NCBI GenBank assembly: GCA_021813125.1
Contig: JAKALT010000003.1
Span: 7,800-71,799 of the forward strand
Direction of reading: 5' to 3'
Origin: a bacterium
GTDB taxonomy: Bacteria; Patescibacteriota; Microgenomatia; Curtissbacterales; GWA2-41-24
DNA: 64,000 nt
The translations under genes and the position numbers were made by a program. Shown here in pieces: positions 1 to 64,000 of the stretch. The notes under the pieces were generated by a model. That model searched no databases, was not told the DNA's origin, and saw nothing but the letters and a program-made list of their open reading frames with translations. Positions within the stretch are counted from its first letter, which is position 1, and every line of letters starts with the position of its first letter.

Positions 1-19
1 ATACGTTTGATACATTTTT

Positions 20-1102
20 TTACACTCCCCAGACGCCTGATCCGTAATTTTTGACAAATCCCGAAAGTTCCATCAAAGAAAGTGCCGCCGATACTTTTTC
101 TATCGGCAATCTAGCTTCCTTGGCGATTGCATCAATATGCTTCGTTCCCCCATCCAAAATTGATAAAATCAACGCCTGATCCTTGTCTTTTGGTTTCTGG
201 TTCCTGGTCTCTGGTAACTGGTCTCTTTTCCTACTAATATCCAGCACCTCCAAAATATCCTCCGCGACTGTCGCCACATGCACCCCATCTTTTATCAGGT
301 TATTCGTCCCCTCGCTGGTTTTAGAAGTCACAAGCCCGGGCACTGCAAACACTTCCCTACCTTGCTCTGCCGCATAACCTGCGGTGATTAATGACCCAGA
401 ATCGACAGCCGCTTCTGTTACCAAAACTCCAAGAGACAATCCACTAATGATGCGGTTTCTGGCCGTAAAATTGTTCGGCAAGGCAGGGAACCCAAGCGGA
501 AATTCACTAATCAACGCCCCGTTTTTTACGACATCCTCCGCCAAGTTTCGGTTTTGGGGCGGGTAAATATTATCTAGCCCTGATCCAAGAACGGCTATTG
601 TCCGCCCACCGCTATCAAGTGCCATTCTATGAGCTACTGAATCTATCCCCCGCGCCAAACCGCTGATTATAGTCAGTCCATTCTTCGAAAGATCAAACAC
701 CAATTTCTCCGTTATCTGTCTTCCGTAAATCGTCGCATTACGGGAACCAACAACAGCTACAGCCAAATCATCGGCAGGAAGCAAATTTCCCCGGAAATAC
801 AAAACCGCGGGGCAGGCTTCCAGTTGACGCAAATTCGCAGGATAATCACGGTCAATCTTGGCGACTACTTTAATCCCCATCGCGTAAACTTTTTCAAGAT
901 AAATCTTCGGATCTACTTTATTTCGAAAATCGACTATCGATGCCTTAGTCTTTGCGTCAATCTTTAGCGAATTAATTTCTCCATCCGACGCGTCCCAAAA
1001 ATTCTTGAGCGATTTAAACTTTTTAAAAATATAAGAAAATGTCTGCGACCCGACCCCACCAATCGCACTCGTCGCCACCCAATAGGCCAATTCTCTGTTC
1101 AT
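20..1102 (-). CDS. dprA: DNA processing protein DprA (Smf)
   Basis: 360 aa protein with Rossmann-like DprA core (LVTEAAVDSGSLITAGYAAEQGREVFAVPG), an N-terminal SAM-like region and a C-terminal winged-helix tail. It carries an in-frame CCAG-heptad repeat (DQLPETRNQKP) in the linker before the C-terminal domain. Confidence 0.8.
   Translation of the reverse strand: MNRELAYWVATSAIGGVGSQTFSYIFKKFKSLKNFWDASDGEINSLKIDAKTKASIVDFRNKVDPKIYLEKVYAMGIKVVAKIDRDYPANLRQLEACPAVLYFRGNLLPADDLAVAVVGSRNATIYGRQITEKLVFDLSKNGLTIISGLARGIDSVAHRMALDSGGRTIAVLGSGLDNIYPPQNRNLAEDVVKNGALISEFPLGFPALPNNFTARNRIISGLSLGVLVTEAAVDSGSLITAGYAAEQGREVFAVPGLVTSKTSEGTNNLIKDGVHVATVAEDILEVLDISRKRDQLPETRNQKPKDKDQALILSILDGGTKHIDAIAKEARLPIEKVSAALSLMELSGFVKNYGSGVWGV
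194..225. repeat. CCAG-heptad repeat copy (CTGG orientation on the + strand), in-frame in dprA
   Basis: TTTCTGG TTCCTGG TCTCTGG TAACTGG. Its reverse complement contains GACCAGTTACCAGAGACCAG. Confidence 0.6.
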
Positions 1103-1111
1103 AAATAGATT

Positions 1112-1447
1112 TTAAAAGGGGAACCTCAAAATGCCAAGAGAATAAAGGACGATAATCAGTCCCACAACAAAAATACCTAGCGTGACCTTCCCAGCAATAT
1201 TAGCTATCTTACCTTTTAAAAGCTTAAATATAATAAAAAATATTAAGAAAGCAATTGGCAGGAAAATTACAAAAGCCCTAACAAAGGGGCCAAGCCCTGT
1301 AGTCATACCGCTACACTCGCCGGAATAATCACCAGACGCTATTCGCCCGAATGCACTTTCACAATACCATTCTGAATAATAAAAGGCAGCAAAAACTGAA
1401 ACTATGAAGCTTAAGGCCAGGCTTTTTAAAAAGACCACTCTAAACAC
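1112..1447 (-). CDS. hypothetical small membrane protein
   Basis: 111 aa ORF with two or three hydrophobic segments. No recognisable motif. Confidence 0.4.
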   Translation of the reverse strand: MFRVVFLKSLALSFIVSVFAAFYYSEWYCESAFGRIASGDYSGECSGMTTGLGPFVRAFVIFLPIAFLIFFIIFKLLKGKIANIAGKVTLGIFVVGLIIVLYSLGILRFPF

Positions 1448-1472
1448 ATTAGAGTACTATATTGAATCTTTG

Positions 1473-1970
1473 TCAAACACCCTGCTCTTGTTCGCGTTGT
1501 TTTTTTAAATCTATTGCGGTTTGCATAATTTCCCCCAACTGCTTCGCTGCTTGGAGCCTTAGCCTCAAGGCAGTTAAAGGAGATTTAATAGGCGTAAATT
1601 TCTTACTAAATTGATTATATTCAAGCTTGGTTCTCACATCACCCGATCTCGTCCTACGTGTTTTATAAATTCCCCTTCTTTCTGCAGTAACTATCGCGAA
1701 AGTTCCGTCTTCTGCGGGAATAAGCAAAGCGTGGCCATTGCCTGGCAATGAACCCAAATCTAGGGCATTCACGAGCGTAACATCTGCTTTTCTGGAACCT
1801 AATTGACCGGGACTCACAAACTGCTCTCTTGGGAAACATCCTAATTGATTAGCCTCTGCTATCATTTCCTCAAGCAACCTGTCAGTTTTTTCTACTTGTT
1901 GAGAAACACTGAACAAAATCCCCTTTTTGCGTACCTCGAACTGTTTTAATCTCTGTTCCGCTCGCTCCAT
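1473..1970 (-). CDS. hypothetical protein
   Basis: 165 aa ORF co-directional with its neighbours and reasonable in length. No family recognised. Confidence 0.4.
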   Translation of the reverse strand: MERAEQRLKQFEVRKKGILFSVSQQVEKTDRLLEEMIAEANQLGCFPREQFVSPGQLGSRKADVTLVNALDLGSLPGNGHALLIPAEDGTFAIVTAERRGIYKTRRTRSGDVRTKLEYNQFSKKFTPIKSPLTALRLRLQAAKQLGEIMQTAIDLKKQREQEQGV

Positions 1971-1972
1971 AA

Positions 1973-2338
1973 TTATATTTTTGGAATTGGGCCGGGGGCT
2001 ACACCAGAAACTTCAAGTTTTGATAGGTCATCATAGGCAGATTTTGCAAAAGAAAGCATCATCGTCCAAGCCTCCCCTTCACCTTTTTCCCTTACAGCAC
2101 TACCTATAACACCTAAAAACGATGCTCTTTTGATATCCTCACCCTCAAAACCTTCGTCTAAAAATGCCCTCTCTTGAACAGCAATCATTCGGTTTAAACC
2201 ATCGGAGCCGAATGGCTCTAAACCCAATGTAGTTAAGACAGAATCGATTCGTTTTGTATATGCAGTTCTGTACCAATCATAAGCCTTCTCACCCTCATTC
2301 GGTAAGTTAACTGCTGTCGCATCATTCGCTTCAATCAT
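1973..2338 (-). CDS. hypothetical protein
   Basis: 121 aa ORF packed tightly between its neighbours. No motif recognised. Confidence 0.35.
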   Translation of the reverse strand: MIEANDATAVNLPNEGEKAYDWYRTAYTKRIDSVLTTLGLEPFGSDGLNRMIAVQERAFLDEGFEGEDIKRASFLGVIGSAVREKGEGEAWTMMLSFAKSAYDDLSKLEVSGVAPGPIPKI

Positions 2339-2361
2339 AAGTGGGATTTATACAACAAAGC

Positions 2362-2922
2362 TCAAACTTTTTCAAACATATCCGCTTCGAGTTTTGCCCG
2401 GCCCGCAATAAACTTGGCGGCAAGCTTTGCCTGCTCGCGGCGAAATGCTAGAGATGTCATAAGAGCGTTTTTGTTAAGTTCTAAAACCAGCTTTTCTAGG
2501 CTTTGGGCGTCAAATGCCAAGGCAACACTTTTATAATTTTTAATTGCCGCGCGAATTAAAGCCTGCCCGCCGATATCCATAGATTCCGGAAAAGTTTCGG
2601 CATTCGGCGCGTACAAATCGACAACAACAAGGTCAAACGGTTCCAGGTTTTCGCTTTTTAGTTGGGCTACATGGTCCGAGCTTTCCCTGTCTGCCAAGAT
2701 TCTCACAAAATTCGCCCTGTCCAAACTTTTTACGCGACCACCGTAATCAAACCCATGGATAACAGACTGGGCATTAAACCCTTTGGCTTTGACATAATCC
2801 ACAGTTCCCCCCGTTCCCCAAAACTTTGTCCTTTGCATGTCCAAAACACCCAAAAGGCCGTCCAAAACGCTCTTTTCAAATACTGCCGCAAATACGTTAT
2901 TTACTTCGATTAAGTCACTCAT
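2362..2922 (-). CDS. purH: IMP cyclohydrolase domain protein (MGS-like N-terminal domain of PurH) encoded as a separate ORF
   Basis: Motifs WGTGGTVDY, GRVKSL, DLVVVDLYAP and MDIGGQALIRAAIKNYKSVA align with the MGS-like IMPCH domain of PurH (STGGTA, GRVKTLHP, DMVVVNLYPF, IDIGGPTMVRSAAKNH). Confidence 0.7.
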   Translation of the reverse strand: MSDLIEVNNVFAAVFEKSVLDGLLGVLDMQRTKFWGTGGTVDYVKAKGFNAQSVIHGFDYGGRVKSLDRANFVRILADRESSDHVAQLKSENLEPFDLVVVDLYAPNAETFPESMDIGGQALIRAAIKNYKSVALAFDAQSLEKLVLELNKNALMTSLAFRREQAKLAAKFIAGRAKLEADMFEKV

Positions 2923-2967
2923 TACTACCTTTGAAACCTTTGATACTTTTGATACATCTGATACATT

Positions 2968-3936
2968 CTAGTGTTTAAAATGCCTCACCCCTGTAAACAC
3001 CATCGTTATACCATGTTTTTTGGAAGCGGCAATTACCGCTTCGTCGTTAATGGACCCTCCCGGCTGGATTATTGCCGAAATTCCGGCTCTTGCGGCCAGT
3101 TCCACATTGTCCGGGAACGGGAAAAACGCATCGCTTGCCATAACGGCACCTGCCGTTTTTTCTTTAGTAACCGACCAGTTCCTGTCTTCCGGCTTTTTCC
3201 CCTGCGCCTGATGCAAAGCAAGCATGGTGGAATTGACACGGTTTGGTTGTCCTGTCCCCATTCCCAGCATATTTTCGCCGCGGGCTAAAACTATCGCGTT
3301 GCTTTTGACATGTTTTACCACCCTCCAGGCAAATTCCAAATCTGCTGTCATTTTGGCATCGGGCGCTTTCCCGCAAACTACATTCCACGCTTTTGGCGAC
3401 TCGTCAATTTCGTCTGCCGTCTGCACCAAATATCCGCCGAAAGCCCGTGTGAATTCCAAAAGCTTTGCCGGTCTTTCTGCTTTGACGACGCGCATTTTGG
3501 CACTTCGCTTTTTCAATCTTTCCAAAATCGGTTCGGAAAATTTGGGCGCAACCATTAGTTCGAAAAATTTACCGCGCATTGCCTCAATCATGTCTAAAGT
3601 CGGCTCGCGGTTTACGGCAACTATTCCCCCGAAAGCACTGACGGAATCGGAAGCATAAGCCAAATTGAAAGCTTCCGTTAAATTTTCCCGCGAAGCAATT
3701 CCGCTGGGATTTGCGTGTTTTATGACAGCAACAGTCGGCCGTTCAAATTCCAAAACCAGCTTCCAAGCCTGGTTGGCATCCCCAATGTTGTTGTGCGAAA
3801 GCTCGATTCCCCAAAGCTGCTCAAAACCGGGTTTGCTGTCTTCAATATAGAACGCGCTACTTTGATGGGGATTTTCCCCATAACGCATATCTTTAAATTT
3901 CTTAAGGTTGATTTTAAGGTCCTTTGGCAAATCCAC
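2968..3936 (-). CDS. purH: AICAR transformylase domain protein (C-terminal domain of PurH) encoded as a separate ORF, with a GTG start
   Basis: Carries the MRYGENPHQ motif and ends with TGVRHFKH, the canonical PurH C-terminus. It lies 45 nt upstream of the IMPCH-domain ORF on the same strand, and the start codon read from the sequence is GTG. Confidence 0.75.
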   Translation of the reverse strand: MDLPKDLKINLKKFKDMRYGENPHQSSAFYIEDSKPGFEQLWGIELSHNNIGDANQAWKLVLEFERPTVAVIKHANPSGIASRENLTEAFNLAYASDSVSAFGGIVAVNREPTLDMIEAMRGKFFELMVAPKFSEPILERLKKRSAKMRVVKAERPAKLLEFTRAFGGYLVQTADEIDESPKAWNVVCGKAPDAKMTADLEFAWRVVKHVKSNAIVLARGENMLGMGTGQPNRVNSTMLALHQAQGKKPEDRNWSVTKEKTAGAVMASDAFFPFPDNVELAARAGISAIIQPGGSINDEAVIAASKKHGITMVFTGVRHFKH

Positions 3937-3942
3937 TGTTTT

Positions 3943-3976
3943 TTAATTGTTAATAGTTAATCGTTAATAGTTAGTA
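3943..3976. promoter_or_regulatory. tandem heptamer repeat (GTTAATN)x3-4 immediately upstream of the purH (AICARFT) GTG start
   Basis: TTAATT GTTAATA GTTAATC GTTAATA GTTAGT begins 7 nt from the start codon (minus-strand gene). Confidence 0.3.
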
Positions 3977-4022
3977 AAAATTCATTTCCACCAACAATAA
4001 ACCATAAACTATGAACAATGAA

Positions 4023-5771
4023 CTACTTCCTATTCTTAACCCACCAGTCCAAAATTTCCCTGGCAACGGGCCCGGCAACTACCGAACCTTCGCCGCCGTT
4101 TTCAACAACAACAGTAATCGTAACGGCAGGTTTATCAAACGGCGCATAAGCCGTAAACCATGCATGCGGATCGCCCAAAGTTTTCTCGGCCGTTCCTGTT
4201 TTGCATCCTACATTATACTGTGCGTTAAAAAAAGGCGCGCCTGTTCCACCGGTTTGGCAGGCTTGCTCCATACCAGATCGTACTACATCCAGAAACTTTG
4301 AATCAACTAAATTCTCCGCTTTAACATTCCCTTTAAAGTTAATTTCGGCACCACCCGTACCCGGATCTATCTTCGAAACAACATAAGGCTTAGTCAGTTT
4401 TCCGCTGGCAACATAGGAAGTCATCTGGTTAATTTGAATTGGTGTTGCCAGCAAAAATCCCTGGCCGATCCCAAGATGCATCGTGTCCCCGACATACCAA
4501 TCTTCGGAAAGTGTTGACCTCTTCCACACCCCGTCCGGAACCAATCCAAACGCTTCTCCAGGTAAATCGATTCCGGTAACCTGTCCAAACCCTAACTTTA
4601 CCAGCATTTTATGAAGGTCCTCTATCCCAATCATTTGGGCCGCCTTAAAGAAAAAAATGTCATTGGACCTGGCAATAGCCCGGTCAATTTTGATGATTCC
4701 GTCTGTCTTGCCGTACTGGTTGAAGTACCAATTGGAAAAAGTAGTCCCCGAAAGTTCAAACTTGCCGACATCTTCTATTTCGGTATCCGGAGTAATTTTC
4801 CCCGTAGAGAGTCCGGCCAACGCAACCGCCAGTTTAAAAACCGAACCGGGCGGGTAAACTCCCTGGATCGCCCTGTCAAAAAAAGGCTGATTCACGTCTC
4901 CTACGGATTTTCCAATATCAAATGGGTCAAAAGACGGTGCAGACGCTAAAGCCAAAATCTCACCTGTTTGCGGGTTTTGGACAATAACAGCTCCCTTTTT
5001 TGTTCCAATTTTCTCGGTTTGTTTTTTTAAAGCGTCAAAGGCAATCTTCTGTAAATTGGAATCTAACGTAATATGAATGTCGCGTCCGGTTACAGCCTGC
5101 GCATCACCCAAAATGGAAATTTTATTGCCAGTTGCGTCAATTTCGACTAACTTTTCACCCGGCTTGCCCTGCAAAAAACTGTCATAAGCCTGCTCAACAC
5201 CAAGCCGGCCTACGGAATTTATCTTGGAAAGGTTTGGGTTGTTTTCAAAATCCGAACTGTTGGCAACACTGGTATAACCCAAAATATGGGCGGTAACATC
5301 ACCCAATGTGTAAACGCGCTTAACACCTTGTTTTATCTGTCCCAGCTCTCCCTTAAAATTTTCTCCCGCAAGTCCCTGTTTTTCCAAATCTTGGGCTTGT
5401 TGGTTTGTAATCGGTGTATTGTGACCGTCTTTTGTTAAAAGATAAGAAGTCTGCGACTGGGCTAAAATTCCGCCATTCCTGTCAAATATCCTTCCTCTTG
5501 GAGCTTCAGTTTGCACCAGGTGCACCCTGTTTCCTTCCGAAAGCTCCTTATTTTCCGCCCCGTGGACTATGGAAAGAGAAAACAGTCTGCCGACAAATAC
5601 AAAAAGTATTAAAACCACAAGAATATAAAAAGGGTAAAAGACGGAGATAGGAAAGCTTCCTCCGTCACGATACAAAACCGAAGGGTCTGCGTCGCGAAAC
5701 TTCCAGCGGCGTTTGCGCTCGGAGCTTATGGAATATTCCATTCCCAGTAACCTTGGCTTTGGCTTCTTCAC
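4023..5771 (-). CDS. mrdA: penicillin-binding protein 2-like peptidoglycan transpeptidase
   Basis: 582 aa with an N-terminal TM anchor and the transpeptidase motifs SVFK (PPGSVFKLAVA) and KTGTAE. It lies directly downstream of mreB, which suggests mrdA rather than ftsI. Confidence 0.7.
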   Translation of the reverse strand: MKKPKPRLLGMEYSISSERKRRWKFRDADPSVLYRDGGSFPISVFYPFYILVVLILFVFVGRLFSLSIVHGAENKELSEGNRVHLVQTEAPRGRIFDRNGGILAQSQTSYLLTKDGHNTPITNQQAQDLEKQGLAGENFKGELGQIKQGVKRVYTLGDVTAHILGYTSVANSSDFENNPNLSKINSVGRLGVEQAYDSFLQGKPGEKLVEIDATGNKISILGDAQAVTGRDIHITLDSNLQKIAFDALKKQTEKIGTKKGAVIVQNPQTGEILALASAPSFDPFDIGKSVGDVNQPFFDRAIQGVYPPGSVFKLAVALAGLSTGKITPDTEIEDVGKFELSGTTFSNWYFNQYGKTDGIIKIDRAIARSNDIFFFKAAQMIGIEDLHKMLVKLGFGQVTGIDLPGEAFGLVPDGVWKRSTLSEDWYVGDTMHLGIGQGFLLATPIQINQMTSYVASGKLTKPYVVSKIDPGTGGAEINFKGNVKAENLVDSKFLDVVRSGMEQACQTGGTGAPFFNAQYNVGCKTGTAEKTLGDPHAWFTAYAPFDKPAVTITVVVENGGEGSVVAGPVAREILDWWVKNRK

Positions 5772-5837
5772 GCAGTTAGTTTTTGTTTACACTGAGCATT
5801 TTAATGCGAACGTGTTTACCCTGAGCAATAATTCATA

Positions 5838-6890
5838 TTATTGTGAATGGGCGATTTTTACCTTCTCAAGGAGTTCTTGATTTTCTAAAAGCTTCGCGCA
5901 GCCTAAAACCACACAAGTTAGCGGCTCATTGGCAACAACAACAGGCATTTTGGTTTCCGAAGAAATAAACTTTGGCAAACCCCAAAGTAGTGCGCCGCCG
6001 CCGCAAAGCACTATCCCGCGTTCCGAAATGTCGGCAGCAAGCTCCGGTGGCGCATCCTCAATTGTGTCACGGATTGCATCCACAATTGTATTTATAGTCG
6101 GAGACAATGCTTCTCTGATTTGCGTTGATGTTAACTTGACGGATTTTGGAAGACCCTTTTCCAAATCGCGACCCCGAACAACCATCTGCTTTTCAACCGG
6201 CATTGGGAAAGCACTTCCTAAAAGCATCTTCACTTCCTCTGCGGTTTTTTCCCCAAGGGCCAGCCCGAAACGGAACCTGACGTAATTTATGATATCCCGC
6301 TCCATAGTATCGCCTGCCATTTTCAGCGATTTACCGGTAACCACTCCGCCCAAAGATATAACTGCCATGTCACTCGTGCCACCGCCTATATCTACAATCA
6401 TCGAACCTATAGGCTCCCAAACAGCCAACCCTGCCCCAACGGCAGCCGCCATTGGTTCCTCAACTAGATAAGCCTCCCTTGCACCGGATGCCCTGGCAAC
6501 ATCCAAAAGCGCCCGCTTTTCCACTTCCGTTACTTGCGAAGGCACACCTAAAATTATTCGCGGCCTGGGAATGGAAACTTTTTTATTTGGGGTGGAGTGG
6601 ATTTTTTTAACGAAATAAGAAAGCATTGCCAAAGTCGTGTCGTAGTCCGAAATAACCCCGTCCTTCATCGGCCTCACGGTCACAAGATTTGCAGGCGTCC
6701 TACCTATCATTTTTCTGGCCTCCGCGCCGATTGCAATAACATTTTTTGTCTTTTTATGAAGAGCCACAATCGAAGGCTCGCGGACGACTACACCTTTACC
6801 GGAAACATAAATTAGTGTGTTTGCAGTACCCAAATCTACACCCAAATCCGAAGAAAAATAGCCAAGGATATTATCAATAACCGGAATCAT
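5838..6890 (-). CDS. mreB: rod shape-determining protein MreB
   Basis: 350 aa actin-like ATPase with typical MreB N-terminus (DLGIDLGTANTLIYV) and phosphate-binding loops (DIGGGTSD). Confidence 0.85.
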   Translation of the reverse strand: MIPVIDNILGYFSSDLGVDLGTANTLIYVSGKGVVVREPSIVALHKKTKNVIAIGAEARKMIGRTPANLVTVRPMKDGVISDYDTTLAMLSYFVKKIHSTPNKKVSIPRPRIILGVPSQVTEVEKRALLDVARASGAREAYLVEEPMAAAVGAGLAVWEPIGSMIVDIGGGTSDMAVISLGGVVTGKSLKMAGDTMERDIINYVRFRFGLALGEKTAEEVKMLLGSAFPMPVEKQMVVRGRDLEKGLPKSVKLTSTQIREALSPTINTIVDAIRDTIEDAPPELAADISERGIVLCGGGALLWGLPKFISSETKMPVVVANEPLTCVVLGCAKLLENQELLEKVKIAHSQ

Positions 6891-6948
6891 AGAAGCGCCA
6901 CAAAGTATAACGCATCAGGCAGCGCTTTAGAAGTCTTTGATCAACTAA

Positions 6949-7947
6949 TTAATTTATGAATGTGAACGTAGATAAAACCCGTTTTATCTTATTCCAGTCA
7001 TCAGTTTTTTGATCCCCTTTGAAAAATACCTCAAAAACATTCTCCTTCTCCTCGCCTTTCGTAATAAAACCAACTCCCAACGATGGGATATTATTCTCTT
7101 GAAAAACGGTCAAGCCAATGTGCCTATTCCCAATTTGTTTTTCAAAAGTCTCATATTTAGATCCTCCGCCATCGATACCTCCATCGCAATCCATTGGTTT
7201 GATTCTAAAAACTGAACCGCCGCTAGAAACTAATGTTAATTGATTTGCCCTGATATCGCTGCACTTATCCAACGACAGAGACCAATTTTGGGGGTATTGA
7301 AAAGTAAAGTTGAAACTGTTGTTTGTATACGTTTTCCACCCCGCCGTTTCGTCGGAGATAAATTTGAAGGTGGAAAGGATTTGGTCTACAGTTTCTTGAA
7401 AACTTGCTTCGGTGTAGTAACTCTCACCGTTAAAACCGATTAATACTAATGTTTTCCCCTGGTTGTTTTCTACAAAAACCAGGATGGCTTCTTTTTTATT
7501 TGCATTTATTATCAACTGTTCAATTGCTCTTCTTCCCGAAACTGTTATCGATTTTGAATATTTCAGAGAATCACTGGCCGAAACATGATTTCTTGCTTCT
7601 CCTTCGATTGAAGTGTCAGTAATTGCGCAGAGCCCAAAACCGGTTTTCGAGGAGTCCTTTGGTCCAACATAGAATCCACAGCCAAGTTCTTCCCAGCTTC
7701 CCTTTGCTTCCCAGTTTGTTGGGTACTTAAATGAAAGTTTATAATAAGATTCTTCAATGAAGGTTTTCCAGTTTGAAGTTTCGTCAACTGAGGCCAAAGG
7801 CGAACTTTGCACCTCTGTTTTTTGATCAACAACTGGAGGTTTCTTGAGGTATTTCTGATAGCCGAACAATGCAACCGCGCCAACTGCAAGTGCAATTACA
7901 ACAACTACTAAAATCGGTACGAAGCCCCGGACAGGTTTCACTAACAT
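6949..7947 (-). CDS. array paralog, two-domain member (ANWKTY...ILSTFKF domain x2), subtype MKPxRGF
   Basis: N-terminal LVKPVRGF plus a hydrophobic anchor. It has two copies of the NWKT(F/Y)...KYPxNW motif and an internal ILSTFKFISDE junction, and ends VLSTFTFIN. Confidence 0.7.
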   Translation of the reverse strand: MLVKPVRGFVPILVVVVIALAVGAVALFGYQKYLKKPPVVDQKTEVQSSPLASVDETSNWKTFIEESYYKLSFKYPTNWEAKGSWEELGCGFYVGPKDSSKTGFGLCAITDTSIEGEARNHVSASDSLKYSKSITVSGRRAIEQLIINANKKEAILVFVENNQGKTLVLIGFNGESYYTEASFQETVDQILSTFKFISDETAGWKTYTNNSFNFTFQYPQNWSLSLDKCSDIRANQLTLVSSGGSVFRIKPMDCDGGIDGGGSKYETFEKQIGNRHIGLTVFQENNIPSLGVGFITKGEEKENVFEVFFKGDQKTDDWNKIKRVLSTFTFIN

Positions 7948-8034
7948 AATCGTAAATCTAAAACATTAGATTGTAAATGCTTTTTAAGGACAGTCCTTCA
8001 ATACTAAGGGCTGTCCTTGTCCTAAAAACTTTAA

Positions 8035-8646
8035 TTAATTTGTGAATTTAAAAGTCGAGAGGATTTGGTCTAATAAGGGTTTCTTCATATTTTCCGTGAT
8101 AATGAGTAAGTATCCCTCATTTGGTATCACAATAACGCGATAAGCTGGATTGTAACCACCATTTCCGCCGAGAGCCTCAACTGCTTTTTTACCATTAAAT
8201 ACTGTATCCTGTATTTTAATATTAGGTTTAGGATATGTACCGAAACTCTGGAGGTAATTATTGATCCATTGTTTTGGTGTTACATCGGTAGTCTCAGCAT
8301 ATATCTGTAATGTTATTGGTTCAGCGCTGATCACATTATCTGCATTATCCTGAATTATTAAGTGATCGGTTTCTTGATTAACAGGAATCCTCGGATTCTC
8401 CGCCTTTCGATCTAAATAATAAGGGGTGTGATTCTCAGGAAAATTTATCTCATACCCAAGTTTCGTATTTGTATACGTTTTCCAATTTGCGGTCGGATTT
8501 TGCTTAGTCGGAATTTCGGGCAACGTATCACCAATTATTTGTTTGCTGTGTATATATTTTTGGAGTAAGTAGATCGACAAAACACCAAGAATAAATCCAA
8601 TTACGGCAACGACAATAATCTGTATAAAACCACGGCGGGCAGACAT
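8035..8646 (-). CDS. array paralog, single-domain member, subtype MSARRGF
   Basis: MSARRGFIQIIVV anchor, TANWKTYTNTKLGYEINFP motif and C-terminal ILSTFKFTN. Confidence 0.7.
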   Translation of the reverse strand: MSARRGFIQIIVVAVIGFILGVLSIYLLQKYIHSKQIIGDTLPEIPTKQNPTANWKTYTNTKLGYEINFPENHTPYYLDRKAENPRIPVNQETDHLIIQDNADNVISAEPITLQIYAETTDVTPKQWINNYLQSFGTYPKPNIKIQDTVFNGKKAVEALGGNGGYNPAYRVIVIPNEGYLLIITENMKKPLLDQILSTFKFTN

Positions 8647-8677
8647 GATTCTAGTATTTCACTTCCATAACGAAGAG

Positions 8678-9115
8678 TCAAAGTGTTAGCTCTGAGATTA
8701 GGTCTTTAGGCGTGAGTGCTATCGCCGGTTTAAGAAACTTTGCAACCTTTTCATTTAAAAAGTCCTTGCGGTCTAATGTCACTAAGAAATCTGATTTTGA
8801 AAGCTTGGCTTCTGCCAGAATAACAGCGTCTTTTTGGGCAATGAACCTTTGCGCTTTTTGTAAAAGTTTAATATCGAATTGCGCTTTAAAAATTTGTGTC
8901 TGTCCGACAAGATTGAAAAAGCGCTCAAGATGGTATTCATGCAGTTTTGCCCTAACATTTCTTTCAGTCTCCGTCAAAACCCATGGGGAGACTAGCAACT
9001 TGATTTCTTTGATGGTAAATAGTTTTGCCGAACCGCCTGTTGGGGAATTGGTGGCTGTAAATAGGACGCTTGAGTCGACAAAGACAGTCTTCACAGCCTG
9101 TCTTCTTTTTGCCAC
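8678..9115 (-). CDS. PIN-domain toxin (VapC-like)
   Basis: 145 aa with a VFVDSSVL N-terminus and spaced acidic residues typical of PIN nucleases. It overlaps a Phd/YefM-like antitoxin ORF upstream. Confidence 0.6.
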   Translation of the reverse strand: MAKRRQAVKTVFVDSSVLFTATNSPTGGSAKLFTIKEIKLLVSPWVLTETERNVRAKLHEYHLERFFNLVGQTQIFKAQFDIKLLQKAQRFIAQKDAVILAEAKLSKSDFLVTLDRKDFLNEKVAKFLKPAIALTPKDLISELTL

Positions 9116-9354
9116 TCGTTAATCTCTTTTTGACTGAAATTGCGCGTTTGTGGCAAAAGTTTTGGGTCGATAAATGTCTTGCCATAAATCTTTTTGACTT
9201 CTTCCTCCAAGTGTTTAAGGTAAGCAACATCAACAAGAGCTGCTTGTGGGTTGCCGCCCTTAGTAAGGACAATGTATTGACTGCCCCGGACTTTCCTGGC
9301 AAGGTTGCCTAAGCTGTTCCTAGCCCGGGTTATAGGTACTATGTTTGTATTCAT
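9091..9354 (-). CDS. Phd/YefM-family antitoxin
   Basis: MNTNIVPITRARNSLGNLARKVRGSQYIVLTKGGNPQAALVDVAYLKHLEE matches the Phd/YefM fold consensus. The internal Met at 9354 was chosen as start, whereas the ORF track extends to 9405. It overlaps the PIN toxin by 25 nt. Confidence 0.6.
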   Translation of the reverse strand: MNTNIVPITRARNSLGNLARKVRGSQYIVLTKGGNPQAALVDVAYLKHLEEEVKKIYGKTFIDPKLLPQTRNFSQKEINEWQKEDRL

Positions 9355-9494
9355 AACGTTATAAGTATACATTATGTACAATAAAATGTCAAGTATTTTG
9401 TACAATAAAACGTGCAGTTAATTTAGAAATTTGAAGGTGGAGAGGATTTGTGTTGCTTTCGAGTCGAAATTTTCTTGTTTTAAACAATCAGAAG

Positions 9495-9842
9495 TCATCT
9501 TTTTTCGCAGGGCCGGTAATTAAATTCTATTGTTATTACGTCTTTCTTGGACGGACTTAAAAGAAATATTCTTTCTTGTTTTTCGGTTATTCCCTGATCG
9601 ATATGGGTGTAAAGAAACTTTTTTGTCTTAATATAATTTCCAGCAATTACTTGTTTACGGTCTTCCTCTTTCAAAAAGGTGCAATTAGCAAGAGCTCCTT
9701 GGGATTTTATCGGGTAGATAGTGCACGTTTGGAAACCAAAGGGTATGGGCTTGGTCTGGCAATCGTTCAGGCAGTTGTTAAGTAACATCATGGAACAACT
9801 GCTGTTACATTCTACACCTCGTAAGAAGTCAACATTTAGCAT
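9495..9842 (-). pseudogene. truncated duplicate of the 3' part of array gene 14255..14938
   Basis: A roughly 280 nt stretch at about 9421..9700 is near-identical to 14259..14530, and the encoded CTFLKEEDRKQVIAGNYIKTKKFLYTHIDQGITEKQERIFLLSPSKKDVITIEFNYRPCEK matches the C-terminal half of 14255..14938. It lacks the N-terminal anchor and the ANWKTY motif. Confidence 0.55.
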
Positions 9843-9872
9843 TTTACTACGGTATATCTATCCAAGTGTGCT

Positions 9873-10751
9873 TTAAATTGTGTAGAGAAATCCGAGGAAG
9901 TCAAGATACCACGGTTTGTCAGAAGAGATAACTGTACCATTTTGAGCGTTTATTTTTGTCTCAATAGTGGCATTGACAGGAATAAGTCCAACGAATTTTC
10001 GTTTCTGCATACCAGAAATGTCATAGTATGCCTGACCGTTTTGTTCCCCAAGAACTGCTGATTGAATAACGGTTGGTTTGTCACTCTGCTTCAGATCATT
10101 GACAGCTTGCGAAGGAAGAGTGCTGATAACAGTTACTCCGGTTGCTGTTTTAATACCAATAGTCTGTGATTTTGGGTCAATAACAACAGGCTGGTTGGTT
10201 GTTACCGTGATACCATTATTAACAAGTGTTACTGTCCCATTACTGCCTACACTTATCTGAACCGCCCCTGCCTCGGGATCCTGTATAGAAATAAGGGAAG
10301 TTTTGGAAGGCGGTACTGTTTTTTCTGTCTTAGTGCCGTCTGTCTTTTCAAGCTTAAGCGTTCCTTCGCTCGGCGTATTGGAGGTTGGGTGGACTTCTAC
10401 TTTTTCAACATTACCCTGCTGGACTTGGTTTTCAACTTCATGCTGAACATCTTTTGCTTCCTGCTCATGCTCTACTTCTTGCGCTTCTGGGGCTTCCGCG
10501 GGCTCAGGGGTTTCTACAGGTTCCTCCTCTTCAACGGTTTCCTGTTTTTCCACTTGTTCTTTCCAGGAGTTATTTGATTTCTCCCCTAAAACGTGGTTTG
10601 AACTGATTCCAACTTGAGAGAGAAATATGCCTCCCAAGATAAGAAGCGAAATAATGAGAGCTGAAAGTAAAAGACGTAAATAGGAACCTTTAGTTTTATT
10701 CGTAGAAAAGCTTTGCTTATTTACTTTACTTTTAGATTTTGACTTTTTCAT
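9873..10751 (-). CDS. hypothetical signal-anchored protein with an acidic Glu/Pro-rich linker and a Thr/Val-rich C-terminal region
   Basis: 292 aa with a K-rich N-terminus and TM anchor, an EEEPVETPEPAEAPEAQEVEHEQE low-complexity segment and beta-rich TVTLVNNGITVTT repeats. It is not a member of the ANWKTY family. Confidence 0.5.
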   Translation of the reverse strand: MKKSKSKSKVNKQSFSTNKTKGSYLRLLLSALIISLLILGGIFLSQVGISSNHVLGEKSNNSWKEQVEKQETVEEEEPVETPEPAEAPEAQEVEHEQEAKDVQHEVENQVQQGNVEKVEVHPTSNTPSEGTLKLEKTDGTKTEKTVPPSKTSLISIQDPEAGAVQISVGSNGTVTLVNNGITVTTNQPVVIDPKSQTIGIKTATGVTVISTLPSQAVNDLKQSDKPTVIQSAVLGEQNGQAYYDISGMQKRKFVGLIPVNATIETKINAQNGTVISSDKPWYLDFLGFLYTI

Positions 10752-10809
10752 AAAAAGACTTCTATTTCAGAATCTCAAATAGAAATCATAAAGTCAAGAC
10801 TTCGGACAG

Positions 10810-11658
10810 TTAATTTAGAAATTTAAATGTCGAAAGGATTTGGTCAAAATTATTTTTTACAGGAAGATCAAGAGTAAAATCATATAGAATTCCGTTATTT
10901 ACAAACTCCAAGCGTTTTACATAACCACTAGTTAAAAAAACAATTCCTTTTACTCCATCAATAGTGATGTATGTAAAATTTGTATTCTTCACATCTTTCC
11001 TGTAATCCTTTTCAATTATTGCTAATGTGGTTGTTGATGCTTCATAAGTATTAATAAAAAAGGTATTACCTAAGTCGGAAGTTGAGCCTTGGACCCCAAC
11101 CGATGCTGTATTTCCAATATCTTTATCTCCTTCAACACCACTTACTACTTCCGTATCTATTGGATACTTGAATGAATATTTATATTTTGAATTTGTATAC
11201 GTTTTCCAATTTGCAGTTTTGTCCCTTTTGAAATAATCGCCTTTTGACTTACAGGTGATTACATTTTGCCCTATTAATTGACCCGAAGCTTTTACAAATT
11301 CACCCTCTTTTGGCCAAGGAGAGTCTTGATCACAAAATACACCTGCCAGTTCTCTTTGCGGTACATTTACAGTGTAAACCGTGTTTTCTGACTGGACTTT
11401 AAAAGCAGCAAAATCGAACCCAGTTTTAATATCATTTCCAATAACTTTCCCGGAAATAGTCAAAACAGAGGTTTCATTATCTTTATTTGCAGAGCTAGGT
11501 GTTGATTGTTGTTCCGTTTGCGAAGAAGGTACCGAATCCCAATCTTTATAATTTAGCAAAGCGAAAGGAATTGCATGCATAAAAGCAAAATAGACAAATG
11601 GAATAAGAATGATCAATGCAACGATAATTATTAAAATCGGTGCAAAACCTTTTTTCAT
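10810..11658 (-). CDS. array paralog, single-domain member, subtype MKKGF
   Basis: MKKGFAPILIIIV anchor, KTANWKTYTNSKYKYSFKYP motif and C-terminal ILSTFKFLN. Its start overlaps the upstream gene stop (ATGA). Confidence 0.7.
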   Translation of the reverse strand: MKKGFAPILIIIVALIILIPFVYFAFMHAIPFALLNYKDWDSVPSSQTEQQSTPSSANKDNETSVLTISGKVIGNDIKTGFDFAAFKVQSENTVYTVNVPQRELAGVFCDQDSPWPKEGEFVKASGQLIGQNVITCKSKGDYFKRDKTANWKTYTNSKYKYSFKYPIDTEVVSGVEGDKDIGNTASVGVQGSTSDLGNTFFINTYEASTTTLAIIEKDYRKDVKNTNFTYITIDGVKGIVFLTSGYVKRLEFVNNGILYDFTLDLPVKNNFDQILSTFKFLN

Positions 11659-12848
11659 TGTGTGAATTTGAATGTCGAGAGAATTCGACTTACTTCCGCG
11701 TCATTCAATTTCTCATAAGGGGATATTAATATCCTATGCACATCTTCATCTACCGGGGTTAGTAGTAGCGCCATAACCTCATCATAAGAACTTTTTACAA
11801 CAATTGACTGTTTGCCCCCTAAAGAAAAATTATTTACAGTGTTAAGATCCAAAGTTCCTTCAACATCATTTACTTTTCCTTTTTTTGATGCCAAGTCTTT
11901 GTACCAATCTATTGGTTTACTGTATCCAGGTACTTCTTGGGGGTTAATATTACTTAAAATACGGATGTAAATATAATCTTGCGGATAACCGCTTTTTGGG
12001 TAACGCGGTTTAGCTTGTGATTCTTTTGTGGCAAAGTTTTGGTTCCTGATATAAACATCGTCCTCTGAATCATTATTGATCAACCACGTACTTGGATACT
12101 TTATGGAATACCCTAATTTTGTATTTGTATATGTTTTCCAGTTTGCAGTTTCGTTGGAAGTTAATTTAAATGCCGAGATCATATCATCAAGTATCGGCAT
12201 ATACTTTATTGGATCATCCTCAGAAGTAAGGATAAAATGATACATAACATTGTTGTGGACAAATAATTTTGTCAATGATTTTCCGGTTGAATCTGCTGTG
12301 CATTTAGAAAGAGGCTTCGGGGCTTGAATACAAATTTCTTGATCGTATTGCAAGCCGTCAATCTTCCCCAATGAGCCTATATTTAAAGTTATCGGTGTCG
12401 GATTATCAGGTGGTGGACCTGACGATCTAGGATCCTTAAAAAAATCGTTAAACCAATCCATTAATGTTGGAAATGATTCTGTATAAGCTTGGGAGGCTTG
12501 TACTTGAATAAATGCACCTTTGAATACTGTATCTTGTGCATTCAAGGGCGCCTGAAAATCGGGAGACATAAAATATAAGAATGCCTTTGATTGCCAATCG
12601 GGTGGATATTTAATAGAAAAATGATAGAGTGCTGGGTTTTGTGTTGTTACAAAATCTGCTGCATTATACGTTTTCCATTTTGCAGTTTCATCTGCTGAAA
12701 CCGACGGAGACGCCTGTGTTTCAATTTTTTGGCCAACTGCTGGAGATTTTTTGAGGAATTTCTGGTATCCAAATATTGCAGCCGCACCAAAAGCAAGTGC
12801 AATTACTGTAACTATAATAATTTGTACAAAACCGCGGCGGGCAGACAC
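11655..12848 (-). CDS. array paralog, two-domain member, subtype (M/V)SARRGF, probable GTG start
   Basis: Two motif copies (ETAKWKTYNAADF and ETANWKTYTNTKLGYSIKYPSTW), an internal MISAFKLTSNE junction and C-terminal ILSTFKFTQ. The ORF track start at 12917 would overlap the RelE-like gene by 65 nt. A GTG at 12846..12848 gives VSARRGF, matching the MSARRGF paralog at 8035..8646, and avoids the overlap. Confidence 0.65.
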   Translation of the reverse strand: MSARRGFVQIIIVTVIALAFGAAAIFGYQKFLKKSPAVGQKIETQASPSVSADETAKWKTYNAADFVTTQNPALYHFSIKYPPDWQSKAFLYFMSPDFQAPLNAQDTVFKGAFIQVQASQAYTESFPTLMDWFNDFFKDPRSSGPPPDNPTPITLNIGSLGKIDGLQYDQEICIQAPKPLSKCTADSTGKSLTKLFVHNNVMYHFILTSEDDPIKYMPILDDMISAFKLTSNETANWKTYTNTKLGYSIKYPSTWLINNDSEDDVYIRNQNFATKESQAKPRYPKSGYPQDYIYIRILSNINPQEVPGYSKPIDWYKDLASKKGKVNDVEGTLDLNTVNNFSLGGKQSIVVKSSYDEVMALLLTPVDEDVHRILISPYEKLNDAEVSRILSTFKFTQ

Positions 12849-12852
12849 ACTT

Positions 12853-13110
12853 TTAGTATATATCTTTTCTATAAGCGACATCTTCAAAATATATTGATTT
12901 TGCCTTGTCATCAACAAAATAAATTACCCTGACTTTACCTACCCTTAGCCTCCACGCACTGCTTCCTGCCAAATGCTTTACTTTTTTGCCTTTTGGAAAT
13001 GGATCCAAAGCTAATTTCTCTATCTCTGAAATTACCCTCTTTTTATCCTGCTTGTGAAGTTTTTTTAATTGTTTGTCAAAGCCTTGCGAAAATTGGAGCT
13101 TGTACGGCAT
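12853..13110 (-). CDS. RelE/ParE-family toxin
   Basis: 85 aa starting MPYKLQFSQGFDKQLKKLHKQDKKRVISEIEKLALDPFPKGKKVKHLAGSSAWRLRVGKVRVIYFVDD, typical of the RelE/ParE fold. Its start overlaps the stop of an upstream antitoxin-like ORF (TAATG). Confidence 0.65.
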   Translation of the reverse strand: MPYKLQFSQGFDKQLKKLHKQDKKRVISEIEKLALDPFPKGKKVKHLAGSSAWRLRVGKVRVIYFVDDKAKSIYFEDVAYRKDIY

Positions 13111-13382
13111 TAAAGACTATGTCTTTTTTTAATTTCATCCAGGCTAAAATATTTTCCACGGCCTGCAGTTTTTTCAAGTTTCCTGGCAACTATTGCATCC
13201 TCTAAATCTTCTATCGTTTCTTTAAGCTGGGAAAATTCTTCAATGGACATAATGACTGCTTTTGGTTTGGAATGGTGGTATAGAAATACAGGCTCGGCGG
13301 TTTTTTCAACTTGATCCAAAAGTTCCAGCGCTTTTTCGCGCATATCTGTAATGGTTTTTGTATTTTGTGCGGTAGGTATCAT
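13110..13382 (-). CDS. Phd/YefM- or RelB-like antitoxin
   Basis: 90 aa reading PVFLYHHSKPKAVIMSIEEFSQLKETIEDLEDAIVARKLEK, the antitoxin pattern of non-cleavable partner plus alpha-helical tail. It lies immediately upstream of the RelE-like toxin. Confidence 0.55.
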   Translation of the reverse strand: MIPTAQNTKTITDMREKALELLDQVEKTAEPVFLYHHSKPKAVIMSIEEFSQLKETIEDLEDAIVARKLEKTAGRGKYFSLDEIKKRHSL

Positions 13383-13421
13383 ATTTATCTTAGGTTAGTA
13401 TAAGATTAATCTAAGATTTTG

Positions 13422-14258
13422 TCAATTGGTAAATTTAAAGGTGGAGAGTATTTGGTCGAAAAGACGTACTTCATCTCGAAAAGGAATTTCTACTAATATG
13501 GAGTAGCCATTATTTTTATTTTCAGCGTATATAGATTTAATATAAGAATAAGTCTTTGTATTTGAAGGTTTATCCAGACTCTCTTCTTCAATAACACCTT
13601 CTTTTGCATGAACACCATCTAGATTCACACTTTTTATGTTTTTGAGGTCACGAAAAACACTTTCGCTAAAATCTTTACCTTGCCTCTCTTTATATTGGAT
13701 TAAGTATTCTTTGGAAAAATAGTATACCGTCAAAACTGAGTATTGGGCAGAAATATTACGTTCATGTCCTTCTATTACAAAGACCGGTATACCGAAGCTA
13801 GAATCTTCATAAACCTTAAAATCTGAAGGGTAAGAAATTTGAAATCCACGCTTTTGGTTTGTGTACGTTTTCCAATTCGTAGTTTCGGCTGTTTTAACTG
13901 TTTGTGGAGATGTATATTCATGCGATGAAAGTTTATAAACTGTACCGATAAAAGACACAAAATAAGTATCTGCTGTCGGGGTTTTAGATAATGATGGACA
14001 ACTTATGACAATTGTAGTTTGCCTGCCAAAATCGAAATAATCTTTCAAATTAAATTTGTTGACGTCAGCAGGGAAAGTGGTTTTATAATCATAAACAACT
14101 TTAGGGAGTTTGAACTCTTCGCAGGGTGGTTTTATAGTTGATAGCACTTTTTGTTTTGCAAAATTGTCGGTAACCCATGGAGCCCAAGCTGCTATAGAAA
14201 TCAATGAAATTAGAAAAATTAATCCTACAATTATTATTTGTGCAAAGCCTTTCTTCAT
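13422..14258 (-). CDS. array paralog, single-domain member, subtype MKKGF
   Basis: MKKGFAQIIIVGLIFLISLISIAAWAPW anchor, ETTNWKTYTNQKRGFQISYP motif and C-terminal ILSTFKFTN. Confidence 0.7.
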   Translation of the reverse strand: MKKGFAQIIIVGLIFLISLISIAAWAPWVTDNFAKQKVLSTIKPPCEEFKLPKVVYDYKTTFPADVNKFNLKDYFDFGRQTTIVISCPSLSKTPTADTYFVSFIGTVYKLSSHEYTSPQTVKTAETTNWKTYTNQKRGFQISYPSDFKVYEDSSFGIPVFVIEGHERNISAQYSVLTVYYFSKEYLIQYKERQGKDFSESVFRDLKNIKSVNLDGVHAKEGVIEEESLDKPSNTKTYSYIKSIYAENKNNGYSILVEIPFRDEVRLFDQILSTFKFTN

Positions 14259-14938
14259 AGGAATTTGAAGGTACCGAGGATTTGACTTGATTTTGAATCA
14301 TAATCTTCTTGTTTCAAACAATTCGAAGTCACGTCTTTTTCGCAAGGCCGGTAATTAAATTCTATTGTTATTATGTGTTCTTTAGACGGACTTAAAAGAA
14401 ATATTCTTTCTTGCTTTTCTGTTATTCCTTGATCAACATAGGTATAGAGAAACTTTTTTGTCTTAATATAATTTCCAACAATTACTTGTTTACAATCTTC
14501 CTCTTTCAAAAAAGTGCAGTCAGCAAGTGCTTCTTGGGATTTTACCGGCTCATCGTTACTTTCGGTTCTAACCTGAAAACCAAGATCTGAAAAGTTATTA
14601 TCTGGCCCGAAGCCTGGACTGAAGAAACAAAAAGTATTCTCATCTCCGGGGGAACCACCAGGGATTGCACAACTTTTGCCACCGTTTATTATCCGATAAT
14701 CTCCTGGGTAAGAAATTTGCCAACCTGATTTATCTGATTTATACGTTTTCCAATTCGCAGTTTGGTCTTGAGTCGTTGGAGATGGCAAAGATGCTAAATG
14801 GTCCTTTGTTAAAATTGGCGGGCCTTCTTCTTTCCAATTATTATATTTTTGATCATAAAATCTTAAGCCAATAACAGCAGCAACCAAAGTTAAAATTACT
14901 AAGATAATTATTAAAACCGGTGCAAAGCCTTTTTTCAT
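14255..14938 (-). CDS. array paralog, single-domain member, subtype MKKGF
   Basis: MKKGFAPVLIIILV anchor, TANWKTYKSDKSGWQISYPGDY motif and C-terminal ILGTFKFL. ATGA overlaps occur at both ends. Confidence 0.7.
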   Translation of the reverse strand: MKKGFAPVLIIILVILTLVAAVIGLRFYDQKYNNWKEEGPPILTKDHLASLPSPTTQDQTANWKTYKSDKSGWQISYPGDYRIINGGKSCAIPGGSPGDENTFCFFSPGFGPDNNFSDLGFQVRTESNDEPVKSQEALADCTFLKEEDCKQVIVGNYIKTKKFLYTYVDQGITEKQERIFLLSPSKEHIITIEFNYRPCEKDVTSNCLKQEDYDSKSSQILGTFKFL

Positions 14939-15801
14939 TGTGTAAATTTGAATGTCGAAATCATTGAATCGAAAATGGAATATATATTTTGCCTAAAATC
15001 CTTAGTTCCCCATGCTTGGATGAGATAACCGTCACTATTGTTCGCAACAACAACATATTTAAACTCTTCTGTCATCCCCTCAGCAGCAGATGCTATACCG
15101 GAATAAGCTGATTTACCATTAAGATTAAGGCTGAATTTTGATTGGATGTTTTCTCCGTGTAAAAAGTAATCAAAGGAAACAGCCAGTGAATTGTTATTAA
15201 TTTCTTTTTTAAGAATTCGCACTGTGCCACCTTGCGTTAAAATATCTTTTGTATCAGCAATTTTGTCAGGTGAAGAAAAAGCAATATCAAAGGTTTTATC
15301 ACTTATAAATTCAGACAGTTTATAATCTGGTGGATATTTTATAGAAAAAGAATCTTTTGTATACGTTTTCCAGTTCGCAGTTTCGTCAGTTTTAAAATAA
15401 TCGCCACTTCCCCCACAAGTAATCTCTTTTTCACCAGTCAAAACTCCTTTTGCGCTTACTTTACTATTTTCTTTAGGCCAAGGAGATTCCATATCGCAAA
15501 TTCTTGAAGGATCATATTTATTTGGGGTGTTTAATTTATAAATACCGTTGTCTGTTTGAATACTGAATATTGTATATTCATCAGTCTGAGTTAAACCTGG
15601 GAGCAAAACTCCATTTACAATAACCGATGAGGATAATTTTTTAGGTGTAGGTGTTGGAAGCGTATTTTGTTTATAAGTATTTAGCCCCGTAGGGTTTATT
15701 GGAATATTATTTTTTTGATAATAAAAATATGCAAAACTACCTATACCAATAATAATTGCCGCGGCCATCAAAAATATTAATAGTACAAAGCCTTTTTTCA
15801 T
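14935..15801 (-). CDS. array paralog, single-domain member, subtype MKKGF
   Basis: MKKGFVLLIFLMAAAIIIG anchor, ETANWKTYTKDSFSIKYPPDY motif and C-terminal MISTFKFTQ. Confidence 0.7.
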   Translation of the reverse strand: MKKGFVLLIFLMAAAIIIGIGSFAYFYYQKNNIPINPTGLNTYKQNTLPTPTPKKLSSSVIVNGVLLPGLTQTDEYTIFSIQTDNGIYKLNTPNKYDPSRICDMESPWPKENSKVSAKGVLTGEKEITCGGSGDYFKTDETANWKTYTKDSFSIKYPPDYKLSEFISDKTFDIAFSSPDKIADTKDILTQGGTVRILKKEINNNSLAVSFDYFLHGENIQSKFSLNLNGKSAYSGIASAAEGMTEEFKYVVVANNSDGYLIQAWGTKDFRQNIYSIFDSMISTFKFTQ

Positions 15802-16856
15802 TGAGATGTTTGAATCGTAGAGAAAATTTTTAATATCACCTCTCTATTATCCTTATATGGAGAGTGAGCTGTTGCATCTCCATAAACGATTGGAAATACA
15901 TTTGAACCTCGCCAACCAAAAAGTCTCCACCATTCGGTACCGTCCGAGTTTACACCGTGGCAAGATTTTACCGTCTGGTCTTTTAAGCTAAGGCTGTAAT
16001 TTTGTTCGCAACCTCCAGCCCCAAATTGTGTAGCCCACCCTATTTCAATCAAACCTTCTTTCCCTCGTAAGGTAATCCCATCTTCTTGTATATCCATCTT
16101 TGGTTTTTGAGTAATTGTCCAGTCAGGTGGATATTTAAGCAAGAAATTGGCTTGATTATTCGTATACGTTTTCCAATTTGCAGTTTCGTCAGAAGTGAAT
16201 TTAAATGTTGAGAGGATTTGGTTGAATAGTGGATCTATTTTTGATCCCGGCCCAGAACTTTCAGCGGGAATATAAATCCAGAAACCTTTTCCATTTCTAT
16301 TAAACTTTATGACACTTCCCCCTTCACCACCGAATGTCCCTCGATTATAAATAAGGTTTGCTTCTTGTCCAGCTAATTGGATTTTTGTTGATTTTTCGCT
16401 TTGGCTGAGCGTATTAATGTTTATTTCCTTTGGCTCAATGCTTACTTGGAATTGAGTTCCGTCTTCTCCTGGAATATTACAATTTTTGACATCTTCGGAA
16501 CTATACCAACTTAAATCCGGTTTTTGTAACTTAAACCTTGCCCAAAGTTTCCCGCCTGTTCTAAAACAACCCTCTGGATATTCCAGAAAGAGTTTATCTT
16601 CAGGATATTTAAAACTTAAGCCAACTTCTTCAAAAGTATATGTTTTCCAGTTTGCCCCGATTAAATCTGGGTTTGCAGTTTCATCTGGCACTGGTGCTGT
16701 CGATGACTGTGGAGATTCATATAATTTCGGACCCCCGCAGCCAATGGGGCTTTTGCATGGATCAAATAATCCAATTGTGTAATAAATAGTGTAACCCAGA
16801 AAAACGATAGCGGCTAAAACAATTATTACTATTATCGGTACGAAGCCTTTTTTCAT
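15798..16856 (-). CDS. array paralog, two-domain member, subtype MKKGF
   Basis: MKKGFVPIIVIIV anchor with two motif copies (ANWKTYTFEEVGLSFKYP and ETANWKTYTNNQANFLLKYPPDW). The domain junction reads ILSTFKFTSDE and the protein ends ILKIFSTIQTSQ. Confidence 0.7.
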   Translation of the reverse strand: MKKGFVPIIVIIVLAAIVFLGYTIYYTIGLFDPCKSPIGCGGPKLYESPQSSTAPVPDETANPDLIGANWKTYTFEEVGLSFKYPEDKLFLEYPEGCFRTGGKLWARFKLQKPDLSWYSSEDVKNCNIPGEDGTQFQVSIEPKEININTLSQSEKSTKIQLAGQEANLIYNRGTFGGEGGSVIKFNRNGKGFWIYIPAESSGPGSKIDPLFNQILSTFKFTSDETANWKTYTNNQANFLLKYPPDWTITQKPKMDIQEDGITLRGKEGLIEIGWATQFGAGGCEQNYSLSLKDQTVKSCHGVNSDGTEWWRLFGWRGSNVFPIVYGDATAHSPYKDNREVILKIFSTIQTSQ

Positions 16857-17959
16857 TGTGTGAATTTAAATGTCGAGAGAATCTGCCCAATTTTTGCTTG
16901 ACAATTGCTATCAGGTGTCCAAGACCAAATGATTAATGGGTCAACTTTAGATTTAAACGTGTCGGAAAAGTAATAATTAAAAATGCCACTGCCTCCTTCT
17001 GTTTTCGACCATGACCTTAATGTAAACGCTTTATTATCAATGTTAATTTTACTTTCCTTCATATACGAAGTAGGACCACTACTTCCACCTATAGAGGCAA
17101 TGTACAAAGTACAACCCTTACCATCGGTTACTAACTCGTTACTTGTCTCATAAATACGAACGTACGGGTCAAGTTTAACCTGGCTACTCTTTGCATTTTG
17201 AATATACTGCCAATCAGGTGGGTATTTAAATTCAATATAGAATTTGCTGCTTTTTAAGGTTTTCAAGTTCGCCCCGACTGAATCAGGGTTTGCAGTTTCG
17301 TCGGATATGAATTTAAAGGTGGAAAGAATTTGGTCAAATGTTTTCATAAAATCGTTTCTATAACCCGCTTGTAAAAACTGCGCAGTGATTTCCCAAAGCG
17401 TTCCATTATGGTCTATGTATACATATGTGTCGTAGTGTGACATAGCATCCAATCCTGCGCCTCGTGCGTCAACTTTGAGCTTAATGGATGGAAATCCCGC
17501 AATTGTTAAATTAGTTTTTGTAGGTGTTTTGTCTCCGTTAAAATTGCCGTTTTTAAAAATTTCCGGCAATTTAGTGATTTTGCCGTCTTTCGCATTTCTA
17601 AAAAAATCAAACGCCTCCCTTTCCTTTAATAAACTGGGTCCAATATAAATTAGGACGGATTTTGATTCGGATCCGTAATTGCTTAAAATCACGCCTTTTT
17701 TAGTCCACAACTCACCTGTATGCGGCTCCAGAATATCTCCAGGATATTTTATAGAAAATCCGAACGTATTATCCTCATATGTTTTCCAGTTTGCAGTTTC
17801 GTCTGCAGATCCCAAGGGCGAAGCTTGCGTTTCATTCTTTTGGTCAACAACTGGAGGTTTCTTGAGGTATTTCTGATAGCCAAACATTGCAACCGCGCCA
17901 ATCAAAAGCGCAATTACTGCAACGGCAATAATTTGTGCAAATCCTCGGGCAGGTTTCAC
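16853..17959 (-). CDS. array paralog, two-domain member, subtype MKPARGF (GTG start)
   Basis: MKPARGFAQIIAVAVIALLIGAVAMFGYQKYLKKPPVVDQK N-terminus that is near-identical at nucleotide level to that of 6949..7947. Two motif copies with an ILSTFKFISDETANPDS junction, and it ends ILSTFKFTQ. Confidence 0.7.
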   Translation of the reverse strand: MKPARGFAQIIAVAVIALLIGAVAMFGYQKYLKKPPVVDQKNETQASPLGSADETANWKTYEDNTFGFSIKYPGDILEPHTGELWTKKGVILSNYGSESKSVLIYIGPSLLKEREAFDFFRNAKDGKITKLPEIFKNGNFNGDKTPTKTNLTIAGFPSIKLKVDARGAGLDAMSHYDTYVYIDHNGTLWEITAQFLQAGYRNDFMKTFDQILSTFKFISDETANPDSVGANLKTLKSSKFYIEFKYPPDWQYIQNAKSSQVKLDPYVRIYETSNELVTDGKGCTLYIASIGGSSGPTSYMKESKINIDNKAFTLRSWSKTEGGSGIFNYYFSDTFKSKVDPLIIWSWTPDSNCQAKIGQILSTFKFTQ

Positions 17960-18028
17960 TAATTTAATCGTAGATCTAAAACAGCAGGTTGTAAATACAT
18001 TACAAGGACAGCCCTTGATCTAAAAGAA

Positions 18029-18829
18029 TTAATTTGTGAATTTAAATGTCGAAAGGATTTGGTCAAAAAGATTCTTATCCTTTAAAAGAACGGAATAAAT
18101 CTCAATTGTTTTATTTTTATCTTTATTTGGGACCCAGGCGTGTATTTGGCCATTTCCATCAACTCTCCAATAGACAAGATGTCCATTCAGATTAATTTTT
18201 TTGCTTTCTTTAATTTCCATCGGTATGCAACCAATCTCACTATTGCCATCACCACTCCCTCCACACGGAGTACTTTGCCATTGTTCTTCTGCATATTCCT
18301 TGCTTCCATCGTTCCATTCGATAATACTTATATCGATTGCATTATCACCCATTGAAACATCATCCATCTCATTCACAGTCCAATTACCTGGATAAGAAAT
18401 TTGATACAAATTGTCTTTAGATTTGTATGTTTTCCAATTCGCCGTTTCGTTGGTTGTGTTTTTGGTTTGCTGGATTTGACTCTTGAGAAGTATAGGTGTG
18501 CTTTCTTTTAGCTTTACAGTTCCAAGAAAAGATACAAAATATATGTTTTTAGTACTTTTTCCGTCGCAGATAACATATAGGGTAGTTTCTTTACCAAATG
18601 GTGGCACTAAACCTAATTGTTCAGGTAAAGTAGGCTTTTTCCAATATGGATTAATTATAGGTGGTGCATATTCATTCTGCGTTAACTGGCGACAGGATGG
18701 ATTGAGGGATTTTAAGGCTTTTTGATAGGCAAATTGGTTAGTTATCCATGGCGCCCAAGCAGTGATATAAATCAATGAAATTAGAACAATTAATCCTACA
18801 ATAATAATTTGTACAAAGCCTTTTTTCAT
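18029..18829 (-). CDS. array paralog, single-domain member, subtype MKKGF
   Basis: MKKGFVQIIIVGLIVLISLIYITAWAPW anchor (closest paralog of 13422..14258), ETANWKTYKSKDNLYQISYPGNW motif and C-terminal ILSTFKFTN. Confidence 0.7.
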   Translation of the reverse strand: MKKGFVQIIIVGLIVLISLIYITAWAPWITNQFAYQKALKSLNPSCRQLTQNEYAPPIINPYWKKPTLPEQLGLVPPFGKETTLYVICDGKSTKNIYFVSFLGTVKLKESTPILLKSQIQQTKNTTNETANWKTYKSKDNLYQISYPGNWTVNEMDDVSMGDNAIDISIIEWNDGSKEYAEEQWQSTPCGGSGDGNSEIGCIPMEIKESKKINLNGHLVYWRVDGNGQIHAWVPNKDKNKTIEIYSVLLKDKNLFDQILSTFKFTN

Positions 18830-19518
18830 AGGAATTTGAAGGTGGTCAGGATTTGTAGTAATAGTTTTCTATCATCTATGCTAGGTAATTGTTTAGAATA
18901 GAGTTGAAAATCTGCACCGTTAGTACCATTCATTTGAGGAAATAATACCCAATGTCCGTCATTAAAAACTATTTCGTTTGATTTTACAGAATTACCATTA
19001 AATTCTACTTGTACTTCATTCCATGATTTATAACCACCGCTTCCTATAGTGTAAGTACTAGTTTTTGTTATTAATTCATGGGGACTTGTTCCAACAACTG
19101 TATTATATGTAAATTGTATATCTTGATAGTTATCCTTATTAATAATTTTTTGCATATCTATAATCTCATTTGGATTTCCTTCTGGTCGAACCTGTTTCCA
19201 GTCAACTGGCGCTTTCACCGAAAAATTTTTTGATATATACGTTTTCCAGTTTGCGGTTGTGTCGGAAATGGAAGTTTGCTGAGGTTGCCAGCCTGTACAA
19301 TCAGGACTGCTTTGAACAGTGTCAGGTTTTGTAAACATACAAATACAACCGCTACCAGTTTTCGTTTCGCACTCTGCTTGTGTCGGATAAGAAACTATAT
19401 TTTTGTTAGTAGTTTGAGGCTGAGTTTTTGGTTCGAGTTGCCAAACGGCAACTGCGGACAATGCTATGATTGCTATTACTAGAATAATTATTAAAATCGG
19501 TGCGAAACCTTTTTTCAT
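18826..19518 (-). CDS. array paralog, single-domain member, subtype MKKGF
   Basis: MKKGFAPILIIILVIAIIAL anchor, TANWKTYISKNFSVKAPVDW motif and C-terminal ILTTFKFL. Confidence 0.7.
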   Translation of the reverse strand: MKKGFAPILIIILVIAIIALSAVAVWQLEPKTQPQTTNKNIVSYPTQAECETKTGSGCICMFTKPDTVQSSPDCTGWQPQQTSISDTTANWKTYISKNFSVKAPVDWKQVRPEGNPNEIIDMQKIINKDNYQDIQFTYNTVVGTSPHELITKTSTYTIGSGGYKSWNEVQVEFNGNSVKSNEIVFNDGHWVLFPQMNGTNGADFQLYSKQLPSIDDRKLLLQILTTFKFL

Positions 19519-19543
19519 AGGAATTTAACTGTACAGAGAATCA

Positions 19544-20557
19544 TTATTTTATAGCCTCATAGGTTGATAAAATCTCCAGCAAAATATTTCTATTAGTTTT
19601 AGTAGGAGGATTTGCCACAACATATGTATCCGCCTGAACTCCTTTAGGCCTGAATAAACCCCAAGACTCCTTTGTGTTGGTAACTAAATGACACGCTGGT
19701 ACATCGCCATCTTTCAACCGAATTTTTTCAAAGTCAACACTACAAGCACCTCCGAGACCAGATCCCCAGATAAAATCTATAGAACCTTCCTTACCGCTTA
19801 AAGTTGAATCCGGATTCCCCTGCCACTTGTCTAAATATTCAAGCTTCCAAGCGGGAGGGTATTTAATTTGAAATTTTGCTTCTTCATTTGTATACGTTTT
19901 CCAATTCGCCGTTTCGTCGGAAGTAAATTTAAATGTCGAGAGGATTTGGTTAAAAAGCGGATTTGGTAATTTGTTTGAATAATGATGAATAAAAAAGAGT
20001 TTGTCGCCTTTTGTAACAACAACATCCTCTTGCTGTGCCATAACGTTTTTATAAATTATCTCTAAGGCTTTATTGCCGTTAATTTCAGTATTTTTTATAG
20101 AACCAATTTTACCCTGCGAAAAATAATCAGGACATGCTTTTTTTACGTAATCTTCGGGTGAAATTTTTCCAACATTGTCCGCAACGCTTAAACTTACCCA
20201 CAAGTCTCCCAAAAATTCCGTTTCCGGTCCTAATTTTTTATAATCTGCGGGATAAATTTTTATATCTACAATACCTTTTGTATTTGCACAGAGCTGTTTC
20301 CCCTCAACACTATCCTTAAACTCCACCGGTTTTTCTTCGGGGTATTTTAGGGAAAAACCGTACTTAGAATTTGTATACGTTTTCCAATTTGCCGTCTCAT
20401 CCACTGAAGCCAAAGGGGAAGCTTGTGTTTCGGCTTTTTGGCTAACTGCCGGAGTTTTCTTGATGAATTTCTGGTATCCGAAAGTTGCGGCCGCACCAAA
20501 AACAAGTGCAATTATGGCAACAATAATAATTGCTGCAAACCCTCGGGCAGGTTTCAT
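19544..20557 (-). CDS. array paralog, two-domain member, subtype MKPARGF
   Basis: MKPARGFAAIIIVAIIALVFGAAATFGYQKFIKK N-terminus with two motif copies (ETANWKTYTNSKYGFSLKYP and ETANWKTYTNEEAKFQIKYPPAW). The junction reads ILSTFKFTSDE and the protein ends ILSTYEAIK. Confidence 0.7.
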   Translation of the reverse strand: MKPARGFAAIIIVAIIALVFGAAATFGYQKFIKKTPAVSQKAETQASPLASVDETANWKTYTNSKYGFSLKYPEEKPVEFKDSVEGKQLCANTKGIVDIKIYPADYKKLGPETEFLGDLWVSLSVADNVGKISPEDYVKKACPDYFSQGKIGSIKNTEINGNKALEIIYKNVMAQQEDVVVTKGDKLFFIHHYSNKLPNPLFNQILSTFKFTSDETANWKTYTNEEAKFQIKYPPAWKLEYLDKWQGNPDSTLSGKEGSIDFIWGSGLGGACSVDFEKIRLKDGDVPACHLVTNTKESWGLFRPKGVQADTYVVANPPTKTNRNILLEILSTYEAIK

Positions 20558-20630
20558 CTAACTTAATCGTAGCTCTCAAACGGCCAATTATTCAATTGCC
20601 AAAGTCCAAAACGGCTGTTAACATCAGTAC

Positions 20631-22619
20631 GTGACTGGTTCACTTGAAAACTATTTGAAAAAAGGTATTGATTTCTGCCTTTTAGCTCTTGCCGTTGCAA
20701 CCCCTTTTATTTTTACAACCCAAACAACGGAACTATTTGAAGTTCCTAAAATGTTTTTCGTTTATTTGGTTTCAACATTGCTCTTCTTCCTGCTGGTTTC
20801 CAAATCTTTAATAGAAAGAAAAATTACATTTCCAATTGGCCCGGCAACAATTGCCTTTGGTATTTTTCTTCTGACCCAAATTGCCTCGACCATAACATCG
20901 CAAGACAAGTATCTTTCAATCTTTGGCTACCCTACGCGCCTAAACGGCGGGCTGCTTTCGCTAATTTCCTATTTTGTGATCTTTATTGCGGCAATTACCC
21001 AACTTGATAAAATTCGCGCAAACCGAATTCTTTTGGCTCTGGTAATTTCCGCAACGGCCGTGTCGCTATGGGGCATCCCTGCCCATTTCGGTTTCGACCC
21101 TTCTTGTTACGTTTTAACGGGAAACCTCAATTCCGGCTGCTGGACTGCAGACTTCAATCCGATGCTTAGGATTTTCTCTACCTTAGGCCAACCGAATTGG
21201 CTTGCGTCTTACTTGGTCTTGGCCTTACCGATCTCGCTCACCCACTTTCTACTTTTTAAATCCAGTAAGGCAAAACTTTTCTTTGGGGCTGCCGCGGCAT
21301 TAATTTTTATGGCATTAGTTTTAACAACTTCGCGGGCCGGAATTCTTGGCGCAGTAATCTCCATTGCGATTTTTGCTGCCTTTCTTGGCGGAAAACTGCT
21401 GAAGGAAAATCTGAAAATCGTAGCTGGAATTCTGGCAGTATTTGTTGTCATTTGGCTGGCATTCGGAACAGCCTTAACTTCCAGAATTGCAGAAGCCCTA
21501 ACGGCCAACAAATCCAAAATCAGCTCGCCGCTTGCAAATACCCTAACAAAACCAAGCCAGTCTGCGCTAACTACCGGCGGAACCGAATCCAGCCAAATCC
21601 GCTTTATCGTCTGGCAGGGTGCTTTAAAAGTTTTCCAAAGGTGGCCGATTTTGGGAAGCGGCCCGGAAACTTTCGTTAACAGCTATTACCTTTTCCGCCC
21701 GGCCACCCACAACCAAACCACCGAATGGAAATTCTTCTACAACAAAGCCCACAACGAATTCCTAAACTATCTTGCAACAACCGGGGTCGTTGGTCTTCTC
21801 GGATATTTAGGGCTGCTTCTGGCAATATTCTGGCAGCTTGCCAAAAAAGCGGCAGGAGAAAAATCAACGCTTGCGGCTTTAGCCGGATACCAGGTAACTA
21901 TCTTTTTCGGTTTCTCGACAGTTGCCACTCAAACTGTTTTTTTCTTGGCAGCCGCATCCGCACTCGCCGCAACCGGGGTTGAAAAAACTAAAACGCAAAG
22001 TCTAAAACTTGAAAAAATTCCATTGTATACTGCTGTCTCTTTAACGGCTGTTTTTTCACTATACCTTTTAACATTCATCTTAAGGTTGGCACTTGCCGAC
22101 ACCATCCAAAAACGTGCCGAAAGTTACCAGGAAACCGCACCAAGCCGAGCTCTTATAATATTCGACAACGCCCAAACCGCCTCACCTGCCGATAATCCTT
22201 ATTTGTCATCAGCTTTTGCCTACGCCCTGGCTGCATATGCAACGGACGTGAAGGATGAAAATTCCGCCCAAAAATTGGTAAACCGCGCAGATGCTCTTGC
22301 CCGCGCAACACAAAAAATAGCTCCCAACAATTTCCTGACAACATTAGACATTGCCAAAACCTACCTGCTTCTTTCCCAAAAAAATGAAAAATTCCAAGGC
22401 CAGGCCGAACATTTTGCCCAAAAGCTTCCGCAAATGGCTCCAACTTACCCTGTTTCTTACCTGCAACTTGCAAAAACACAAATAGCCCTAGACAAAAAAG
22501 CTGATGCTCAAAAGTCACTCCAAACCGCACTCGAGCTAAGGCCGGATTACGCAGAAGCCAAAGAGCTACTTGATCAGCTAAATAGTCACCAGCAACCAGA
22601 GACCAGCAACCAGAAATAA
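20631..22619 (+). CDS. polytopic membrane protein with O-antigen ligase-like (Wzy_C-type) core and a C-terminal TPR-like region
   Basis: 662 aa with more than 10 predicted TM helices and a large periplasmic loop region, followed by an alpha-helical repeat region (AKTYLLLSQKNEKFQGQAEHFAQKL..LQTALELRPDYAEAKELL). This architecture is typical of Wzy_C/O-antigen-ligase-like proteins. A CCAG-heptad repeat is encoded in-frame at the C-terminus (QQPETSNQK). Confidence 0.55.
   Translation: MTGSLENYLKKGIDFCLLALAVATPFIFTTQTTELFEVPKMFFVYLVSTLLFFLLVSKSLIERKITFPIGPATIAFGIFLLTQIASTITSQDKYLSIFGYPTRLNGGLLSLISYFVIFIAAITQLDKIRANRILLALVISATAVSLWGIPAHFGFDPSCYVLTGNLNSGCWTADFNPMLRIFSTLGQPNWLASYLVLALPISLTHFLLFKSSKAKLFFGAAAALIFMALVLTTSRAGILGAVISIAIFAAFLGGKLLKENLKIVAGILAVFVVIWLAFGTALTSRIAEALTANKSKISSPLANTLTKPSQSALTTGGTESSQIRFIVWQGALKVFQRWPILGSGPETFVNSYYLFRPATHNQTTEWKFFYNKAHNEFLNYLATTGVVGLLGYLGLLLAIFWQLAKKAAGEKSTLAALAGYQVTIFFGFSTVATQTVFFLAAASALAATGVEKTKTQSLKLEKIPLYTAVSLTAVFSLYLLTFILRLALADTIQKRAESYQETAPSRALIIFDNAQTASPADNPYLSSAFAYALAAYATDVKDENSAQKLVNRADALARATQKIAPNNFLTTLDIAKTYLLLSQKNEKFQGQAEHFAQKLPQMAPTYPVSYLQLAKTQIALDKKADAQKSLQTALELRPDYAEAKELLDQLNSHQQPETSNQK
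22586..22614. repeat. CCAG-heptad repeat copy at the 3' end of the Wzy-like gene
   Basis: CACCAGCAACCAGAGACCAGCAACCAG. Confidence 0.6.
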
Positions 22620-22982
22620 ATGGACAAAGCGAATAAAGGATATCGAAATTTAATTGCCTGGCAGTTTGCAAATAAACTGGCACACGAAATTTATGATGCG
22701 ACAGCAGATTTTCCAAAACAAGAAGTGTTCAGTTTAACAAGCCAAATGAAAAGAGCAGCAGTGTCAGTTCCGGCAAACATTGCAGAAGGTTACATGAGAA
22801 AAAGTCAAAAAGAAAAAAGGCGTTTTTATAACATATCTCTCGGATCGCTAACTGAACTTGAGTACTATATAGACTTTGCTTTTGAAAGAAGTTATTATAA
22901 AAATACAATTTATAACAAATTGTCTGCCCTTCAAACTGAAACCGCCAAGATTCTTACAGGTTTAACAAAATCTCTAAAATAA
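22620..22982 (+). CDS. four-helix-bundle protein (23S rRNA intervening-sequence protein family)
   Basis: 120 aa reading GYRNLIAWQFANKLAHEIYDATADFPKQEVFSLTSQMKRAAVSVPANIAEGYMRKSQKEKRRFYNISLGSLTELEYY, the characteristic signature of this family. It starts immediately after the upstream stop codon. Confidence 0.6.
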   Translation: MDKANKGYRNLIAWQFANKLAHEIYDATADFPKQEVFSLTSQMKRAAVSVPANIAEGYMRKSQKEKRRFYNISLGSLTELEYYIDFAFERSYYKNTIYNKLSALQTETAKILTGLTKSLK

Positions 22983-22985
22983 CCT

Positions 22986-23010
22986 GCTAACTGGTCTCTG
23001 GCAACTGGAA
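22986..23010. repeat. CCAG-heptad repeat copy (CTGG orientation) in the 31-nt spacer upstream of glyA
   Basis: CTAACTGGTCTCTGGCAACTGG followed by AAACTATG. Confidence 0.55.
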
Positions 23011-23013
23011 ACT

Positions 23014-24333
23014 ATGACACTAACAAAAACCGATCCCCAAATCGCCAAGCTTATTCTTGCCGAAGAAAAGCGCCAAAAAGAAGTATTGGAAATGATCCCT
23101 TCCGAAAATTACGCGTCTGCTGCAGTTAGGTCGGCACTCGGAACGGTCCTCAACAACAAATACTCCGAGGGCTATCCCAAAAAAAGGTATTACCAGGGCA
23201 ATAAAATTGTAGACGAAGTTGAATTGCTGGCAATCGAACGAGCCAAAAAACTTTTCGGTGTTCCCTATGTTAATGTCCAGGCGCTTTCAGGATCACCTGC
23301 CAACTTGGCGGTTTATGTTGCCCTCCTGGAACCGCAAAAGGATAAAATCATGGGTCTTTCTTTGGCTTTTGGCGGACATTTAACCCATGGCCAGCCGCAA
23401 TCCGTCACCGGAAAGTTTTTCAAATCGGTCCTTTATGAACTAGGAAAAGACGGCAGATTGGATTTTGCAGCAATCGAAAAACAGGCATTAAAAGAAAAAC
23501 CCAAAATTATAGTCTGCGGCTTTACCGCATATCCGAGAATTATCGACTTTAAAAAGTTTGCGGCTATCGCCGATAAAGTAGGTGCCTACCTGCTTGCCGA
23601 CATTTCCCACATCGCCGGCCTTGTTGTTGCCGGTGTTCACCCGTCTCCCGCTCCGTATGCTCACATCATTACCACCACAACCCACAAAACTTTGCGAGGG
23701 CCGCGCGGGGCTTTAATTATGGTAACCGCAAAAGGTTTGAAAAAAGACGCGGACTTGGGCAAAAAAATCGACAGTGCCATTATCCCCGGAATTCAGGGAG
23801 GCCCGCACGACGACCAAACCGCCGCAATTGCCGTTGCACTGAAAGAAGCGGCAACTCCTGCTTTCAAAAAATATTCCGCTCAGATTGTTAAAAACACTAA
23901 AACGCTGGCCACAGAATTGACAAAATTCGGCTTCAACCTTGTTTCCGGCGGCTCGGACAATCACTTGATATTAATTGATTTAAAAAACAAAGGTGTAAAC
24001 GGTGCAATCGCAGCCTATGCGCTGGAAGTTGCCAATATTGTCGTCAACAAAAACGGGGTTCCTTTTGATACTATGCCCCCATTCTATCCATCCGGCATCC
24101 GTCTTGGAACTCCGGCCATTACCACCCGCGGAATGAAAGAAGCCGAAATGAAAAAAATCGCCGCCTGGATGAGGCGGGTTATAGAAGAAGTCAAAAATGA
24201 AAAACTTCCACAAGATAAAGAAAAACGCTCGAATTTTCTGAAAAACTTCCGCGACCGCGCCAACAAAAACAAAAATCTCCTGCAAATCGCAAAAGAGGTT
24301 AAAACCTTGACCGGCAAATTCCTAATACCATGA
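23014..24333 (+). CDS. glyA: serine hydroxymethyltransferase
   Basis: 439 aa with the SHMT N-terminal signature (PSENYASAAVRSALGTVLNNKYSEGYP) and the PLP-lysine region TTTTHKTLRGPRGALIM. Confidence 0.9.
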   Translation: MTLTKTDPQIAKLILAEEKRQKEVLEMIPSENYASAAVRSALGTVLNNKYSEGYPKKRYYQGNKIVDEVELLAIERAKKLFGVPYVNVQALSGSPANLAVYVALLEPQKDKIMGLSLAFGGHLTHGQPQSVTGKFFKSVLYELGKDGRLDFAAIEKQALKEKPKIIVCGFTAYPRIIDFKKFAAIADKVGAYLLADISHIAGLVVAGVHPSPAPYAHIITTTTHKTLRGPRGALIMVTAKGLKKDADLGKKIDSAIIPGIQGGPHDDQTAAIAVALKEAATPAFKKYSAQIVKNTKTLATELTKFGFNLVSGGSDNHLILIDLKNKGVNGAIAAYALEVANIVVNKNGVPFDTMPPFYPSGIRLGTPAITTRGMKEAEMKKIAAWMRRVIEEVKNEKLPQDKEKRSNFLKNFRDRANKNKNLLQIAKEVKTLTGKFLIP

Positions 24334-24644
24334 CCCGAGAAAGACTAGGACCAGAAGTCCAACCCCAACAAGCGCAAAATGAAGCAATAAGGCTTAGGAG
24401 ACAAGCCCAAAATTGGTATAGAATAGCCACTTTATTCTTGGTTCTAGGGATCACGACTACAATGGGTGGACTAATTATGGGAAGCGAAGGTAGAAAAGAC
24501 AAAGCATCTGAAATAGTAACAACAACCGGCCTCTCACTCCTGGTAGGAGGCGCGGCAACAACTAGAATAGCTGTAAACCTGGACACGCGGGCCAAATCTA
24601 AAGAAAACACCCAAAAAGCTATAAACAAAATTAATTCTGTGTAA
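24330..24644 (+). CDS. hypothetical small membrane protein
   Basis: 104 aa with two hydrophobic segments. Its Gly/Ala/Thr-rich TM segments are similar to those of the next two ORFs, so the three are probably paralogs. Confidence 0.35.
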   Translation: MTRERLGPEVQPQQAQNEAIRLRRQAQNWYRIATLFLVLGITTTMGGLIMGSEGRKDKASEIVTTTGLSLLVGGAATTRIAVNLDTRAKSKENTQKAINKINSV

Positions 24645-24677
24645 ACAAACCGATTTCCGATCCCGCAAAATCCAGCC

Positions 24678-24908
24678 ATGGCCGAACGATACATTCCAAG
24701 AAAAGCAAGGATTCTAGGAGAAGTAACAATGGTAGTTGCCGGAATCGCAACAGCCACAGCCGGCGGTTTTATTGTTCATCAAAATGCCGAGAAGAACGAC
24801 AATAAAGCAGTAGCCGGAAGCATAGTCATGCTTGCGGGTGGTACAGCGACAATGCTCGCCGGCGGAATGCTAACAAGAGAGGATCAAAATTCAAAACCAC
24901 AAGAATAA
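24678..24908 (+). CDS. hypothetical small membrane protein
   Basis: 76 aa with two TM segments (VVAGIATATAGGF and IVMLAGGTATMLAGG). Confidence 0.35.
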   Translation: MAERYIPRKARILGEVTMVVAGIATATAGGFIVHQNAEKNDNKAVAGSIVMLAGGTATMLAGGMLTREDQNSKPQE

Positions 24909-24983
24909 CTTTTGAAACTTAAAAAGTATCTATAAAAAGAGAGTCCTTGACCAGCAGGTTCCCAATACCTTAAAATTCCCTCC

Positions 24984-25499
24984 GTGAGTGAACGTCGATT
25001 ACATATTCTCAGGGCAGGCACTCTTATAGCAACACCACTTGCAGTAGTTGGGTCGGTAGCTTTTGCCCACGGCAAGAACGTAGAAAATTCCGGTTTCAAG
25101 AACAGACAAACCCAGAAGGACGCTATTTCCAGACAAGTCGACGAACTTTTCCCGTCTTATGACCAAACCGCAGTTGAAAATTCATCACTACTTATTACCC
25201 ATATCCAGCACGAACTAGCCACTTTAATTGCGGAAGGAAAAATTGACGACGCGAAAAACACTTTAAATGATAACCGTGAGGGCATTAAACAACTAGGTCT
25301 AATTCAAGAAAACGAAGGTTTAAAAAACAGCATCAAATCGGAAATCATCGATAAAAAAGATCTCACAGAGCGCGGTAAAGGTAGTTGGTATACCCTTGCA
25401 GGTGCCAGTGCCATTGTTGCTGGAGCCATGTCTTTCCTTTCCGGAGCAGTAGGAGAAGCCAGCTACGTACTCACGCGAAGGAAACAAAAATCAGCCTAA
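24984..25499 (+). CDS. hypothetical protein with C-terminal TM segment (GTG start)
   Basis: 171 aa with a C-terminal LAGASAIVAGAMSFLSGAVG segment similar to the two preceding small ORFs. Confidence 0.35.
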   Translation: MSERRLHILRAGTLIATPLAVVGSVAFAHGKNVENSGFKNRQTQKDAISRQVDELFPSYDQTAVENSSLLITHIQHELATLIAEGKIDDAKNTLNDNREGIKQLGLIQENEGLKNSIKSEIIDKKDLTERGKGSWYTLAGASAIVAGAMSFLSGAVGEASYVLTRRKQKSA

Positions 25500-25502
25500 A
25501 GC

Positions 25503-25521
25503 ACTGGTAACTGGTCACTGG
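25503..25521. repeat. CCAG-heptad repeat copy (CTGG orientation) in the spacer upstream of folD
   Basis: CTGGTAACTGGTCACTGG followed by AAACTATAAACTAT. Confidence 0.55.
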
Positions 25522-25539
25522 AAACTATAAACTATCCTC

Positions 25540-26469
25540 ATGGCACAAATCTTAGATGGTCGCGCAGTTCGCGATGCAATACTGGAAGATCTTAAAAGCC
25601 AGATCACAAAACTCGAAACCAAACCAAAACTGGTAATCATCCAAGTCGGCGATAACCCCGAAAGTAATACTTACATCGGTCAAAAAATAAAATTCGGCGA
25701 AAAAATCGGTGCAATTGCCGAACTTAAAAAATTTCCTGTAGATATCAGTCAAAAAGATCTAGAATCTATCATCTATCATCTAAACTCTGACCCGACTGTC
25801 CACGGCATCATTATCCAGCTTCCTATTTCCGATCATCTGGACAAAGACGCATTGATAGAACTTATCGACCCCAAAAAAGATGTGGATGGCCTTACGTCTG
25901 CCAACCAAAAACTTTTGGAAGAAAATAGCCCCGATGCTTTAGTTCCGGCAACAGCCAAAGGCGTAATCACAATTTTAGATTTTTATAAAATCCAGATTAA
26001 GGGAAAAAAAGCAGCAGTCGTCGGCCGATCCAAACTTGTGGGCGCACCAGTTGCCAGCCTTTTGAGAAATCTGGGAGCCGAAGTTACCGTCGGCCACAGC
26101 CAAACACCGGATTTAACCGCCGTCACAAAACCTGCAGACATTATTGTAGTAGCCGTCGGCAAACCGAATTTAATCGGCAAAGAGCATGTTTCACCGGGAC
26201 AAACAATAATCGACGTCGGGATAAATGTAGTTGACCAGTTACCAGAGACCAGAGACCAGACAGAAGGTCAGGAATCAGAAAAGGTCAGGCCTTGGAAAAC
26301 TGAAAGGCCTGACCTTAAGAGTACGCGCAAGCTCGTTGGCGACGTAAACTTTGCGGAAGTCGAACCAATTGTCGCCGCAATCACCCCCGTCCCCGGCGGC
26401 GTCGGCCCCATGACCGTTGCATCTTTATTTGAAAACTTCCTCGAAGCCTACAAACAACAAAATGCTTGA
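25540..26469 (+). CDS. folD: bifunctional methylenetetrahydrofolate dehydrogenase / methenyl-THF cyclohydrolase
   Basis: MAQILDGRAVRDAILEDLK...VIIQVGDNPESNTYIGQKIK N-terminus and the PVPGGVGPMTVASL C-terminal motif. It carries an atypical insertion of about 27 aa between GIN and KLVGDV (see findings). Confidence 0.85.
   Translation: MAQILDGRAVRDAILEDLKSQITKLETKPKLVIIQVGDNPESNTYIGQKIKFGEKIGAIAELKKFPVDISQKDLESIIYHLNSDPTVHGIIIQLPISDHLDKDALIELIDPKKDVDGLTSANQKLLEENSPDALVPATAKGVITILDFYKIQIKGKKAAVVGRSKLVGAPVASLLRNLGAEVTVGHSQTPDLTAVTKPADIIVVAVGKPNLIGKEHVSPGQTIIDVGINVVDQLPETRDQTEGQESEKVRPWKTERPDLKSTRKLVGDVNFAEVEPIVAAITPVPGGVGPMTVASLFENFLEAYKQQNA
26233..26260. repeat. CCAG-heptad repeat copy in-frame inside folD
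   Basis: GACCAGTTACCAGAGACCAGAGACCAG encodes DQLPETRDQ. The same 20-mer occurs in dprA. Confidence 0.6.
26281..26317. repeat. palindromic hairpin element copy (in-frame inside folD)
   Basis: AAGGTCAGGCC-TTGGAAAACTGAA-AGGCCTGACCTT, an 11-bp perfect stem. Confidence 0.6.
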
Positions 26470-27055
26470 CGAAAAATTTATAATTCTTGCTGCTACAATA
26501 AATTTTTTTGGAGCCATTGGCTATTTAATAAGTACACTCAAAGGAAAAACGAAACCAAACCGGGTAACTTGGTTGCTTTGGTCAATTGCTCCCATGCTTG
26601 CTTTTAGTGCTCAACTTAAACAACATGTCGGCTTGATATCCTTAACAACATTCATAGCTGGATTTAACCCTATGATGATTTTGCTTGCGTCTTTTATTAA
26701 TAAAAAATCCGAGTGGAAAATCGGCAAACTCGATATTATTTGCGGCACATTATCGCTACTTGGCTTAATTTTGTGGCAAGTTACAAAAATCCCCAATCTT
26801 GCAATAGCTTTTGCAATAATGGCAGACGGTCTTGCGGCAACCCCCAAAATAGTAAAATCATATACAAATCCTGAAACTGAAAATGCAATCGCATATTTTA
26901 CAGCCGGAATCAGTAGCATAATTGCAATCCTGACGATAAAAACTTGGCGCTTCGAAAACTTTGGTTTCCCTTTTTATCTTTTTTCGGTAACTTTTATTTT
27001 GTACGTTTTAATCCAATTCAAATTAGGCAAAAAATTTAAGAAAATCCTCGGCTGA
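26462..27055 (+). CDS. hypothetical polytopic membrane protein
   Basis: About 6 predicted TM helices. The start was chosen at the internal ATG at 26462, which overlaps the folD stop as ATGCTTGA. The ORF track begins at 26417, inside folD. Confidence 0.45.
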   Translation: MLDEKFIILAATINFFGAIGYLISTLKGKTKPNRVTWLLWSIAPMLAFSAQLKQHVGLISLTTFIAGFNPMMILLASFINKKSEWKIGKLDIICGTLSLLGLILWQVTKIPNLAIAFAIMADGLAATPKIVKSYTNPETENAIAYFTAGISSIIAILTIKTWRFENFGFPFYLFSVTFILYVLIQFKLGKKFKKILG

Positions 27056-27184
27056 TATTTATTGTTAAAAACCTCCTCGAAGCCTACGCAAAATAACATT
27101 AGTCTAATAATCTAGATTACTAGACTTCAAGACTAATCTGGTTTCCTTGACCATTAGCCTGTTGCGATTTAATATTAACGGCAA

Positions 27185-28888
27185 ATGTATGCCGATATTG
27201 TTGTCTTAACTTACCAGGCTCCTGACATAGATTACTTTACTTACAAAATCCCCGACAATTTAAAAGTTAAAATCGGGCAACTTGTCGAAGTGCCTTTTGG
27301 CAAAAGAAGCCCCACTGGCATTGTGCTTAGCACAAGCACAGAAGTTCGAAATTCGAAATTAGAAATTCGAAATTTAAAGGAGGTATCAAAAGTTATCTCA
27401 TCAGACCCCATACTCCTCCCTTACCAAGTTGATCTACTCAGATGGATGTCCAATTATTACCTTGCCACGATGGTTAACTGTTTGGAAGTAATGATACCCA
27501 AAATTCCCCCGCAAAAGGCCAGGCCTTTTGCTACAGACATACCTAAGTTAAGGCCTGGCCTTAGCCACGAGCCCCAATCCCTCATCCTCGTCCCCACAAT
27601 AAACCGCATCCCGGAAACTTTGGCCAAATTTCCCAAAGCTAAAAATTACGCCGTTTACCATAACGAACTGAAACCGGCCGGAAAATTCGCAACCTGGATG
27701 AAAATTTTATCCGATGATGCAGATTATGTCTTCGGCTCCCGCTCCGCAATATTTTCTCCATGCCCCAACCTCAAAGAAATAATAATTTACGACGAACACG
27801 ACGGTGCCTACAAAGACGAACGGTCACCGTATTTCGATACCTTAACAGTTGCCCAAAAAATTGCGGCGTTAACCCGAGCCGAGCTAAAAATAGTCGACCC
27901 CTCCCCCAGAATCACCACGTATTTTGCGCTTAAAAGCCGTATTAAAATCCAAAACTTTTCCCAAAAAACAACAGTAATCAACATGCTAAACGAAAGGCAA
28001 AGCCAAAGGCACAGCCCCATAAGTTTCGACTTGGAAGAAGAAATCAAAAATATCCTAGAAAAGGAAGGTCGTGTGTTTCTTTTTTTAAACAAAAAAAAGG
28101 AATCGGGCCATATGTTTTGCAAGGCGTGCAAAAATTCCGAGTTTCTACAAAAACAACCGGAAACTTGCCCGAATTGTAACTCTGCGGACATTTTTTGGAA
28201 TGTACTAAATATCGAATCTCTTGCCGCCGAAGTCAAAAAACTGTTTTCCAAAACGCAAGTCAACTTAATTTTCCAAAAGCAGTCAGCAGTAAGCAGTCAG
28301 CAGTTAACAATAGATATTGGCACCGCCTATTCCCTCTATGCCCCACTTTTAAAAAAGTATGATCTTGTCGCCCACATTCAAACGGATTCGTTAATCAACA
28401 TCGTAGATTTCAATTCCCAGGAAAAACTTTATAGCCAAATCACGACGCTTAAAAAACTTCTAAAACCAACCGGCAAGCTCTTCCTCCAAACCTACAATCC
28501 GCAAAATCCGGCCATTGAATTTGCATCAAATGGAAATTATGGAGCCTTTTTTACAGGCGAGTTATCGCAAAGAAAGCAGCTTTTCTACCCGCCTTTTGGA
28601 ATGCTTTTCAAGCTAACAGTAAAAGGCAAAAACAAACAGAAGATTTTAAAGGAAGCCGAAAATCTCGCGAGTCAACTTCGATCAACGATAAACGATTCAC
28701 GATTGACGATCTTGGGCCCATACGAATCTGTCTTTGTGCAAAAAACACCAAGCTGTCATATAATCTGCAAATACTCTCTCAAAACTTATAATCTGCAGGA
28801 AAGAGAAAAAGCTGTCCAATATTTTAAATCCATAAGCAGTTTGCCGAAAAACTGGCAACTTGTTGTCGAACCTGATTCAATAAACTAA
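27185..28888 (+). CDS. primosomal protein N' (PriA)-like, with degenerate helicase motifs
   Basis: N-terminal 3'-DNA-binding-domain pattern (VEVPFGKRSPTGIVL), helicase motif Ia/II equivalents (LILVPTINRIPE, IIIYDEHDGAYK, GSRSAIF), a Cys4 zinc region (CKACKN...CPNC) and PriA-like C-terminal segments. No GxGKT Walker A and no AGRAGR-type motif VI were found. Confidence 0.55.
   Translation: MYADIVVLTYQAPDIDYFTYKIPDNLKVKIGQLVEVPFGKRSPTGIVLSTSTEVRNSKLEIRNLKEVSKVISSDPILLPYQVDLLRWMSNYYLATMVNCLEVMIPKIPPQKARPFATDIPKLRPGLSHEPQSLILVPTINRIPETLAKFPKAKNYAVYHNELKPAGKFATWMKILSDDADYVFGSRSAIFSPCPNLKEIIIYDEHDGAYKDERSPYFDTLTVAQKIAALTRAELKIVDPSPRITTYFALKSRIKIQNFSQKTTVINMLNERQSQRHSPISFDLEEEIKNILEKEGRVFLFLNKKKESGHMFCKACKNSEFLQKQPETCPNCNSADIFWNVLNIESLAAEVKKLFSKTQVNLIFQKQSAVSSQQLTIDIGTAYSLYAPLLKKYDLVAHIQTDSLINIVDFNSQEKLYSQITTLKKLLKPTGKLFLQTYNPQNPAIEFASNGNYGAFFTGELSQRKQLFYPPFGMLFKLTVKGKNKQKILKEAENLASQLRSTINDSRLTILGPYESVFVQKTPSCHIICKYSLKTYNLQEREKAVQYFKSISSLPKNWQLVVEPDSIN
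27524..27565. repeat. palindromic hairpin element copy (in-frame inside the PriA-like gene)
   Basis: AAAAGGCCAGGCCTTTT...TTAAGGCCTGGCCTTA. Confidence 0.55.
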
Positions 28889-29415
28889 TGGTAAAGCCAA
28901 TCTTAACAATTCCAAAAGACGATCAGGCCTTGCGTCAAAAGTCGCAAGCTGTAACCACCTTCGACAAGTCGGTCGAAAATTTGGTAACCGACCTTACCGA
29001 CACCATCGACGCCCAAACCGACCCGGTCGGCCTTGGCCTTTCCGCACCTCAAATTGGTGTTTTTAAAAGGGTTTTTGTGGCAAGGATCAGAAACAAACTG
29101 AAAAGTTTTGTTAACCCAAAAATTACCAAATTTTCCCAAGCCGAAACCAGTTTTTTGGAAGGATGCTTTTCCGTTCCCGAAATCTACGGTCACGTCATAA
29201 GGCCGGCAGAAATAGATCTTCTGTCGCAGGACATGCACGGCAAAAGTTCTAACATCCACTACAAAGGCGTTCCCGCCAGGATTATTCAGCACGAGCTGGA
29301 CCACCTGGACGGCATTTTGTTTATAGACCATGTCCACACCCAAAACGGCAAAGTTTTCAAAGTAGAAAAAGACAAACGCGGCAAAGAACAGTTTATCGAG
29401 GTCTCACTCCCTTAG
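28888..29415 (+). CDS. def: peptide deformylase
   Basis: Carries the three Def motifs: GLSAPQIG, EGCFSVPE and HELDHLDG. Confidence 0.85.
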   Translation: MVKPILTIPKDDQALRQKSQAVTTFDKSVENLVTDLTDTIDAQTDPVGLGLSAPQIGVFKRVFVARIRNKLKSFVNPKITKFSQAETSFLEGCFSVPEIYGHVIRPAEIDLLSQDMHGKSSNIHYKGVPARIIQHELDHLDGILFIDHVHTQNGKVFKVEKDKRGKEQFIEVSLP

Positions 29416-30935
29416 GAATTTCTCCCAACCATCTTGCCCAAAGCTCTTCCTAACCTTCCTGTTTTAGCACGTTTGTATCTCTGTATGTACTCTGCTTGAA
29501 CATCTTTGATACCAGATCGACGCACGGATTCGGCAATCTGGGCATTAACCGGCTCCAATATTTCTGATTTCTTGTCCCAATTTACCGAATGCAGAGCACC
29601 AACAATCGGCCTACCACCACTCCTCCTTACAAGTCTATCTTGAAGGTAGGCTAAATCACTTTCACTTAAACCAAATAGACCCGGTTTACGCAGGGAAGCT
29701 TCTAGGATTTTTTCATTAATATCATACGACACTTCCTCTCCTCTTAAACTACTTAAAAATTCTTTATAGCCCGGAGATGTTTTAAACAAGTCATTATGTC
29801 GCTCGATCAATTTTGAACTCAAATTAATACCATGCATCCTCTCTTCAATCGCCTCCTCAAGCACTTCTTTTGAAAAACCCATCAAAAGACCAGTTTTCAT
29901 TGCCTGCGCCCTTGCTATTTCCGGACTCCAAGTTACTGTTTCGGTTGGTCTTTCACGAAAAAGGGCCAGCTGGATTGGTGTTATTACAGGATGGAAAAGG
30001 ACCTTGGCAGTTCCAACCTGATCCTCTTTATAAGATAACCTTACTCCGCTGTATGCTTGCATAGGATTTTGGTCCTCCCAAAGTCCTTCTCGAAGTATTT
30101 CCCACTTCAATCCATTTTTAAAATTATCATCATCAGATGCATTTTCATCCCAATCTGTAAATACATCCCTATTTCCTTCAACTATCTTTTTAACTGCCTC
30201 TGGGTTATAAAGGATTAAATTGTCTACCCAACGTCCTTTGTGAACTTGATGTGCATATAACCGTAAATTTATTCCCTGCTCTTCAAAAAATTTCTGCAGA
30301 GCCTCGGGCGAAGCGTGGTTGCTGACAGTGTAAAAATTCTTCAAATCCAAAAACACCATCGGCCTCTCGCCCGATAGCACTTCCAGAATACCTTCTGCTT
30401 CCTGCCCCACTGATAAATGCTTCGCAATTTCCCGCCCGTTCCAAACCTCACGCTGCGAATGCGAACCCACTCCCGCAGGCTCAAACCGCCTCACAAATCT
30501 TCCATTTTCGTCAAAACATGCATCCAATGCCCTGCGGTATGTAGCAAGAGCTTGCTCTCTCTTTTCAGAAACACCCTCCGGTGTTTTTTTTGTGGGAGTA
30601 ATTGTGGTTTCACCTGGAGAACCTGGAGGAACTTCAGGAGAAGATGTGTTAACAGGCGCAGTTTCATCCAGACTCTTTACTTCTGAAAGGGGCTTTCTAA
30701 CTTGCTCAGCGTTATCAGGAGTTGTGAGCTTATCCTTCGCTTGTCTTAACTCGTCCATCGAATCAAAACGCCTATATCCACGTGGGCGCCTGTGGACGAA
30801 TTTTCCGTACAACTCCCGCAACCTGCGTATCCGGCCGTTCGCCGCCGCTTGCTCTGAATTGGATGAAGCTGCACGCTTTGTACTTCCAAGCGAAGCTTCC
30901 GGTCTAGCAGGTTCTCTTGTCTCGAACTTACCCAT
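29412..30935 (-). CDS. hypothetical protein (507 aa)
   Basis: Long ORF with good coding appearance and a basic N-terminus. No family recognised. It interrupts the usual def-fmt adjacency on the opposite strand. Confidence 0.45.
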   Translation of the reverse strand: MGKFETREPARPEASLGSTKRAASSNSEQAAANGRIRRLRELYGKFVHRRPRGYRRFDSMDELRQAKDKLTTPDNAEQVRKPLSEVKSLDETAPVNTSSPEVPPGSPGETTITPTKKTPEGVSEKREQALATYRRALDACFDENGRFVRRFEPAGVGSHSQREVWNGREIAKHLSVGQEAEGILEVLSGERPMVFLDLKNFYTVSNHASPEALQKFFEEQGINLRLYAHQVHKGRWVDNLILYNPEAVKKIVEGNRDVFTDWDENASDDDNFKNGLKWEILREGLWEDQNPMQAYSGVRLSYKEDQVGTAKVLFHPVITPIQLALFRERPTETVTWSPEIARAQAMKTGLLMGFSKEVLEEAIEERMHGINLSSKLIERHNDLFKTSPGYKEFLSSLRGEEVSYDINEKILEASLRKPGLFGLSESDLAYLQDRLVRRSGGRPIVGALHSVNWDKKSEILEPVNAQIAESVRRSGIKDVQAEYIQRYKRAKTGRLGRALGKMVGRNS

Positions 30936-31012
30936 TTAGGCTAATTCAATTGTAAACCTATTCTCTTCCGGATTGAATAATCACTTTGTTACAAGAGTTA
31001 TAATTAAAACTT

Positions 31013-31894
31013 ATGAAACCTATAAAAATCGCATTTTTTGGCACGCCGCAAAACGCAGCTATAGTTCTGGAAAAACTTGTCCAGACAAAGTACAAACCGG
31101 GTCTAATCATCACAACTCCAGATGTCCAACAAGGCCGCGGCCAAAAATTGCAGGAATCACCTGTTAAAACTTTAGCATCAGTTCATGGCATCGATGTTTT
31201 GGAGCCGGAAGATTTGGAAAATCCCGAATTTGTTAAAAGTTTTAAAAATTTTGCCCCTGGCGTTGCAATACTTGTAGCCTACGGAAAAATAATCCCCCAA
31301 GAAGTCTTGAATATTCCCCGCTTAGGGTTTTTAAACATCCACCCTTCACTTCTTCCCAAATACCGCGGCCCATCGCCTATCTACGAAGTAATTTTGGCAG
31401 GTGACAAAAGAACTGGGGTGACTATCATAAAACTTGATCCTGAGCTCGACCATGGCCCGATTCTTGCTCAAAAAGAACTCGAAATAGAAAACGCCGATAC
31501 CCATCAGTCGATAATGGAAAAAACGGCAATTTTGGGTGGCGATTTACTAATAGAAATATTGCCCGGTTACTTGGATAGATCAATAAAACCCAAACCCCAG
31601 AACCATTCCGGGGCCACCTATACCGAAAAAATTGAAAAGCAAAACGGCTTGATTGATTTAAATAGTCCACCGGATCCAAAAACATTAAACCGTATGATCC
31701 GAGCCTACTTCCCCTGGCCTACTGTCTGGGCAGAAATCGAAACACGCGACACGAAAAACGGAATACGAAAATTCAAAATCAAGTTTTTACCGGAAAATAA
31801 AATCCAGCCGGAGGGAAAGCGGCCGATGAGCCTAAAAGAATTTCAAAACGGCTACCCAAATATCTCTCAACAAATTTCAACTTTATTTGACTAA
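31013..31894 (+). CDS. fmt: methionyl-tRNA formyltransferase
   Basis: IAFFGTPQNAAIVLEKL, RGRGQK, NIHPSLLPKYRGPSPI and HGPILAQ align with Fmt. A TATAAT hexamer sits a few nt upstream of the ATG, which may indicate a leaderless transcript. Confidence 0.85.
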   Translation: MKPIKIAFFGTPQNAAIVLEKLVQTKYKPGLIITTPDVQQGRGQKLQESPVKTLASVHGIDVLEPEDLENPEFVKSFKNFAPGVAILVAYGKIIPQEVLNIPRLGFLNIHPSLLPKYRGPSPIYEVILAGDKRTGVTIIKLDPELDHGPILAQKELEIENADTHQSIMEKTAILGGDLLIEILPGYLDRSIKPKPQNHSGATYTEKIEKQNGLIDLNSPPDPKTLNRMIRAYFPWPTVWAEIETRDTKNGIRKFKIKFLPENKIQPEGKRPMSLKEFQNGYPNISQQISTLFD

Positions 31895-31923
31895 AGTTAA
31901 GTCAAAGGATAAAATCCCCCGAA

Positions 31924-32508
31924 ATGGCAGAGAGAAGAAAGCCGGAACCAGTAACCGATTATCTTTTTTTTAAAAAGCTCCGTGAGCTTTATCCCATTAA
32001 GACAGTTTATTATCCAGGTTGTGGTTCAGACAAAAAACTTGAAGACTATTTTGCCAAGGAGGAGATAGTATATCTGGATAATGGATACAGAAGAATGTTC
32101 ATTCTAGACGCCCAACAAGAAATAGAAAGAGGTATAAAAACTGCAGGCAGAGTATCAGCAGATTACGGACGTGCCCCCTTTAAAGATGAAGTTTTTGATG
32201 CCCTTTATTTTAATGATAATCATGCAGATTCCAAAGAATTTGAGGAAATGCTGCGACTCGTTAAACCCGGAGGCCTTGTAATAATAGCTAACACATGTTT
32301 CGGCGGAGTATCTAAGCCTCAAGCTATGAGAACATCAAACCTAAAAAACTTGCGCCTTCCCTTCAGGCATATTGCGGATGCGGCAGATCGCTTAATCGTT
32401 CTTCAAAAGGAAAACGGTGGTGACTGCAAAGTTCCACCAGGACTTTTGGATCTATTAAAAAATATTCCAGGAATCAGTCTTGGTTTTACCAGCGAGCCTA
32501 TTGATTAA
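31924..32508 (+). CDS. putative class I SAM-dependent methyltransferase
   Basis: VYYPGCGSD (motif I-like) and LVKPGGLVII (motif III-like). This is a weak assignment. Confidence 0.35.
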   Translation: MAERRKPEPVTDYLFFKKLRELYPIKTVYYPGCGSDKKLEDYFAKEEIVYLDNGYRRMFILDAQQEIERGIKTAGRVSADYGRAPFKDEVFDALYFNDNHADSKEFEEMLRLVKPGGLVIIANTCFGGVSKPQAMRTSNLKNLRLPFRHIADAADRLIVLQKENGGDCKVPPGLLDLLKNIPGISLGFTSEPID

Positions 32509-32509
32509 A

Positions 32510-32788
32510 TTAGGCGTTGGCTATCTGAGGAATTTTGGGAGTTACTTTTTCTGCTTTTTCGACCTTTTTAGAAACTTTCTTTTCCATTTCCGCCTTAACC
32601 CTGCGAAGACATTTTGTGCAAAGACGCATTGTTTTTCGTACACCTTTGTATGTTACTTTCACCGAATGCAAATTTACCTGCCAGACTTTTCGCTTTTTGG
32701 TCGCCCTCATAGCCCATCCTCCACCATATTGGTGAGCGCCCGACTTTTGGATTACAGATTTTTTACCGCAAACTTCACAAACTCTCAT
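32510..32788 (-). CDS. rpmB: 50S ribosomal protein L28 with Lys-rich C-terminal extension
   Basis: MRVCEVCGKKSVIQKSGAHQYGGGWAMRATKKRKVWQVNLHSVKV resembles the L28 N-terminus (MSRVCQVTGK...). Confidence 0.65.
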   Translation of the reverse strand: MRVCEVCGKKSVIQKSGAHQYGGGWAMRATKKRKVWQVNLHSVKVTYKGVRKTMRLCTKCLRRVKAEMEKKVSKKVEKAEKVTPKIPQIANA

Positions 32789-32917
32789 GATATAAAATTA
32801 AACTCCAATTCTAAAAATCCAAACTCCAAAATTTTGGAATTTGGACATTGGCCATTGCCAATTTAATTCTGCTAGAATATACCATAAGCCGGAATTCAAA
32901 ACAAGGCTAAGCAAATA

Positions 32918-33565
32918 ATGCTGATTTTAACTCTTTTACAAACAAATCCCCTAGTCGCCTTGACGTTTGTTGCCGGCCTTGTTATAGGTATTTCTATTCA
33001 CGAAGCGGCCCACGCTTTAGTCGCATATAGACTTGGGGACCCGACCGGAAAGATTGCCGGCAGGCTAACTTTAAACCCTGCTGCCCACCTTGACCCTATC
33101 GGAACAATAGCGCTTTTGGTTGTCGGAATCGGCTGGGGAAAACCTACACCTTTCGATCCGTTTAATTTAAGAAACATCAAAAGGGACTCTGCTTTAATTT
33201 CCGTTGCGGGTGCAGCCTCTAACTTTCTACTGGCACTTGCCCTCTCCGCTCCTTATCTTATTGCCTACTACACTGGAACGCTAAACCATTCGATTCTGGG
33301 CGTCTATCAAATAATTACAATTGCTATCTGGATAAATTTAATCCTTGGTGTTTTTAACTTAATCCCGGTTCACCCGCTGGACGGTTTTAAAGTTTTAGCA
33401 GGGCTTCTGCCGCGCGACTGGTATTACGATTTTATCCAAACCGAACGTTATGGAATATTTATTCTTATTCTTTTGCTTTTTACAGGCATGATTGGGAAGA
33501 TACTTTATCCCATTGTATCGGTCCTTTTTAATTTTTTAATCCCGGGTTTTACCGCACCCTTTTAG
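32918..33565 (+). CDS. site-2 protease family (peptidase M50) zinc metalloprotease
   Basis: HEAAHALVA HExxH motif inside a TM helix, a LTLNPAAHLDPIGT motif and a multi-TM topology. Confidence 0.7.
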   Translation: MLILTLLQTNPLVALTFVAGLVIGISIHEAAHALVAYRLGDPTGKIAGRLTLNPAAHLDPIGTIALLVVGIGWGKPTPFDPFNLRNIKRDSALISVAGAASNFLLALALSAPYLIAYYTGTLNHSILGVYQIITIAIWINLILGVFNLIPVHPLDGFKVLAGLLPRDWYYDFIQTERYGIFILILLLFTGMIGKILYPIVSVLFNFLIPGFTAPF

Positions 33566-33800
33566 CCTCAATAACCGCTTTTTTTAACTTGACCAATGTG
33601 CTATTATTAAAGTGTTCACAGGAAGCAAACCCTACTTAGGTTGCACTTTAAAAAAGTTTTAGCCTTTTTCTTCGCCTTCAAGTATTATCTCGGGGATCCG
33701 ATACTTGCATTACCGAGGTATAGCGATGAGGATACCCACCTGGGAAAGTCCGAAGAAAAACTAAACCATGCGCCAATAGTAGGGTCGCCATTATCATAAA

Positions 33801-33823
33801 CCAAGCAATCGCTTGGTTTTTTA
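33801..33823 (+). terminator. Rho-independent terminator-like hairpin plus T-run
   Basis: CCAAGCAATCGCTTGG followed by TTTTTT. Confidence 0.45.
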
Positions 33824-33837
33824 TTTGGCCTTGACTC

Positions 33838-33886
33838 AAGGTCAGGCCTTAACCCAGGTTAATCATTTGTAAAGGCCTGACCTTTA
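33838..33886. repeat. palindromic hairpin element copy (intergenic, between convergent genes)
   Basis: AAGGTCAGGCCTTA...TAAAGGCCTGACCTTT. Confidence 0.6.
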
Positions 33887-33920
33887 CAACAGCCATTGAT
33901 ATTTGATTTTTTTTGGAAAT

Positions 33921-34442
33921 TTATTTTGCCCCGACGATAACTGCGATGTCCGCAGAATCTGTAGACTCAAGTGGTGTAGCACCCGCAACAGCCGAATATT
34001 TGTCCGAAAGGTCGGATATCAACTGATCTTTGTATTTTAGAAAGTCCGGCTTAAAATCAACTTCTGTATTGGTGTAGTCGTAATTACTGGCATTACCGAC
34101 AGAAACAACAGTATAGCCTTTGCCCTGCAGCAAATCTTTAACTGCGGAAGCCTTTCCCGCAACACCGCTTCCATTTAAAACTTTAACTTTTGGAACGCTT
34201 CTGTCGAGAGTTTCGGGTTGAGGGGTTGCTTCTTCCATCGGAACAACAGTCGCTTCAGGCGTTGGAGATGCTTTGGCAACAAACGGGCTGTACTTGGCAA
34301 ATGGCCCTATGCCTCTAAAAAACGCAAATGCCAAAGCGCCGATTATAATCAGAATGATAAGAAGCCATAACCACTTGGCACTTTTCCCCTGGGACTCCTG
34401 GTAAATTGGACCGGTTGCCTGCGGTGTGTTTTGATCGTCCAT
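33921..34442 (-). CDS. LytR_C (LytR/CpsA/Psr C-terminal) domain-containing membrane-anchored protein
   Basis: N-terminal TM anchor followed by KVKVLNGSGVAGKASAVKDLLQGKGYTVVSVGNASNY, which resembles the LytR_C domain pattern. Confidence 0.5.
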   Translation of the reverse strand: MDDQNTPQATGPIYQESQGKSAKWLWLLIILIIIGALAFAFFRGIGPFAKYSPFVAKASPTPEATVVPMEEATPQPETLDRSVPKVKVLNGSGVAGKASAVKDLLQGKGYTVVSVGNASNYDYTNTEVDFKPDFLKYKDQLISDLSDKYSAVAGATPLESTDSADIAVIVGAK

Positions 34443-34535
34443 AATATAAACCGACCAAATTGTATCAAATTATGTCAAGGGGGTAAATAAGCGGTCTATA
34501 TTTCATGCTATATTATCCTTATTAACAAAGCTAAA

Positions 34536-36443
34536 ATGCTTCGGAAAATTAATCTTACAATCCTGGCAGTTTTTATTCTTTTGGGAATTTATTTTATAAG
34601 AGTAAGATCTGTTGGAGACACCGCAGATACATATTGGCACTTGGCAGTTGGCCGTCAGGTTTGGCAGGAAAAACACATTTCCCAAACCGATGATTTTGTT
34701 TACGGCAAAGCCGACACCCACTACACCTCAACCGAATGGCTTTCCGGATTAATCTTTTTTATGTTTGCAAAATTTTTGGGTTTTGAAAGCCTGGTCATTT
34801 TAAGAGTTGCCTGCGGCCTTGGCGCTGTTTTTTTCCTTTACAAAACTTTAGAGATATTTACTAAAGAAGAGAAGGTTCAAATTGCCGTTATGGCTGCAAC
34901 CGGTTATGTTTTGGCAATTAGGCTTTTCGACCGGCCTGAAAACTTCAGCATTTTATTTGTTGCAGCAATAAACTACGTTTGTCTAAAGTATTTTTTCAAT
35001 GAAACCCTCAGTAAATTACTTTACAGCTTTCCGCTGATTTTTCTTGTCTGGCCGAGCATCCACGCATTTGTTGTTTATGGCTATGCCCTATTTTCTTTTT
35101 GGATAATAATCTACTCATACGAATTTATAAGAAAAATTAAAACCCGGCCAAAGTTTTTGCAAGTCGTTTCTCTTTGGGCAATTTCAACAGCCGCCATCCT
35201 AATCCAGGCAAAGCGGTTCCTCTTTTTTTTAGAATTAAAAAAATTAACAAGTTTTAGCGTAAACGAATGGGGGTCTTTAACCGACAGAGTTTTTCTTTCC
35301 AAGGGTTACCAATTCTTTTCCCAGATGCCGGTGGAAGTATACTTTTACATCTTTACCTTGATTCTAATCTTAGGCCTTACGATTTTTTGGATCACAAAAA
35401 AAGGACAGAGAGGTCTAGCTCTTTACTTAATCTTTGCCGCATATTTTGCAATTGCCCTTACACCTTTTAGATATTACCGCCTAATCCCAATCGTCATTCT
35501 GGCATTCGCCCCTTTAGCACCTTTCTTCCTCAAAGATCTTAAAAAGCTGGCTGTTGATTTGACTGCAAAAGCGCTGACAGCTATTCTGCTAATTCTTCTC
35601 ATCGGTTCTATTTTTCTAGGTTACACTATTGGCTCCAAATCGTATTTCAAATCCTCTTTTGACGAAAATGGCCAAACAATTGGAGTCAAATCCCGCCTTT
35701 GGGGCCAGGTTTTTCCCAAAAAAACTTCCGAGGTTATCAAGGAATATCTGCAAACCAAACACCTCTACACTTTCGACTGGTGGAGCAACTATTTCATTTG
35801 GCAAAACCCACCTATTCAAACTTACAGCGATGTAATGTATCAATACCGGACTCAGGAGGATTTTTTGGAAGAACAAGCAATCGCATCAGGTGAAAAAAAT
35901 TGGGACAAGCTGGTTGAAAAATACAATATAGACACAGTTGTAAACAGCCAGTTTGCCGCCCCTAAAGGCAACAACACACCGGTTTACAAACTTGCTAACT
36001 GGAAACTTGTTTATGTCGATAATGTTTCCGCTCTTTGGGCAAGAGACGACGTGATAAAAACTTTACCCGTTGACCTTTCGGCATTAAATCTCGAACTTCA
36101 AACACCCTTAAAATTTAAACCGGAAAACAAAGACAAGGCCGTCACGCAACTCGAAAACCTCATCAAGTTTTACCCCAAAAACGATTTTGCCCGCGGTCAG
36201 CTTATCCAAAATTACATAGACGAGGGGAAAATTGCAGATGCCAAAAATCTTGCCGAGCAGTCAAGAAACCTCTTGCCTAAAGATCCAACGTTCCCTATGT
36301 ATCTCTCTGCGGTTTATGCATCTATGGGAAATTGCCGGCAGGCCTCGCAATTTTCAAAAGAAGCTCTGCGCAAAAGTTACAACGATTTTAACTTTCAAGC
36401 ACTTGAGGAGATAGTTCTCTCTAATTGCCAATCCATTCAATAA
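34536..36443 (+). CDS. polytopic membrane protein with C-terminal TPR-like region (possible GT-C type glycosyltransferase)
   Basis: 635 aa with more than 10 TM helices in the N-terminal 340 aa and a C-terminal soluble region with helical repeats (QLIQNYIDEGKIADAKNLAEQSRNLLPKDPTFPMYLSAVYASMGNCRQA). This architecture is shared with PMT/ArnT-like GT-C enzymes. No catalytic motif was confirmed. Confidence 0.4.
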   Translation: MLRKINLTILAVFILLGIYFIRVRSVGDTADTYWHLAVGRQVWQEKHISQTDDFVYGKADTHYTSTEWLSGLIFFMFAKFLGFESLVILRVACGLGAVFFLYKTLEIFTKEEKVQIAVMAATGYVLAIRLFDRPENFSILFVAAINYVCLKYFFNETLSKLLYSFPLIFLVWPSIHAFVVYGYALFSFWIIIYSYEFIRKIKTRPKFLQVVSLWAISTAAILIQAKRFLFFLELKKLTSFSVNEWGSLTDRVFLSKGYQFFSQMPVEVYFYIFTLILILGLTIFWITKKGQRGLALYLIFAAYFAIALTPFRYYRLIPIVILAFAPLAPFFLKDLKKLAVDLTAKALTAILLILLIGSIFLGYTIGSKSYFKSSFDENGQTIGVKSRLWGQVFPKKTSEVIKEYLQTKHLYTFDWWSNYFIWQNPPIQTYSDVMYQYRTQEDFLEEQAIASGEKNWDKLVEKYNIDTVVNSQFAAPKGNNTPVYKLANWKLVYVDNVSALWARDDVIKTLPVDLSALNLELQTPLKFKPENKDKAVTQLENLIKFYPKNDFARGQLIQNYIDEGKIADAKNLAEQSRNLLPKDPTFPMYLSAVYASMGNCRQASQFSKEALRKSYNDFNFQALEEIVLSNCQSIQ

Positions 36444-36452
36444 CTAAAGCTG

Positions 36453-36524
36453 AGCCGGCGATGGGAATCGGACCCATGACCTTTTCCTTACCAAGGAAAC
36501 GCTCTGCCACTGAGCCACGCCGGC
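36453..36524 (-). tRNA. tRNA-Thr (anticodon GGT)
   Basis: Reverse complement folds as a cloverleaf: acceptor GCCGGCG/CGCCGGC, D-arm GCTCAGTGGCAGAGC and anticodon loop TTGGTAA. The T-loop reads TCCGATT, with C at position 55. Confidence 0.75.
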
Positions 36525-36532
36525 GGGCCGAG

Positions 36533-36617
36533 TGCTGGGAGAAGGATTCGAACCTTCGGAGTCCTTTCGGACGACGGTTTTACAGACCGTTGCAATTGTC
36601 CACTCTGCCATCCCAGC
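36533..36617 (-). tRNA. tRNA-Tyr (anticodon GTA), type II with long variable arm
   Basis: Reverse complement reads GCTGGGATGGCAGAGTGG...ACGGT-CTGTAAA-ACCGT, with a long variable arm CGTCCGAAAGGACTCC, T-arm GAAGGTTCGAATCCTTC and acceptor TCCCAGC. Confidence 0.8.
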
Positions 36618-36624
36618 TTGTTTG

Positions 36625-36696
36625 AGCCGACTGTCGGATTCGAACCGACGACCTACTGTTTACAAAACAGTTGCTCTGCCACTGAGCTAAGTCGGC
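36625..36696 (-). tRNA. tRNA-Thr (anticodon TGT)
   Basis: Reverse complement reads GCCGACTTAGCTCAGTGGCAGAGC-A-ACTGT-TTTGTAA-ACAGT-AGGTC-GTCGGTTCGAATCCGAC-AGTCGGC-T. Confidence 0.8.
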
Positions 36697-36734
36697 CGAT
36701 AGCAGCGAATATGATTTTACATTAAACACGTAAT

Positions 36735-37199
36735 TTGGGCAATTTAAAATTCCCATCCCGCGCATTCCCTGCTAAAATAAAATCAATGCCCCTCCGAAAT
36801 AAAGCAGTCAGCAGTCTGCAGCATGCAGTCAGCAAAAAAGGCTTCACCTTAATCGAGGTACTACTTTCTTCATTTTTCTTTATCGCCTTAATAACCATCC
36901 TTCTTTCATCCTCGGGGACCCTATTAAACACCAGAAAAACTAACCTGGAAACTGTCGCTTCAAAAGTCGCCAGCAAACAAATCGAAAACTTAAGAAATAT
37001 GCCTTACGCTTCGGTCACCTCAGGCTCTATTGTAGACGGCGATCTCTCAAAATTACCCCAAGGGGCAGGAACCAAAACTGTCACCAGTTACCAGTCCAGC
37101 GCGGACATCAAAGACGTTCTAATTACAGTTACCTGGGTAGAAAACCACGCATCCAAGCAACTGAAAATGGAAACCTTAATTTACAAAAACGGATTGTAA
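36735..37199 (+). CDS. type IV pilin-like protein (prepilin-type N-terminal cleavage/methylation domain), probable minor pilin
   Basis: Contains KKGFTLIEVLLSSFFFIALITILL with Gly(-1), Phe(+1) and Glu(+5). The true start may be the internal Met at 36786. Confidence 0.6.
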   Translation: MGNLKFPSRAFPAKIKSMPLRNKAVSSLQHAVSKKGFTLIEVLLSSFFFIALITILLSSSGTLLNTRKTNLETVASKVASKQIENLRNMPYASVTSGSIVDGDLSKLPQGAGTKTVTSYQSSADIKDVLITVTWVENHASKQLKMETLIYKNGL

Positions 37200-37203
37200 A
37201 ATC

Positions 37204-37818
37204 ATGAGTTTTATTAAACATAAAAAAAGGCTCGCGGATTTATTAAAAGGCATGTCGATTGTCGAAATAACTGCCGCAATTGGCATAATCGGGATAATCT
37301 CGATCATGGTAGTTTCCATATATTTTGCCCATTTTCGGCTTTTTTCCAACCAAAGCAAAACCATAGATATTGCCAACGAAAACCGCATTTCTCTGGACGC
37401 AATAACAAATCAAATAAGGGAATCCAGCGGCGTCGCTTCGTCGTGCTGTAGTGGAAGCTATACTACTTCAAGTACTGTTCTGGTACTCCAGCTTTGGCCG
37501 CTCGACGCAAGCGGAAATCCGATCGATCCGGGGGCTTCAAATTACGATTATATTATTGTGCAAAGAGACATTCTGGAAAACACCAAACTTGTAAGAATTA
37601 CCATACCTAGTGCTACGAGCAGCAGACAGGCAAAAACAGATATCCTTTCTACCGATGTTTCAAATCTACAATTTGCATATCTTGACTCAAACGAACAACC
37701 GGTGGCAGATCAAACCCTGGCATCGGAAGTAAAAGTCACACTCACCAACACATCTGTCCAATTTGGAAAAACCTATGCACAAACCCAGGAAACCAAAGCG
37801 GTCATAAGGAATAAATGA
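37204..37818 (+). CDS. pilin-like protein (minor pilin, PilW/FimT-like N-terminus)
   Basis: LKGMSIVEITAAIGIIGIISIMVV has a class III signal-like region with Glu at +5. The ORF is packed tightly with its neighbours. Confidence 0.5.
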   Translation: MSFIKHKKRLADLLKGMSIVEITAAIGIIGIISIMVVSIYFAHFRLFSNQSKTIDIANENRISLDAITNQIRESSGVASSCCSGSYTTSSTVLVLQLWPLDASGNPIDPGASNYDYIIVQRDILENTKLVRITIPSATSSRQAKTDILSTDVSNLQFAYLDSNEQPVADQTLASEVKVTLTNTSVQFGKTYAQTQETKAVIRNK

Positions 37819-39047
37819 AAAAAGTTGTCAGTTCATCCAAGAACCAAAATGGCCAGGTTTTAATAATTGCTATAATTTTTATGGCAGTCATCCTGATTCT
37901 CTCGGCAGCAATGCTCTCTAAAGTCGGTAATTACCTTCGTTTCGGCGCAAATTCCGTCCAAGGCGAACAGGCAATTGAGTTAGCCGAAGCAGGCGTAGAC
38001 AACACCATCTGGCAACTTAATAAAAACGGAGGAATTTGCCCTGCTGCGTGTACAAACGAAACACAATTGGGAGCAATTGGGACATTTAAAGTGACCGTTG
38101 TCGACAACTCTCTTACCCTAAAAACAGTCACATCAACTGGTTACGTGCCAAATTCCACAAATCCCAAAAAGAAAAGGACAATAAAAGTTCAAGTCCAGGT
38201 GGATAATACTCAAATTGCATTCCATTACGCAGCGCAGACCGGCGACGGAGGACTCTATATGTCAAATTCTGCATATATTGATGGTAGTGTTTATTCAAAC
38301 GGAAACATTTACTGGGGCGGCACAGGAAATAGTATGATAATCAACGGCGCAGCATATGCAGCAGGCCCAACAATCCAGTCCCCCCCTATAACTGTCAATG
38401 ACCCGCCGCCGCATCCAAATGCATCACCTCAACCGCTACCTACAGTTGATTATGCTCATTGGGAGGAAGAGTCAGTAAAAACAAACGACATAGTTACCTG
38501 TTCCCCTACATGCGTTATCAACAGCTCCCAGTCAATTGGTCCGCGTAAATACGTTGGCGACGTCACCATACAAAGTAACGTAACGATAACTGTTACAGGA
38601 CCCATCTGGGTAACAGGTAATTTCGCAATTGGAACTGGAAACGCCACTGTCAAGCCGGACCCAGGCTTTGGCTCAAACGGCGTAGTCTTACTTGTCGGTG
38701 ATCCAGCCAATCCCTCAAGCGGGAAAGTATCCTACACACAAGGCGGTACCTTTGAAACCACCGGTGCCAATCCGCCAGGGTACATACTTGTTGTTGCCCG
38801 TTCAAAAGCTGATGATGCAATAACTATTGCCCAATCTGGAGCAACAGCAATATTTTACGCGCTAGACGGCGGTGCCACCTTAACTCAATCTGCATCTGTT
38901 GCTGCCCTTGCTTCAAAAAAAGTGATAATGACACAAACCGCAAGTCTGCATTTTATAACCGGCCTTGGCAGTACGAGCTTTTCTTCCGGTCCCGGCGGAG
39001 CTTGGGTAATCAAAAAAGGCACATACAAGCAGACACTCTCTCTGTGA
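37815..39047 (+). CDS. PilX-N-like minor pilin / pilus assembly protein
   Basis: N-terminus SSKNQNGQVLIIAIIFMAVILILSAAMLS followed by GEQAIELAEAGVD resembles the PilX N-terminal domain. It overlaps the previous gene by 4 nt. Confidence 0.45.
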   Translation: MKKVVSSSKNQNGQVLIIAIIFMAVILILSAAMLSKVGNYLRFGANSVQGEQAIELAEAGVDNTIWQLNKNGGICPAACTNETQLGAIGTFKVTVVDNSLTLKTVTSTGYVPNSTNPKKKRTIKVQVQVDNTQIAFHYAAQTGDGGLYMSNSAYIDGSVYSNGNIYWGGTGNSMIINGAAYAAGPTIQSPPITVNDPPPHPNASPQPLPTVDYAHWEEESVKTNDIVTCSPTCVINSSQSIGPRKYVGDVTIQSNVTITVTGPIWVTGNFAIGTGNATVKPDPGFGSNGVVLLVGDPANPSSGKVSYTQGGTFETTGANPPGYILVVARSKADDAITIAQSGATAIFYALDGGATLTQSASVAALASKKVIMTQTASLHFITGLGSTSFSSGPGGAWVIKKGTYKQTLSL

Positions 39048-41257
39048 AACTCAACGTTTCGAAAAAAATTCTTGCCACAATCATAATCTCGATATTTCTG
39101 TTTCTTATTAAAACTAATTCTGCCTTAGCAGATAATTATAATTTAATACCAAATCCATCATTTGAATTCGGAACATCAAGCCCACTTGAATGGGAAACAA
39201 ATAATTCCTCTACATGTATTAATAGCCAAAACACACCCCAATCATCTTTTGAATGGTCATCAGAAATCACGCAAAGCGGCTCGCAATCGCTTGCTCTAAA
39301 AAACATCTACTGGGAAGATATCTATAATCCAGATATTCCTGGACTATGGATTACAAGCAACTACATTGAAACTCCCCGTAACCCAAAAGGGTATGAGTTC
39401 AGTACATGGGTATATGCTAGCAAAAATAACCACTCTATCTACCCCCGCCTTACTGTGTGTACCTATGACATAAATAACAAGCTTTCAACTCAAAGTGAAA
39501 TCACTTTAAATGAAATCCCAGAAGCTGAAACTTGGTTTGAACTAAAATCAGTGCTGATACTTTCCGACCCAAAGATTAAAATAATTCTTGGTTCTAGATG
39601 TTCTTATGAGCCTCCGCAGCAAACTGTACCACCATGTACAGGTTCTTTATGGTTTGACAATACAACAGTAAGACCTATTAACTCAATGATTGCACATACC
39701 TTTAACGATATAAATGAAGATAGTAACCTTAATTGGGGTGAAGAAAATTTAACGCAATGGGAAGTTTCATTGTATCAAGATAGCGACTGCACCAATAATC
39801 ACATCAAAACAACTGGCTGGACAAACAAAAACGGCGATATCATTTTCACCGTCTATAGTATCTTCCCTCCAACATCATTTCCACCAGGTAATTACTCAAT
39901 ACAGCAAACATTCAGAATGTTAAAAACAACCCCATATGCACACGTCGTAGATGCCCGAGATGAGGGATGGATTAACACTACACCAACCTGTCAAAACGTA
40001 ACCTTAAACGACGGGGAAACACCAGCAGTCTACTTCGGCAACTATAAAGCCCCTTCTTTCCCCTATCTCAGCCAGCTCGACCCGGCGTGGAAAGATCTAA
40101 CGTACGATCATGCATCCACCTCAAACCCGTTTTTTTGCGGAACAACAATTGGCGGTTGCGGATGCGCCATAACCTCTTCTGCAATGTTGCTTAAATACTA
40201 CGGAGTTACAAAAGCCCCGGACGGTTCAGAAACCAACCCCAACACCCTAAACACATGGCTGAAAAACAACAGCGGCTACGCTTTTGGCGCCCTAAAGTGG
40301 AATTCCATAGCCGCCTATTCCGTCAAAGCCAACGAGGTATTTGGAACCCAAAAAATCCGCTTTGTGGGAACCGGTGCAGCAAATGATTTTACAACTCTGG
40401 ATTCAGACCTATCCAACAGTAAACCCGACATCATCTCCGAACCCGGCCATTTTATCGTCGCAACCAAAAAGGACGGTACAGATTACGGAATCGCCGACCC
40501 TGCTTACAAAACCAGAACAACTCTGGCTTCCTATTCAAATAGTTTCACTGGAATAAGAAGGTACGAAAAAACCAATACCGACCTAAGCGCGATTTACATC
40601 TCAACCCCTACTCCGAACGATTTGTTTATCACCGACTCCCTGGGAAGATCCACCGGCAAAAATCCCGACACCGGTGAAATCTTAACCCAAATCCCCAATT
40701 CACATTATTTCGTTGAGCCCTCGTTTACAGACCAAACAGATCCCAACTCTCAAGTACCAAGCTCGGGTGTAACCACCCTTGTCATCATTAATCCGGGCGA
40801 GGGAACTTTCAACCTTAACTCTAAATTCGGCCCAATCGATATTTCTGCCTACGACACGCTCGGCAATATCCAAGTTAAAAATTTCTCAACTATCGAACCG
40901 GACACATTTGAACTAAATTACTCAGCAGTTACTGGATCCGATTTCAACGTTTATCAAAAAGTTTCTATCGACTTAAAACCTCAAAATTTGAATAAAGGGA
41001 ACGGGGTTTTCCCGCTGGTAATTAAATCCGACGATAACTTCAACGTCCAGGATATCGATTTTCAGTCAATACGACTTACACCTCCCCAAATCTCGCCTAT
41101 TAAGTTTCCGTTGTTAATTTCAAGTGGCAAAGATTCAAAAAAAGACATGCAAATTTTCTTTCTTGCAAGCCAAATTCCGCCAAACGAAAATCTTTGTTTA
41201 ACTGGCCTAACAGTCGATAATATCGCCTTCAAAAGCTGCAGCACTTTTCCCTTGTAA
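39002..41257 (+). CDS. large secreted protein with N-terminal CBM-like beta-sandwich motif and putative peptidase C39-like (papain-like) domain
   Basis: Signal-like ILATIIISIFLFLIKTNSALA and NLIPNPSFEFG...WE, which is reminiscent of CBM4/9-type domains. A CGCAITSSAMLLKYYGV segment resembles the catalytic Cys region of C39-like peptidases (NGCGPTSLAMVLSYYG). An alternative GTG start at 39044 overlaps the upstream stop as GTGA. Confidence 0.45.
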   Translation: MGNQKRHIQADTLSVKLNVSKKILATIIISIFLFLIKTNSALADNYNLIPNPSFEFGTSSPLEWETNNSSTCINSQNTPQSSFEWSSEITQSGSQSLALKNIYWEDIYNPDIPGLWITSNYIETPRNPKGYEFSTWVYASKNNHSIYPRLTVCTYDINNKLSTQSEITLNEIPEAETWFELKSVLILSDPKIKIILGSRCSYEPPQQTVPPCTGSLWFDNTTVRPINSMIAHTFNDINEDSNLNWGEENLTQWEVSLYQDSDCTNNHIKTTGWTNKNGDIIFTVYSIFPPTSFPPGNYSIQQTFRMLKTTPYAHVVDARDEGWINTTPTCQNVTLNDGETPAVYFGNYKAPSFPYLSQLDPAWKDLTYDHASTSNPFFCGTTIGGCGCAITSSAMLLKYYGVTKAPDGSETNPNTLNTWLKNNSGYAFGALKWNSIAAYSVKANEVFGTQKIRFVGTGAANDFTTLDSDLSNSKPDIISEPGHFIVATKKDGTDYGIADPAYKTRTTLASYSNSFTGIRRYEKTNTDLSAIYISTPTPNDLFITDSLGRSTGKNPDTGEILTQIPNSHYFVEPSFTDQTDPNSQVPSSGVTTLVIINPGEGTFNLNSKFGPIDISAYDTLGNIQVKNFSTIEPDTFELNYSAVTGSDFNVYQKVSIDLKPQNLNKGNGVFPLVIKSDDNFNVQDIDFQSIRLTPPQISPIKFPLLISSGKDSKKDMQIFFLASQIPPNENLCLTGLTVDNIAFKSCSTFPL

Positions 41258-41340
41258 AGGGCAGGCCTTTGTACAGCAAAATCATAGGTTAAGGCCTGCC
41301 CTTAGCTAAGGTACATGAAGGTCTAGGAGCCCTGACCTTA
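41256..41340. repeat. palindromic hairpin element copy plus a second short hairpin, downstream of the 751-aa gene
   Basis: AAAGGGCAGGCCTTTG...TTAAGGCCTGCCCTTA, followed by AAGGTCTAGGAGCCCTGACCTT. Confidence 0.6.
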
Positions 41341-41387
41341 GGGTAAAGGGTTGTAAATTCCCCCTTTAATCCGCTAAACTTACCTCT

Positions 41388-41576
41388 ATGGCAAAGTCAA
41401 AAAGAGTCTTGTTTCAGTTGCAGTGCACTGTTTGCAAATCCAAAAATTATACAAACAGCAAAAACCCGGACAACATCGCCCTAAAACGCAAAAGCCAGGA
41501 CACTAAACTAAACCTCAAAAAGTTCTGCAAACGCTGCAGAAAAGTAACGGAGCATAAAGAAGTCAAAATCGCCTAA
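41388..41576 (+). CDS. rpmG: 50S ribosomal protein L33
   Basis: 62 aa with a Zn-ribbon arrangement (CTVCKSKNY...CKRCRK) and an L33-like C-terminus (EHKEVKIA). Confidence 0.7.
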   Translation: MAKSKRVLFQLQCTVCKSKNYTNSKNPDNIALKRKSQDTKLNLKKFCKRCRKVTEHKEVKIA

Positions 41577-41577
41577 G

Positions 41578-41629
41578 TAAAGGGCAGGCCTTTGTGCAGC
41601 GAACTCCATTGGTTAAGGCCTGCCCTTAA
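41578..41629. repeat. palindromic hairpin element copy downstream of rpmG
   Basis: AAAGGGCAGGCCTTTG...TTAAGGCCTGCCCTTA. Its loop is similar to that of the copy at 41256. Confidence 0.6.
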
Positions 41630-41672
41630 CGCAATCTTGCCTCAACGCCCCAAAACCCTTAATCTATAGGTA

Positions 41673-44171
41673 GTGCACAGTATTCATCTCAAATCTAAAA
41701 TCTCAAATCTAAAATCTAAACTAGGTTTTACCTTAATCGAGGTAATGGTGGTTATTGCTATAATCGGCACTTTAGCCAGTATAACCACCTTCGCATTTGG
41801 CAAAAGCAGAGATAAGGGAAACGACGCAAGAAGAAAGGCGGATCTTAAAGCAATCCAGACCGCCGCCGTTTCCTATTACCAGGACCACAGCCAGTTCCCT
41901 CCGGATCCGGCAGCATACCCCGGAAATGTTTTTTCTTCGGACACGGGTGCCGGTTGGCTTCCGGGAATATCAAGCTACATCAACAAACTTCCAAAAGATC
42001 CGCTGCAGGCAGGCATACTTCATATGCTGGCAAGTGTCGCCGGAAATTCAATCCACACCAGCCAAAAACTGTTGGCAGGTATGTTTGCCAAATCAAGCCA
42101 AACGACAAAAGTCACACCTCAAGTTGCAGCAGATACAACTGTGACTTTAAGGCCAGCCGGCGTTGGCTCAAGTACTCAATGGACCCCAATCCCGTCCGCT
42201 CCAAATTATGCTAAGGTAAACGAAGCCGTAGCAGACGGTGCTACTTATGTAAAATCGAATACTAATGGATTCCTCGATCTCTATAAAATCGATCCAAACA
42301 CAATCAGCGGTACGATTACAGGAATTACCGTCAAAGTTGTAACCCGCGGCGACAGTGGCCAAGACCCGATGAGTTATATCTATATCCGCACAGGCGGTAC
42401 CAACTATGCAAGTACCGGCTTCCAAACAGGATCAACCGGAAGTTTCTCAAGTAGCAGCGCAAGTTGGACAACAAATCCCAAAACCGGTGTGGCATGGACA
42501 GCATCGGATATTACCGCACTTGAAATCGGCATACTCAATAGTGGAGGAGCCAGCACCACAGAATTCCGCTATTTAACCCAAGAATATGTGGAGGTAACTT
42601 ACACACCGACTGGCACAACAGTCAATATCAACGCCAACACAACAGACGACACCATCAGGTTTTATGCTAGTGGATACTATCCACCCGACCCCGGCGGGGG
42701 CTGTAGTATTGCTCCTCCTGCTGGATCAACCTACTCTCTGACAGGTCAATACTATACCGGCGGCGGTTATTACAAATACAGAAACTATCTCGCCTTTGAC
42801 ACTTCTTCAGTCCCGGCTGGCTCAACAATAAATTCGGTAACCCTGACGCAAACGGTCTACCTTAAAAACTTGGGGACTAATTTTAATCTCCTAGTCTTAA
42901 ATTATAACTGGGGACCTACTGTTGACTGCACCAGATGGGGAGGTTCACCACCTACCGCCCCACAAGTTGGCAGCCTTGCCACAACAACCCTACCTGCCGT
43001 AGGGTCCACCTTTACAATGACGCTGGCAAATTCTGTTGTTAACACTGGTGGAACAACCTATTTAATGCTCATAAGCGATAGGGATATGGCCAACACAACC
43101 CCAACAGGATTAGAAGCCTTTGGTTCATATAGCGCAGAATCGGCCACCCCACCCCAAATAAGTATCAATTATTCGCCGCCAGCCATGCCGACAGTGACAA
43201 CACATACAGCAACCGGTGTCACATCCACTCAAGCCACTTTAAATGGCAGTGCGACCCCATTTGGGGCAGGGACTAACGGATGGTTTCGCTACGACACCGT
43301 AAACCCAGGTACCTGCAATGACACTTTCGGCACAAGAGCACCATTGAGCGGTTTCAATGATCTTACATTATCAGCAAGCTATTCACAAACTGTCGGCAGC
43401 CTTACACCATCAAGAACTTATTACTTTTGCGCCCTTGCTTCAAATGCCGGCGGCACCGGCTACGGAAGTGTCCTTTCGTTCACAACCTCAGCATCCGCAC
43501 CTACCGGCTCTATATCAGCCTCTCCGACAACCATACCAAGTGGTTTTAGCTCGTCAGTTACCTGGGGCTCCACAGGCGCCACGAGCTGCACTGTTTCACC
43601 AACAGGTTGGACCGGCACTAGCAATCCCGGCCAGTCAACCGGGCCTTTAACATCAACTACCACTTACACCCTAAACTGTACCGGGCCGGGCGGAAGCTCT
43701 ACGCCTGTTTCCGTCACAGTTACGGTCGGCGGTGCAGCAACACCAACTGATATCAAGGCTAATGGGCTTAACGGGCCTATTACCGTAAGCAAAGACGATT
43801 CCGTTGGTATAAGCTGGACTTCCGGCAACATGACAAGTTGTACCGTAACCGGCGGCCCCGGCGGAAGCGGCACTTCCGGCGCCTTTTCCTGGATAGCAAC
43901 AACCACAACTACTTTCAATCTCTCTTGCACAGGGCCTGCCGGCGGCCAAACAGACAGTGTAACTGTAAATGTCGGCGCGGCCGCAGCTTGTCCAAACCTC
44001 AAAAATGTTTATTGCTACATCGTCAACACCGACAGAAGCGCATTTGTTATCTGGGCCGAGCTCGACAACACCAGCGACTCGCAAATCTGGGATCAGCAAA
44101 ACGCCATTTGTAAACGCACACCGCCTTCGGGAACTCCGTACAACTACTGCGTCGAGTCCTCATCGCTTTAA
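41673..44171 (+). CDS. large type IV pilin-like protein (class III signal peptide, 832 aa, Thr/Gly/Ser-rich C-terminal region)
   Basis: KSKLGFTLIEVMVVIAIIGTLASI is a canonical prepilin cleavage/methylation motif. It is followed by a long beta-rich Thr/Ser/Gly-rich region with repeated TGxTSxxAT segments. Confidence 0.65.
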   Translation: MHSIHLKSKISNLKSKLGFTLIEVMVVIAIIGTLASITTFAFGKSRDKGNDARRKADLKAIQTAAVSYYQDHSQFPPDPAAYPGNVFSSDTGAGWLPGISSYINKLPKDPLQAGILHMLASVAGNSIHTSQKLLAGMFAKSSQTTKVTPQVAADTTVTLRPAGVGSSTQWTPIPSAPNYAKVNEAVADGATYVKSNTNGFLDLYKIDPNTISGTITGITVKVVTRGDSGQDPMSYIYIRTGGTNYASTGFQTGSTGSFSSSSASWTTNPKTGVAWTASDITALEIGILNSGGASTTEFRYLTQEYVEVTYTPTGTTVNINANTTDDTIRFYASGYYPPDPGGGCSIAPPAGSTYSLTGQYYTGGGYYKYRNYLAFDTSSVPAGSTINSVTLTQTVYLKNLGTNFNLLVLNYNWGPTVDCTRWGGSPPTAPQVGSLATTTLPAVGSTFTMTLANSVVNTGGTTYLMLISDRDMANTTPTGLEAFGSYSAESATPPQISINYSPPAMPTVTTHTATGVTSTQATLNGSATPFGAGTNGWFRYDTVNPGTCNDTFGTRAPLSGFNDLTLSASYSQTVGSLTPSRTYYFCALASNAGGTGYGSVLSFTTSASAPTGSISASPTTIPSGFSSSVTWGSTGATSCTVSPTGWTGTSNPGQSTGPLTSTTTYTLNCTGPGGSSTPVSVTVTVGGAATPTDIKANGLNGPITVSKDDSVGISWTSGNMTSCTVTGGPGGSGTSGAFSWIATTTTTFNLSCTGPAGGQTDSVTVNVGAAAACPNLKNVYCYIVNTDRSAFVIWAELDNTSDSQIWDQQNAICKRTPPSGTPYNYCVESSSL

Positions 44172-44204
44172 AAGTGTATATTGTATATAATATTGACTGA
44201 ATTT

Positions 44205-44275
44205 AGGCCTGTCGTTCAGTGGTAGGACTTCGGTCTCCAAAACCGATAACGAGGGTTCGATTCCTTCCAGGCCTG
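44205..44275 (+). tRNA. tRNA-Trp (anticodon CCA)
   Basis: AGGCCTG-TC-GTTCAGTGGTAGGAC-T-TCGGT-CTCCAAA-ACCGA-TAACG-AGGGTTCGATTCCTT-CAGGCCT-G, with T-loop TTCGATT. Confidence 0.8.
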
Positions 44276-44294
44276 CATATTTTTAGAGTGAAAA

Positions 44295-45392
44295 TTAGTT
44301 TTGATTTTGAGCAGCAGCTACCAACTTCGCCTTATCTTCCGCAATCGCCAATCCGACACCCTTCAAACGAAAGGTATATTTGTGCCCCTCTTCAGAAACC
44401 AAACCACTGGAAAGATAGTCAATTACCCCGATTGGCTTTCTGTCTTCGTTACCCACTATTGCTTCCTGAAGAACTCTTAATCTTGCACTCACTTCATCAG
44501 AACCAATACTGGAATCATTCGGGTCCAGCAAATCGTAACCATAAGTATTTTTTACAAACGTCTGCAAAGCCTGAAACCCGAGAAGGTCACCGTCGTGGTA
44601 TATCTGATAGGCTATCAACTCATTCACGTACTTTTCTTGGAGGCTTGCGGCAAGTCTGGCCGAAGCGTCTAAATTCAAATCAGGGTCGTATCTTTGGTCA
44701 TGTTGAATTCGATAAGCCTTAACTTCATCGGGAGTCATTCCTTGGATGTTTGGATCGTCATCCGGGACAACTTTCAAATTTAAAGCTTCACCAGTCTTTG
44801 GCATCAACTGGCCAAAACCCGCCGCGCCTGCTTCTGATTCCGCAAACGGATCTCCGTGGCTTTCCATACCAATCATCTCAAAAAAAGTATCTTCATTAAT
44901 ATGATATTTGTCGGCATAGTGTTTTATTAGGCCTTCATACTTTCTTAGATTGTTCCAAGCCTCAGGGCTCATACTATCTTGGAAATTCTTCTTTTCGTTT
45001 TCTACTGCCGTATCAATAAGATCTTTCTGATCTTTTGTAACCACACCAAACTCTGTTCTGAAGGTTCCGTCTCCCAAGGGCACAATCTCTACTCCCATTT
45101 TCCCTGTCGACTTTGGGTTTGGGGCACTTAATATATCGTTGATCTTATTAAGTCCAGGAGTCATTGTATCGGCTAAATGACCAAACATCACTCCACCTTC
45201 TTGCCTTGCTGCTTCAACATGCCTCGCTACTGAGGTTGCATCTTCCGTAACTTCCTGCCTAGGGCTGTGCAAATTGGCAGCGCCCTTAGCCACCAAGCCC
45301 AAAACTGTCGCATAAGCAGTCGCTTTCGTTGCCGTTTTTATTGTTCTAAAACCTCTCGCAAGTCTTCCCTCTTTACCTTCACTTTCCGCCAT
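44295..45392 (-). CDS. lytic transglycosylase (SLT domain)-containing protein
   Basis: ESHGDPFAESEAGAAGFGQLMPKTGEAL matches the SLT catalytic motif pattern E-S-x-A-x-S-x-GA-x-G-LMQ. Confidence 0.55.
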   Translation of the reverse strand: MAESEGKEGRLARGFRTIKTATKATAYATVLGLVAKGAANLHSPRQEVTEDATSVARHVEAARQEGGVMFGHLADTMTPGLNKINDILSAPNPKSTGKMGVEIVPLGDGTFRTEFGVVTKDQKDLIDTAVENEKKNFQDSMSPEAWNNLRKYEGLIKHYADKYHINEDTFFEMIGMESHGDPFAESEAGAAGFGQLMPKTGEALNLKVVPDDDPNIQGMTPDEVKAYRIQHDQRYDPDLNLDASARLAASLQEKYVNELIAYQIYHDGDLLGFQALQTFVKNTYGYDLLDPNDSSIGSDEVSARLRVLQEAIVGNEDRKPIGVIDYLSSGLVSEEGHKYTFRLKGVGLAIAEDKAKLVAAAQNQN

Positions 45393-45443
45393 AACTTAAT
45401 TCTAACTTGAATCTGGAAAGTTTGCCAGGCATAATACTCCAAA

Positions 45444-46514
45444 ATGGCAAATTTCCAAAACGCCTTAAGCGATAAAAACTTGGACGCGGCAATTATCACA
45501 AACCCCGTAAACATACTCTATCTAACCGGATTTCAGGGAGTTTCTCCGACCGAACGCGAAGCAATTCTGATTGTTAGAAAATCCGCTCCTGCGGTTCTTA
45601 TAACTGCCAAACTTTACCAGGCCGAAGCCCAAAAGCTTAAATCGAAAGATCTTGATATAAAAATTACAGCAGAAAGGCCGGAAGTTGAAAAAGCCATTAA
45701 ATCCGCACTTTCAAAATCCAAAAGAATCGGCTTTGAGCAAGAAAACCTCACCTTTTCCGAATTCAAAAAATTTCAGAAGTTATTAAAAAGAAAATTAACT
45801 CCGGTAAAGGATTTGGTCGAAAATTTAAGAATTATAAAAAATGATAACGAAGCAGCCTATATCAAAAAAGCCCAACTTTTGACCCAAACGGTTTTTGACG
45901 AAATACTAAAAACAATAAAGGCCGGCCAAACCGAATCTCAAATCAAAGACACCCTGGAAAAAATCGCCAAAACCAAAAGCCGCGAGCCTTTGGCTTTTGA
46001 CCCAATCGTTGCCTCCGGCCCCAACAGCGCCCTTCCGCACTATAGAACAGGAAACCGCAAAATCAAAACAGGTGATGCTCTACTTTTCGACTTCGGCCTT
46101 AAATACAAAAACTACTGTGCCGATTTTTCCCGAACAGTTTTTGTTGGCAAAGCGCAAGATGAGCAAAAAAACATTTACACCCTTGTCGCTATCGCCCAAA
46201 AAGAAGCAATAAAAAAAATCAAGGCCAATGTCAGGGCAAAAGATGTCTATCTTGAAGCGTTTAATCTTTTCAAAACAAACAATCTTAGTGAAAACTTTAT
46301 CCACAGTCTGGGCCACGGCATTGGTTTGGAAGTTCACGAAAAACCTTCACTTTACAAAACCAGCAAGGACATTCTTGTTCCCGGTATGGTTTTTTCCGTA
46401 GAACCCGGGCTTTACATGCCATGGGGCGGCGTAAGAATTGAAGATTTGGCGACAATTCAAAACGGCCAAGGTAACGTAATCGGCTCGACTGCAAAGTTCA
46501 TAGAAATCATCTAA
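45444..46514 (+). CDS. M24 family Xaa-Pro aminopeptidase / prolidase
   Basis: HSLGHGIGLEVHEKP and the VEPGLY metal-binding motifs of the M24 pita-bread fold, plus an N-terminal creatinase-like domain. Confidence 0.8.
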   Translation: MANFQNALSDKNLDAAIITNPVNILYLTGFQGVSPTEREAILIVRKSAPAVLITAKLYQAEAQKLKSKDLDIKITAERPEVEKAIKSALSKSKRIGFEQENLTFSEFKKFQKLLKRKLTPVKDLVENLRIIKNDNEAAYIKKAQLLTQTVFDEILKTIKAGQTESQIKDTLEKIAKTKSREPLAFDPIVASGPNSALPHYRTGNRKIKTGDALLFDFGLKYKNYCADFSRTVFVGKAQDEQKNIYTLVAIAQKEAIKKIKANVRAKDVYLEAFNLFKTNNLSENFIHSLGHGIGLEVHEKPSLYKTSKDILVPGMVFSVEPGLYMPWGGVRIEDLATIQNGQGNVIGSTAKFIEII

Positions 46515-46536
46515 CCGCTGATGTAAAATGTCATAG

Positions 46537-46938
46537 GTGAATAAAAAACTCCAGGCGCTTATTGTTGCTGCTCTAATAATTGCAGCACTATTGATCTTAT
46601 ATTTGGCACTAGGCCACAAAAAAGTTGTTGCTCCGACAGTTAATAATCAACAAGCGCAAAACATTCTTCCAACTCCAACACCGCCAACATTTTCGGGCCA
46701 AGACGAAATTCTCAAAAACGCCCTTAACCTTTATTTAGAAAAGAAGCGCAAAGGGGTCGACATGGCAAATGGCCCATGCCTGGGAAAAATTGCCGACGAT
46801 TGGGTTTTGGATATAGCCCATAATCCCAAACAAGCTGTCGATAATAAACCTGAAAACCAGTGCGCCGACTATAAGGACGGCCGCGCACATCATTTCATCG
46901 AACTCGACCCGGACGGCAAGCTCATCAGGCAAAATTAA
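46537..46938 (+). CDS. hypothetical secreted / membrane-anchored protein
   Basis: 133 aa with an N-terminal hydrophobic segment (LQALIVAALIIAALLILYLAL). No family recognised. Confidence 0.4.
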   Translation: MNKKLQALIVAALIIAALLILYLALGHKKVVAPTVNNQQAQNILPTPTPPTFSGQDEILKNALNLYLEKKRKGVDMANGPCLGKIADDWVLDIAHNPKQAVDNKPENQCADYKDGRAHHFIELDPDGKLIRQN

Positions 46939-46976
46939 AAGTTGTCTTTTTTAAAAAAAACTGCCATCATTAAGTT

Positions 46977-47552
46977 ATGAGGCCGAAGCCGAAGCCTGGG
47001 TTTTTCCTACCTATCCCGATAATTGCCGTATTTGTAATTGTTGTGGGCGGCTTTTTTCTTATTCGATTACTTTGGAAATACACACCCGTTATAAATGCGC
47101 AAATTTCCGACAAATATCTGCTCCCCGGCGAAACCACTTCCAGCTCAATTTCCGACACCGGCAAATGGTTGACCCACACAAACAGCAAATACAACTACAC
47201 TATAAAGTACCCACAAATATTAAGCGGAAAATACAACTACGAAACAAATAATGATCTAATCCTTTCGCGGGAAAGATTTATCTCCAACAAAATCGATATC
47301 ACTTTAACTGTTTACAACAAATTCGACACAAAAGATTTAAAGGATGTAGACAAGGTTGGCACCAACGAATTCTTCTATTATAAAAACGATCTCGATGCCA
47401 AAGGAGTCGTTGTAAAACATAACAATCTCTTCTACGCCATCGAATTTACCCAAATAAATTACTTCACCGAAACCCCTTATTTTTCCAGCTCAACTCAATT
47501 TAAGGAAATCTTTGACCTAATCCTCAAAAACTTCCAGTTTAACGACCAATAA
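46977..47552 (+). CDS. distant paralog of the ANWKTY/ILSTFKF family
   Basis: N-terminal anchor, then TGKWLTHTNSKYNYTIKYPQ and C-terminal FDLILKNFQFNDQ. These parallel the ANWKTYTN..KYP and ILSTFKF motifs of the array genes. Confidence 0.45.
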   Translation: MRPKPKPGFFLPIPIIAVFVIVVGGFFLIRLLWKYTPVINAQISDKYLLPGETTSSSISDTGKWLTHTNSKYNYTIKYPQILSGKYNYETNNDLILSRERFISNKIDITLTVYNKFDTKDLKDVDKVGTNEFFYYKNDLDAKGVVVKHNNLFYAIEFTQINYFTETPYFSSSTQFKEIFDLILKNFQFNDQ

Positions 47553-47609
47553 TATAACCTACGCAAATCAAGCGCAAAGGTAAATTTATCAAAATCGCTA
47601 GGAATAAAT

Positions 47610-47873
47610 CTAGTTCTCTCGCGGAGCTTGAGGCCTTGCTTCTGAAACAAAGATCTTCCTACCGTCTACTTCTGTCCCGTTTATATCAGCAATTGCTTTT
47701 TTAGCCTCATCGTCTGAACTCATTTCTACAAATCCGAAACCCCGGGATCTGCCTGTCATTTTGTCCATCACGACATTGGCGTCAACAACTTTACCGACCT
47801 TTTCAAAAACAGCCCTCAGGCTGTCACCGGTCATAGCATACGGCAAGTTACCTACAAATAATTTCGCTGCCAT
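47610..47873 (-). CDS. RRM-type RNA-binding protein
   Basis: RNP-2 (KLFVGNLPY) and RNP-1 (RGFGFVEM) motifs in an 87 aa protein. Confidence 0.75.
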   Translation of the reverse strand: MAAKLFVGNLPYAMTGDSLRAVFEKVGKVVDANVVMDKMTGRSRGFGFVEMSSDDEAKKAIADINGTEVDGRKIFVSEARPQAPREN

Positions 47874-48077
47874 TTATAAAATTCGGCTGTGCAAAAAGCA
47901 CAAACCAAAAAGACTTAACTCACCTCCTTTTGCAAAAAATTCATTTCACTAATTTTCGGGAAAAAACATTAATTTAAGAAGACCTTGCGGCAATAACCTT
48001 ACTTTCTCTAACCTAAATTGTAAATTAACTATTAAGCACTTGTCAAACAATTTAGCCAAACACAAACGCGCTTCTGC

Positions 48078-48127
48078 AAAGGGCAGGCCTTAGCTAAGAC
48101 TATTCTATACAAAGGCCTTCCCTTAAC
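48078..48127. repeat. palindromic hairpin element copy (intergenic, imperfect)
   Basis: AAAGGGCAGGCCTTA...AAAGGCCTTCCCTTA. Confidence 0.5.
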
Positions 48128-48247
48128 TCAAGCTCAAAAACCGGACCTTTACCAAAGTTTGCCCGACCTTCCAAGCTCTAATCAGTTAACCTCTATTTTC
48201 CCTCTTGCAAAAGCCAAGCCTTTTTTGTAAATTCTAGGCGAGGTTAC

Positions 48248-48598
48248 GTGGTCAATGTAAAAAAATCCAAACTGATACTAAGTTCTCGTCCTAACCTTCT
48301 AACAATCAGGCCAAGCACACCGTACACCAAAATTCTTAAAAAAATCAACAAGAGTAAAGAACTGGATTTCATACATCTGGAAAAAGCCAACGCAACCCAG
48401 ATGGCGGCCGTGATAACCGCGCGGCTGATGGGCAAAAAATTTTACTGGATCCAGGAATTTGCCAACCCGCCGCAGGCTAGTATCATTACGCGCTTTCTCT
48501 TAACCCAGGCTGACAAAATTTTCGTTCACGACAGAGACGATGCTATAAAGCTCAAAAAATACGGGGTCAAACCCGGCCGCGTCCACTACGTAAAGTAA
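48248..48598 (+). CDS. hypothetical protein
   Basis: 116 aa ORF. No motif recognised. Confidence 0.3.
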   Translation: MVNVKKSKLILSSRPNLLTIRPSTPYTKILKKINKSKELDFIHLEKANATQMAAVITARLMGKKFYWIQEFANPPQASIITRFLLTQADKIFVHDRDDAIKLKKYGVKPGRVHYVK

Positions 48599-48626
48599 TT
48601 AAAAATTTTAAACTCAAAATTGAAAA

Positions 48627-49016
48627 TTAATCCAAAACTACCCAAGACCTTAAATCGCGCTTTGGAATTTCCGGCGCAATCAGAAGTTTGGAAACCGAAC
48701 GGATAAACATCAAAGTTACATAATTTACTTTTTCCCTTCGCTTCCAAAATGTTTCCGAAAGGCTAAGCATTTTTCCGTATTTCTTTTTAATGTCTTCCAA
48801 CTCTTCATGCCTGGGATGATCAAAATAAAAAACGCGGTCTACTATAAACTGCCCGACTATTTGCTCACCCGAAATTTTTATGTATACAGTGTCACCCACG
48901 GCAACCGCTAAAAACGGCACAATCCGAATTTGCGAAAATCGGCCTTCTATTTTCTTTTTTCCATCAAAAATTGCTTTTGCAGCTTCACTGTCAAAAACCG
49001 CCAAGTGCTTCGCCAT
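48627..49016 (-). CDS. hypothetical protein (possible ASCH-like beta-barrel)
   Basis: 129 aa. The assignment is weak. Confidence 0.3.
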   Translation of the reverse strand: MAKHLAVFDSEAAKAIFDGKKKIEGRFSQIRIVPFLAVAVGDTVYIKISGEQIVGQFIVDRVFYFDHPRHEELEDIKKKYGKMLSLSETFWKRREKVNYVTLMFIRSVSKLLIAPEIPKRDLRSWVVLD

Positions 49017-49083
49017 GCACCAAATTTTAGCCTATACCTATAAATTTGACTAGTGAATAGATTCTAAAGTAGAATGCCGCACT

Positions 49084-49491
49084 ATGAACGAGAGAAGAAT
49101 TCCGGCTGAAATTACCGATAGGGCTTCCGATATGATAACGGGAGTCTTGTGGGTATATAGTCCACCCAAACGAGTTCACACTTTATTCAGAGGACCAAAC
49201 AATAGTCTTGTAAGCGCTGAAGCAGGCCTACAAGAGAGTGAAGGCGGGGGTGTAACAGCAACTATAGATTGGGCAGGCATGACAGACAGCAACGTGTCAA
49301 TTGCAGAAATTGCCGATTTTCTAATAGAAAATTCACCAGAGACCGCATTACTTTGTAGTCGTGAGCTGGCTGACGAACTTGAAACATCATCAACACCTTG
49401 GATTAAGATGAATGATGGTGATTATCGTATTGAATTACGAGCGAAAGGTAATATAGAAGTCTTTGTCCCTACCCCAATACAACGTCCTTAA
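49084..49491 (+). CDS. hypothetical protein
   Basis: 135 aa ORF. No motif recognised. Confidence 0.3.
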   Translation: MNERRIPAEITDRASDMITGVLWVYSPPKRVHTLFRGPNNSLVSAEAGLQESEGGGVTATIDWAGMTDSNVSIAEIADFLIENSPETALLCSRELADELETSSTPWIKMNDGDYRIELRAKGNIEVFVPTPIQRP

Positions 49492-50341
49492 GATATTTGC
49501 TTAATTCTTCTTTTGTATCGTCGTGTTTCAGCCCATAATCCACCATTGCCTTTAAATAACTTGCTTTGGACCCGCAGTCATAATACTTGGCATTTTTTAA
49601 CTCTACTCCGTACACATCTTGTCTGGTTACAAGTTCATTTATTGCATCAATAAGCCAAATTTCGCCGCCCTTGGAAGGTTTTACATTCTCCAAAATTTCG
49701 AAAATCTCAGGGGTGAATAAATAATTTCCGTGGGTTGCTAAATCGCTTGGGGCTTCATCTTTTCCCGGTTTTTCGACAATCCTTTTTATCTTAAAAACAT
49801 TGCTTTCTACTGGTGATATATCTGCTATACCGTATTTGGAAATTTCCGCCTTTGGAATCCTGACTCCGGCAATTACGGAAGACCCGTGTTGTTCGTAAAC
49901 CTCCATCAGTTGACTCACAGCCGGCGGATCCGCTTCAAAAAACTCATCGCCCCACATAACTAAAAATGGCTCGTTACCTATTACATCCTTAGCAGTTAAA
50001 ACGGCATGACCATTCCCAAGCGCCTCTTTTTGTCTTACATAAACAAAATTCGTCAAATCCGAAATTCTTCTGATCTCTTCCAGAAGTTCTAATTTGCCGT
50101 CTTTTTCTAATCTGGCTTCCAGTTCAAAATGCTTGTCAAAATGGTCTTCAATCGACCTCTTATGCCAACCCGTAACAATTACAACCTGTTCTATGCCTGC
50201 AGCCGCACACTGCTCAACAACATACTGGATTACAGGTTTGTCGACTATCGGCAGCATCTCCTTGGGCATTGCCTTTGTAGCCGGAAGGAACCTGGTTCCG
50301 AAGCCTGCTGCCGGTATTACTGCTTTTCTAACTTTCTTCAT
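49469..50341 (-). CDS. galU: UTP--glucose-1-phosphate uridylyltransferase
   Basis: KAVIPAAGFGTRFLPATKAMPKEMLPIVDKPVIQYVVEQ is the GalU N-terminal signature. Confidence 0.8.
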   Translation of the reverse strand: MKKVRKAVIPAAGFGTRFLPATKAMPKEMLPIVDKPVIQYVVEQCAAAGIEQVVIVTGWHKRSIEDHFDKHFELEARLEKDGKLELLEEIRRISDLTNFVYVRQKEALGNGHAVLTAKDVIGNEPFLVMWGDEFFEADPPAVSQLMEVYEQHGSSVIAGVRIPKAEISKYGIADISPVESNVFKIKRIVEKPGKDEAPSDLATHGNYLFTPEIFEILENVKPSKGGEIWLIDAINELVTRQDVYGVELKNAKYYDCGSKASYLKAMVDYGLKHDDTKEELSKYLKDVVLG

Positions 50342-50488
50342 AATGGTAAGTGTAATTATCTCTCTATCGTTTTCTCAAATCAACAATCCATAAATCCTAA
50401 GTCATAAATCACATCTTAATTCTTGCTTCTTAATTCCAAATTCTGTTATTATTACCGCTAACCTTGACAATGGGAGGGAGATTTTTTA

Positions 50489-50683
50489 GTGGCATTTAAC
50501 CCGCTTACATATGTCAAAGAATCAAAAGCCGAACTGGAAAAAGTTATCTGGCCTACCCGCCAGGAAACTTTGCGCTTAACTTTGATAGTACTAATTGTTG
50601 CAGTCGTTGTCGGCGCTTATGTCGCCGGCCTTGACACAATATTTACTAAAATAACGGAAAGTATTTTAAAAGCGCGTCGATAA
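50489..50683 (+). CDS. secE: preprotein translocase subunit SecE
   Basis: 64 aa with a single TM ([18 protein letters not shown]), a preceding KVIWPTRQE motif, and a position immediately upstream of nusG. Confidence 0.7.
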
Positions 50684-50687
50684 AATT

Positions 50688-51530
50688 ATGGACGACCAAA
50701 ACGACAAAAAAATACAAGAAACAGAAACCGACGAGAATCCGCAGATTGCAGAGGGCGAAAACGCGGCTGAAGACCAAAATGCCGTTGAGCCCAACGAAGC
50801 AGGTCAGGAAACAGAACCCCGGGAACAGGAAGAACAAATAGCAGATTCCCCAACTGAAAGCACAGCCGAAACCGCCTCCGAGTCTGAGGCAGAAAAAGAA
50901 GCAGAAACAGTAAGTGAGCCAGAACAGGCGGAATCGGCAGAAGCCCCCAAAGCCGAGGAGTCTCCAGCAGTCGAAGAAAAACCTGCTCCCCAAAAACCAA
51001 AAATACCGGGTGCCAACTGGTACGTTGTCCACACTTACTCCGGTCACGAATCAAAAGTAGCAGCAACCCTAAAACAAAGAGTCGAATCCCAAAAACTTTC
51101 CGACAAAATCATCGATATCCTTGTCCCAACCCAGGAAAAAATCGAAATTAAAGAAGGCAAGAAAAACACCGTTAAAGAAAAAATTTTCCCGGGTTACCTT
51201 TTAGTCCACATGGTTCTGGACGACGCAACTTGGCTTGCTGTGCGCACAACTCCCGGCATAACCGGCTTTATAGGAACAGCCAATAAACCCACACCGCTCC
51301 CGGAAGACGAAGTCGAAACCATCAAACGCTTTATGAGCATGGAGGCTCCCAAATTTAAAGCCGCTTTTTCCGTTGGGGAAGCAGTCAAAATCACCGACGG
51401 TCCATTTTCCGAATTTTTGGGATCCATCTCCGAAATCGATGAAGAAAAAGGTAAACTCAAAGTTTTGGTTTCAATCTTCGGCCGCGAAACACCGGTGGAG
51501 CTAGATTTTCTACAAGTTGCCAAACTGTAA
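50688..51530 (+). CDS. nusG: transcription antiterminator NusG with acidic N-terminal extension of about 105 aa
   Basis: NGN domain ([15 protein letters not shown]) and C-terminal KOW ([25 protein letters not shown]). The N-terminal roughly 105 aa are Glu/Ala/Pro/Ser-rich low complexity. Confidence 0.8.
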
Positions 51531-51636
51531 ACTCAAGGTCATCAGCGCTCACCAACACCAAATTTTGGTATACCCCCAACCTGAGCACATCAAAAGCGAG
51601 AATTGATTATAGACTTCCAGATGTTAAAATATCGCC

Positions 51637-52455
51637 ATGCGATACCTAACAATAGCTTCGCTAAATACGTTCGGTGGAGTAATAAATTTAGTTGACTTAG
51701 CACAAAGGTACAAAACAATAGCCAACTATTTTGAAAATAAAAAGGTAGATATCATTAACTTTCAAGAAGTTTTTACTTACTACCACTTATATTTATTAAA
51801 TAAATGGCTTAAAAATTCTTATCCCTTTTGCACTTTTCAATATTCATATCTTGGGCCCAAAGGAGGACTTGTAACTTTCACAAAAGTTCAAACAACAAAA
51901 CACTACGCGAGTTACACTCGAAATTTTTCGACAGCCACCAAGGGGTCTAAATTAGAATTTTTAACCCAAAGAGGGATACTAATTTCAAAACTAAAAGACC
52001 TAAATATTACTATATTAAATACACACTTAACTGCAGTCCTAAACAACGATTGGTCAAAAGATAGTATTTATTTTTATGAACTAATGTCCGAAGTTAAACA
52101 ATTTCAGAAGGTTGTAAGAAACAACAAAAATAGTAAAGTGCTTATAGCATCTGGCGATTTCAATATTGCAAAGGATAGCGTTCTCTACCAAAAACTTATA
52201 AACATTCCGACTTTGTACGACCCATTCAAAAAGGACATTCTGCCTACGAGACACCAACATTTTTCAAAATTAAAACGTAAAACAAATTGTGTAGATTACA
52301 TATTCATAATTGGCAATACCAGTTTATATAAAGGTGAAAAAAAGAAATACATCTTCACACGCAAAACTCAGCTGCAAAATGGCAACGTGGATTATATTTC
52401 AGACCACATGGGAATTTACCTGAGAATCCACTTGGGTGGAAAAGCCTCCAGCTAA
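51637..52455 (+). CDS. endonuclease/exonuclease/phosphatase (EEP) family protein
   Basis: SLNTFGG...VDIINFQEV N-terminal pattern and a C-terminal SDHMGIY segment (the conserved SDH of EEP enzymes). Confidence 0.55.
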   Translation: MRYLTIASLNTFGGVINLVDLAQRYKTIANYFENKKVDIINFQEVFTYYHLYLLNKWLKNSYPFCTFQYSYLGPKGGLVTFTKVQTTKHYASYTRNFSTATKGSKLEFLTQRGILISKLKDLNITILNTHLTAVLNNDWSKDSIYFYELMSEVKQFQKVVRNNKNSKVLIASGDFNIAKDSVLYQKLINIPTLYDPFKKDILPTRHQHFSKLKRKTNCVDYIFIIGNTSLYKGEKKKYIFTRKTQLQNGNVDYISDHMGIYLRIHLGGKASS

Positions 52456-53238
52456 TCTCCGCGCAGATTCATATAACTTGAAGTCTTCCTCGTGTAAATC
52501 GTAAAACCGCCGCAAAAATTCACAACTATACTCTTGAGCTGACCTCTCAACGCCTGGTGACCTATTAAGCCACTTTGTTTTAAATGTTTTATTTTTATTT
52601 GCAGGCATCAATCCTTCTCGCTGCATGCAATCAATCATTCTGCCAATATATGTGTCAAGATCATCTGCTACTCCTACAACAGCGAAATCCCCAAGTGTCT
52701 TATCCGCCAATGCTTGAGTTTGATAATTGCGAAGCTCCGGTAAGAAAGCATAATCTTCAAAACTTAAATGCTGGCTAAAAGGCACTCTTACACGCCACTG
52801 TGTAGCACCTTTTGTTCTTCTCCAATGTGCATATTGCGACCGCATCCGCTCGAGTGGGTCTCTTATAACGATAACCGAGATAGGGTTAGCAATCTGACGG
52901 TCAAAACGGTCAGCAACAAAATGACCGTGGATAGCGGAAAAATCATCGGGCATCTCAGCTATTTGGATAGCCTTAGACTTCAAAACATTGTAGCTTAGCA
53001 ATAAGTATGCTCTATTCACAATATAGGCCAGTGGCGTCCTTGTAATTCCCAAGCGCAGCAAATCATGAGCGGGATGAGTGCGTTGAACCTTAAGGTCAAC
53101 GGCTCTTGATACGGTGTCATCAAGAGGATTATATACAAGCACTTTATCCTTACCCAAGGTCGATTCCAAAAAATCCTGCACAGAAGTACCAGCAGTTTTC
53201 TCAATATGAACACTTACAATACGCCTTTCCAAATTCAC
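52399..53238 (-). CDS. sulfotransferase-family protein (putative)
   Basis: N-terminal VHIEKTAGTSV resembles the 5'-PSB HIPKTGGTS motif of the sulfotransferase family. The rest is unassigned. Confidence 0.45.
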   Translation of the reverse strand: MNLERRIVSVHIEKTAGTSVQDFLESTLGKDKVLVYNPLDDTVSRAVDLKVQRTHPAHDLLRLGITRTPLAYIVNRAYLLLSYNVLKSKAIQIAEMPDDFSAIHGHFVADRFDRQIANPISVIVIRDPLERMRSQYAHWRRTKGATQWRVRVPFSQHLSFEDYAFLPELRNYQTQALADKTLGDFAVVGVADDLDTYIGRMIDCMQREGLMPANKNKTFKTKWLNRSPGVERSAQEYSCEFLRRFYDLHEEDFKLYESARRLAGGFSTQVDSQVNSHVV

Positions 53239-53275
53239 ATTAATATCCTATAATACCCGATATTATAAACTTAAC

Positions 53276-53941
53276 ATGGCCGAAAGACAAAACAATGAAA
53301 CCTTTCGACTGCCCAAAAGAAATATTAAAAACTGGTTGAGAGATAAACTTATAGTTGATCCGGAAAATTCGATGCGGCTGGTGTATCCACTTGCAAGTTT
53401 CATTCACGAAGAAAGACCGGATTACATACTTGCCATAGATTCAGGCGCCAGAATTGCAAGCCTGGCTTTGGTAGCACTTTACCACGAACTATATGGTGAA
53501 CTTCCTACAAAAGATCATTCAATTCATTTCAAAAAAGTTTCACATAGTTTCCCTTTTAGACTAGTTAAACGTCAGCTCCAAGGCGACGTTAAGCAAGCGT
53601 TAACTGCATGCGAAACCCCCCTGTTTTTTGTAATTGACGATTGTGTCAATACAGGATTAACCGCAGCTATGATTAGAAAAGCTATTTCACAATTATCCAA
53701 CGGCAGAATTAACGTGCGTTTTGGGGTAATGCGAGAATTCCTGGCGAGGGTAACAGACGTAAAAGGTGATACTTTTAGTTTAGCGCGGCCAACTTGGAGA
53801 AACAAGCAATCGCTAATCGGTGTCGAATATCTAGACGGGACAACCCCACAAGTGATTAGAAGTTCTGCAGCCTTAAATTTGAGAAGGCAAATACGCTCGA
53901 GCGCAACCCTATTTGCTGAAAAAATTAAGGGTAGCCAATAA
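53276..53941 (+). CDS. phosphoribosyltransferase-like domain protein
   Basis: PLFFVIDDCVNTGLTAAMI resembles the PRPP-binding motif of type I PRTases (VLLVDDVLTTGGT). Confidence 0.4.
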   Translation: MAERQNNETFRLPKRNIKNWLRDKLIVDPENSMRLVYPLASFIHEERPDYILAIDSGARIASLALVALYHELYGELPTKDHSIHFKKVSHSFPFRLVKRQLQGDVKQALTACETPLFFVIDDCVNTGLTAAMIRKAISQLSNGRINVRFGVMREFLARVTDVKGDTFSLARPTWRNKQSLIGVEYLDGTTPQVIRSSAALNLRRQIRSSATLFAEKIKGSQ

Positions 53942-56063
53942 AAGCATGCACATAGAATCATTCAACTTTAGGCAAGAAATAAGACCCTCAAAACCAGACG
54001 TCTTGAATTTGTATCATGAGTTCGTAATCGAAGCTCAACTACGAAACCGACTTATATTAAATAAAGTTAGTCCAGAAAATACTTTAGACACATCAATCGA
54101 TGACCTGATGTGCTTAAGGCAAGCATATGACAGTAGGCTTACACTAGCAATTATTGATCGAAGACTAAATGCGGAATCAATATCTCTCCTCGATGAGGCC
54201 CAAGCTGCACTTGAAAGTGGCAGAGTCAGTATAGCAAAAAGGTTGAAAGAAGCAAAACCGCTTCAAACAGAGAAAAACGAAGCCTTCACCCGAACAGCAC
54301 AGAGGTTACAGCATCTAACATCCCTTGATACACCACACTTACTTGAGCAATACTGCCTGGTGAACCCACACGATTCAAAACTTTTTGCATTTCCATTTAA
54401 AAGAAGCGCCATTTTAAAAGAAGCGCTTGCATTACTACCCTCTCCTGATGCGGTGCTGGGTTTTAAAACGGAACAAATCGACGAGGACACAATAATAACT
54501 CTCTTTCTTAAGCAAGAAGCTGGTTGCGTTGGGTCAATGGAAATCAAAATTGGCGCTGACGAAAAAATGGCAGCGGAAGAGTACAAAAGAAAGAGAAGGA
54601 TTTTAATTGCGATGGAAGGCGACATTGCCGGTCATGCAATCAGGGCATTGGAAAGTGCAAGAGGTTTAAGGGCACTTGGCTACGAACCCGATATTGTAGG
54701 CAGCGGTTACTACACATGGCAGTACCAAGAAGAAGGCTTCAACTGCCTCGCTCCTTTTAGTACAGACGCAACCCTCGAAAGAGAGCACATCATTGCAAAA
54801 GCACGTGGTGAGGGAAAAGGGATGTTTTTCTGGAACTATAGCGATATAAAGGCACGTATAGAAGCAACAAAAATATCGCTGAAAGGTTATGTAAAGTCGG
54901 GTGTGGATTTGTATCTATCGGACATGAACCCAATCGCCGATATGGCAATTTACCAGCTTCAAAGTGAAACAGGTAAGCACTTCCCTACGTTGACAGAAAC
55001 TCACAACATTCGTCTATCACCAAGCCGACCACTCAAAACAGTTAAGCTAAAGGGTGTTCCAATAGGGCAAATAGCAGACAAGATAAATAATTCACGATTA
55101 GTAAGAACACTAGATCCACACCAATGGCGTTACATGGCTACGCATTTTCTTTTCGGCGAAGTTGCAGATGTCTTTATGGGGTTGCCGCTTTCAATTTACT
55201 CTTACATGAATGACAGACAGCAAACTCGATTAAAGTTCACCGACTATCTTTACGGAAAAGATGGAACAATACTTTTCTGGTTTAAACCCGACGATCATTA
55301 TCCAAAAATGTATCAGGTTGGTCTTCATGCCGATAAAGGTGGCCAGACAAAGCCAATCGAGAACAGTCAGGAGTTAAGATTGCCACAGCAAAAAGCCATT
55401 GTTCTAAACGCACAAGGAAGCACATACAACGAAGCTGCCTGGAATATTATAGTTTCCGCACTACGAGAAACGCCCAGCAGCTTTTCCGTTAACGCAACTG
55501 GAATGAAAAAAGACCAGGCACGTCCAATATACGATAGAAACGGAAAAGATACACCCAGACTAGCAGGATATATAGTCGGTTATGCTGCCGGTTATCAATT
55601 AGCTCAAGCTGCAGACGTAGTTATTAACCACGGAGGCTTTGGAACAATTTCGCAATGGCTGCTTGCCACGGCTGACAGAATTAGAAACGAGCAACAAGGA
55701 CTAGACCGTTGCATAGCAGCAAAAAACCCAGAAAAAATTGCCGAATTTCTAAAAAGCTGTCATGGAATATCTCGATCACTTTCTGTTTGCAACACTTTCG
55801 AACAAGAAAACAATGCTCGATCCATAAATGAAACTGGAGGTGAAAACGTTTGCACTGTAACAACCGCAGACGAAGTTCTTAACCAACCCGATCCAAAAGA
55901 ACACATACAGAATATAGTTAAACGCCTGCTAAAAACACCAGTTGACAATAGCGAAAGATTATTCTGGCTGAACCTCGTAAATTACCAGTCCTCAATAAAT
56001 GCGCCCGCGCATGTGGCCCTTATTGTAGACAGAATCATCAGCGCTCAAAAAACAAACACATGA
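53913..56063 (+). CDS. large protein with GT1/GT-B glycosyltransferase-like core
   Basis: RILIAMEGDIAGHAIRALESARGLRALGYEPDIV (GT1 N-terminal acceptor-domain pattern) and INHGGFGTISQ (the HGGxGT donor-domain motif), flanked by long N- and C-terminal extensions. It overlaps the upstream gene by 29 nt and the downstream gene by 4 nt. Confidence 0.45.
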   Translation: MLKKLRVANKSMHIESFNFRQEIRPSKPDVLNLYHEFVIEAQLRNRLILNKVSPENTLDTSIDDLMCLRQAYDSRLTLAIIDRRLNAESISLLDEAQAALESGRVSIAKRLKEAKPLQTEKNEAFTRTAQRLQHLTSLDTPHLLEQYCLVNPHDSKLFAFPFKRSAILKEALALLPSPDAVLGFKTEQIDEDTIITLFLKQEAGCVGSMEIKIGADEKMAAEEYKRKRRILIAMEGDIAGHAIRALESARGLRALGYEPDIVGSGYYTWQYQEEGFNCLAPFSTDATLEREHIIAKARGEGKGMFFWNYSDIKARIEATKISLKGYVKSGVDLYLSDMNPIADMAIYQLQSETGKHFPTLTETHNIRLSPSRPLKTVKLKGVPIGQIADKINNSRLVRTLDPHQWRYMATHFLFGEVADVFMGLPLSIYSYMNDRQQTRLKFTDYLYGKDGTILFWFKPDDHYPKMYQVGLHADKGGQTKPIENSQELRLPQQKAIVLNAQGSTYNEAAWNIIVSALRETPSSFSVNATGMKKDQARPIYDRNGKDTPRLAGYIVGYAAGYQLAQAADVVINHGGFGTISQWLLATADRIRNEQQGLDRCIAAKNPEKIAEFLKSCHGISRSLSVCNTFEQENNARSINETGGENVCTVTTADEVLNQPDPKEHIQNIVKRLLKTPVDNSERLFWLNLVNYQSSINAPAHVALIVDRIISAQKTNT

Positions 56064-56899
56064 TAGAAGCCGAACCACAGATTAGAAATCAACCTTACTC
56101 AGAAATTGGCCAACGGGCTAGAATAAAGGCTGCCATACTAGAAATACCGTCGGGGACTGTAACGCTCTGTAAACATTTCTTTCGCGGCCAAAAATTACCG
56201 AACAAAGAAGCTCAAACAATATTAACGGAAGCCATCGAGAGATTGGATGGTTCCGCACCAGAAAGCTTAAAACTATCACCAAAAATAACTCACAAACTGG
56301 GACAGGGGTTTGAGTCCACGGGCTTTGTTTTTGACACAAAAGAAGGGAGATGGGTAGTAAAAATAGGTTTGCCTAAAAATTGTGTGTCAGGAGTATATTC
56401 CCCATCAACTAACGAATATGCGTCTACAATGATCTGGAACTATAATGCGCTTAATGATACGTATCAAACAGAGCTACCCTATGTAATACCCAGCCCTTAC
56501 TTTGTTGTACCGCCAGGTGGGCAAAACCTACGTACAACCGTCCAAATTCAACCATACGTTGAACAGGTCACGGACACAAAAAGCTTAACTAGCAGCCAAA
56601 AAGACGATCTCATTTCGGAAAGGTTAGCATTTTACGCATTATCGCGTTCGATGCTAAAACGTAAAAAAGTGATGCCCGATTTGGTAAAACAAAAAAATCT
56701 TATAATAGGCACACGCGGAGGGCAACCCCACTATGTTTTAGTTGATGTTGGCTTGTTTCATTTGCAAGCACCTACACCAACATTAAACTTATTGGTATAC
56801 TTTTCACAAAGATTGTCCTTATCAAGGGATATCAGGATCTTAAAAAAAGCAAATAATTCAATAACATTCAGTCGTAACAAAAAATCTCCAATCGTCTAA
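56060..56899 (+). CDS. hypothetical protein with protein-kinase-like fold signatures
   Basis: VVKIGLPK (a VAIK-like Lys), PDLVKQKNLIIG (catalytic-loop-like D..N) and VLVDVGLF (DFG-like). This is a weak assignment. Confidence 0.3.
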   Translation: MIEAEPQIRNQPYSEIGQRARIKAAILEIPSGTVTLCKHFFRGQKLPNKEAQTILTEAIERLDGSAPESLKLSPKITHKLGQGFESTGFVFDTKEGRWVVKIGLPKNCVSGVYSPSTNEYASTMIWNYNALNDTYQTELPYVIPSPYFVVPPGGQNLRTTVQIQPYVEQVTDTKSLTSSQKDDLISERLAFYALSRSMLKRKKVMPDLVKQKNLIIGTRGGQPHYVLVDVGLFHLQAPTPTLNLLVYFSQRLSLSRDIRILKKANNSITFSRNKKSPIV

Positions 56900-56908
56900 A
56901 ATACATAC

Positions 56909-57823
56909 ATGCCCAGACCTATCTATAGAAAAATTCGCGTTCCGTTAATTCTTGCCTCAATTTTTATAATCGTCTTATATATCTCCAGCAAAAACACCAA
57001 AACCTACATCACCCCTTATTTTTTCGGTGCTAAAAACAACCTCACACAAATATTCAGCGATAAACCTAATAAGCAAATTCAAACTTTCCTTGAAGGAGAA
57101 GTTTCCAAACTGCCGGGAAATTATGGCGTCTATATTAAAGACTTAAAACACCAAACAATTTATTCCGTAAACGAAAACCAGCAGTTCCAAACCGCAAGCA
57201 TCTACAAACTTGCGGTAATGTACAAAGCTTACGACGCCATCTCAAAAGGCGAACTCTCCAAAGATGATGTCCTGACAGAAGACGAGTACACGCTAGACCA
57301 AATACTTAGCCCTGAGGAAAGTAATGTTACAGACTCAACCGTTACCTACAATGTCGCGGACGCCCTAAAAGCCATGATTACCGTCTCCGACAACTATTCT
57401 GCGCTTCTTCTGGCCCACAAACTTGGTTGGCAAAACATAGACGACTTCCTTCATCAACAAAACATTTCCGGTTTCGACCTTGTCTATCAGGAACAGCCAA
57501 AGTCAACGGCAAAGGCTGTCGGTGAAATTTTAGAAAGGATCCACAACAATACGGCTGTCAATTCCCAAAGTTCCGAAGAAATGAAAGCATTACTCCTGGC
57601 TCAGCAAGTCAACGACAAAATCCCCAAATACCTGCCTTCCGACATTAAAATTGCCCACAAAACCGGAGAACTCGACAACATTAGAAACGACGCCGCAATA
57701 ATTTACGGCAAAAACAGCACCTATATTTTTGTTGTTCTTTCAGAAGCCCCCGTACCCGAAGAAGCAACGGATGAAATCGCCCAACTGTCCAAAAAAATGT
57801 ACGACAAGCTGGAAGAAGACTAA
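56909..57823 (+). CDS. class A beta-lactamase-like serine hydrolase
   Basis: N-terminal TM/signal region, then SxxK (ASIYKL), SDN (TVSDNYS) and KTG (HKTGEL) motifs in canonical order. Confidence 0.6.
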   Translation: MPRPIYRKIRVPLILASIFIIVLYISSKNTKTYITPYFFGAKNNLTQIFSDKPNKQIQTFLEGEVSKLPGNYGVYIKDLKHQTIYSVNENQQFQTASIYKLAVMYKAYDAISKGELSKDDVLTEDEYTLDQILSPEESNVTDSTVTYNVADALKAMITVSDNYSALLLAHKLGWQNIDDFLHQQNISGFDLVYQEQPKSTAKAVGEILERIHNNTAVNSQSSEEMKALLLAQQVNDKIPKYLPSDIKIAHKTGELDNIRNDAAIIYGKNSTYIFVVLSEAPVPEEATDEIAQLSKKMYDKLEED

Positions 57824-57875
57824 GGTCGCTTATACCTTGAAATAGCCCCTGTCTTTAGCGTATACTTCCAAAACT

Positions 57876-58301
57876 ATGGCTAAGAAAATAAAGGCAATTG
57901 TCAAATTAAATGTAAAAGGCGGTCAGGCAACCGCTGCCCCGCCTGTAGGCCCGGCTCTTTCACAACATGGCTTACCAATTATGGATTTTGTCAAAAGTTT
58001 TAACGACAGAACCAAAGACCAGCAGGGCACCATTTTGCCTGTAGTCGTCACAATTTACGAAGACCGCACTTTTTCCTTTTTAGTTAAAAAACCGCCAGTT
58101 GCCATTCTTATCAAAAAAGCTCTCAATCTGGAAAAAGCCGCTAAAACTCCGGGTAAGCAAACGGTCGCAAAAATGCAAAAGGCTCAAGCAAAAAAAATAG
58201 CAGAAGAAAAAATGGAAGATTTAAACACAAAAGATATCGAAGCGGCCATTAAAATAGTTGAAGGCACCGCTCGCAGTATGGGTGTGGAGGTCACGGAATA
58301 A
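57876..58301 (+). CDS. rplK: 50S ribosomal protein L11
   Basis: AIVKLNVKGGQATAAPPVGPALSQHGLPIMDFVKSFN is the L11 signature. Confidence 0.9.
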   Translation: MAKKIKAIVKLNVKGGQATAAPPVGPALSQHGLPIMDFVKSFNDRTKDQQGTILPVVVTIYEDRTFSFLVKKPPVAILIKKALNLEKAAKTPGKQTVAKMQKAQAKKIAEEKMEDLNTKDIEAAIKIVEGTARSMGVEVTE

Positions 58302-59233
58302 TGGGAACTACTAGAATTAAAGTAATCGATTTATCATCAAGCCAGCAGGAGATCAAAACCTCCCGGAAGCATGCGGAAAAATTGGCAGGCGTTCCAAAGC
58401 TGGAAAAAGAGGAAAAAGAAAAAAAACAACAGGAAAAACACGCAGAAAGCACCCAACCTCAGGATCAGGCAGTTGACGCAGCAGAAAACCAGGCAGAAGA
58501 AACTGTCACCCAAAACGCCGAGCCGGTAGCCGAAACACCCAAAAAAGCCGCATCGGTCACACCTAAGAAAAAGGCCACAAGCCACCGCGGATCAAATTAC
58601 GAAAAAGCTAAAAAATTGGTTGAGGACAAACTTTACAATGTTCAGGAAGCACTGGACCTTCTTCCAAAAACTTCGTTTACCAAATTCGACCCGACCGTAG
58701 AAATACACTTGGGCGTTTCCGAAAAAAGTGTTAAGGGATCCGTTAATTTTCCTTATTTGGAAGTCAAAAAGCAAGAAAAGAAATATCTGGTTTTTGCAGA
58801 CACCAAACCCCAGTCTGAAGCAAAAAACATCATTTTCGCAACCGAAAAAACAATAGAAGATCTGGAAAGCGGCAAGCTTAAACCTTCACGCGATTTCGAT
58901 GTAGTGGTTGCAAGTCCAAAGTTCATGCCGGCTCTTGCCAAAGTCGCCAAAATTTTAGGCCCACGCGGCTTAATGCCCAACCCTAAAAACGGCACAGTGA
59001 CAGAAAATTTTGATAAATTTGTGGAAGATTCTAAAACCGCAAGCACCCAGTTTAAATCCGATCCATCCTCGCCTGTCGTTCACATAAAAATCGGCAAACT
59101 CTCCCAAAAACCGGACGAACTTTCAAAAAACATGAAGGCTCTGGTTTTGGCAATCGGTTCTTCCAAAATCAAAAAGGCTACAATAACTACCACTATGGGA
59201 CCGGCCATAAAAATCGATCCGGCTACTCTTTAA
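58301..59233 (+). CDS. rplA: 50S ribosomal protein L1 with N-terminal extension of about 95 aa
   Basis: The C-terminal 215 aa align with L1 (GPRGLMPNPKNGTVT). The N-terminal region is Lys/Glu/Gln-rich low complexity. Confidence 0.85.
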   Translation: MGTTRIKVIDLSSSQQEIKTSRKHAEKLAGVPKLEKEEKEKKQQEKHAESTQPQDQAVDAAENQAEETVTQNAEPVAETPKKAASVTPKKKATSHRGSNYEKAKKLVEDKLYNVQEALDLLPKTSFTKFDPTVEIHLGVSEKSVKGSVNFPYLEVKKQEKKYLVFADTKPQSEAKNIIFATEKTIEDLESGKLKPSRDFDVVVASPKFMPALAKVAKILGPRGLMPNPKNGTVTENFDKFVEDSKTASTQFKSDPSSPVVHIKIGKLSQKPDELSKNMKALVLAIGSSKIKKATITTTMGPAIKIDPATL

Positions 59234-59261
59234 ATTCCGCCAAAATCAAGTCCTTGACAGT

Positions 59262-59295
59262 AAGCCTTGCATCTGATAATTTTCCCCTGCTAATT
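59262..59295 (+). promoter_or_regulatory. candidate sigma70-like promoter in the rplA-rplJ spacer
   Basis: TTGACA, then 14-15 nt, then TGATAAT. Confidence 0.3.
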
Positions 59296-59480
59296 CCTAA
59301 TTCTGCCTTGATCATTAGTATTGTGACAAAAACACATTTTCATAAAGAAACGGGGGACGAAACCCCGCACCTTTAATGCTTAATTATTCTAAAAATGCGC
59401 GAATCAAAAATAAAGGTCGAGAACTTCCAGAATTTTGCACTTTGCACTTCGAATTTTAAATTGCAAAGGAGGTGATATAA

Positions 59481-59576
59481 ATGATCGATGAAACACGCAT
59501 TATTGACGACGAAGACGACGACGAAGAAGAATCAAAAGACGAGGACGAAGAATCAGACGAGGACGACGCAGCATAG
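59481..59576 (+). CDS. small ORF encoding a 31-aa highly acidic peptide
   Basis: MIDETRIIDDEDDDEEESKDEDEESDEDDAA, preceded by a consensus Shine-Dalgarno AAGGAGGTG at -8 and followed by a hairpin/T-run. It is not in the ORF track because it is shorter than 60 aa. Confidence 0.3.
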   Translation: MIDETRIIDDEDDDEEESKDEDEESDEDDAA

Positions 59577-59686
59577 TCCGAAAGTTTCTTAAAAGCCTCA
59601 CGAAACTAACTTTCTGGGGCTTTTTTGTTGCAAAGACATTAGTCAAAAATCTACAATTATGATACGGGAAAGGTACACAACATCAT

Positions 59687-60028
59687 ATGCTTCGCTTTAA
59701 TTGGTCTGTCATTGCAATAGCCTCAGGTATGTCATTCGTTATATGGGCTATTTTGTTTAGGGTCTTTTTCGCCGAAGCCGGCTCCAAACTCGTCGGCACA
59801 AGTCAGGGCATGTGGATAGGGCCGCATTTTCTCTACTTCGACAACGCTGCCACCACCACTGCAGCAATAGTGTCAGAATTGCAGTCGGTATTGCTAACAA
59901 GGCAAAAAAGGATTCTAGCACTGGTTCTAACCGGGGCAATCGTCGCAGTCTTAGCCGCGTTGATCTCGATGTACAGCGCAGAGAAGCTGCCTCCTTTTAC
60001 AATACCAGTTATTCCTTCCACATATTGA
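59687..60028 (+). CDS. hypothetical membrane protein
   Basis: 113 aa with about 3 TM helices. It lies between rplA and rplJ. Confidence 0.35.
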   Translation: MLRFNWSVIAIASGMSFVIWAILFRVFFAEAGSKLVGTSQGMWIGPHFLYFDNAATTTAAIVSELQSVLLTRQKRILALVLTGAIVAVLAALISMYSAEKLPPFTIPVIPSTY

Positions 60029-60181
60029 CAATTACCCCAAAAATCTTGTTAAATACCCTCAATCCAAAGACCGTAGGCATATCGGGCAAAATCCGATATT
60101 TAATATTCCTACGCAGGAAAAAGCAAAACGTTTATTCCTCTTTGGCCGCAAGTCGGCCATTTTCTTTGGATATACATTCAA

Positions 60182-60736
60182 ATGAAAAAACACACTAAGT
60201 CGGCTCGCGAGATAAAGGGAGAAAAAATCCAAAACCTGGCCGAAAAATTTAAAAAGGCAAAGACTCTAACGTTTGCCGACTACCGCGGCTTAACGGCAAA
60301 CCAAATCGCAATACTTCGCTCAAAAATTAAAGCCTCGGGTGGCGAAATGCTGGTTGAAAAAAATACACTTATCTCTTTGGCCCTCAAGGATTCCGGCCAC
60401 AAGTTGGAAAAATCCCAAGACCCCAAAGGCACACTTCTCACCGGCCCAACCGCAACTATTTTAGCTTACGAAGACGAAATAGCACCGATAAAAGAAACAG
60501 CCCAAAGCGCAAAAGAGGTTGGTTTACCAAGTTTTAAATTTGGCTTTTTCGGTCTTGAATTCCTAAACTCCCAGGGCCTTGAAAGTTTATCTAAAATCCC
60601 CGGCCGCGAAGCCCTTCAAGCCAAATTAGTCGGGTCTCTTTCCTCACCTATCTACGGCATTGTTGGAGTTTTAGGAGCCAACCTAAGAAACCTTGTATAT
60701 ACTCTCAGTGCGATAAAAGATAGCAAATCCCAATGA
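60182..60736 (+). CDS. rplJ: 50S ribosomal protein L10
   Basis: KTLTFADYRGLTANQIAILRSKIKASGGEMLVEKNTL is the L10 signature. It sits upstream of rplL. Confidence 0.8.
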   Translation: MKKHTKSAREIKGEKIQNLAEKFKKAKTLTFADYRGLTANQIAILRSKIKASGGEMLVEKNTLISLALKDSGHKLEKSQDPKGTLLTGPTATILAYEDEIAPIKETAQSAKEVGLPSFKFGFFGLEFLNSQGLESLSKIPGREALQAKLVGSLSSPIYGIVGVLGANLRNLVYTLSAIKDSKSQ

Positions 60737-60780
60737 ACAATGAACTATTAACTATAAACTTTCTAAAGGAGGTGAATTAA

Positions 60781-61377
60781 ATGGCAGACGACGATCAAAA
60801 ACAACAGGACGCACAAGACAAGGCAGAAGAGGCAGCCGATAAGGCTGAGGAAGCTGCAGACAAAGCTGAAGAAGCAGCAGAAAAAGCAGAAGAGGCAGTT
60901 GAAGAAGTAAAAGAAGAGGTAAAAGAGGTTAAAGTTGAGATAAAGGAAGAAAAGGCCGAAGCAAAGGAAGAGAAAAAAGAATCACCTAAGGTCAGCAAAA
61001 AACTTGAAGGCCTAATCGGGGATATCGAAAAACTTTCCGTTTTGGAACTTTCGGAATTGGTAAAAGCCTTAGAAGCAAAGTTTGGAGTTTCCGCAGCACC
61101 TCAGGTAGTTGCCGGAGGAGCAGCCCCAGCTTCAGCTGCAGGAGACGAGGGAGCAAGCGAACAGACAACTTTTAACGTTGTTTTGGCAGAAGCCGGAGCA
61201 AACAAAATCTCCGTCATCAAAGCAGTTCGTGAGTTGGTTCCAACATTAGGGCTTAAAGAGGCTAAAGACTTGGTAGATACTGCACCTAAACAGGTGTTAG
61301 AAGGCGTCAACAAAGAAACGGCAAACGAAGCTAAAACTAAACTCGAAGCAGCAGGCGCTAAAGTAGAACTCAAATAG
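60781..61377 (+). CDS. rplL: 50S ribosomal protein L7/L12 with N-terminal extension of about 70 aa
   Basis: The C-terminal 125 aa are canonical ([19 protein letters not shown]...KEAKDLVD...AKVELK). The N-terminal roughly 70 aa consist of Ala/Glu/Lys-rich repeats (DKAEEAA x3). Confidence 0.85.
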
Positions 61378-61400
61378 CTTAACAAAGGTCTGGCTCAGAA

Positions 61401-61448
61401 AAAGGGCAGGCCTTTGTTGGGTATTTTCAACGTAAAGACCTGCCCTTA
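61401..61448. repeat. palindromic hairpin element copy downstream of rplL
   Basis: AAAGGGCAGGCCTTTG...AAAGACCTGCCCTTA. It likely also acts as the rplL terminator. Confidence 0.55.
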
Positions 61449-61629
61449 ATCAAAGCACAGTATAGGGCTGACCTTGAGCTATTGACCTGTAATCATAAAA
61501 CCAAGCCATAACCTTCTTTTTGCCCACTTGACCGCCGATTTTTCCCATGATACATTGGAGTCCGAAAGTGATTCTTTTGCTTTCTAGAATGACCATGTTT
61601 AAAAACGCTATATTTCTTCCTAACTCTGA

Positions 61630-61659
61630 CTTATCACTTATCACTTATCACTTATCACT
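61630..61659. promoter_or_regulatory. tandem heptamer direct repeat (CTTATCA)x4 immediately upstream of the HTH gene start
   Basis: CTTATCACTTATCACTTATCACTTATCA ends 4 nt before the ATG at 61663. Confidence 0.4.
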
Positions 61660-61662
61660 ATT

Positions 61663-61875
61663 ATGGCATTAGGAGACGACTGGCCGGATTTGTTAACCGT
61701 TAAAGAAGTAGCAAAAATACTTCGTGTTGCCCCACTCACAGTCAAACGATGGGGCAAACGCGGCAAACTCCCGGCAATCCGCATCAACTCCCGCGGCGAC
61801 CGCAGGTATAAGAAGGAAGCCGTCCTTTGGCTTTTAGGCGCCATAAAATCCGGAAGCACCTCGGTAAACGAATAA
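61663..61875 (+). CDS. excisionase-family helix-turn-helix DNA-binding protein
   Basis: LTVKEVAKILRVAPLTVKRWGKRGKLPAIRINSRGDRRYKKEAV matches the MerR-superfamily/excisionase-type HTH pattern. Confidence 0.55.
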   Translation: MALGDDWPDLLTVKEVAKILRVAPLTVKRWGKRGKLPAIRINSRGDRRYKKEAVLWLLGAIKSGSTSVNE

Positions 61876-62759
61876 AAGGTTTGCTTGCTTTTAAATTACC
61901 CCAAACTTATAATCCAGCTGCCAATATGGCTTTAGCAGAAATACCGCGCTTTTCAGATACACCAAGAGTACCCGAAATAGCCTCGGCACGTCGTTCATTA
62001 ATATACACCTTCGACTGTTGGCTTGGACCAACCGAGAAGGACAAACAAGCGGCAAAAGAAATTATGGAAGAGAGATGCGCTGTAGCCGCTAAAAAATATT
62101 TTTCAGCCGAGTACGAAACGGATTCTCAAAGACCAGCCATTGCTTGTTTCGCTGGCGAACACGAAAACGAGGATCTCCCCGGCTCGCAAAGAATACAAGA
62201 AATCTTAATTGGCCTTGGTGTTCCTGAAGAAAAAATTGTGACAGGTGCCAACACCATAACCACCGTTTACGACCTAGCCGCAATGCATGCATTTTCATCC
62301 GCTTACGGAATCGAAGAAACAACTATCGTTACTAGCAACTTTCACAAGCGTAGAACCCGAAAAGAAGTCGCTAACCATTTTAATAGACCAGGGAGAAAAA
62401 AACATAGACCAACGATTGAAATTCTGACGCCTTCATCAAGGAGCCTAAATCAATTAGCATTTGCACCAGATATGTCAATGAGCTTACAAATCCAAATCGA
62501 GGGGCTTATTCACCGCGGTCAGCAAAGGAAAATTGTGCCTCAAGAAATTGCAGCAACGGCAATTGCCTACATTCCAAACAGAAAGCTCCGAAGATACATT
62601 CAAGATCCAATCGAGAGAAAAACTCACGCTCATACTCCAAGACAACTCGCCAGAATCGAAAACTTAACAGCCCGTATGATACAAGATTGGGAAAAAGTAA
62701 GAGCTCAAGCGCTAGCAGCTAAAAAACCAAAATTTCCCGACATCCCGGCACATGGATAA
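61827..62759 (+). CDS. DUF218 (YdcF/ElyC-like) domain protein
   Basis: IACFAGEHENEDLP..QEILIGLGVPEEKIVTGANTITTVYDLA...IVTSNFHKRRT matches the DUF218 pattern (S.NT.ENA...VTS.FH..R). The true start may be the internal Met at 61926, because the track start overlaps the HTH gene by 49 nt. Confidence 0.5.
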   Translation: MAFRRHKIRKHLGKRIKGLLAFKLPQTYNPAANMALAEIPRFSDTPRVPEIASARRSLIYTFDCWLGPTEKDKQAAKEIMEERCAVAAKKYFSAEYETDSQRPAIACFAGEHENEDLPGSQRIQEILIGLGVPEEKIVTGANTITTVYDLAAMHAFSSAYGIEETTIVTSNFHKRRTRKEVANHFNRPGRKKHRPTIEILTPSSRSLNQLAFAPDMSMSLQIQIEGLIHRGQQRKIVPQEIAATAIAYIPNRKLRRYIQDPIERKTHAHTPRQLARIENLTARMIQDWEKVRAQALAAKKPKFPDIPAHG

Positions 62760-62804
62760 TTTTTATCCCCAAAATTGGCTCATTTGCTAAAAAGGGCAGG
62801 TAAT

Positions 62805-63326
62805 TTAAGTACCGCTTCTCCAATCACCAATTGCTTCCCTATGCTTGTAAGCGATTACAGAAGGAAGCTCATTAACCTCAAAAAACTTATAATCGTCGTG
62901 CTCTTCTGACAAGACAATTGACCCCTTTGCCTTGCCTTCAAAAATAATGTCTATATGCATGCCCCTAGGATCGTTATCAATATTGTAAGCACCAACAACT
63001 GAACATACGTCAGGCACCAAGCCTGTTTCCTCTTTGCACTCCCGAATAACAGCCTCTGCCGCTTCCTCTCCCCATTGTATGAAACCGCCTGGTAAACACC
63101 ACGCACCTTTCAATGGCTCATTGGCGCGCCTTAAAAGCAGAACTTTCCCAGCTTCATGTACTATAATACTCGCAACAGGCTTTGGGTTATTCCAAAACTC
63201 AAATTTACACTTTGGGCAAACCTGACTAGCTTCGTCATTAGAAACCTTAGAAACCATCTCCGTCGAGCACATCGGGCAAAACTTATAAATTAGCTTTTTG
63301 GAGCTGGCCATAAGTGCATTATACAA
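62805..63326 (-). CDS. NUDIX hydrolase with N-terminal zinc-ribbon
   Basis: Nudix box GGFIQWGEEAAEAVIRECKEETGL, preceded by CPMC...CPKC. Confidence 0.75.
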   Translation of the reverse strand: MYNALMASSKKLIYKFCPMCSTEMVSKVSNDEASQVCPKCKFEFWNNPKPVASIIVHEAGKVLLLRRANEPLKGAWCLPGGFIQWGEEAAEAVIRECKEETGLVPDVCSVVGAYNIDNDPRGMHIDIIFEGKAKGSIVLSEEHDDYKFFEVNELPSVIAYKHREAIGDWRSGT

Positions 63327-63355
63327 AGAAACTTATCAAGTGCTATACTTTCCCC

Positions 63356-64000
63356 ATGCTAAAGACAGCCATCGACGCAGCAAAGGAAGGCGCGAAAATA
63401 GCATCAACCTACTTTAATAATCCTCTTGATGTCAAAAGGAAAGAAAACGAAAGCCCTGTCACTATAGCAGACATAGAGACAGAAAAAATTATAAGGCAGA
63501 TAATTTCCAAGAAATTCCCAGATCATGGTTTTATTGGTGAAGAACTAGGCTCAATTAACCCGAAAGCCAAATACCAGTGGGCAATCGATCCTATTGATGG
63601 CACCAGAGCCTACATAAGAGGAATCCCTCAATGGTGTGTACTTGTAGCTGTCTTGGAAAATAACAAGCCGATAGTTGGAGTCTGTTATTACCCCGAACAG
63701 AGCGATTTATTCACAGCCCAAAAAGGGGAAGGGGCATTTTTAAATGGCAAAAAAACGAAAGTGTCTTCCGTAAAGAATTTAAATGAAGCATACATTTCTT
63801 ACTACAACTTAAAACATTTCGCAAGACTCGGAAAAATCAATAATTTAGTAGATCTTATTCAAAAAACAAACACATCAATGAATTACGCCTCATTTTGTAT
63901 GAATTATTTCTTAAAAGGGAAAGTCGACGCTTATGTATGCGGCCACGGTCTGCTGTGGGATTTCGCAGCACTCGCTATTTTAACTGAAGAAGCAGGTGGT
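63356..64000 (+). CDS. inositol monophosphatase family protein (partial, runs off the window end)
   Basis: Translation from the ATG at 63356 gives ...ESPVTIADIETEKIIRQII...WAIDPIDGTRAYIRGIPQW..., carrying the IMPase DPIDGT and TxADxxxE motifs. The ORF is open to the end of the window. Confidence 0.6.
   Translation, partial: MLKTAIDAAKEGAKIASTYFNNPLDVKRKENESPVTIADIETEKIIRQIISKKFPDHGFIGEELGSINPKAKYQWAIDPIDGTRAYIRGIPQWCVLVAVLENNKPIVGVCYYPEQSDLFTAQKGEGAFLNGKKTKVSSVKNLNEAYISYYNLKHFARLGKINNLVDLIQKTNTSMNYASFCMNYFLKGKVDAYVCGHGLLWDFAALAILTEEAGG

Follow-up and report, generated by a model that had tools for sequence, protein, structure and literature searches.

Dispersed palindromic hairpins in Patescibacteria probably form a REPIN-like repeat family

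We analysed a stretch of DNA of 64,000 nucleotides (the 64-kb window) from a MAG of the Microgenomates group of Patescibacteria (CPR) and found seven hairpins built on one plan. They are probably REPIN-like doublets of a family that is widespread in Patescibacteria, whose core flanks RAYT genes in other genomes and which RAYTs would have spread. A first-pass annotation of the window had read them as one dispersed family, REP- or MITE-like, and not as terminators that arose independently; our results support that proposal and narrow it to the REP/REPIN type.

Hairpins in the window and their position relative to genes

The window hairpins have the form AAGGNCAGGCCTT – loop – AAGGCCTGNCCTT (n = 7), with loops measuring 10–22 nt rather than the 13–30 nt first given for them. 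The window contains 14 half-sites matching AGGCCTGCCCTT with at most one mismatch, against a chance expectation of 0.18, and none of 100 shuffled sequences reached 14. Stems are 13 bp long and are perfect in five of the seven copies, the other two having a single mismatch. Arms occur at about 1 per 4.3 kb. RNA folding, one of the checks that the annotation had proposed, gave very stable structures (–23.6 to –30 kcal/mol; z –3.3 to –5.3). No hairpin matched Rfam at the gathering threshold, at which the window yields only four tRNAs. All seven hairpins were present where they had been reported, except that the copy in the PriA-like gene spans 27515–27562 and not 27524–27565. An additional half-site reported at 62791–62803 (AAAGGGCAGGTAA) has no partner and was dropped as a member of the family. 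The elements and arm-like sites are as follows.

26264..26276, plus strand: degenerate extra left arm AAGGTCAGGAATC, immediately upstream of the folD element
26281..26316, plus strand: element of the 36-nt subfamily, AAGGTCAGGCCTT GGAAAACTGA AAGGCCTGACCTT, in frame in folD; 12 codons encoding KVRPWKTERPDL, residues 248–259
27515..27562, plus strand: type A element, 48 nt, in frame in the PriA-like gene; 16 codons encoding KARPFATDIPKLRPGL
33838..33884, minus strand (loop orientation): type A element, 47 nt, with convergent genes on either side, 37 nt past the stop of the LytR_C gene
41257..41303, plus strand: type A element, 47 nt; its first base is the final base of the TAA stop of a gene for a 751-aa secreted protein
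41580..41627, plus strand: type A element, 48 nt, 3 nt past the rpmG (L33) stop, with a prepilin-like gene downstream
48079..48124, minus strand: type A element, 46 nt, one stem mismatch; the flanking ORFs are divergent (RRM protein gene, glycosyltransferase-like ORF)
61402..61447, plus strand: type A element, 46 nt, one stem mismatch, 24 nt past the rplL stop
1413..1425, plus strand: lone arm AAGGCCAGGCTTT, one mismatch
22396..22408, plus strand: lone arm-like site AAGGCCAGGCCGA within the Wzy_C gene, possibly a decayed singleton or a chance match
7986..8018, no strand assigned: small hairpin of divergent sequence, AAGGACAGTCCTT–7 nt–AAGGGCTGTCCTT, sharing the AAGG...CCTT frame of the family

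The hairpin at 7986..8018 is part of an intergenic repeat of about 70 nt that occurs a second time at 17985–18060.

Five of the seven copies are intergenic and two are intragenic. Four of the five intergenic copies begin 0–37 nt past a stop codon (secreted protein, rpmG, rplL and LytR_C), which agrees with the earlier observation that most copies lie just after stop codons. This placement, together with the stability of the hairpins, favours a reading in which they are primarily host-functional, serving as mRNA 3'-end stabilisers, unconventional terminators, substrates for RNase III or other processing, or structured DNA sites. Their repetition would then reflect selection for function, whatever spread them first. 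Compensatory changes that keep the stems, and a 36-mer conserved in full across species, loop included, also speak for it. However, a T-tail and a short loop are absent from all copies, and a terminator scan flagged none of them (loops of 10–22 nt; 3' flank consensus AACc.AGg). A canonical terminator lies at 33798–33819, 19 nt from the copy at 33838..33884, one copy (48079..48124) sits in a divergent spacer, and the folD and PriA-like copies cannot be terminators because they are inside genes. The orientation bias relative to the upstream gene, counted on copies in other genomes, is just 14:7, and the same core flanks RAYT genes. We consider a primarily host-functional reading unlikely. Termination as the primary role was rejected on the missing T-tail, the loop length and the separate terminator beside the third copy; the suggestion that the copies may terminate transcription is not supported, and terminator function would at best be secondary and co-opted. 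Some copies may have been co-opted to act as hairpins at mRNA 3' ends.

The repeat family in other genomes

A genome-wide search had been proposed as a check; run on other genomes, it showed the family to be abundant in them. At least 94 stretches from other genomes, mostly CPR, carry this element, and we collected 156 distinct elements; a relative, WY3.bin73, has about 41 copies in 120 kb of its sequence. The arm core is the 13-nt near-palindrome AAGGNCWGGCCTT, whose C variant is perfectly palindromic around the central W. Inverted pairing was seen for 315 of 372 arms (about 85%, in 160 L..R pairs), and lone arms are rare. Loops set the subfamilies (36, 38 and 46–48 nt), with variable spacers of 7–40 nt across the family. 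The variable position N is complementary between arms in 148 of 151 copies, compared with 55 expected. Within the 36-nt subfamily, compensatory changes affect 5 of 13 pairs, and none of 500 shuffles matched the observed score. This covariation demonstrates, at the level of sequence, that base pairing is maintained. The flanks are also conserved (consensus c.aggtA ... AACc.AGg). We rejected the idea that the loop and the 3' flank form further pairs or a pseudoknot; the weak signal for it had no covariation behind it and arises because the conserved 8-nt flanks contain the palindrome CCTAGG. Most copies in other genomes are intergenic, and the few in long ORFs have lengths divisible by three. 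For about half of the type A intergenic copies elsewhere, the distance to an ORF end is no more than 60 nt, a placement that also speaks for the host-functional reading. We found nothing on this hairpin family in the literature searched on the motif or on palindromic repeats and MITEs in CPR.

Paired arms at gene ends could also suggest that a competence and type IV pilus machinery uses the 13-mer as its DNA uptake signal, as in Neisseria and Haemophilus. The window contains pilin-like and competence genes, and known uptake sequences frequently form pairs past the ends of genes. Like the Neisseria DUS and Pasteurellaceae USS, the motifs here are short, conserved and frequently arranged as inverted pairs right after genes. 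By contrast, uptake sequences are mostly invariant singletons (9–12-mers with a density near 1 per kb that are found inside genes too), whereas the elements here are mostly pairs with covarying sequence at about 1 arm per 4.3 kb. Singletons are rare, position N is free to vary and covaries between arms, arms change between species through compensatory substitutions, and the core flanks RAYT genes. On pairing and covariation we rejected this alternative, which the first-pass annotation had raised and which we regard as scarcely credible. Alternatively, the arms might be operator or nucleoid-protein sites for a dimeric DNA-binding protein, with the repeats forming a regulon or an architectural set; each arm is indeed a 13-bp dyad-symmetric site, and spacers drift while arms stay conserved. 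This is very improbable, as the sites lie mainly after or within genes and not at promoters, and compensatory change between arms would be needless for binding to double-stranded DNA.

The elements are short, palindromic, multi-copy and mainly intergenic, and they fit a loose description of MITEs as elements under 500 bp with terminal inverted repeats of 4–30 bp (PMC10969869). They might accordingly be MITEs of the classical kind, whose parent would be a DDE-type insertion sequence and whose terminal inverted repeats would be the 13-nt arms. However, a scan for direct repeats of 2–6 nt at every offset gave nothing meaningfully above permuted controls, and on this result a MITE with target duplication was rejected. 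The arms are palindromic in themselves, as REPs are, and the sole transposase type found beside them is Y1/RAYT. Neither the window nor the roughly 730 kb of element-bearing loci examined contained a parent insertion sequence with these ends. A MITE origin is improbable.

Copies inside folD and a PriA-like gene

The two copies inside ORFs were thought to keep the reading frame, and they do so with 36 nt making 12 codons and 48 nt making 16. Pfam and PDB matches confirmed the folD ORF, and the second host ORF was confirmed as a PriA-like gene. Orthologues of FolD carry zero, one or two inserts, as do those of PriA, so that the insertion polymorphism proposed as a check is seen between species as present and absent states. 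Compared by sequence, with some orthologues lacking them, both copies are true in-frame insertions. For the PriA-like copy, the orthologue in locus L066 is identical at 25 of 26 arm positions and 14 of 22 loop positions, and the orthologue in locus L012 has no element. The FolD insert sits in a loop with pLDDT below 50, which marks the loop as disordered in the model, and this region has 32 residues here versus 3 in PDB FolD.

Three species (the window, L012 and L066) share all 36 positions of the folD copy, although third-codon identity is only 55–58%. In further species its only changes are compensatory pairs. At least seven species have the 36-nt hairpin at this one FolD loop, and in one of them it is inverted. 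The position in L012 homologous to 26264..26276 carries an intact AAGGTCAGGCCTT, and multi-arm clusters are present in folD of both L066 and L012. Because the hairpin in this loop changes only by compensatory pairs across at least seven species, a constraint at the nucleic-acid level appears to act over the FolD residues. The insert can thus be viewed as a natural experiment in which such a constraint can override amino-acid choice in an essential enzyme.

In-frame insertion into genes had led the first-pass annotation to compare these copies with Rickettsia palindromic elements. Those elements are about 100–150 bp long and lie in frame in unrelated housekeeping genes, adding a peptide at a tolerated place (PMC10969869). 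The likeness is one of behaviour only: both are palindromic and insert in frame into housekeeping genes. The Rickettsia elements are specific to that genus and have no known RAYT, and size (36–48 nt) and a CPR host set the elements here apart from them, so the comparison stands for behaviour and not for membership.

The 36-mer is strictly conserved, loop included, to a degree that selfish spread by itself does not account for; this hints at a function for the host and counts against the REPIN reading. One tentative and rather doubtful reading is that REP hairpins have been domesticated in Patescibacteria as base-paired DNA or RNA structures under long-term selection, even within essential genes such as folD. 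In folD, amino acids on both sides change together while the stem is kept. Were domestication true, some of the smallest bacterial genomes would have in the REPIN-RAYT pair a functional partner passed on by vertical descent.

RAYT genes and known repeat systems

The REPIN reading draws its main support from other genomes. We found the identical core on both sides of RAYT genes (Pfam Y1_Tnp) in loci L038 and L079 and in the metagenome loci L126, L129 and L139, and compensated variants of the core flank RAYT genes in L110, L131 and L188–L191. The RAYT genes flanked by the core are single-copy, and a core on both sides of a single-copy RAYT is the signature of REP/REPIN-RAYT systems. In 54 of 70 loci of this RAYT clade, the two sides of the gene share a repeat of 11 nt or more, in most cases a palindromic one. 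Neither the 64-kb window nor the examined loci of the closest type-A-rich genomes (WY3.bin73, CAYTEJ01 and CAZEDQ01) yielded a RAYT gene, which counts against the REPIN reading; a cognate RAYT in the window genome is deduced from the core-flanked RAYT genes elsewhere. The L038-type RAYT has mnmA and alaS as neighbours; both genes are absent from the window, and synteny is therefore no guide to the RAYT of this genome.

A second clade of RAYT-like genes (about 240 aa) lies in Microgenomates-type loci in a thrS–infC–rplT neighbourhood, with one member annotated as Gottesmanbacteria. It was reached through the single weak match that a search of the examined loci gave with seeds from IS200, IS608 and the E. 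coli RAYT. These genes lack flanking arms and are not supported as the cognate enzyme; that RAYT-like genes of Microgenomates-type loci have no such arms counts against the REPIN reading. Weak tblastn matches in L034 and L092 were also discarded, being a BrnT/BrnA-like pair and an unrelated ORF.

If the hairpins are REPINs, each would consist of two inverted copies of the 13-nt REP core and a variable spacer. A RAYT, an HUH/Y1 transposase of the IS200 superfamily, would recognise the hairpin on single-stranded DNA, cut at its foot and copy or move it to new sites without target duplication, steps that follow from knowledge of REP-RAYT and IS200/IS605. By that analogy we infer mobilisation by RAYT, of which the insertion polymorphism between orthologues would be an indirect sign. 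Surviving copies would be those at the least harmful sites, namely short spacers right after stop codons and, for elements with a length divisible by three and no stop in frame, disordered surface loops of proteins. FolD provides such a loop site, and the PriA-like copy is likewise in frame. Selection, or homogenisation to the REP consensus of the lineage, would then maintain arm sequence and pairing.

The elements match the published definition of REPINs as a palindromic core in inverted pairs with a variable spacer (10.1101/2021.07.10.451892; PMC3337134). REPIN-RAYT systems, described by Bertels and Rainey in Pseudomonas and Enterobacteria, are REP doublets that form hairpins (PMC3116915, PMC3337134, PMC5581495). 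Both there and here, a palindromic core (about 14 bp there, 13 nt here) forms inverted doublets in tens to hundreds of mostly extragenic copies with no target duplication, and a single-copy syntenic RAYT is flanked by the core (here as seen in other genomes). Core and RAYT also co-vary between lineages (AAGGCCWGGCCTT, AAGACCWGGTCTT, AAGGTCWGACCTT). Unlike those systems, the units here are 36–48 nt rather than about 70–110, their spacers are unpaired, the hosts are Patescibacteria with genomes of about 1 Mb, and some copies lie in frame in essential genes. Shorter elements with unpaired spacers count against the REPIN reading, as do two intragenic copies among seven, given the extragenic hallmark. 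Another analogy is with E. coli REP/BIME and the ends of IS200/IS605, whose hairpins are read on single-stranded DNA by HUH/Y1 enzymes, as may hold here; these insert without duplication and cluster beside existing copies, and the multi-arm folD clusters of L066 and L012 resemble BIME arrays. By contrast, we identified no counterpart of their conserved 5' tetranucleotide (GTAG, for example); the conserved flank of our elements reads c.aggtA ... AACc.AGg.

Most characterised REPIN-RAYT systems come from Proteobacteria such as Pseudomonas and Enterobacteria, and we found no paper linking RAYTs to CPR in the literature searched. Hundreds of copies in streamlined CPR genomes of about 1 Mb would bear on whether such repeats are parasites or long-term partners. 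The repeats also account for odd conserved peptides in CPR proteins (KVRPWKTERPDL, KARPF...LRPGL). They are likely points of contig breaks in MAG assemblies, and they may be of use as lineage markers.

Hairpin elements of the window and their REP/REPIN anatomy

When one mismatch to AGGCCTGCCCTT was allowed, the 64-kb window contained 14 sites against 0.18 expected, a count reached in 0 of 100 shuffles of the window. These sites form seven inverted pairs, each laid out as AAGGNCAGGCCTT, a 10–22-nt loop and AAGGCCTGNCCTT, with 13-bp stems of which five are perfect and two contain one mismatch. The hairpin coordinates in the first-pass annotation were correct except for a slight shift at the second copy; a half-site at 62791 that it had assigned to the family was unconvincing. 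RNA folding, a check that it had proposed, indicated that all seven hairpins are stable (−23.6 to −30 kcal/mol; z-scores of −3.3 to −5.3), and Rfam returned only tRNAs over the window and no family for the hairpins.

Hairpin copies in the window
Copy 1, 26281–26316: in folD, 36 nt
Copy 2, 27515–27562: in the PriA-like gene, 48 nt
Copy 3, 33838–33884: between convergent genes, 37 nt past the LytR_C stop
Copy 4, 41257–41303: overlaps the TAA of a gene for a 751-aa secreted protein
Copy 5, 41580–41627: 3 nt past rpmG
Copy 6, 48079–48124: spacer of divergent ORFs
Copy 7, 61402–61447: 24 nt past rplL

The C variant of the 13-nt arm, AAGGCC-W-GGCCTT, is dyad-symmetric, each arm being itself a palindrome with the anatomy of a REP, and in several genomes a single arm is centred in a longer palindrome. 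REPINs have been described as two inverted REP arms with a variable spacer (10.1101/2021.07.10.451892; PMC3337134), and the window hairpins match this arrangement. The proposal of a dispersed REP-like family was supported by the inverted doublets and by the core that flanks transposase genes elsewhere: the hairpins are a genuine REP/REPIN-type family and, as far as the literature searched shows, one new for Patescibacteria. Its units are unusually small for REP/REPIN elements, and its in-frame copies in essential genes are like Rickettsia palindromic elements.

All seven elements lie within 26000–64000; the first 26 kb has no element and only a single unpaired arm, with one mismatch, at 1413. 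This region includes a low-GC block (~8–20 kb) of glycosylation and cell-surface-type genes. Two copies of a ~70-nt intergenic repeat (TTGTAAAT...AAGGACAGYCCTT...CTAAAA...TTAATTAATTTGTGAAT) occupy spacers of tandem minus-strand genes at 7965–8045 and 17985–18060, in the low-GC (35–37%) part; the first contains a small hairpin, with an AAGG...CCTT frame as in the main family.

In-frame copies and conservation of pairing

Both intragenic copies, earlier described as keeping the reading frame, are genuine in-frame insertions, as orthologues occur with and without the insert. The folD copy translates to KVRPWKTERPDL. The 25 FolD orthologues compared differ at this site: some encode the peptide, one carries it in inverted form, another has an adjoining second element and several lack an insert. 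The site holds 32 residues in the window FolD versus 3 in solved FolD structures, and in an AlphaFold model (mean pLDDT 88) residues 237–260 form a loop with pLDDT below 50. The PriA-like copy translates to KARPFATDIPKLRPGL; the orthologue at locus L066 has this 48-nt copy and an additional 36-nt copy, and that at L012 has neither.

Further arms cluster in folD: L066 (1498–1623) has a 36-mer followed by an unpaired right arm and then a type A element of 48 nt, L012 (2588–2643) has an additional left arm, and a decayed additional left arm adjoins the window element (26264–26276). From these clusters, new copies seem to land beside old ones. A different in-frame insert (for example, ...PVIPAEAGIQSGEDPILNQ...) occupies another FolD loop (alignment A1, columns 138–175; P0010, P0014, P0028 and P0033) and looks like the translation of another palindromic repeat family. 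The PriA-like protein (27185–28888) is only 567 aa long; its precomputed Pfam annotation consists of PriA_3primeBD and a weak PriA_C, with no helicase-domain match listed, and the element lies near the expected start of the helicase core.

Of 151 elements, 148 had complementary bases at the variable position of their two arms; independent variation of the arms would give 55. All 36 bases of the folD copy are shared by the window, L012 and L066; the folD genes of these three are ~76% identical overall and only 55–58% at third codon positions. In three other orthologues every arm difference belongs to a compensatory pair, and each such change substitutes residues to either side of the loop.

Compensatory changes in folD elements
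L192: T:A to C:G
L193: two G:C to A:T changes
L194: one G:C to A:T change, with the whole element also inverted

Across the 36-nt subfamily alignment, two-sided changes affected 5 of 13 pairs, and none of 500 shuffles attained the observed score. Between species, the PriA copy is identical at 25 of 26 arm positions and 14 of 22 loop positions. From sequence comparison, these patterns would fit either selection for pairing or repeated correction of each copy to the REP consensus of its lineage.

Four of the five intergenic copies begin 0–37 nt past a stop codon, and no T-tail or short loop was found among the intergenic window copies. A canonical intrinsic terminator (33798–33819; 9-bp stem, 4-nt loop, T-run) lies 19 nt upstream of copy 3. 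The host therefore uses ordinary terminators and the hairpins are not among them, leaving a plain-terminator reading unsupported. In other genomes, element orientation relative to the upstream gene was only 14 to 7. A co-opted hairpin role at mRNA 3′ ends is possible.

Distribution, subfamilies and associated transposases

Scanning one genome per species with a gapped hairpin pattern gave at least 94 matching stretches, nearly all in Patescibacteria MAGs. Hosts among the matches listed were Gottesman-, Curtiss-, Collier-, Woyke-, Jorgensen- and Paceibacteria, Saccharibacteria and several doubtfully labelled MAGs. The 156 distinct elements extracted from these listed matches fell into loop-based clusters.

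Element subfamilies
Type A, 46–48 nt: includes window copies 2–7 (every copy except that in folD)
Gottesmanbacteria type: loop cluster
36-nt type, loop GGAAAACTGA: includes the folD copy
38-nt type: loop cluster

Type A has ~8 more conserved bases per side (c.aggtA ... AACc.AGg). One relative, WY3.bin73, carries ~41 elements in 120 kb. About 85% of arms sit in left–right inverted pairs, which leaves an uptake-signal reading unsupported, as does the absence of any target-site duplication flanking the elements for a classical MITE.

A tblastn search of element-bearing loci with proteins like RAYT, the Y1_Tnp transposase partner of REP/REPIN repeats, revealed two Y1_Tnp genes directly bracketed by elements.

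Bracketed Y1_Tnp genes
L038: elements at 7464–7501 and 6834–6871 around the gene at 7415–6888
L079: element at 6343–6389 and an arm-centred palindrome at ~7104–7131

Inside the L079 gene, the arm AAGGCCTGGCCTT (6585–6597) lies in frame, encoding ...KRPQGLALGE.... We next examined 80 loci of this RAYT clade from metagenomes; both flanks were present for 70 of them, and in 54 of these the two sides of the gene have in common a repeat of 11 nt or more, usually a palindrome. Several carry the same core or one-to-two-base variants (AAGGCCAGGCCTT, AAGGCCCGGCCTT, AAGGTCAGACCTT and AAGGCGAGGCCTT). The L038 RAYT and its closer relatives adjoin mnmA–alaS, and doublets of AAGACCWGGTCTT, a compensated core variant, border the genes of these relatives. 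Variant cores flank related enzymes, and core and enzyme therefore co-vary, as in REPIN–RAYT systems (PMC5581495). Neither the window nor the examined loci of the closest type-A-rich genomes (WY3.bin73, CAYTEJ01 and CAZEDQ01) yielded a RAYT, so we infer, rather than observe, a cognate RAYT in the window organism.

No arms flank another RAYT-like clade (L099–L107, Microgenomates-type loci). Its ~240-aa members, one annotated as Gottesmanbacteria, show conserved synteny beside thrS–infC–rpmI–rplT, and the spacers around their genes are very short and free of repeats; the protein looks like a putative domesticated Y1 transposase.

Host assignment and a neighbouring gene

An identical protein to the window FolD occurs in MAG GCA_027346405.1, and its closest named relatives are Curtissbacteria, which places the host in Microgenomates-group Patescibacteria. 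Some MAGs catalogued as 'uncultured Gammaproteobacteria', namely CAYTEJ01, CAZEDQ01 and CAYSOR01 (for example, loci L012 and L071), look mislabelled. The folD and PriA genes of CAZEDQ01 (L012) are 65–76% identical to those of the CPR window, the same CPR-type families of elements occur in CAYTEJ01 and CAYSOR01, and these labels are probably wrong.

Among the members of the bAvd-like family are accessory proteins of diversity-generating retroelements. A gene at 22620–22982 has no reverse transcriptase beside it, its neighbours being Wzy_C and SHMT genes; it has a strong match to 23S_rRNA_IVP, and its bAvd-like match falls short of the threshold for that family.
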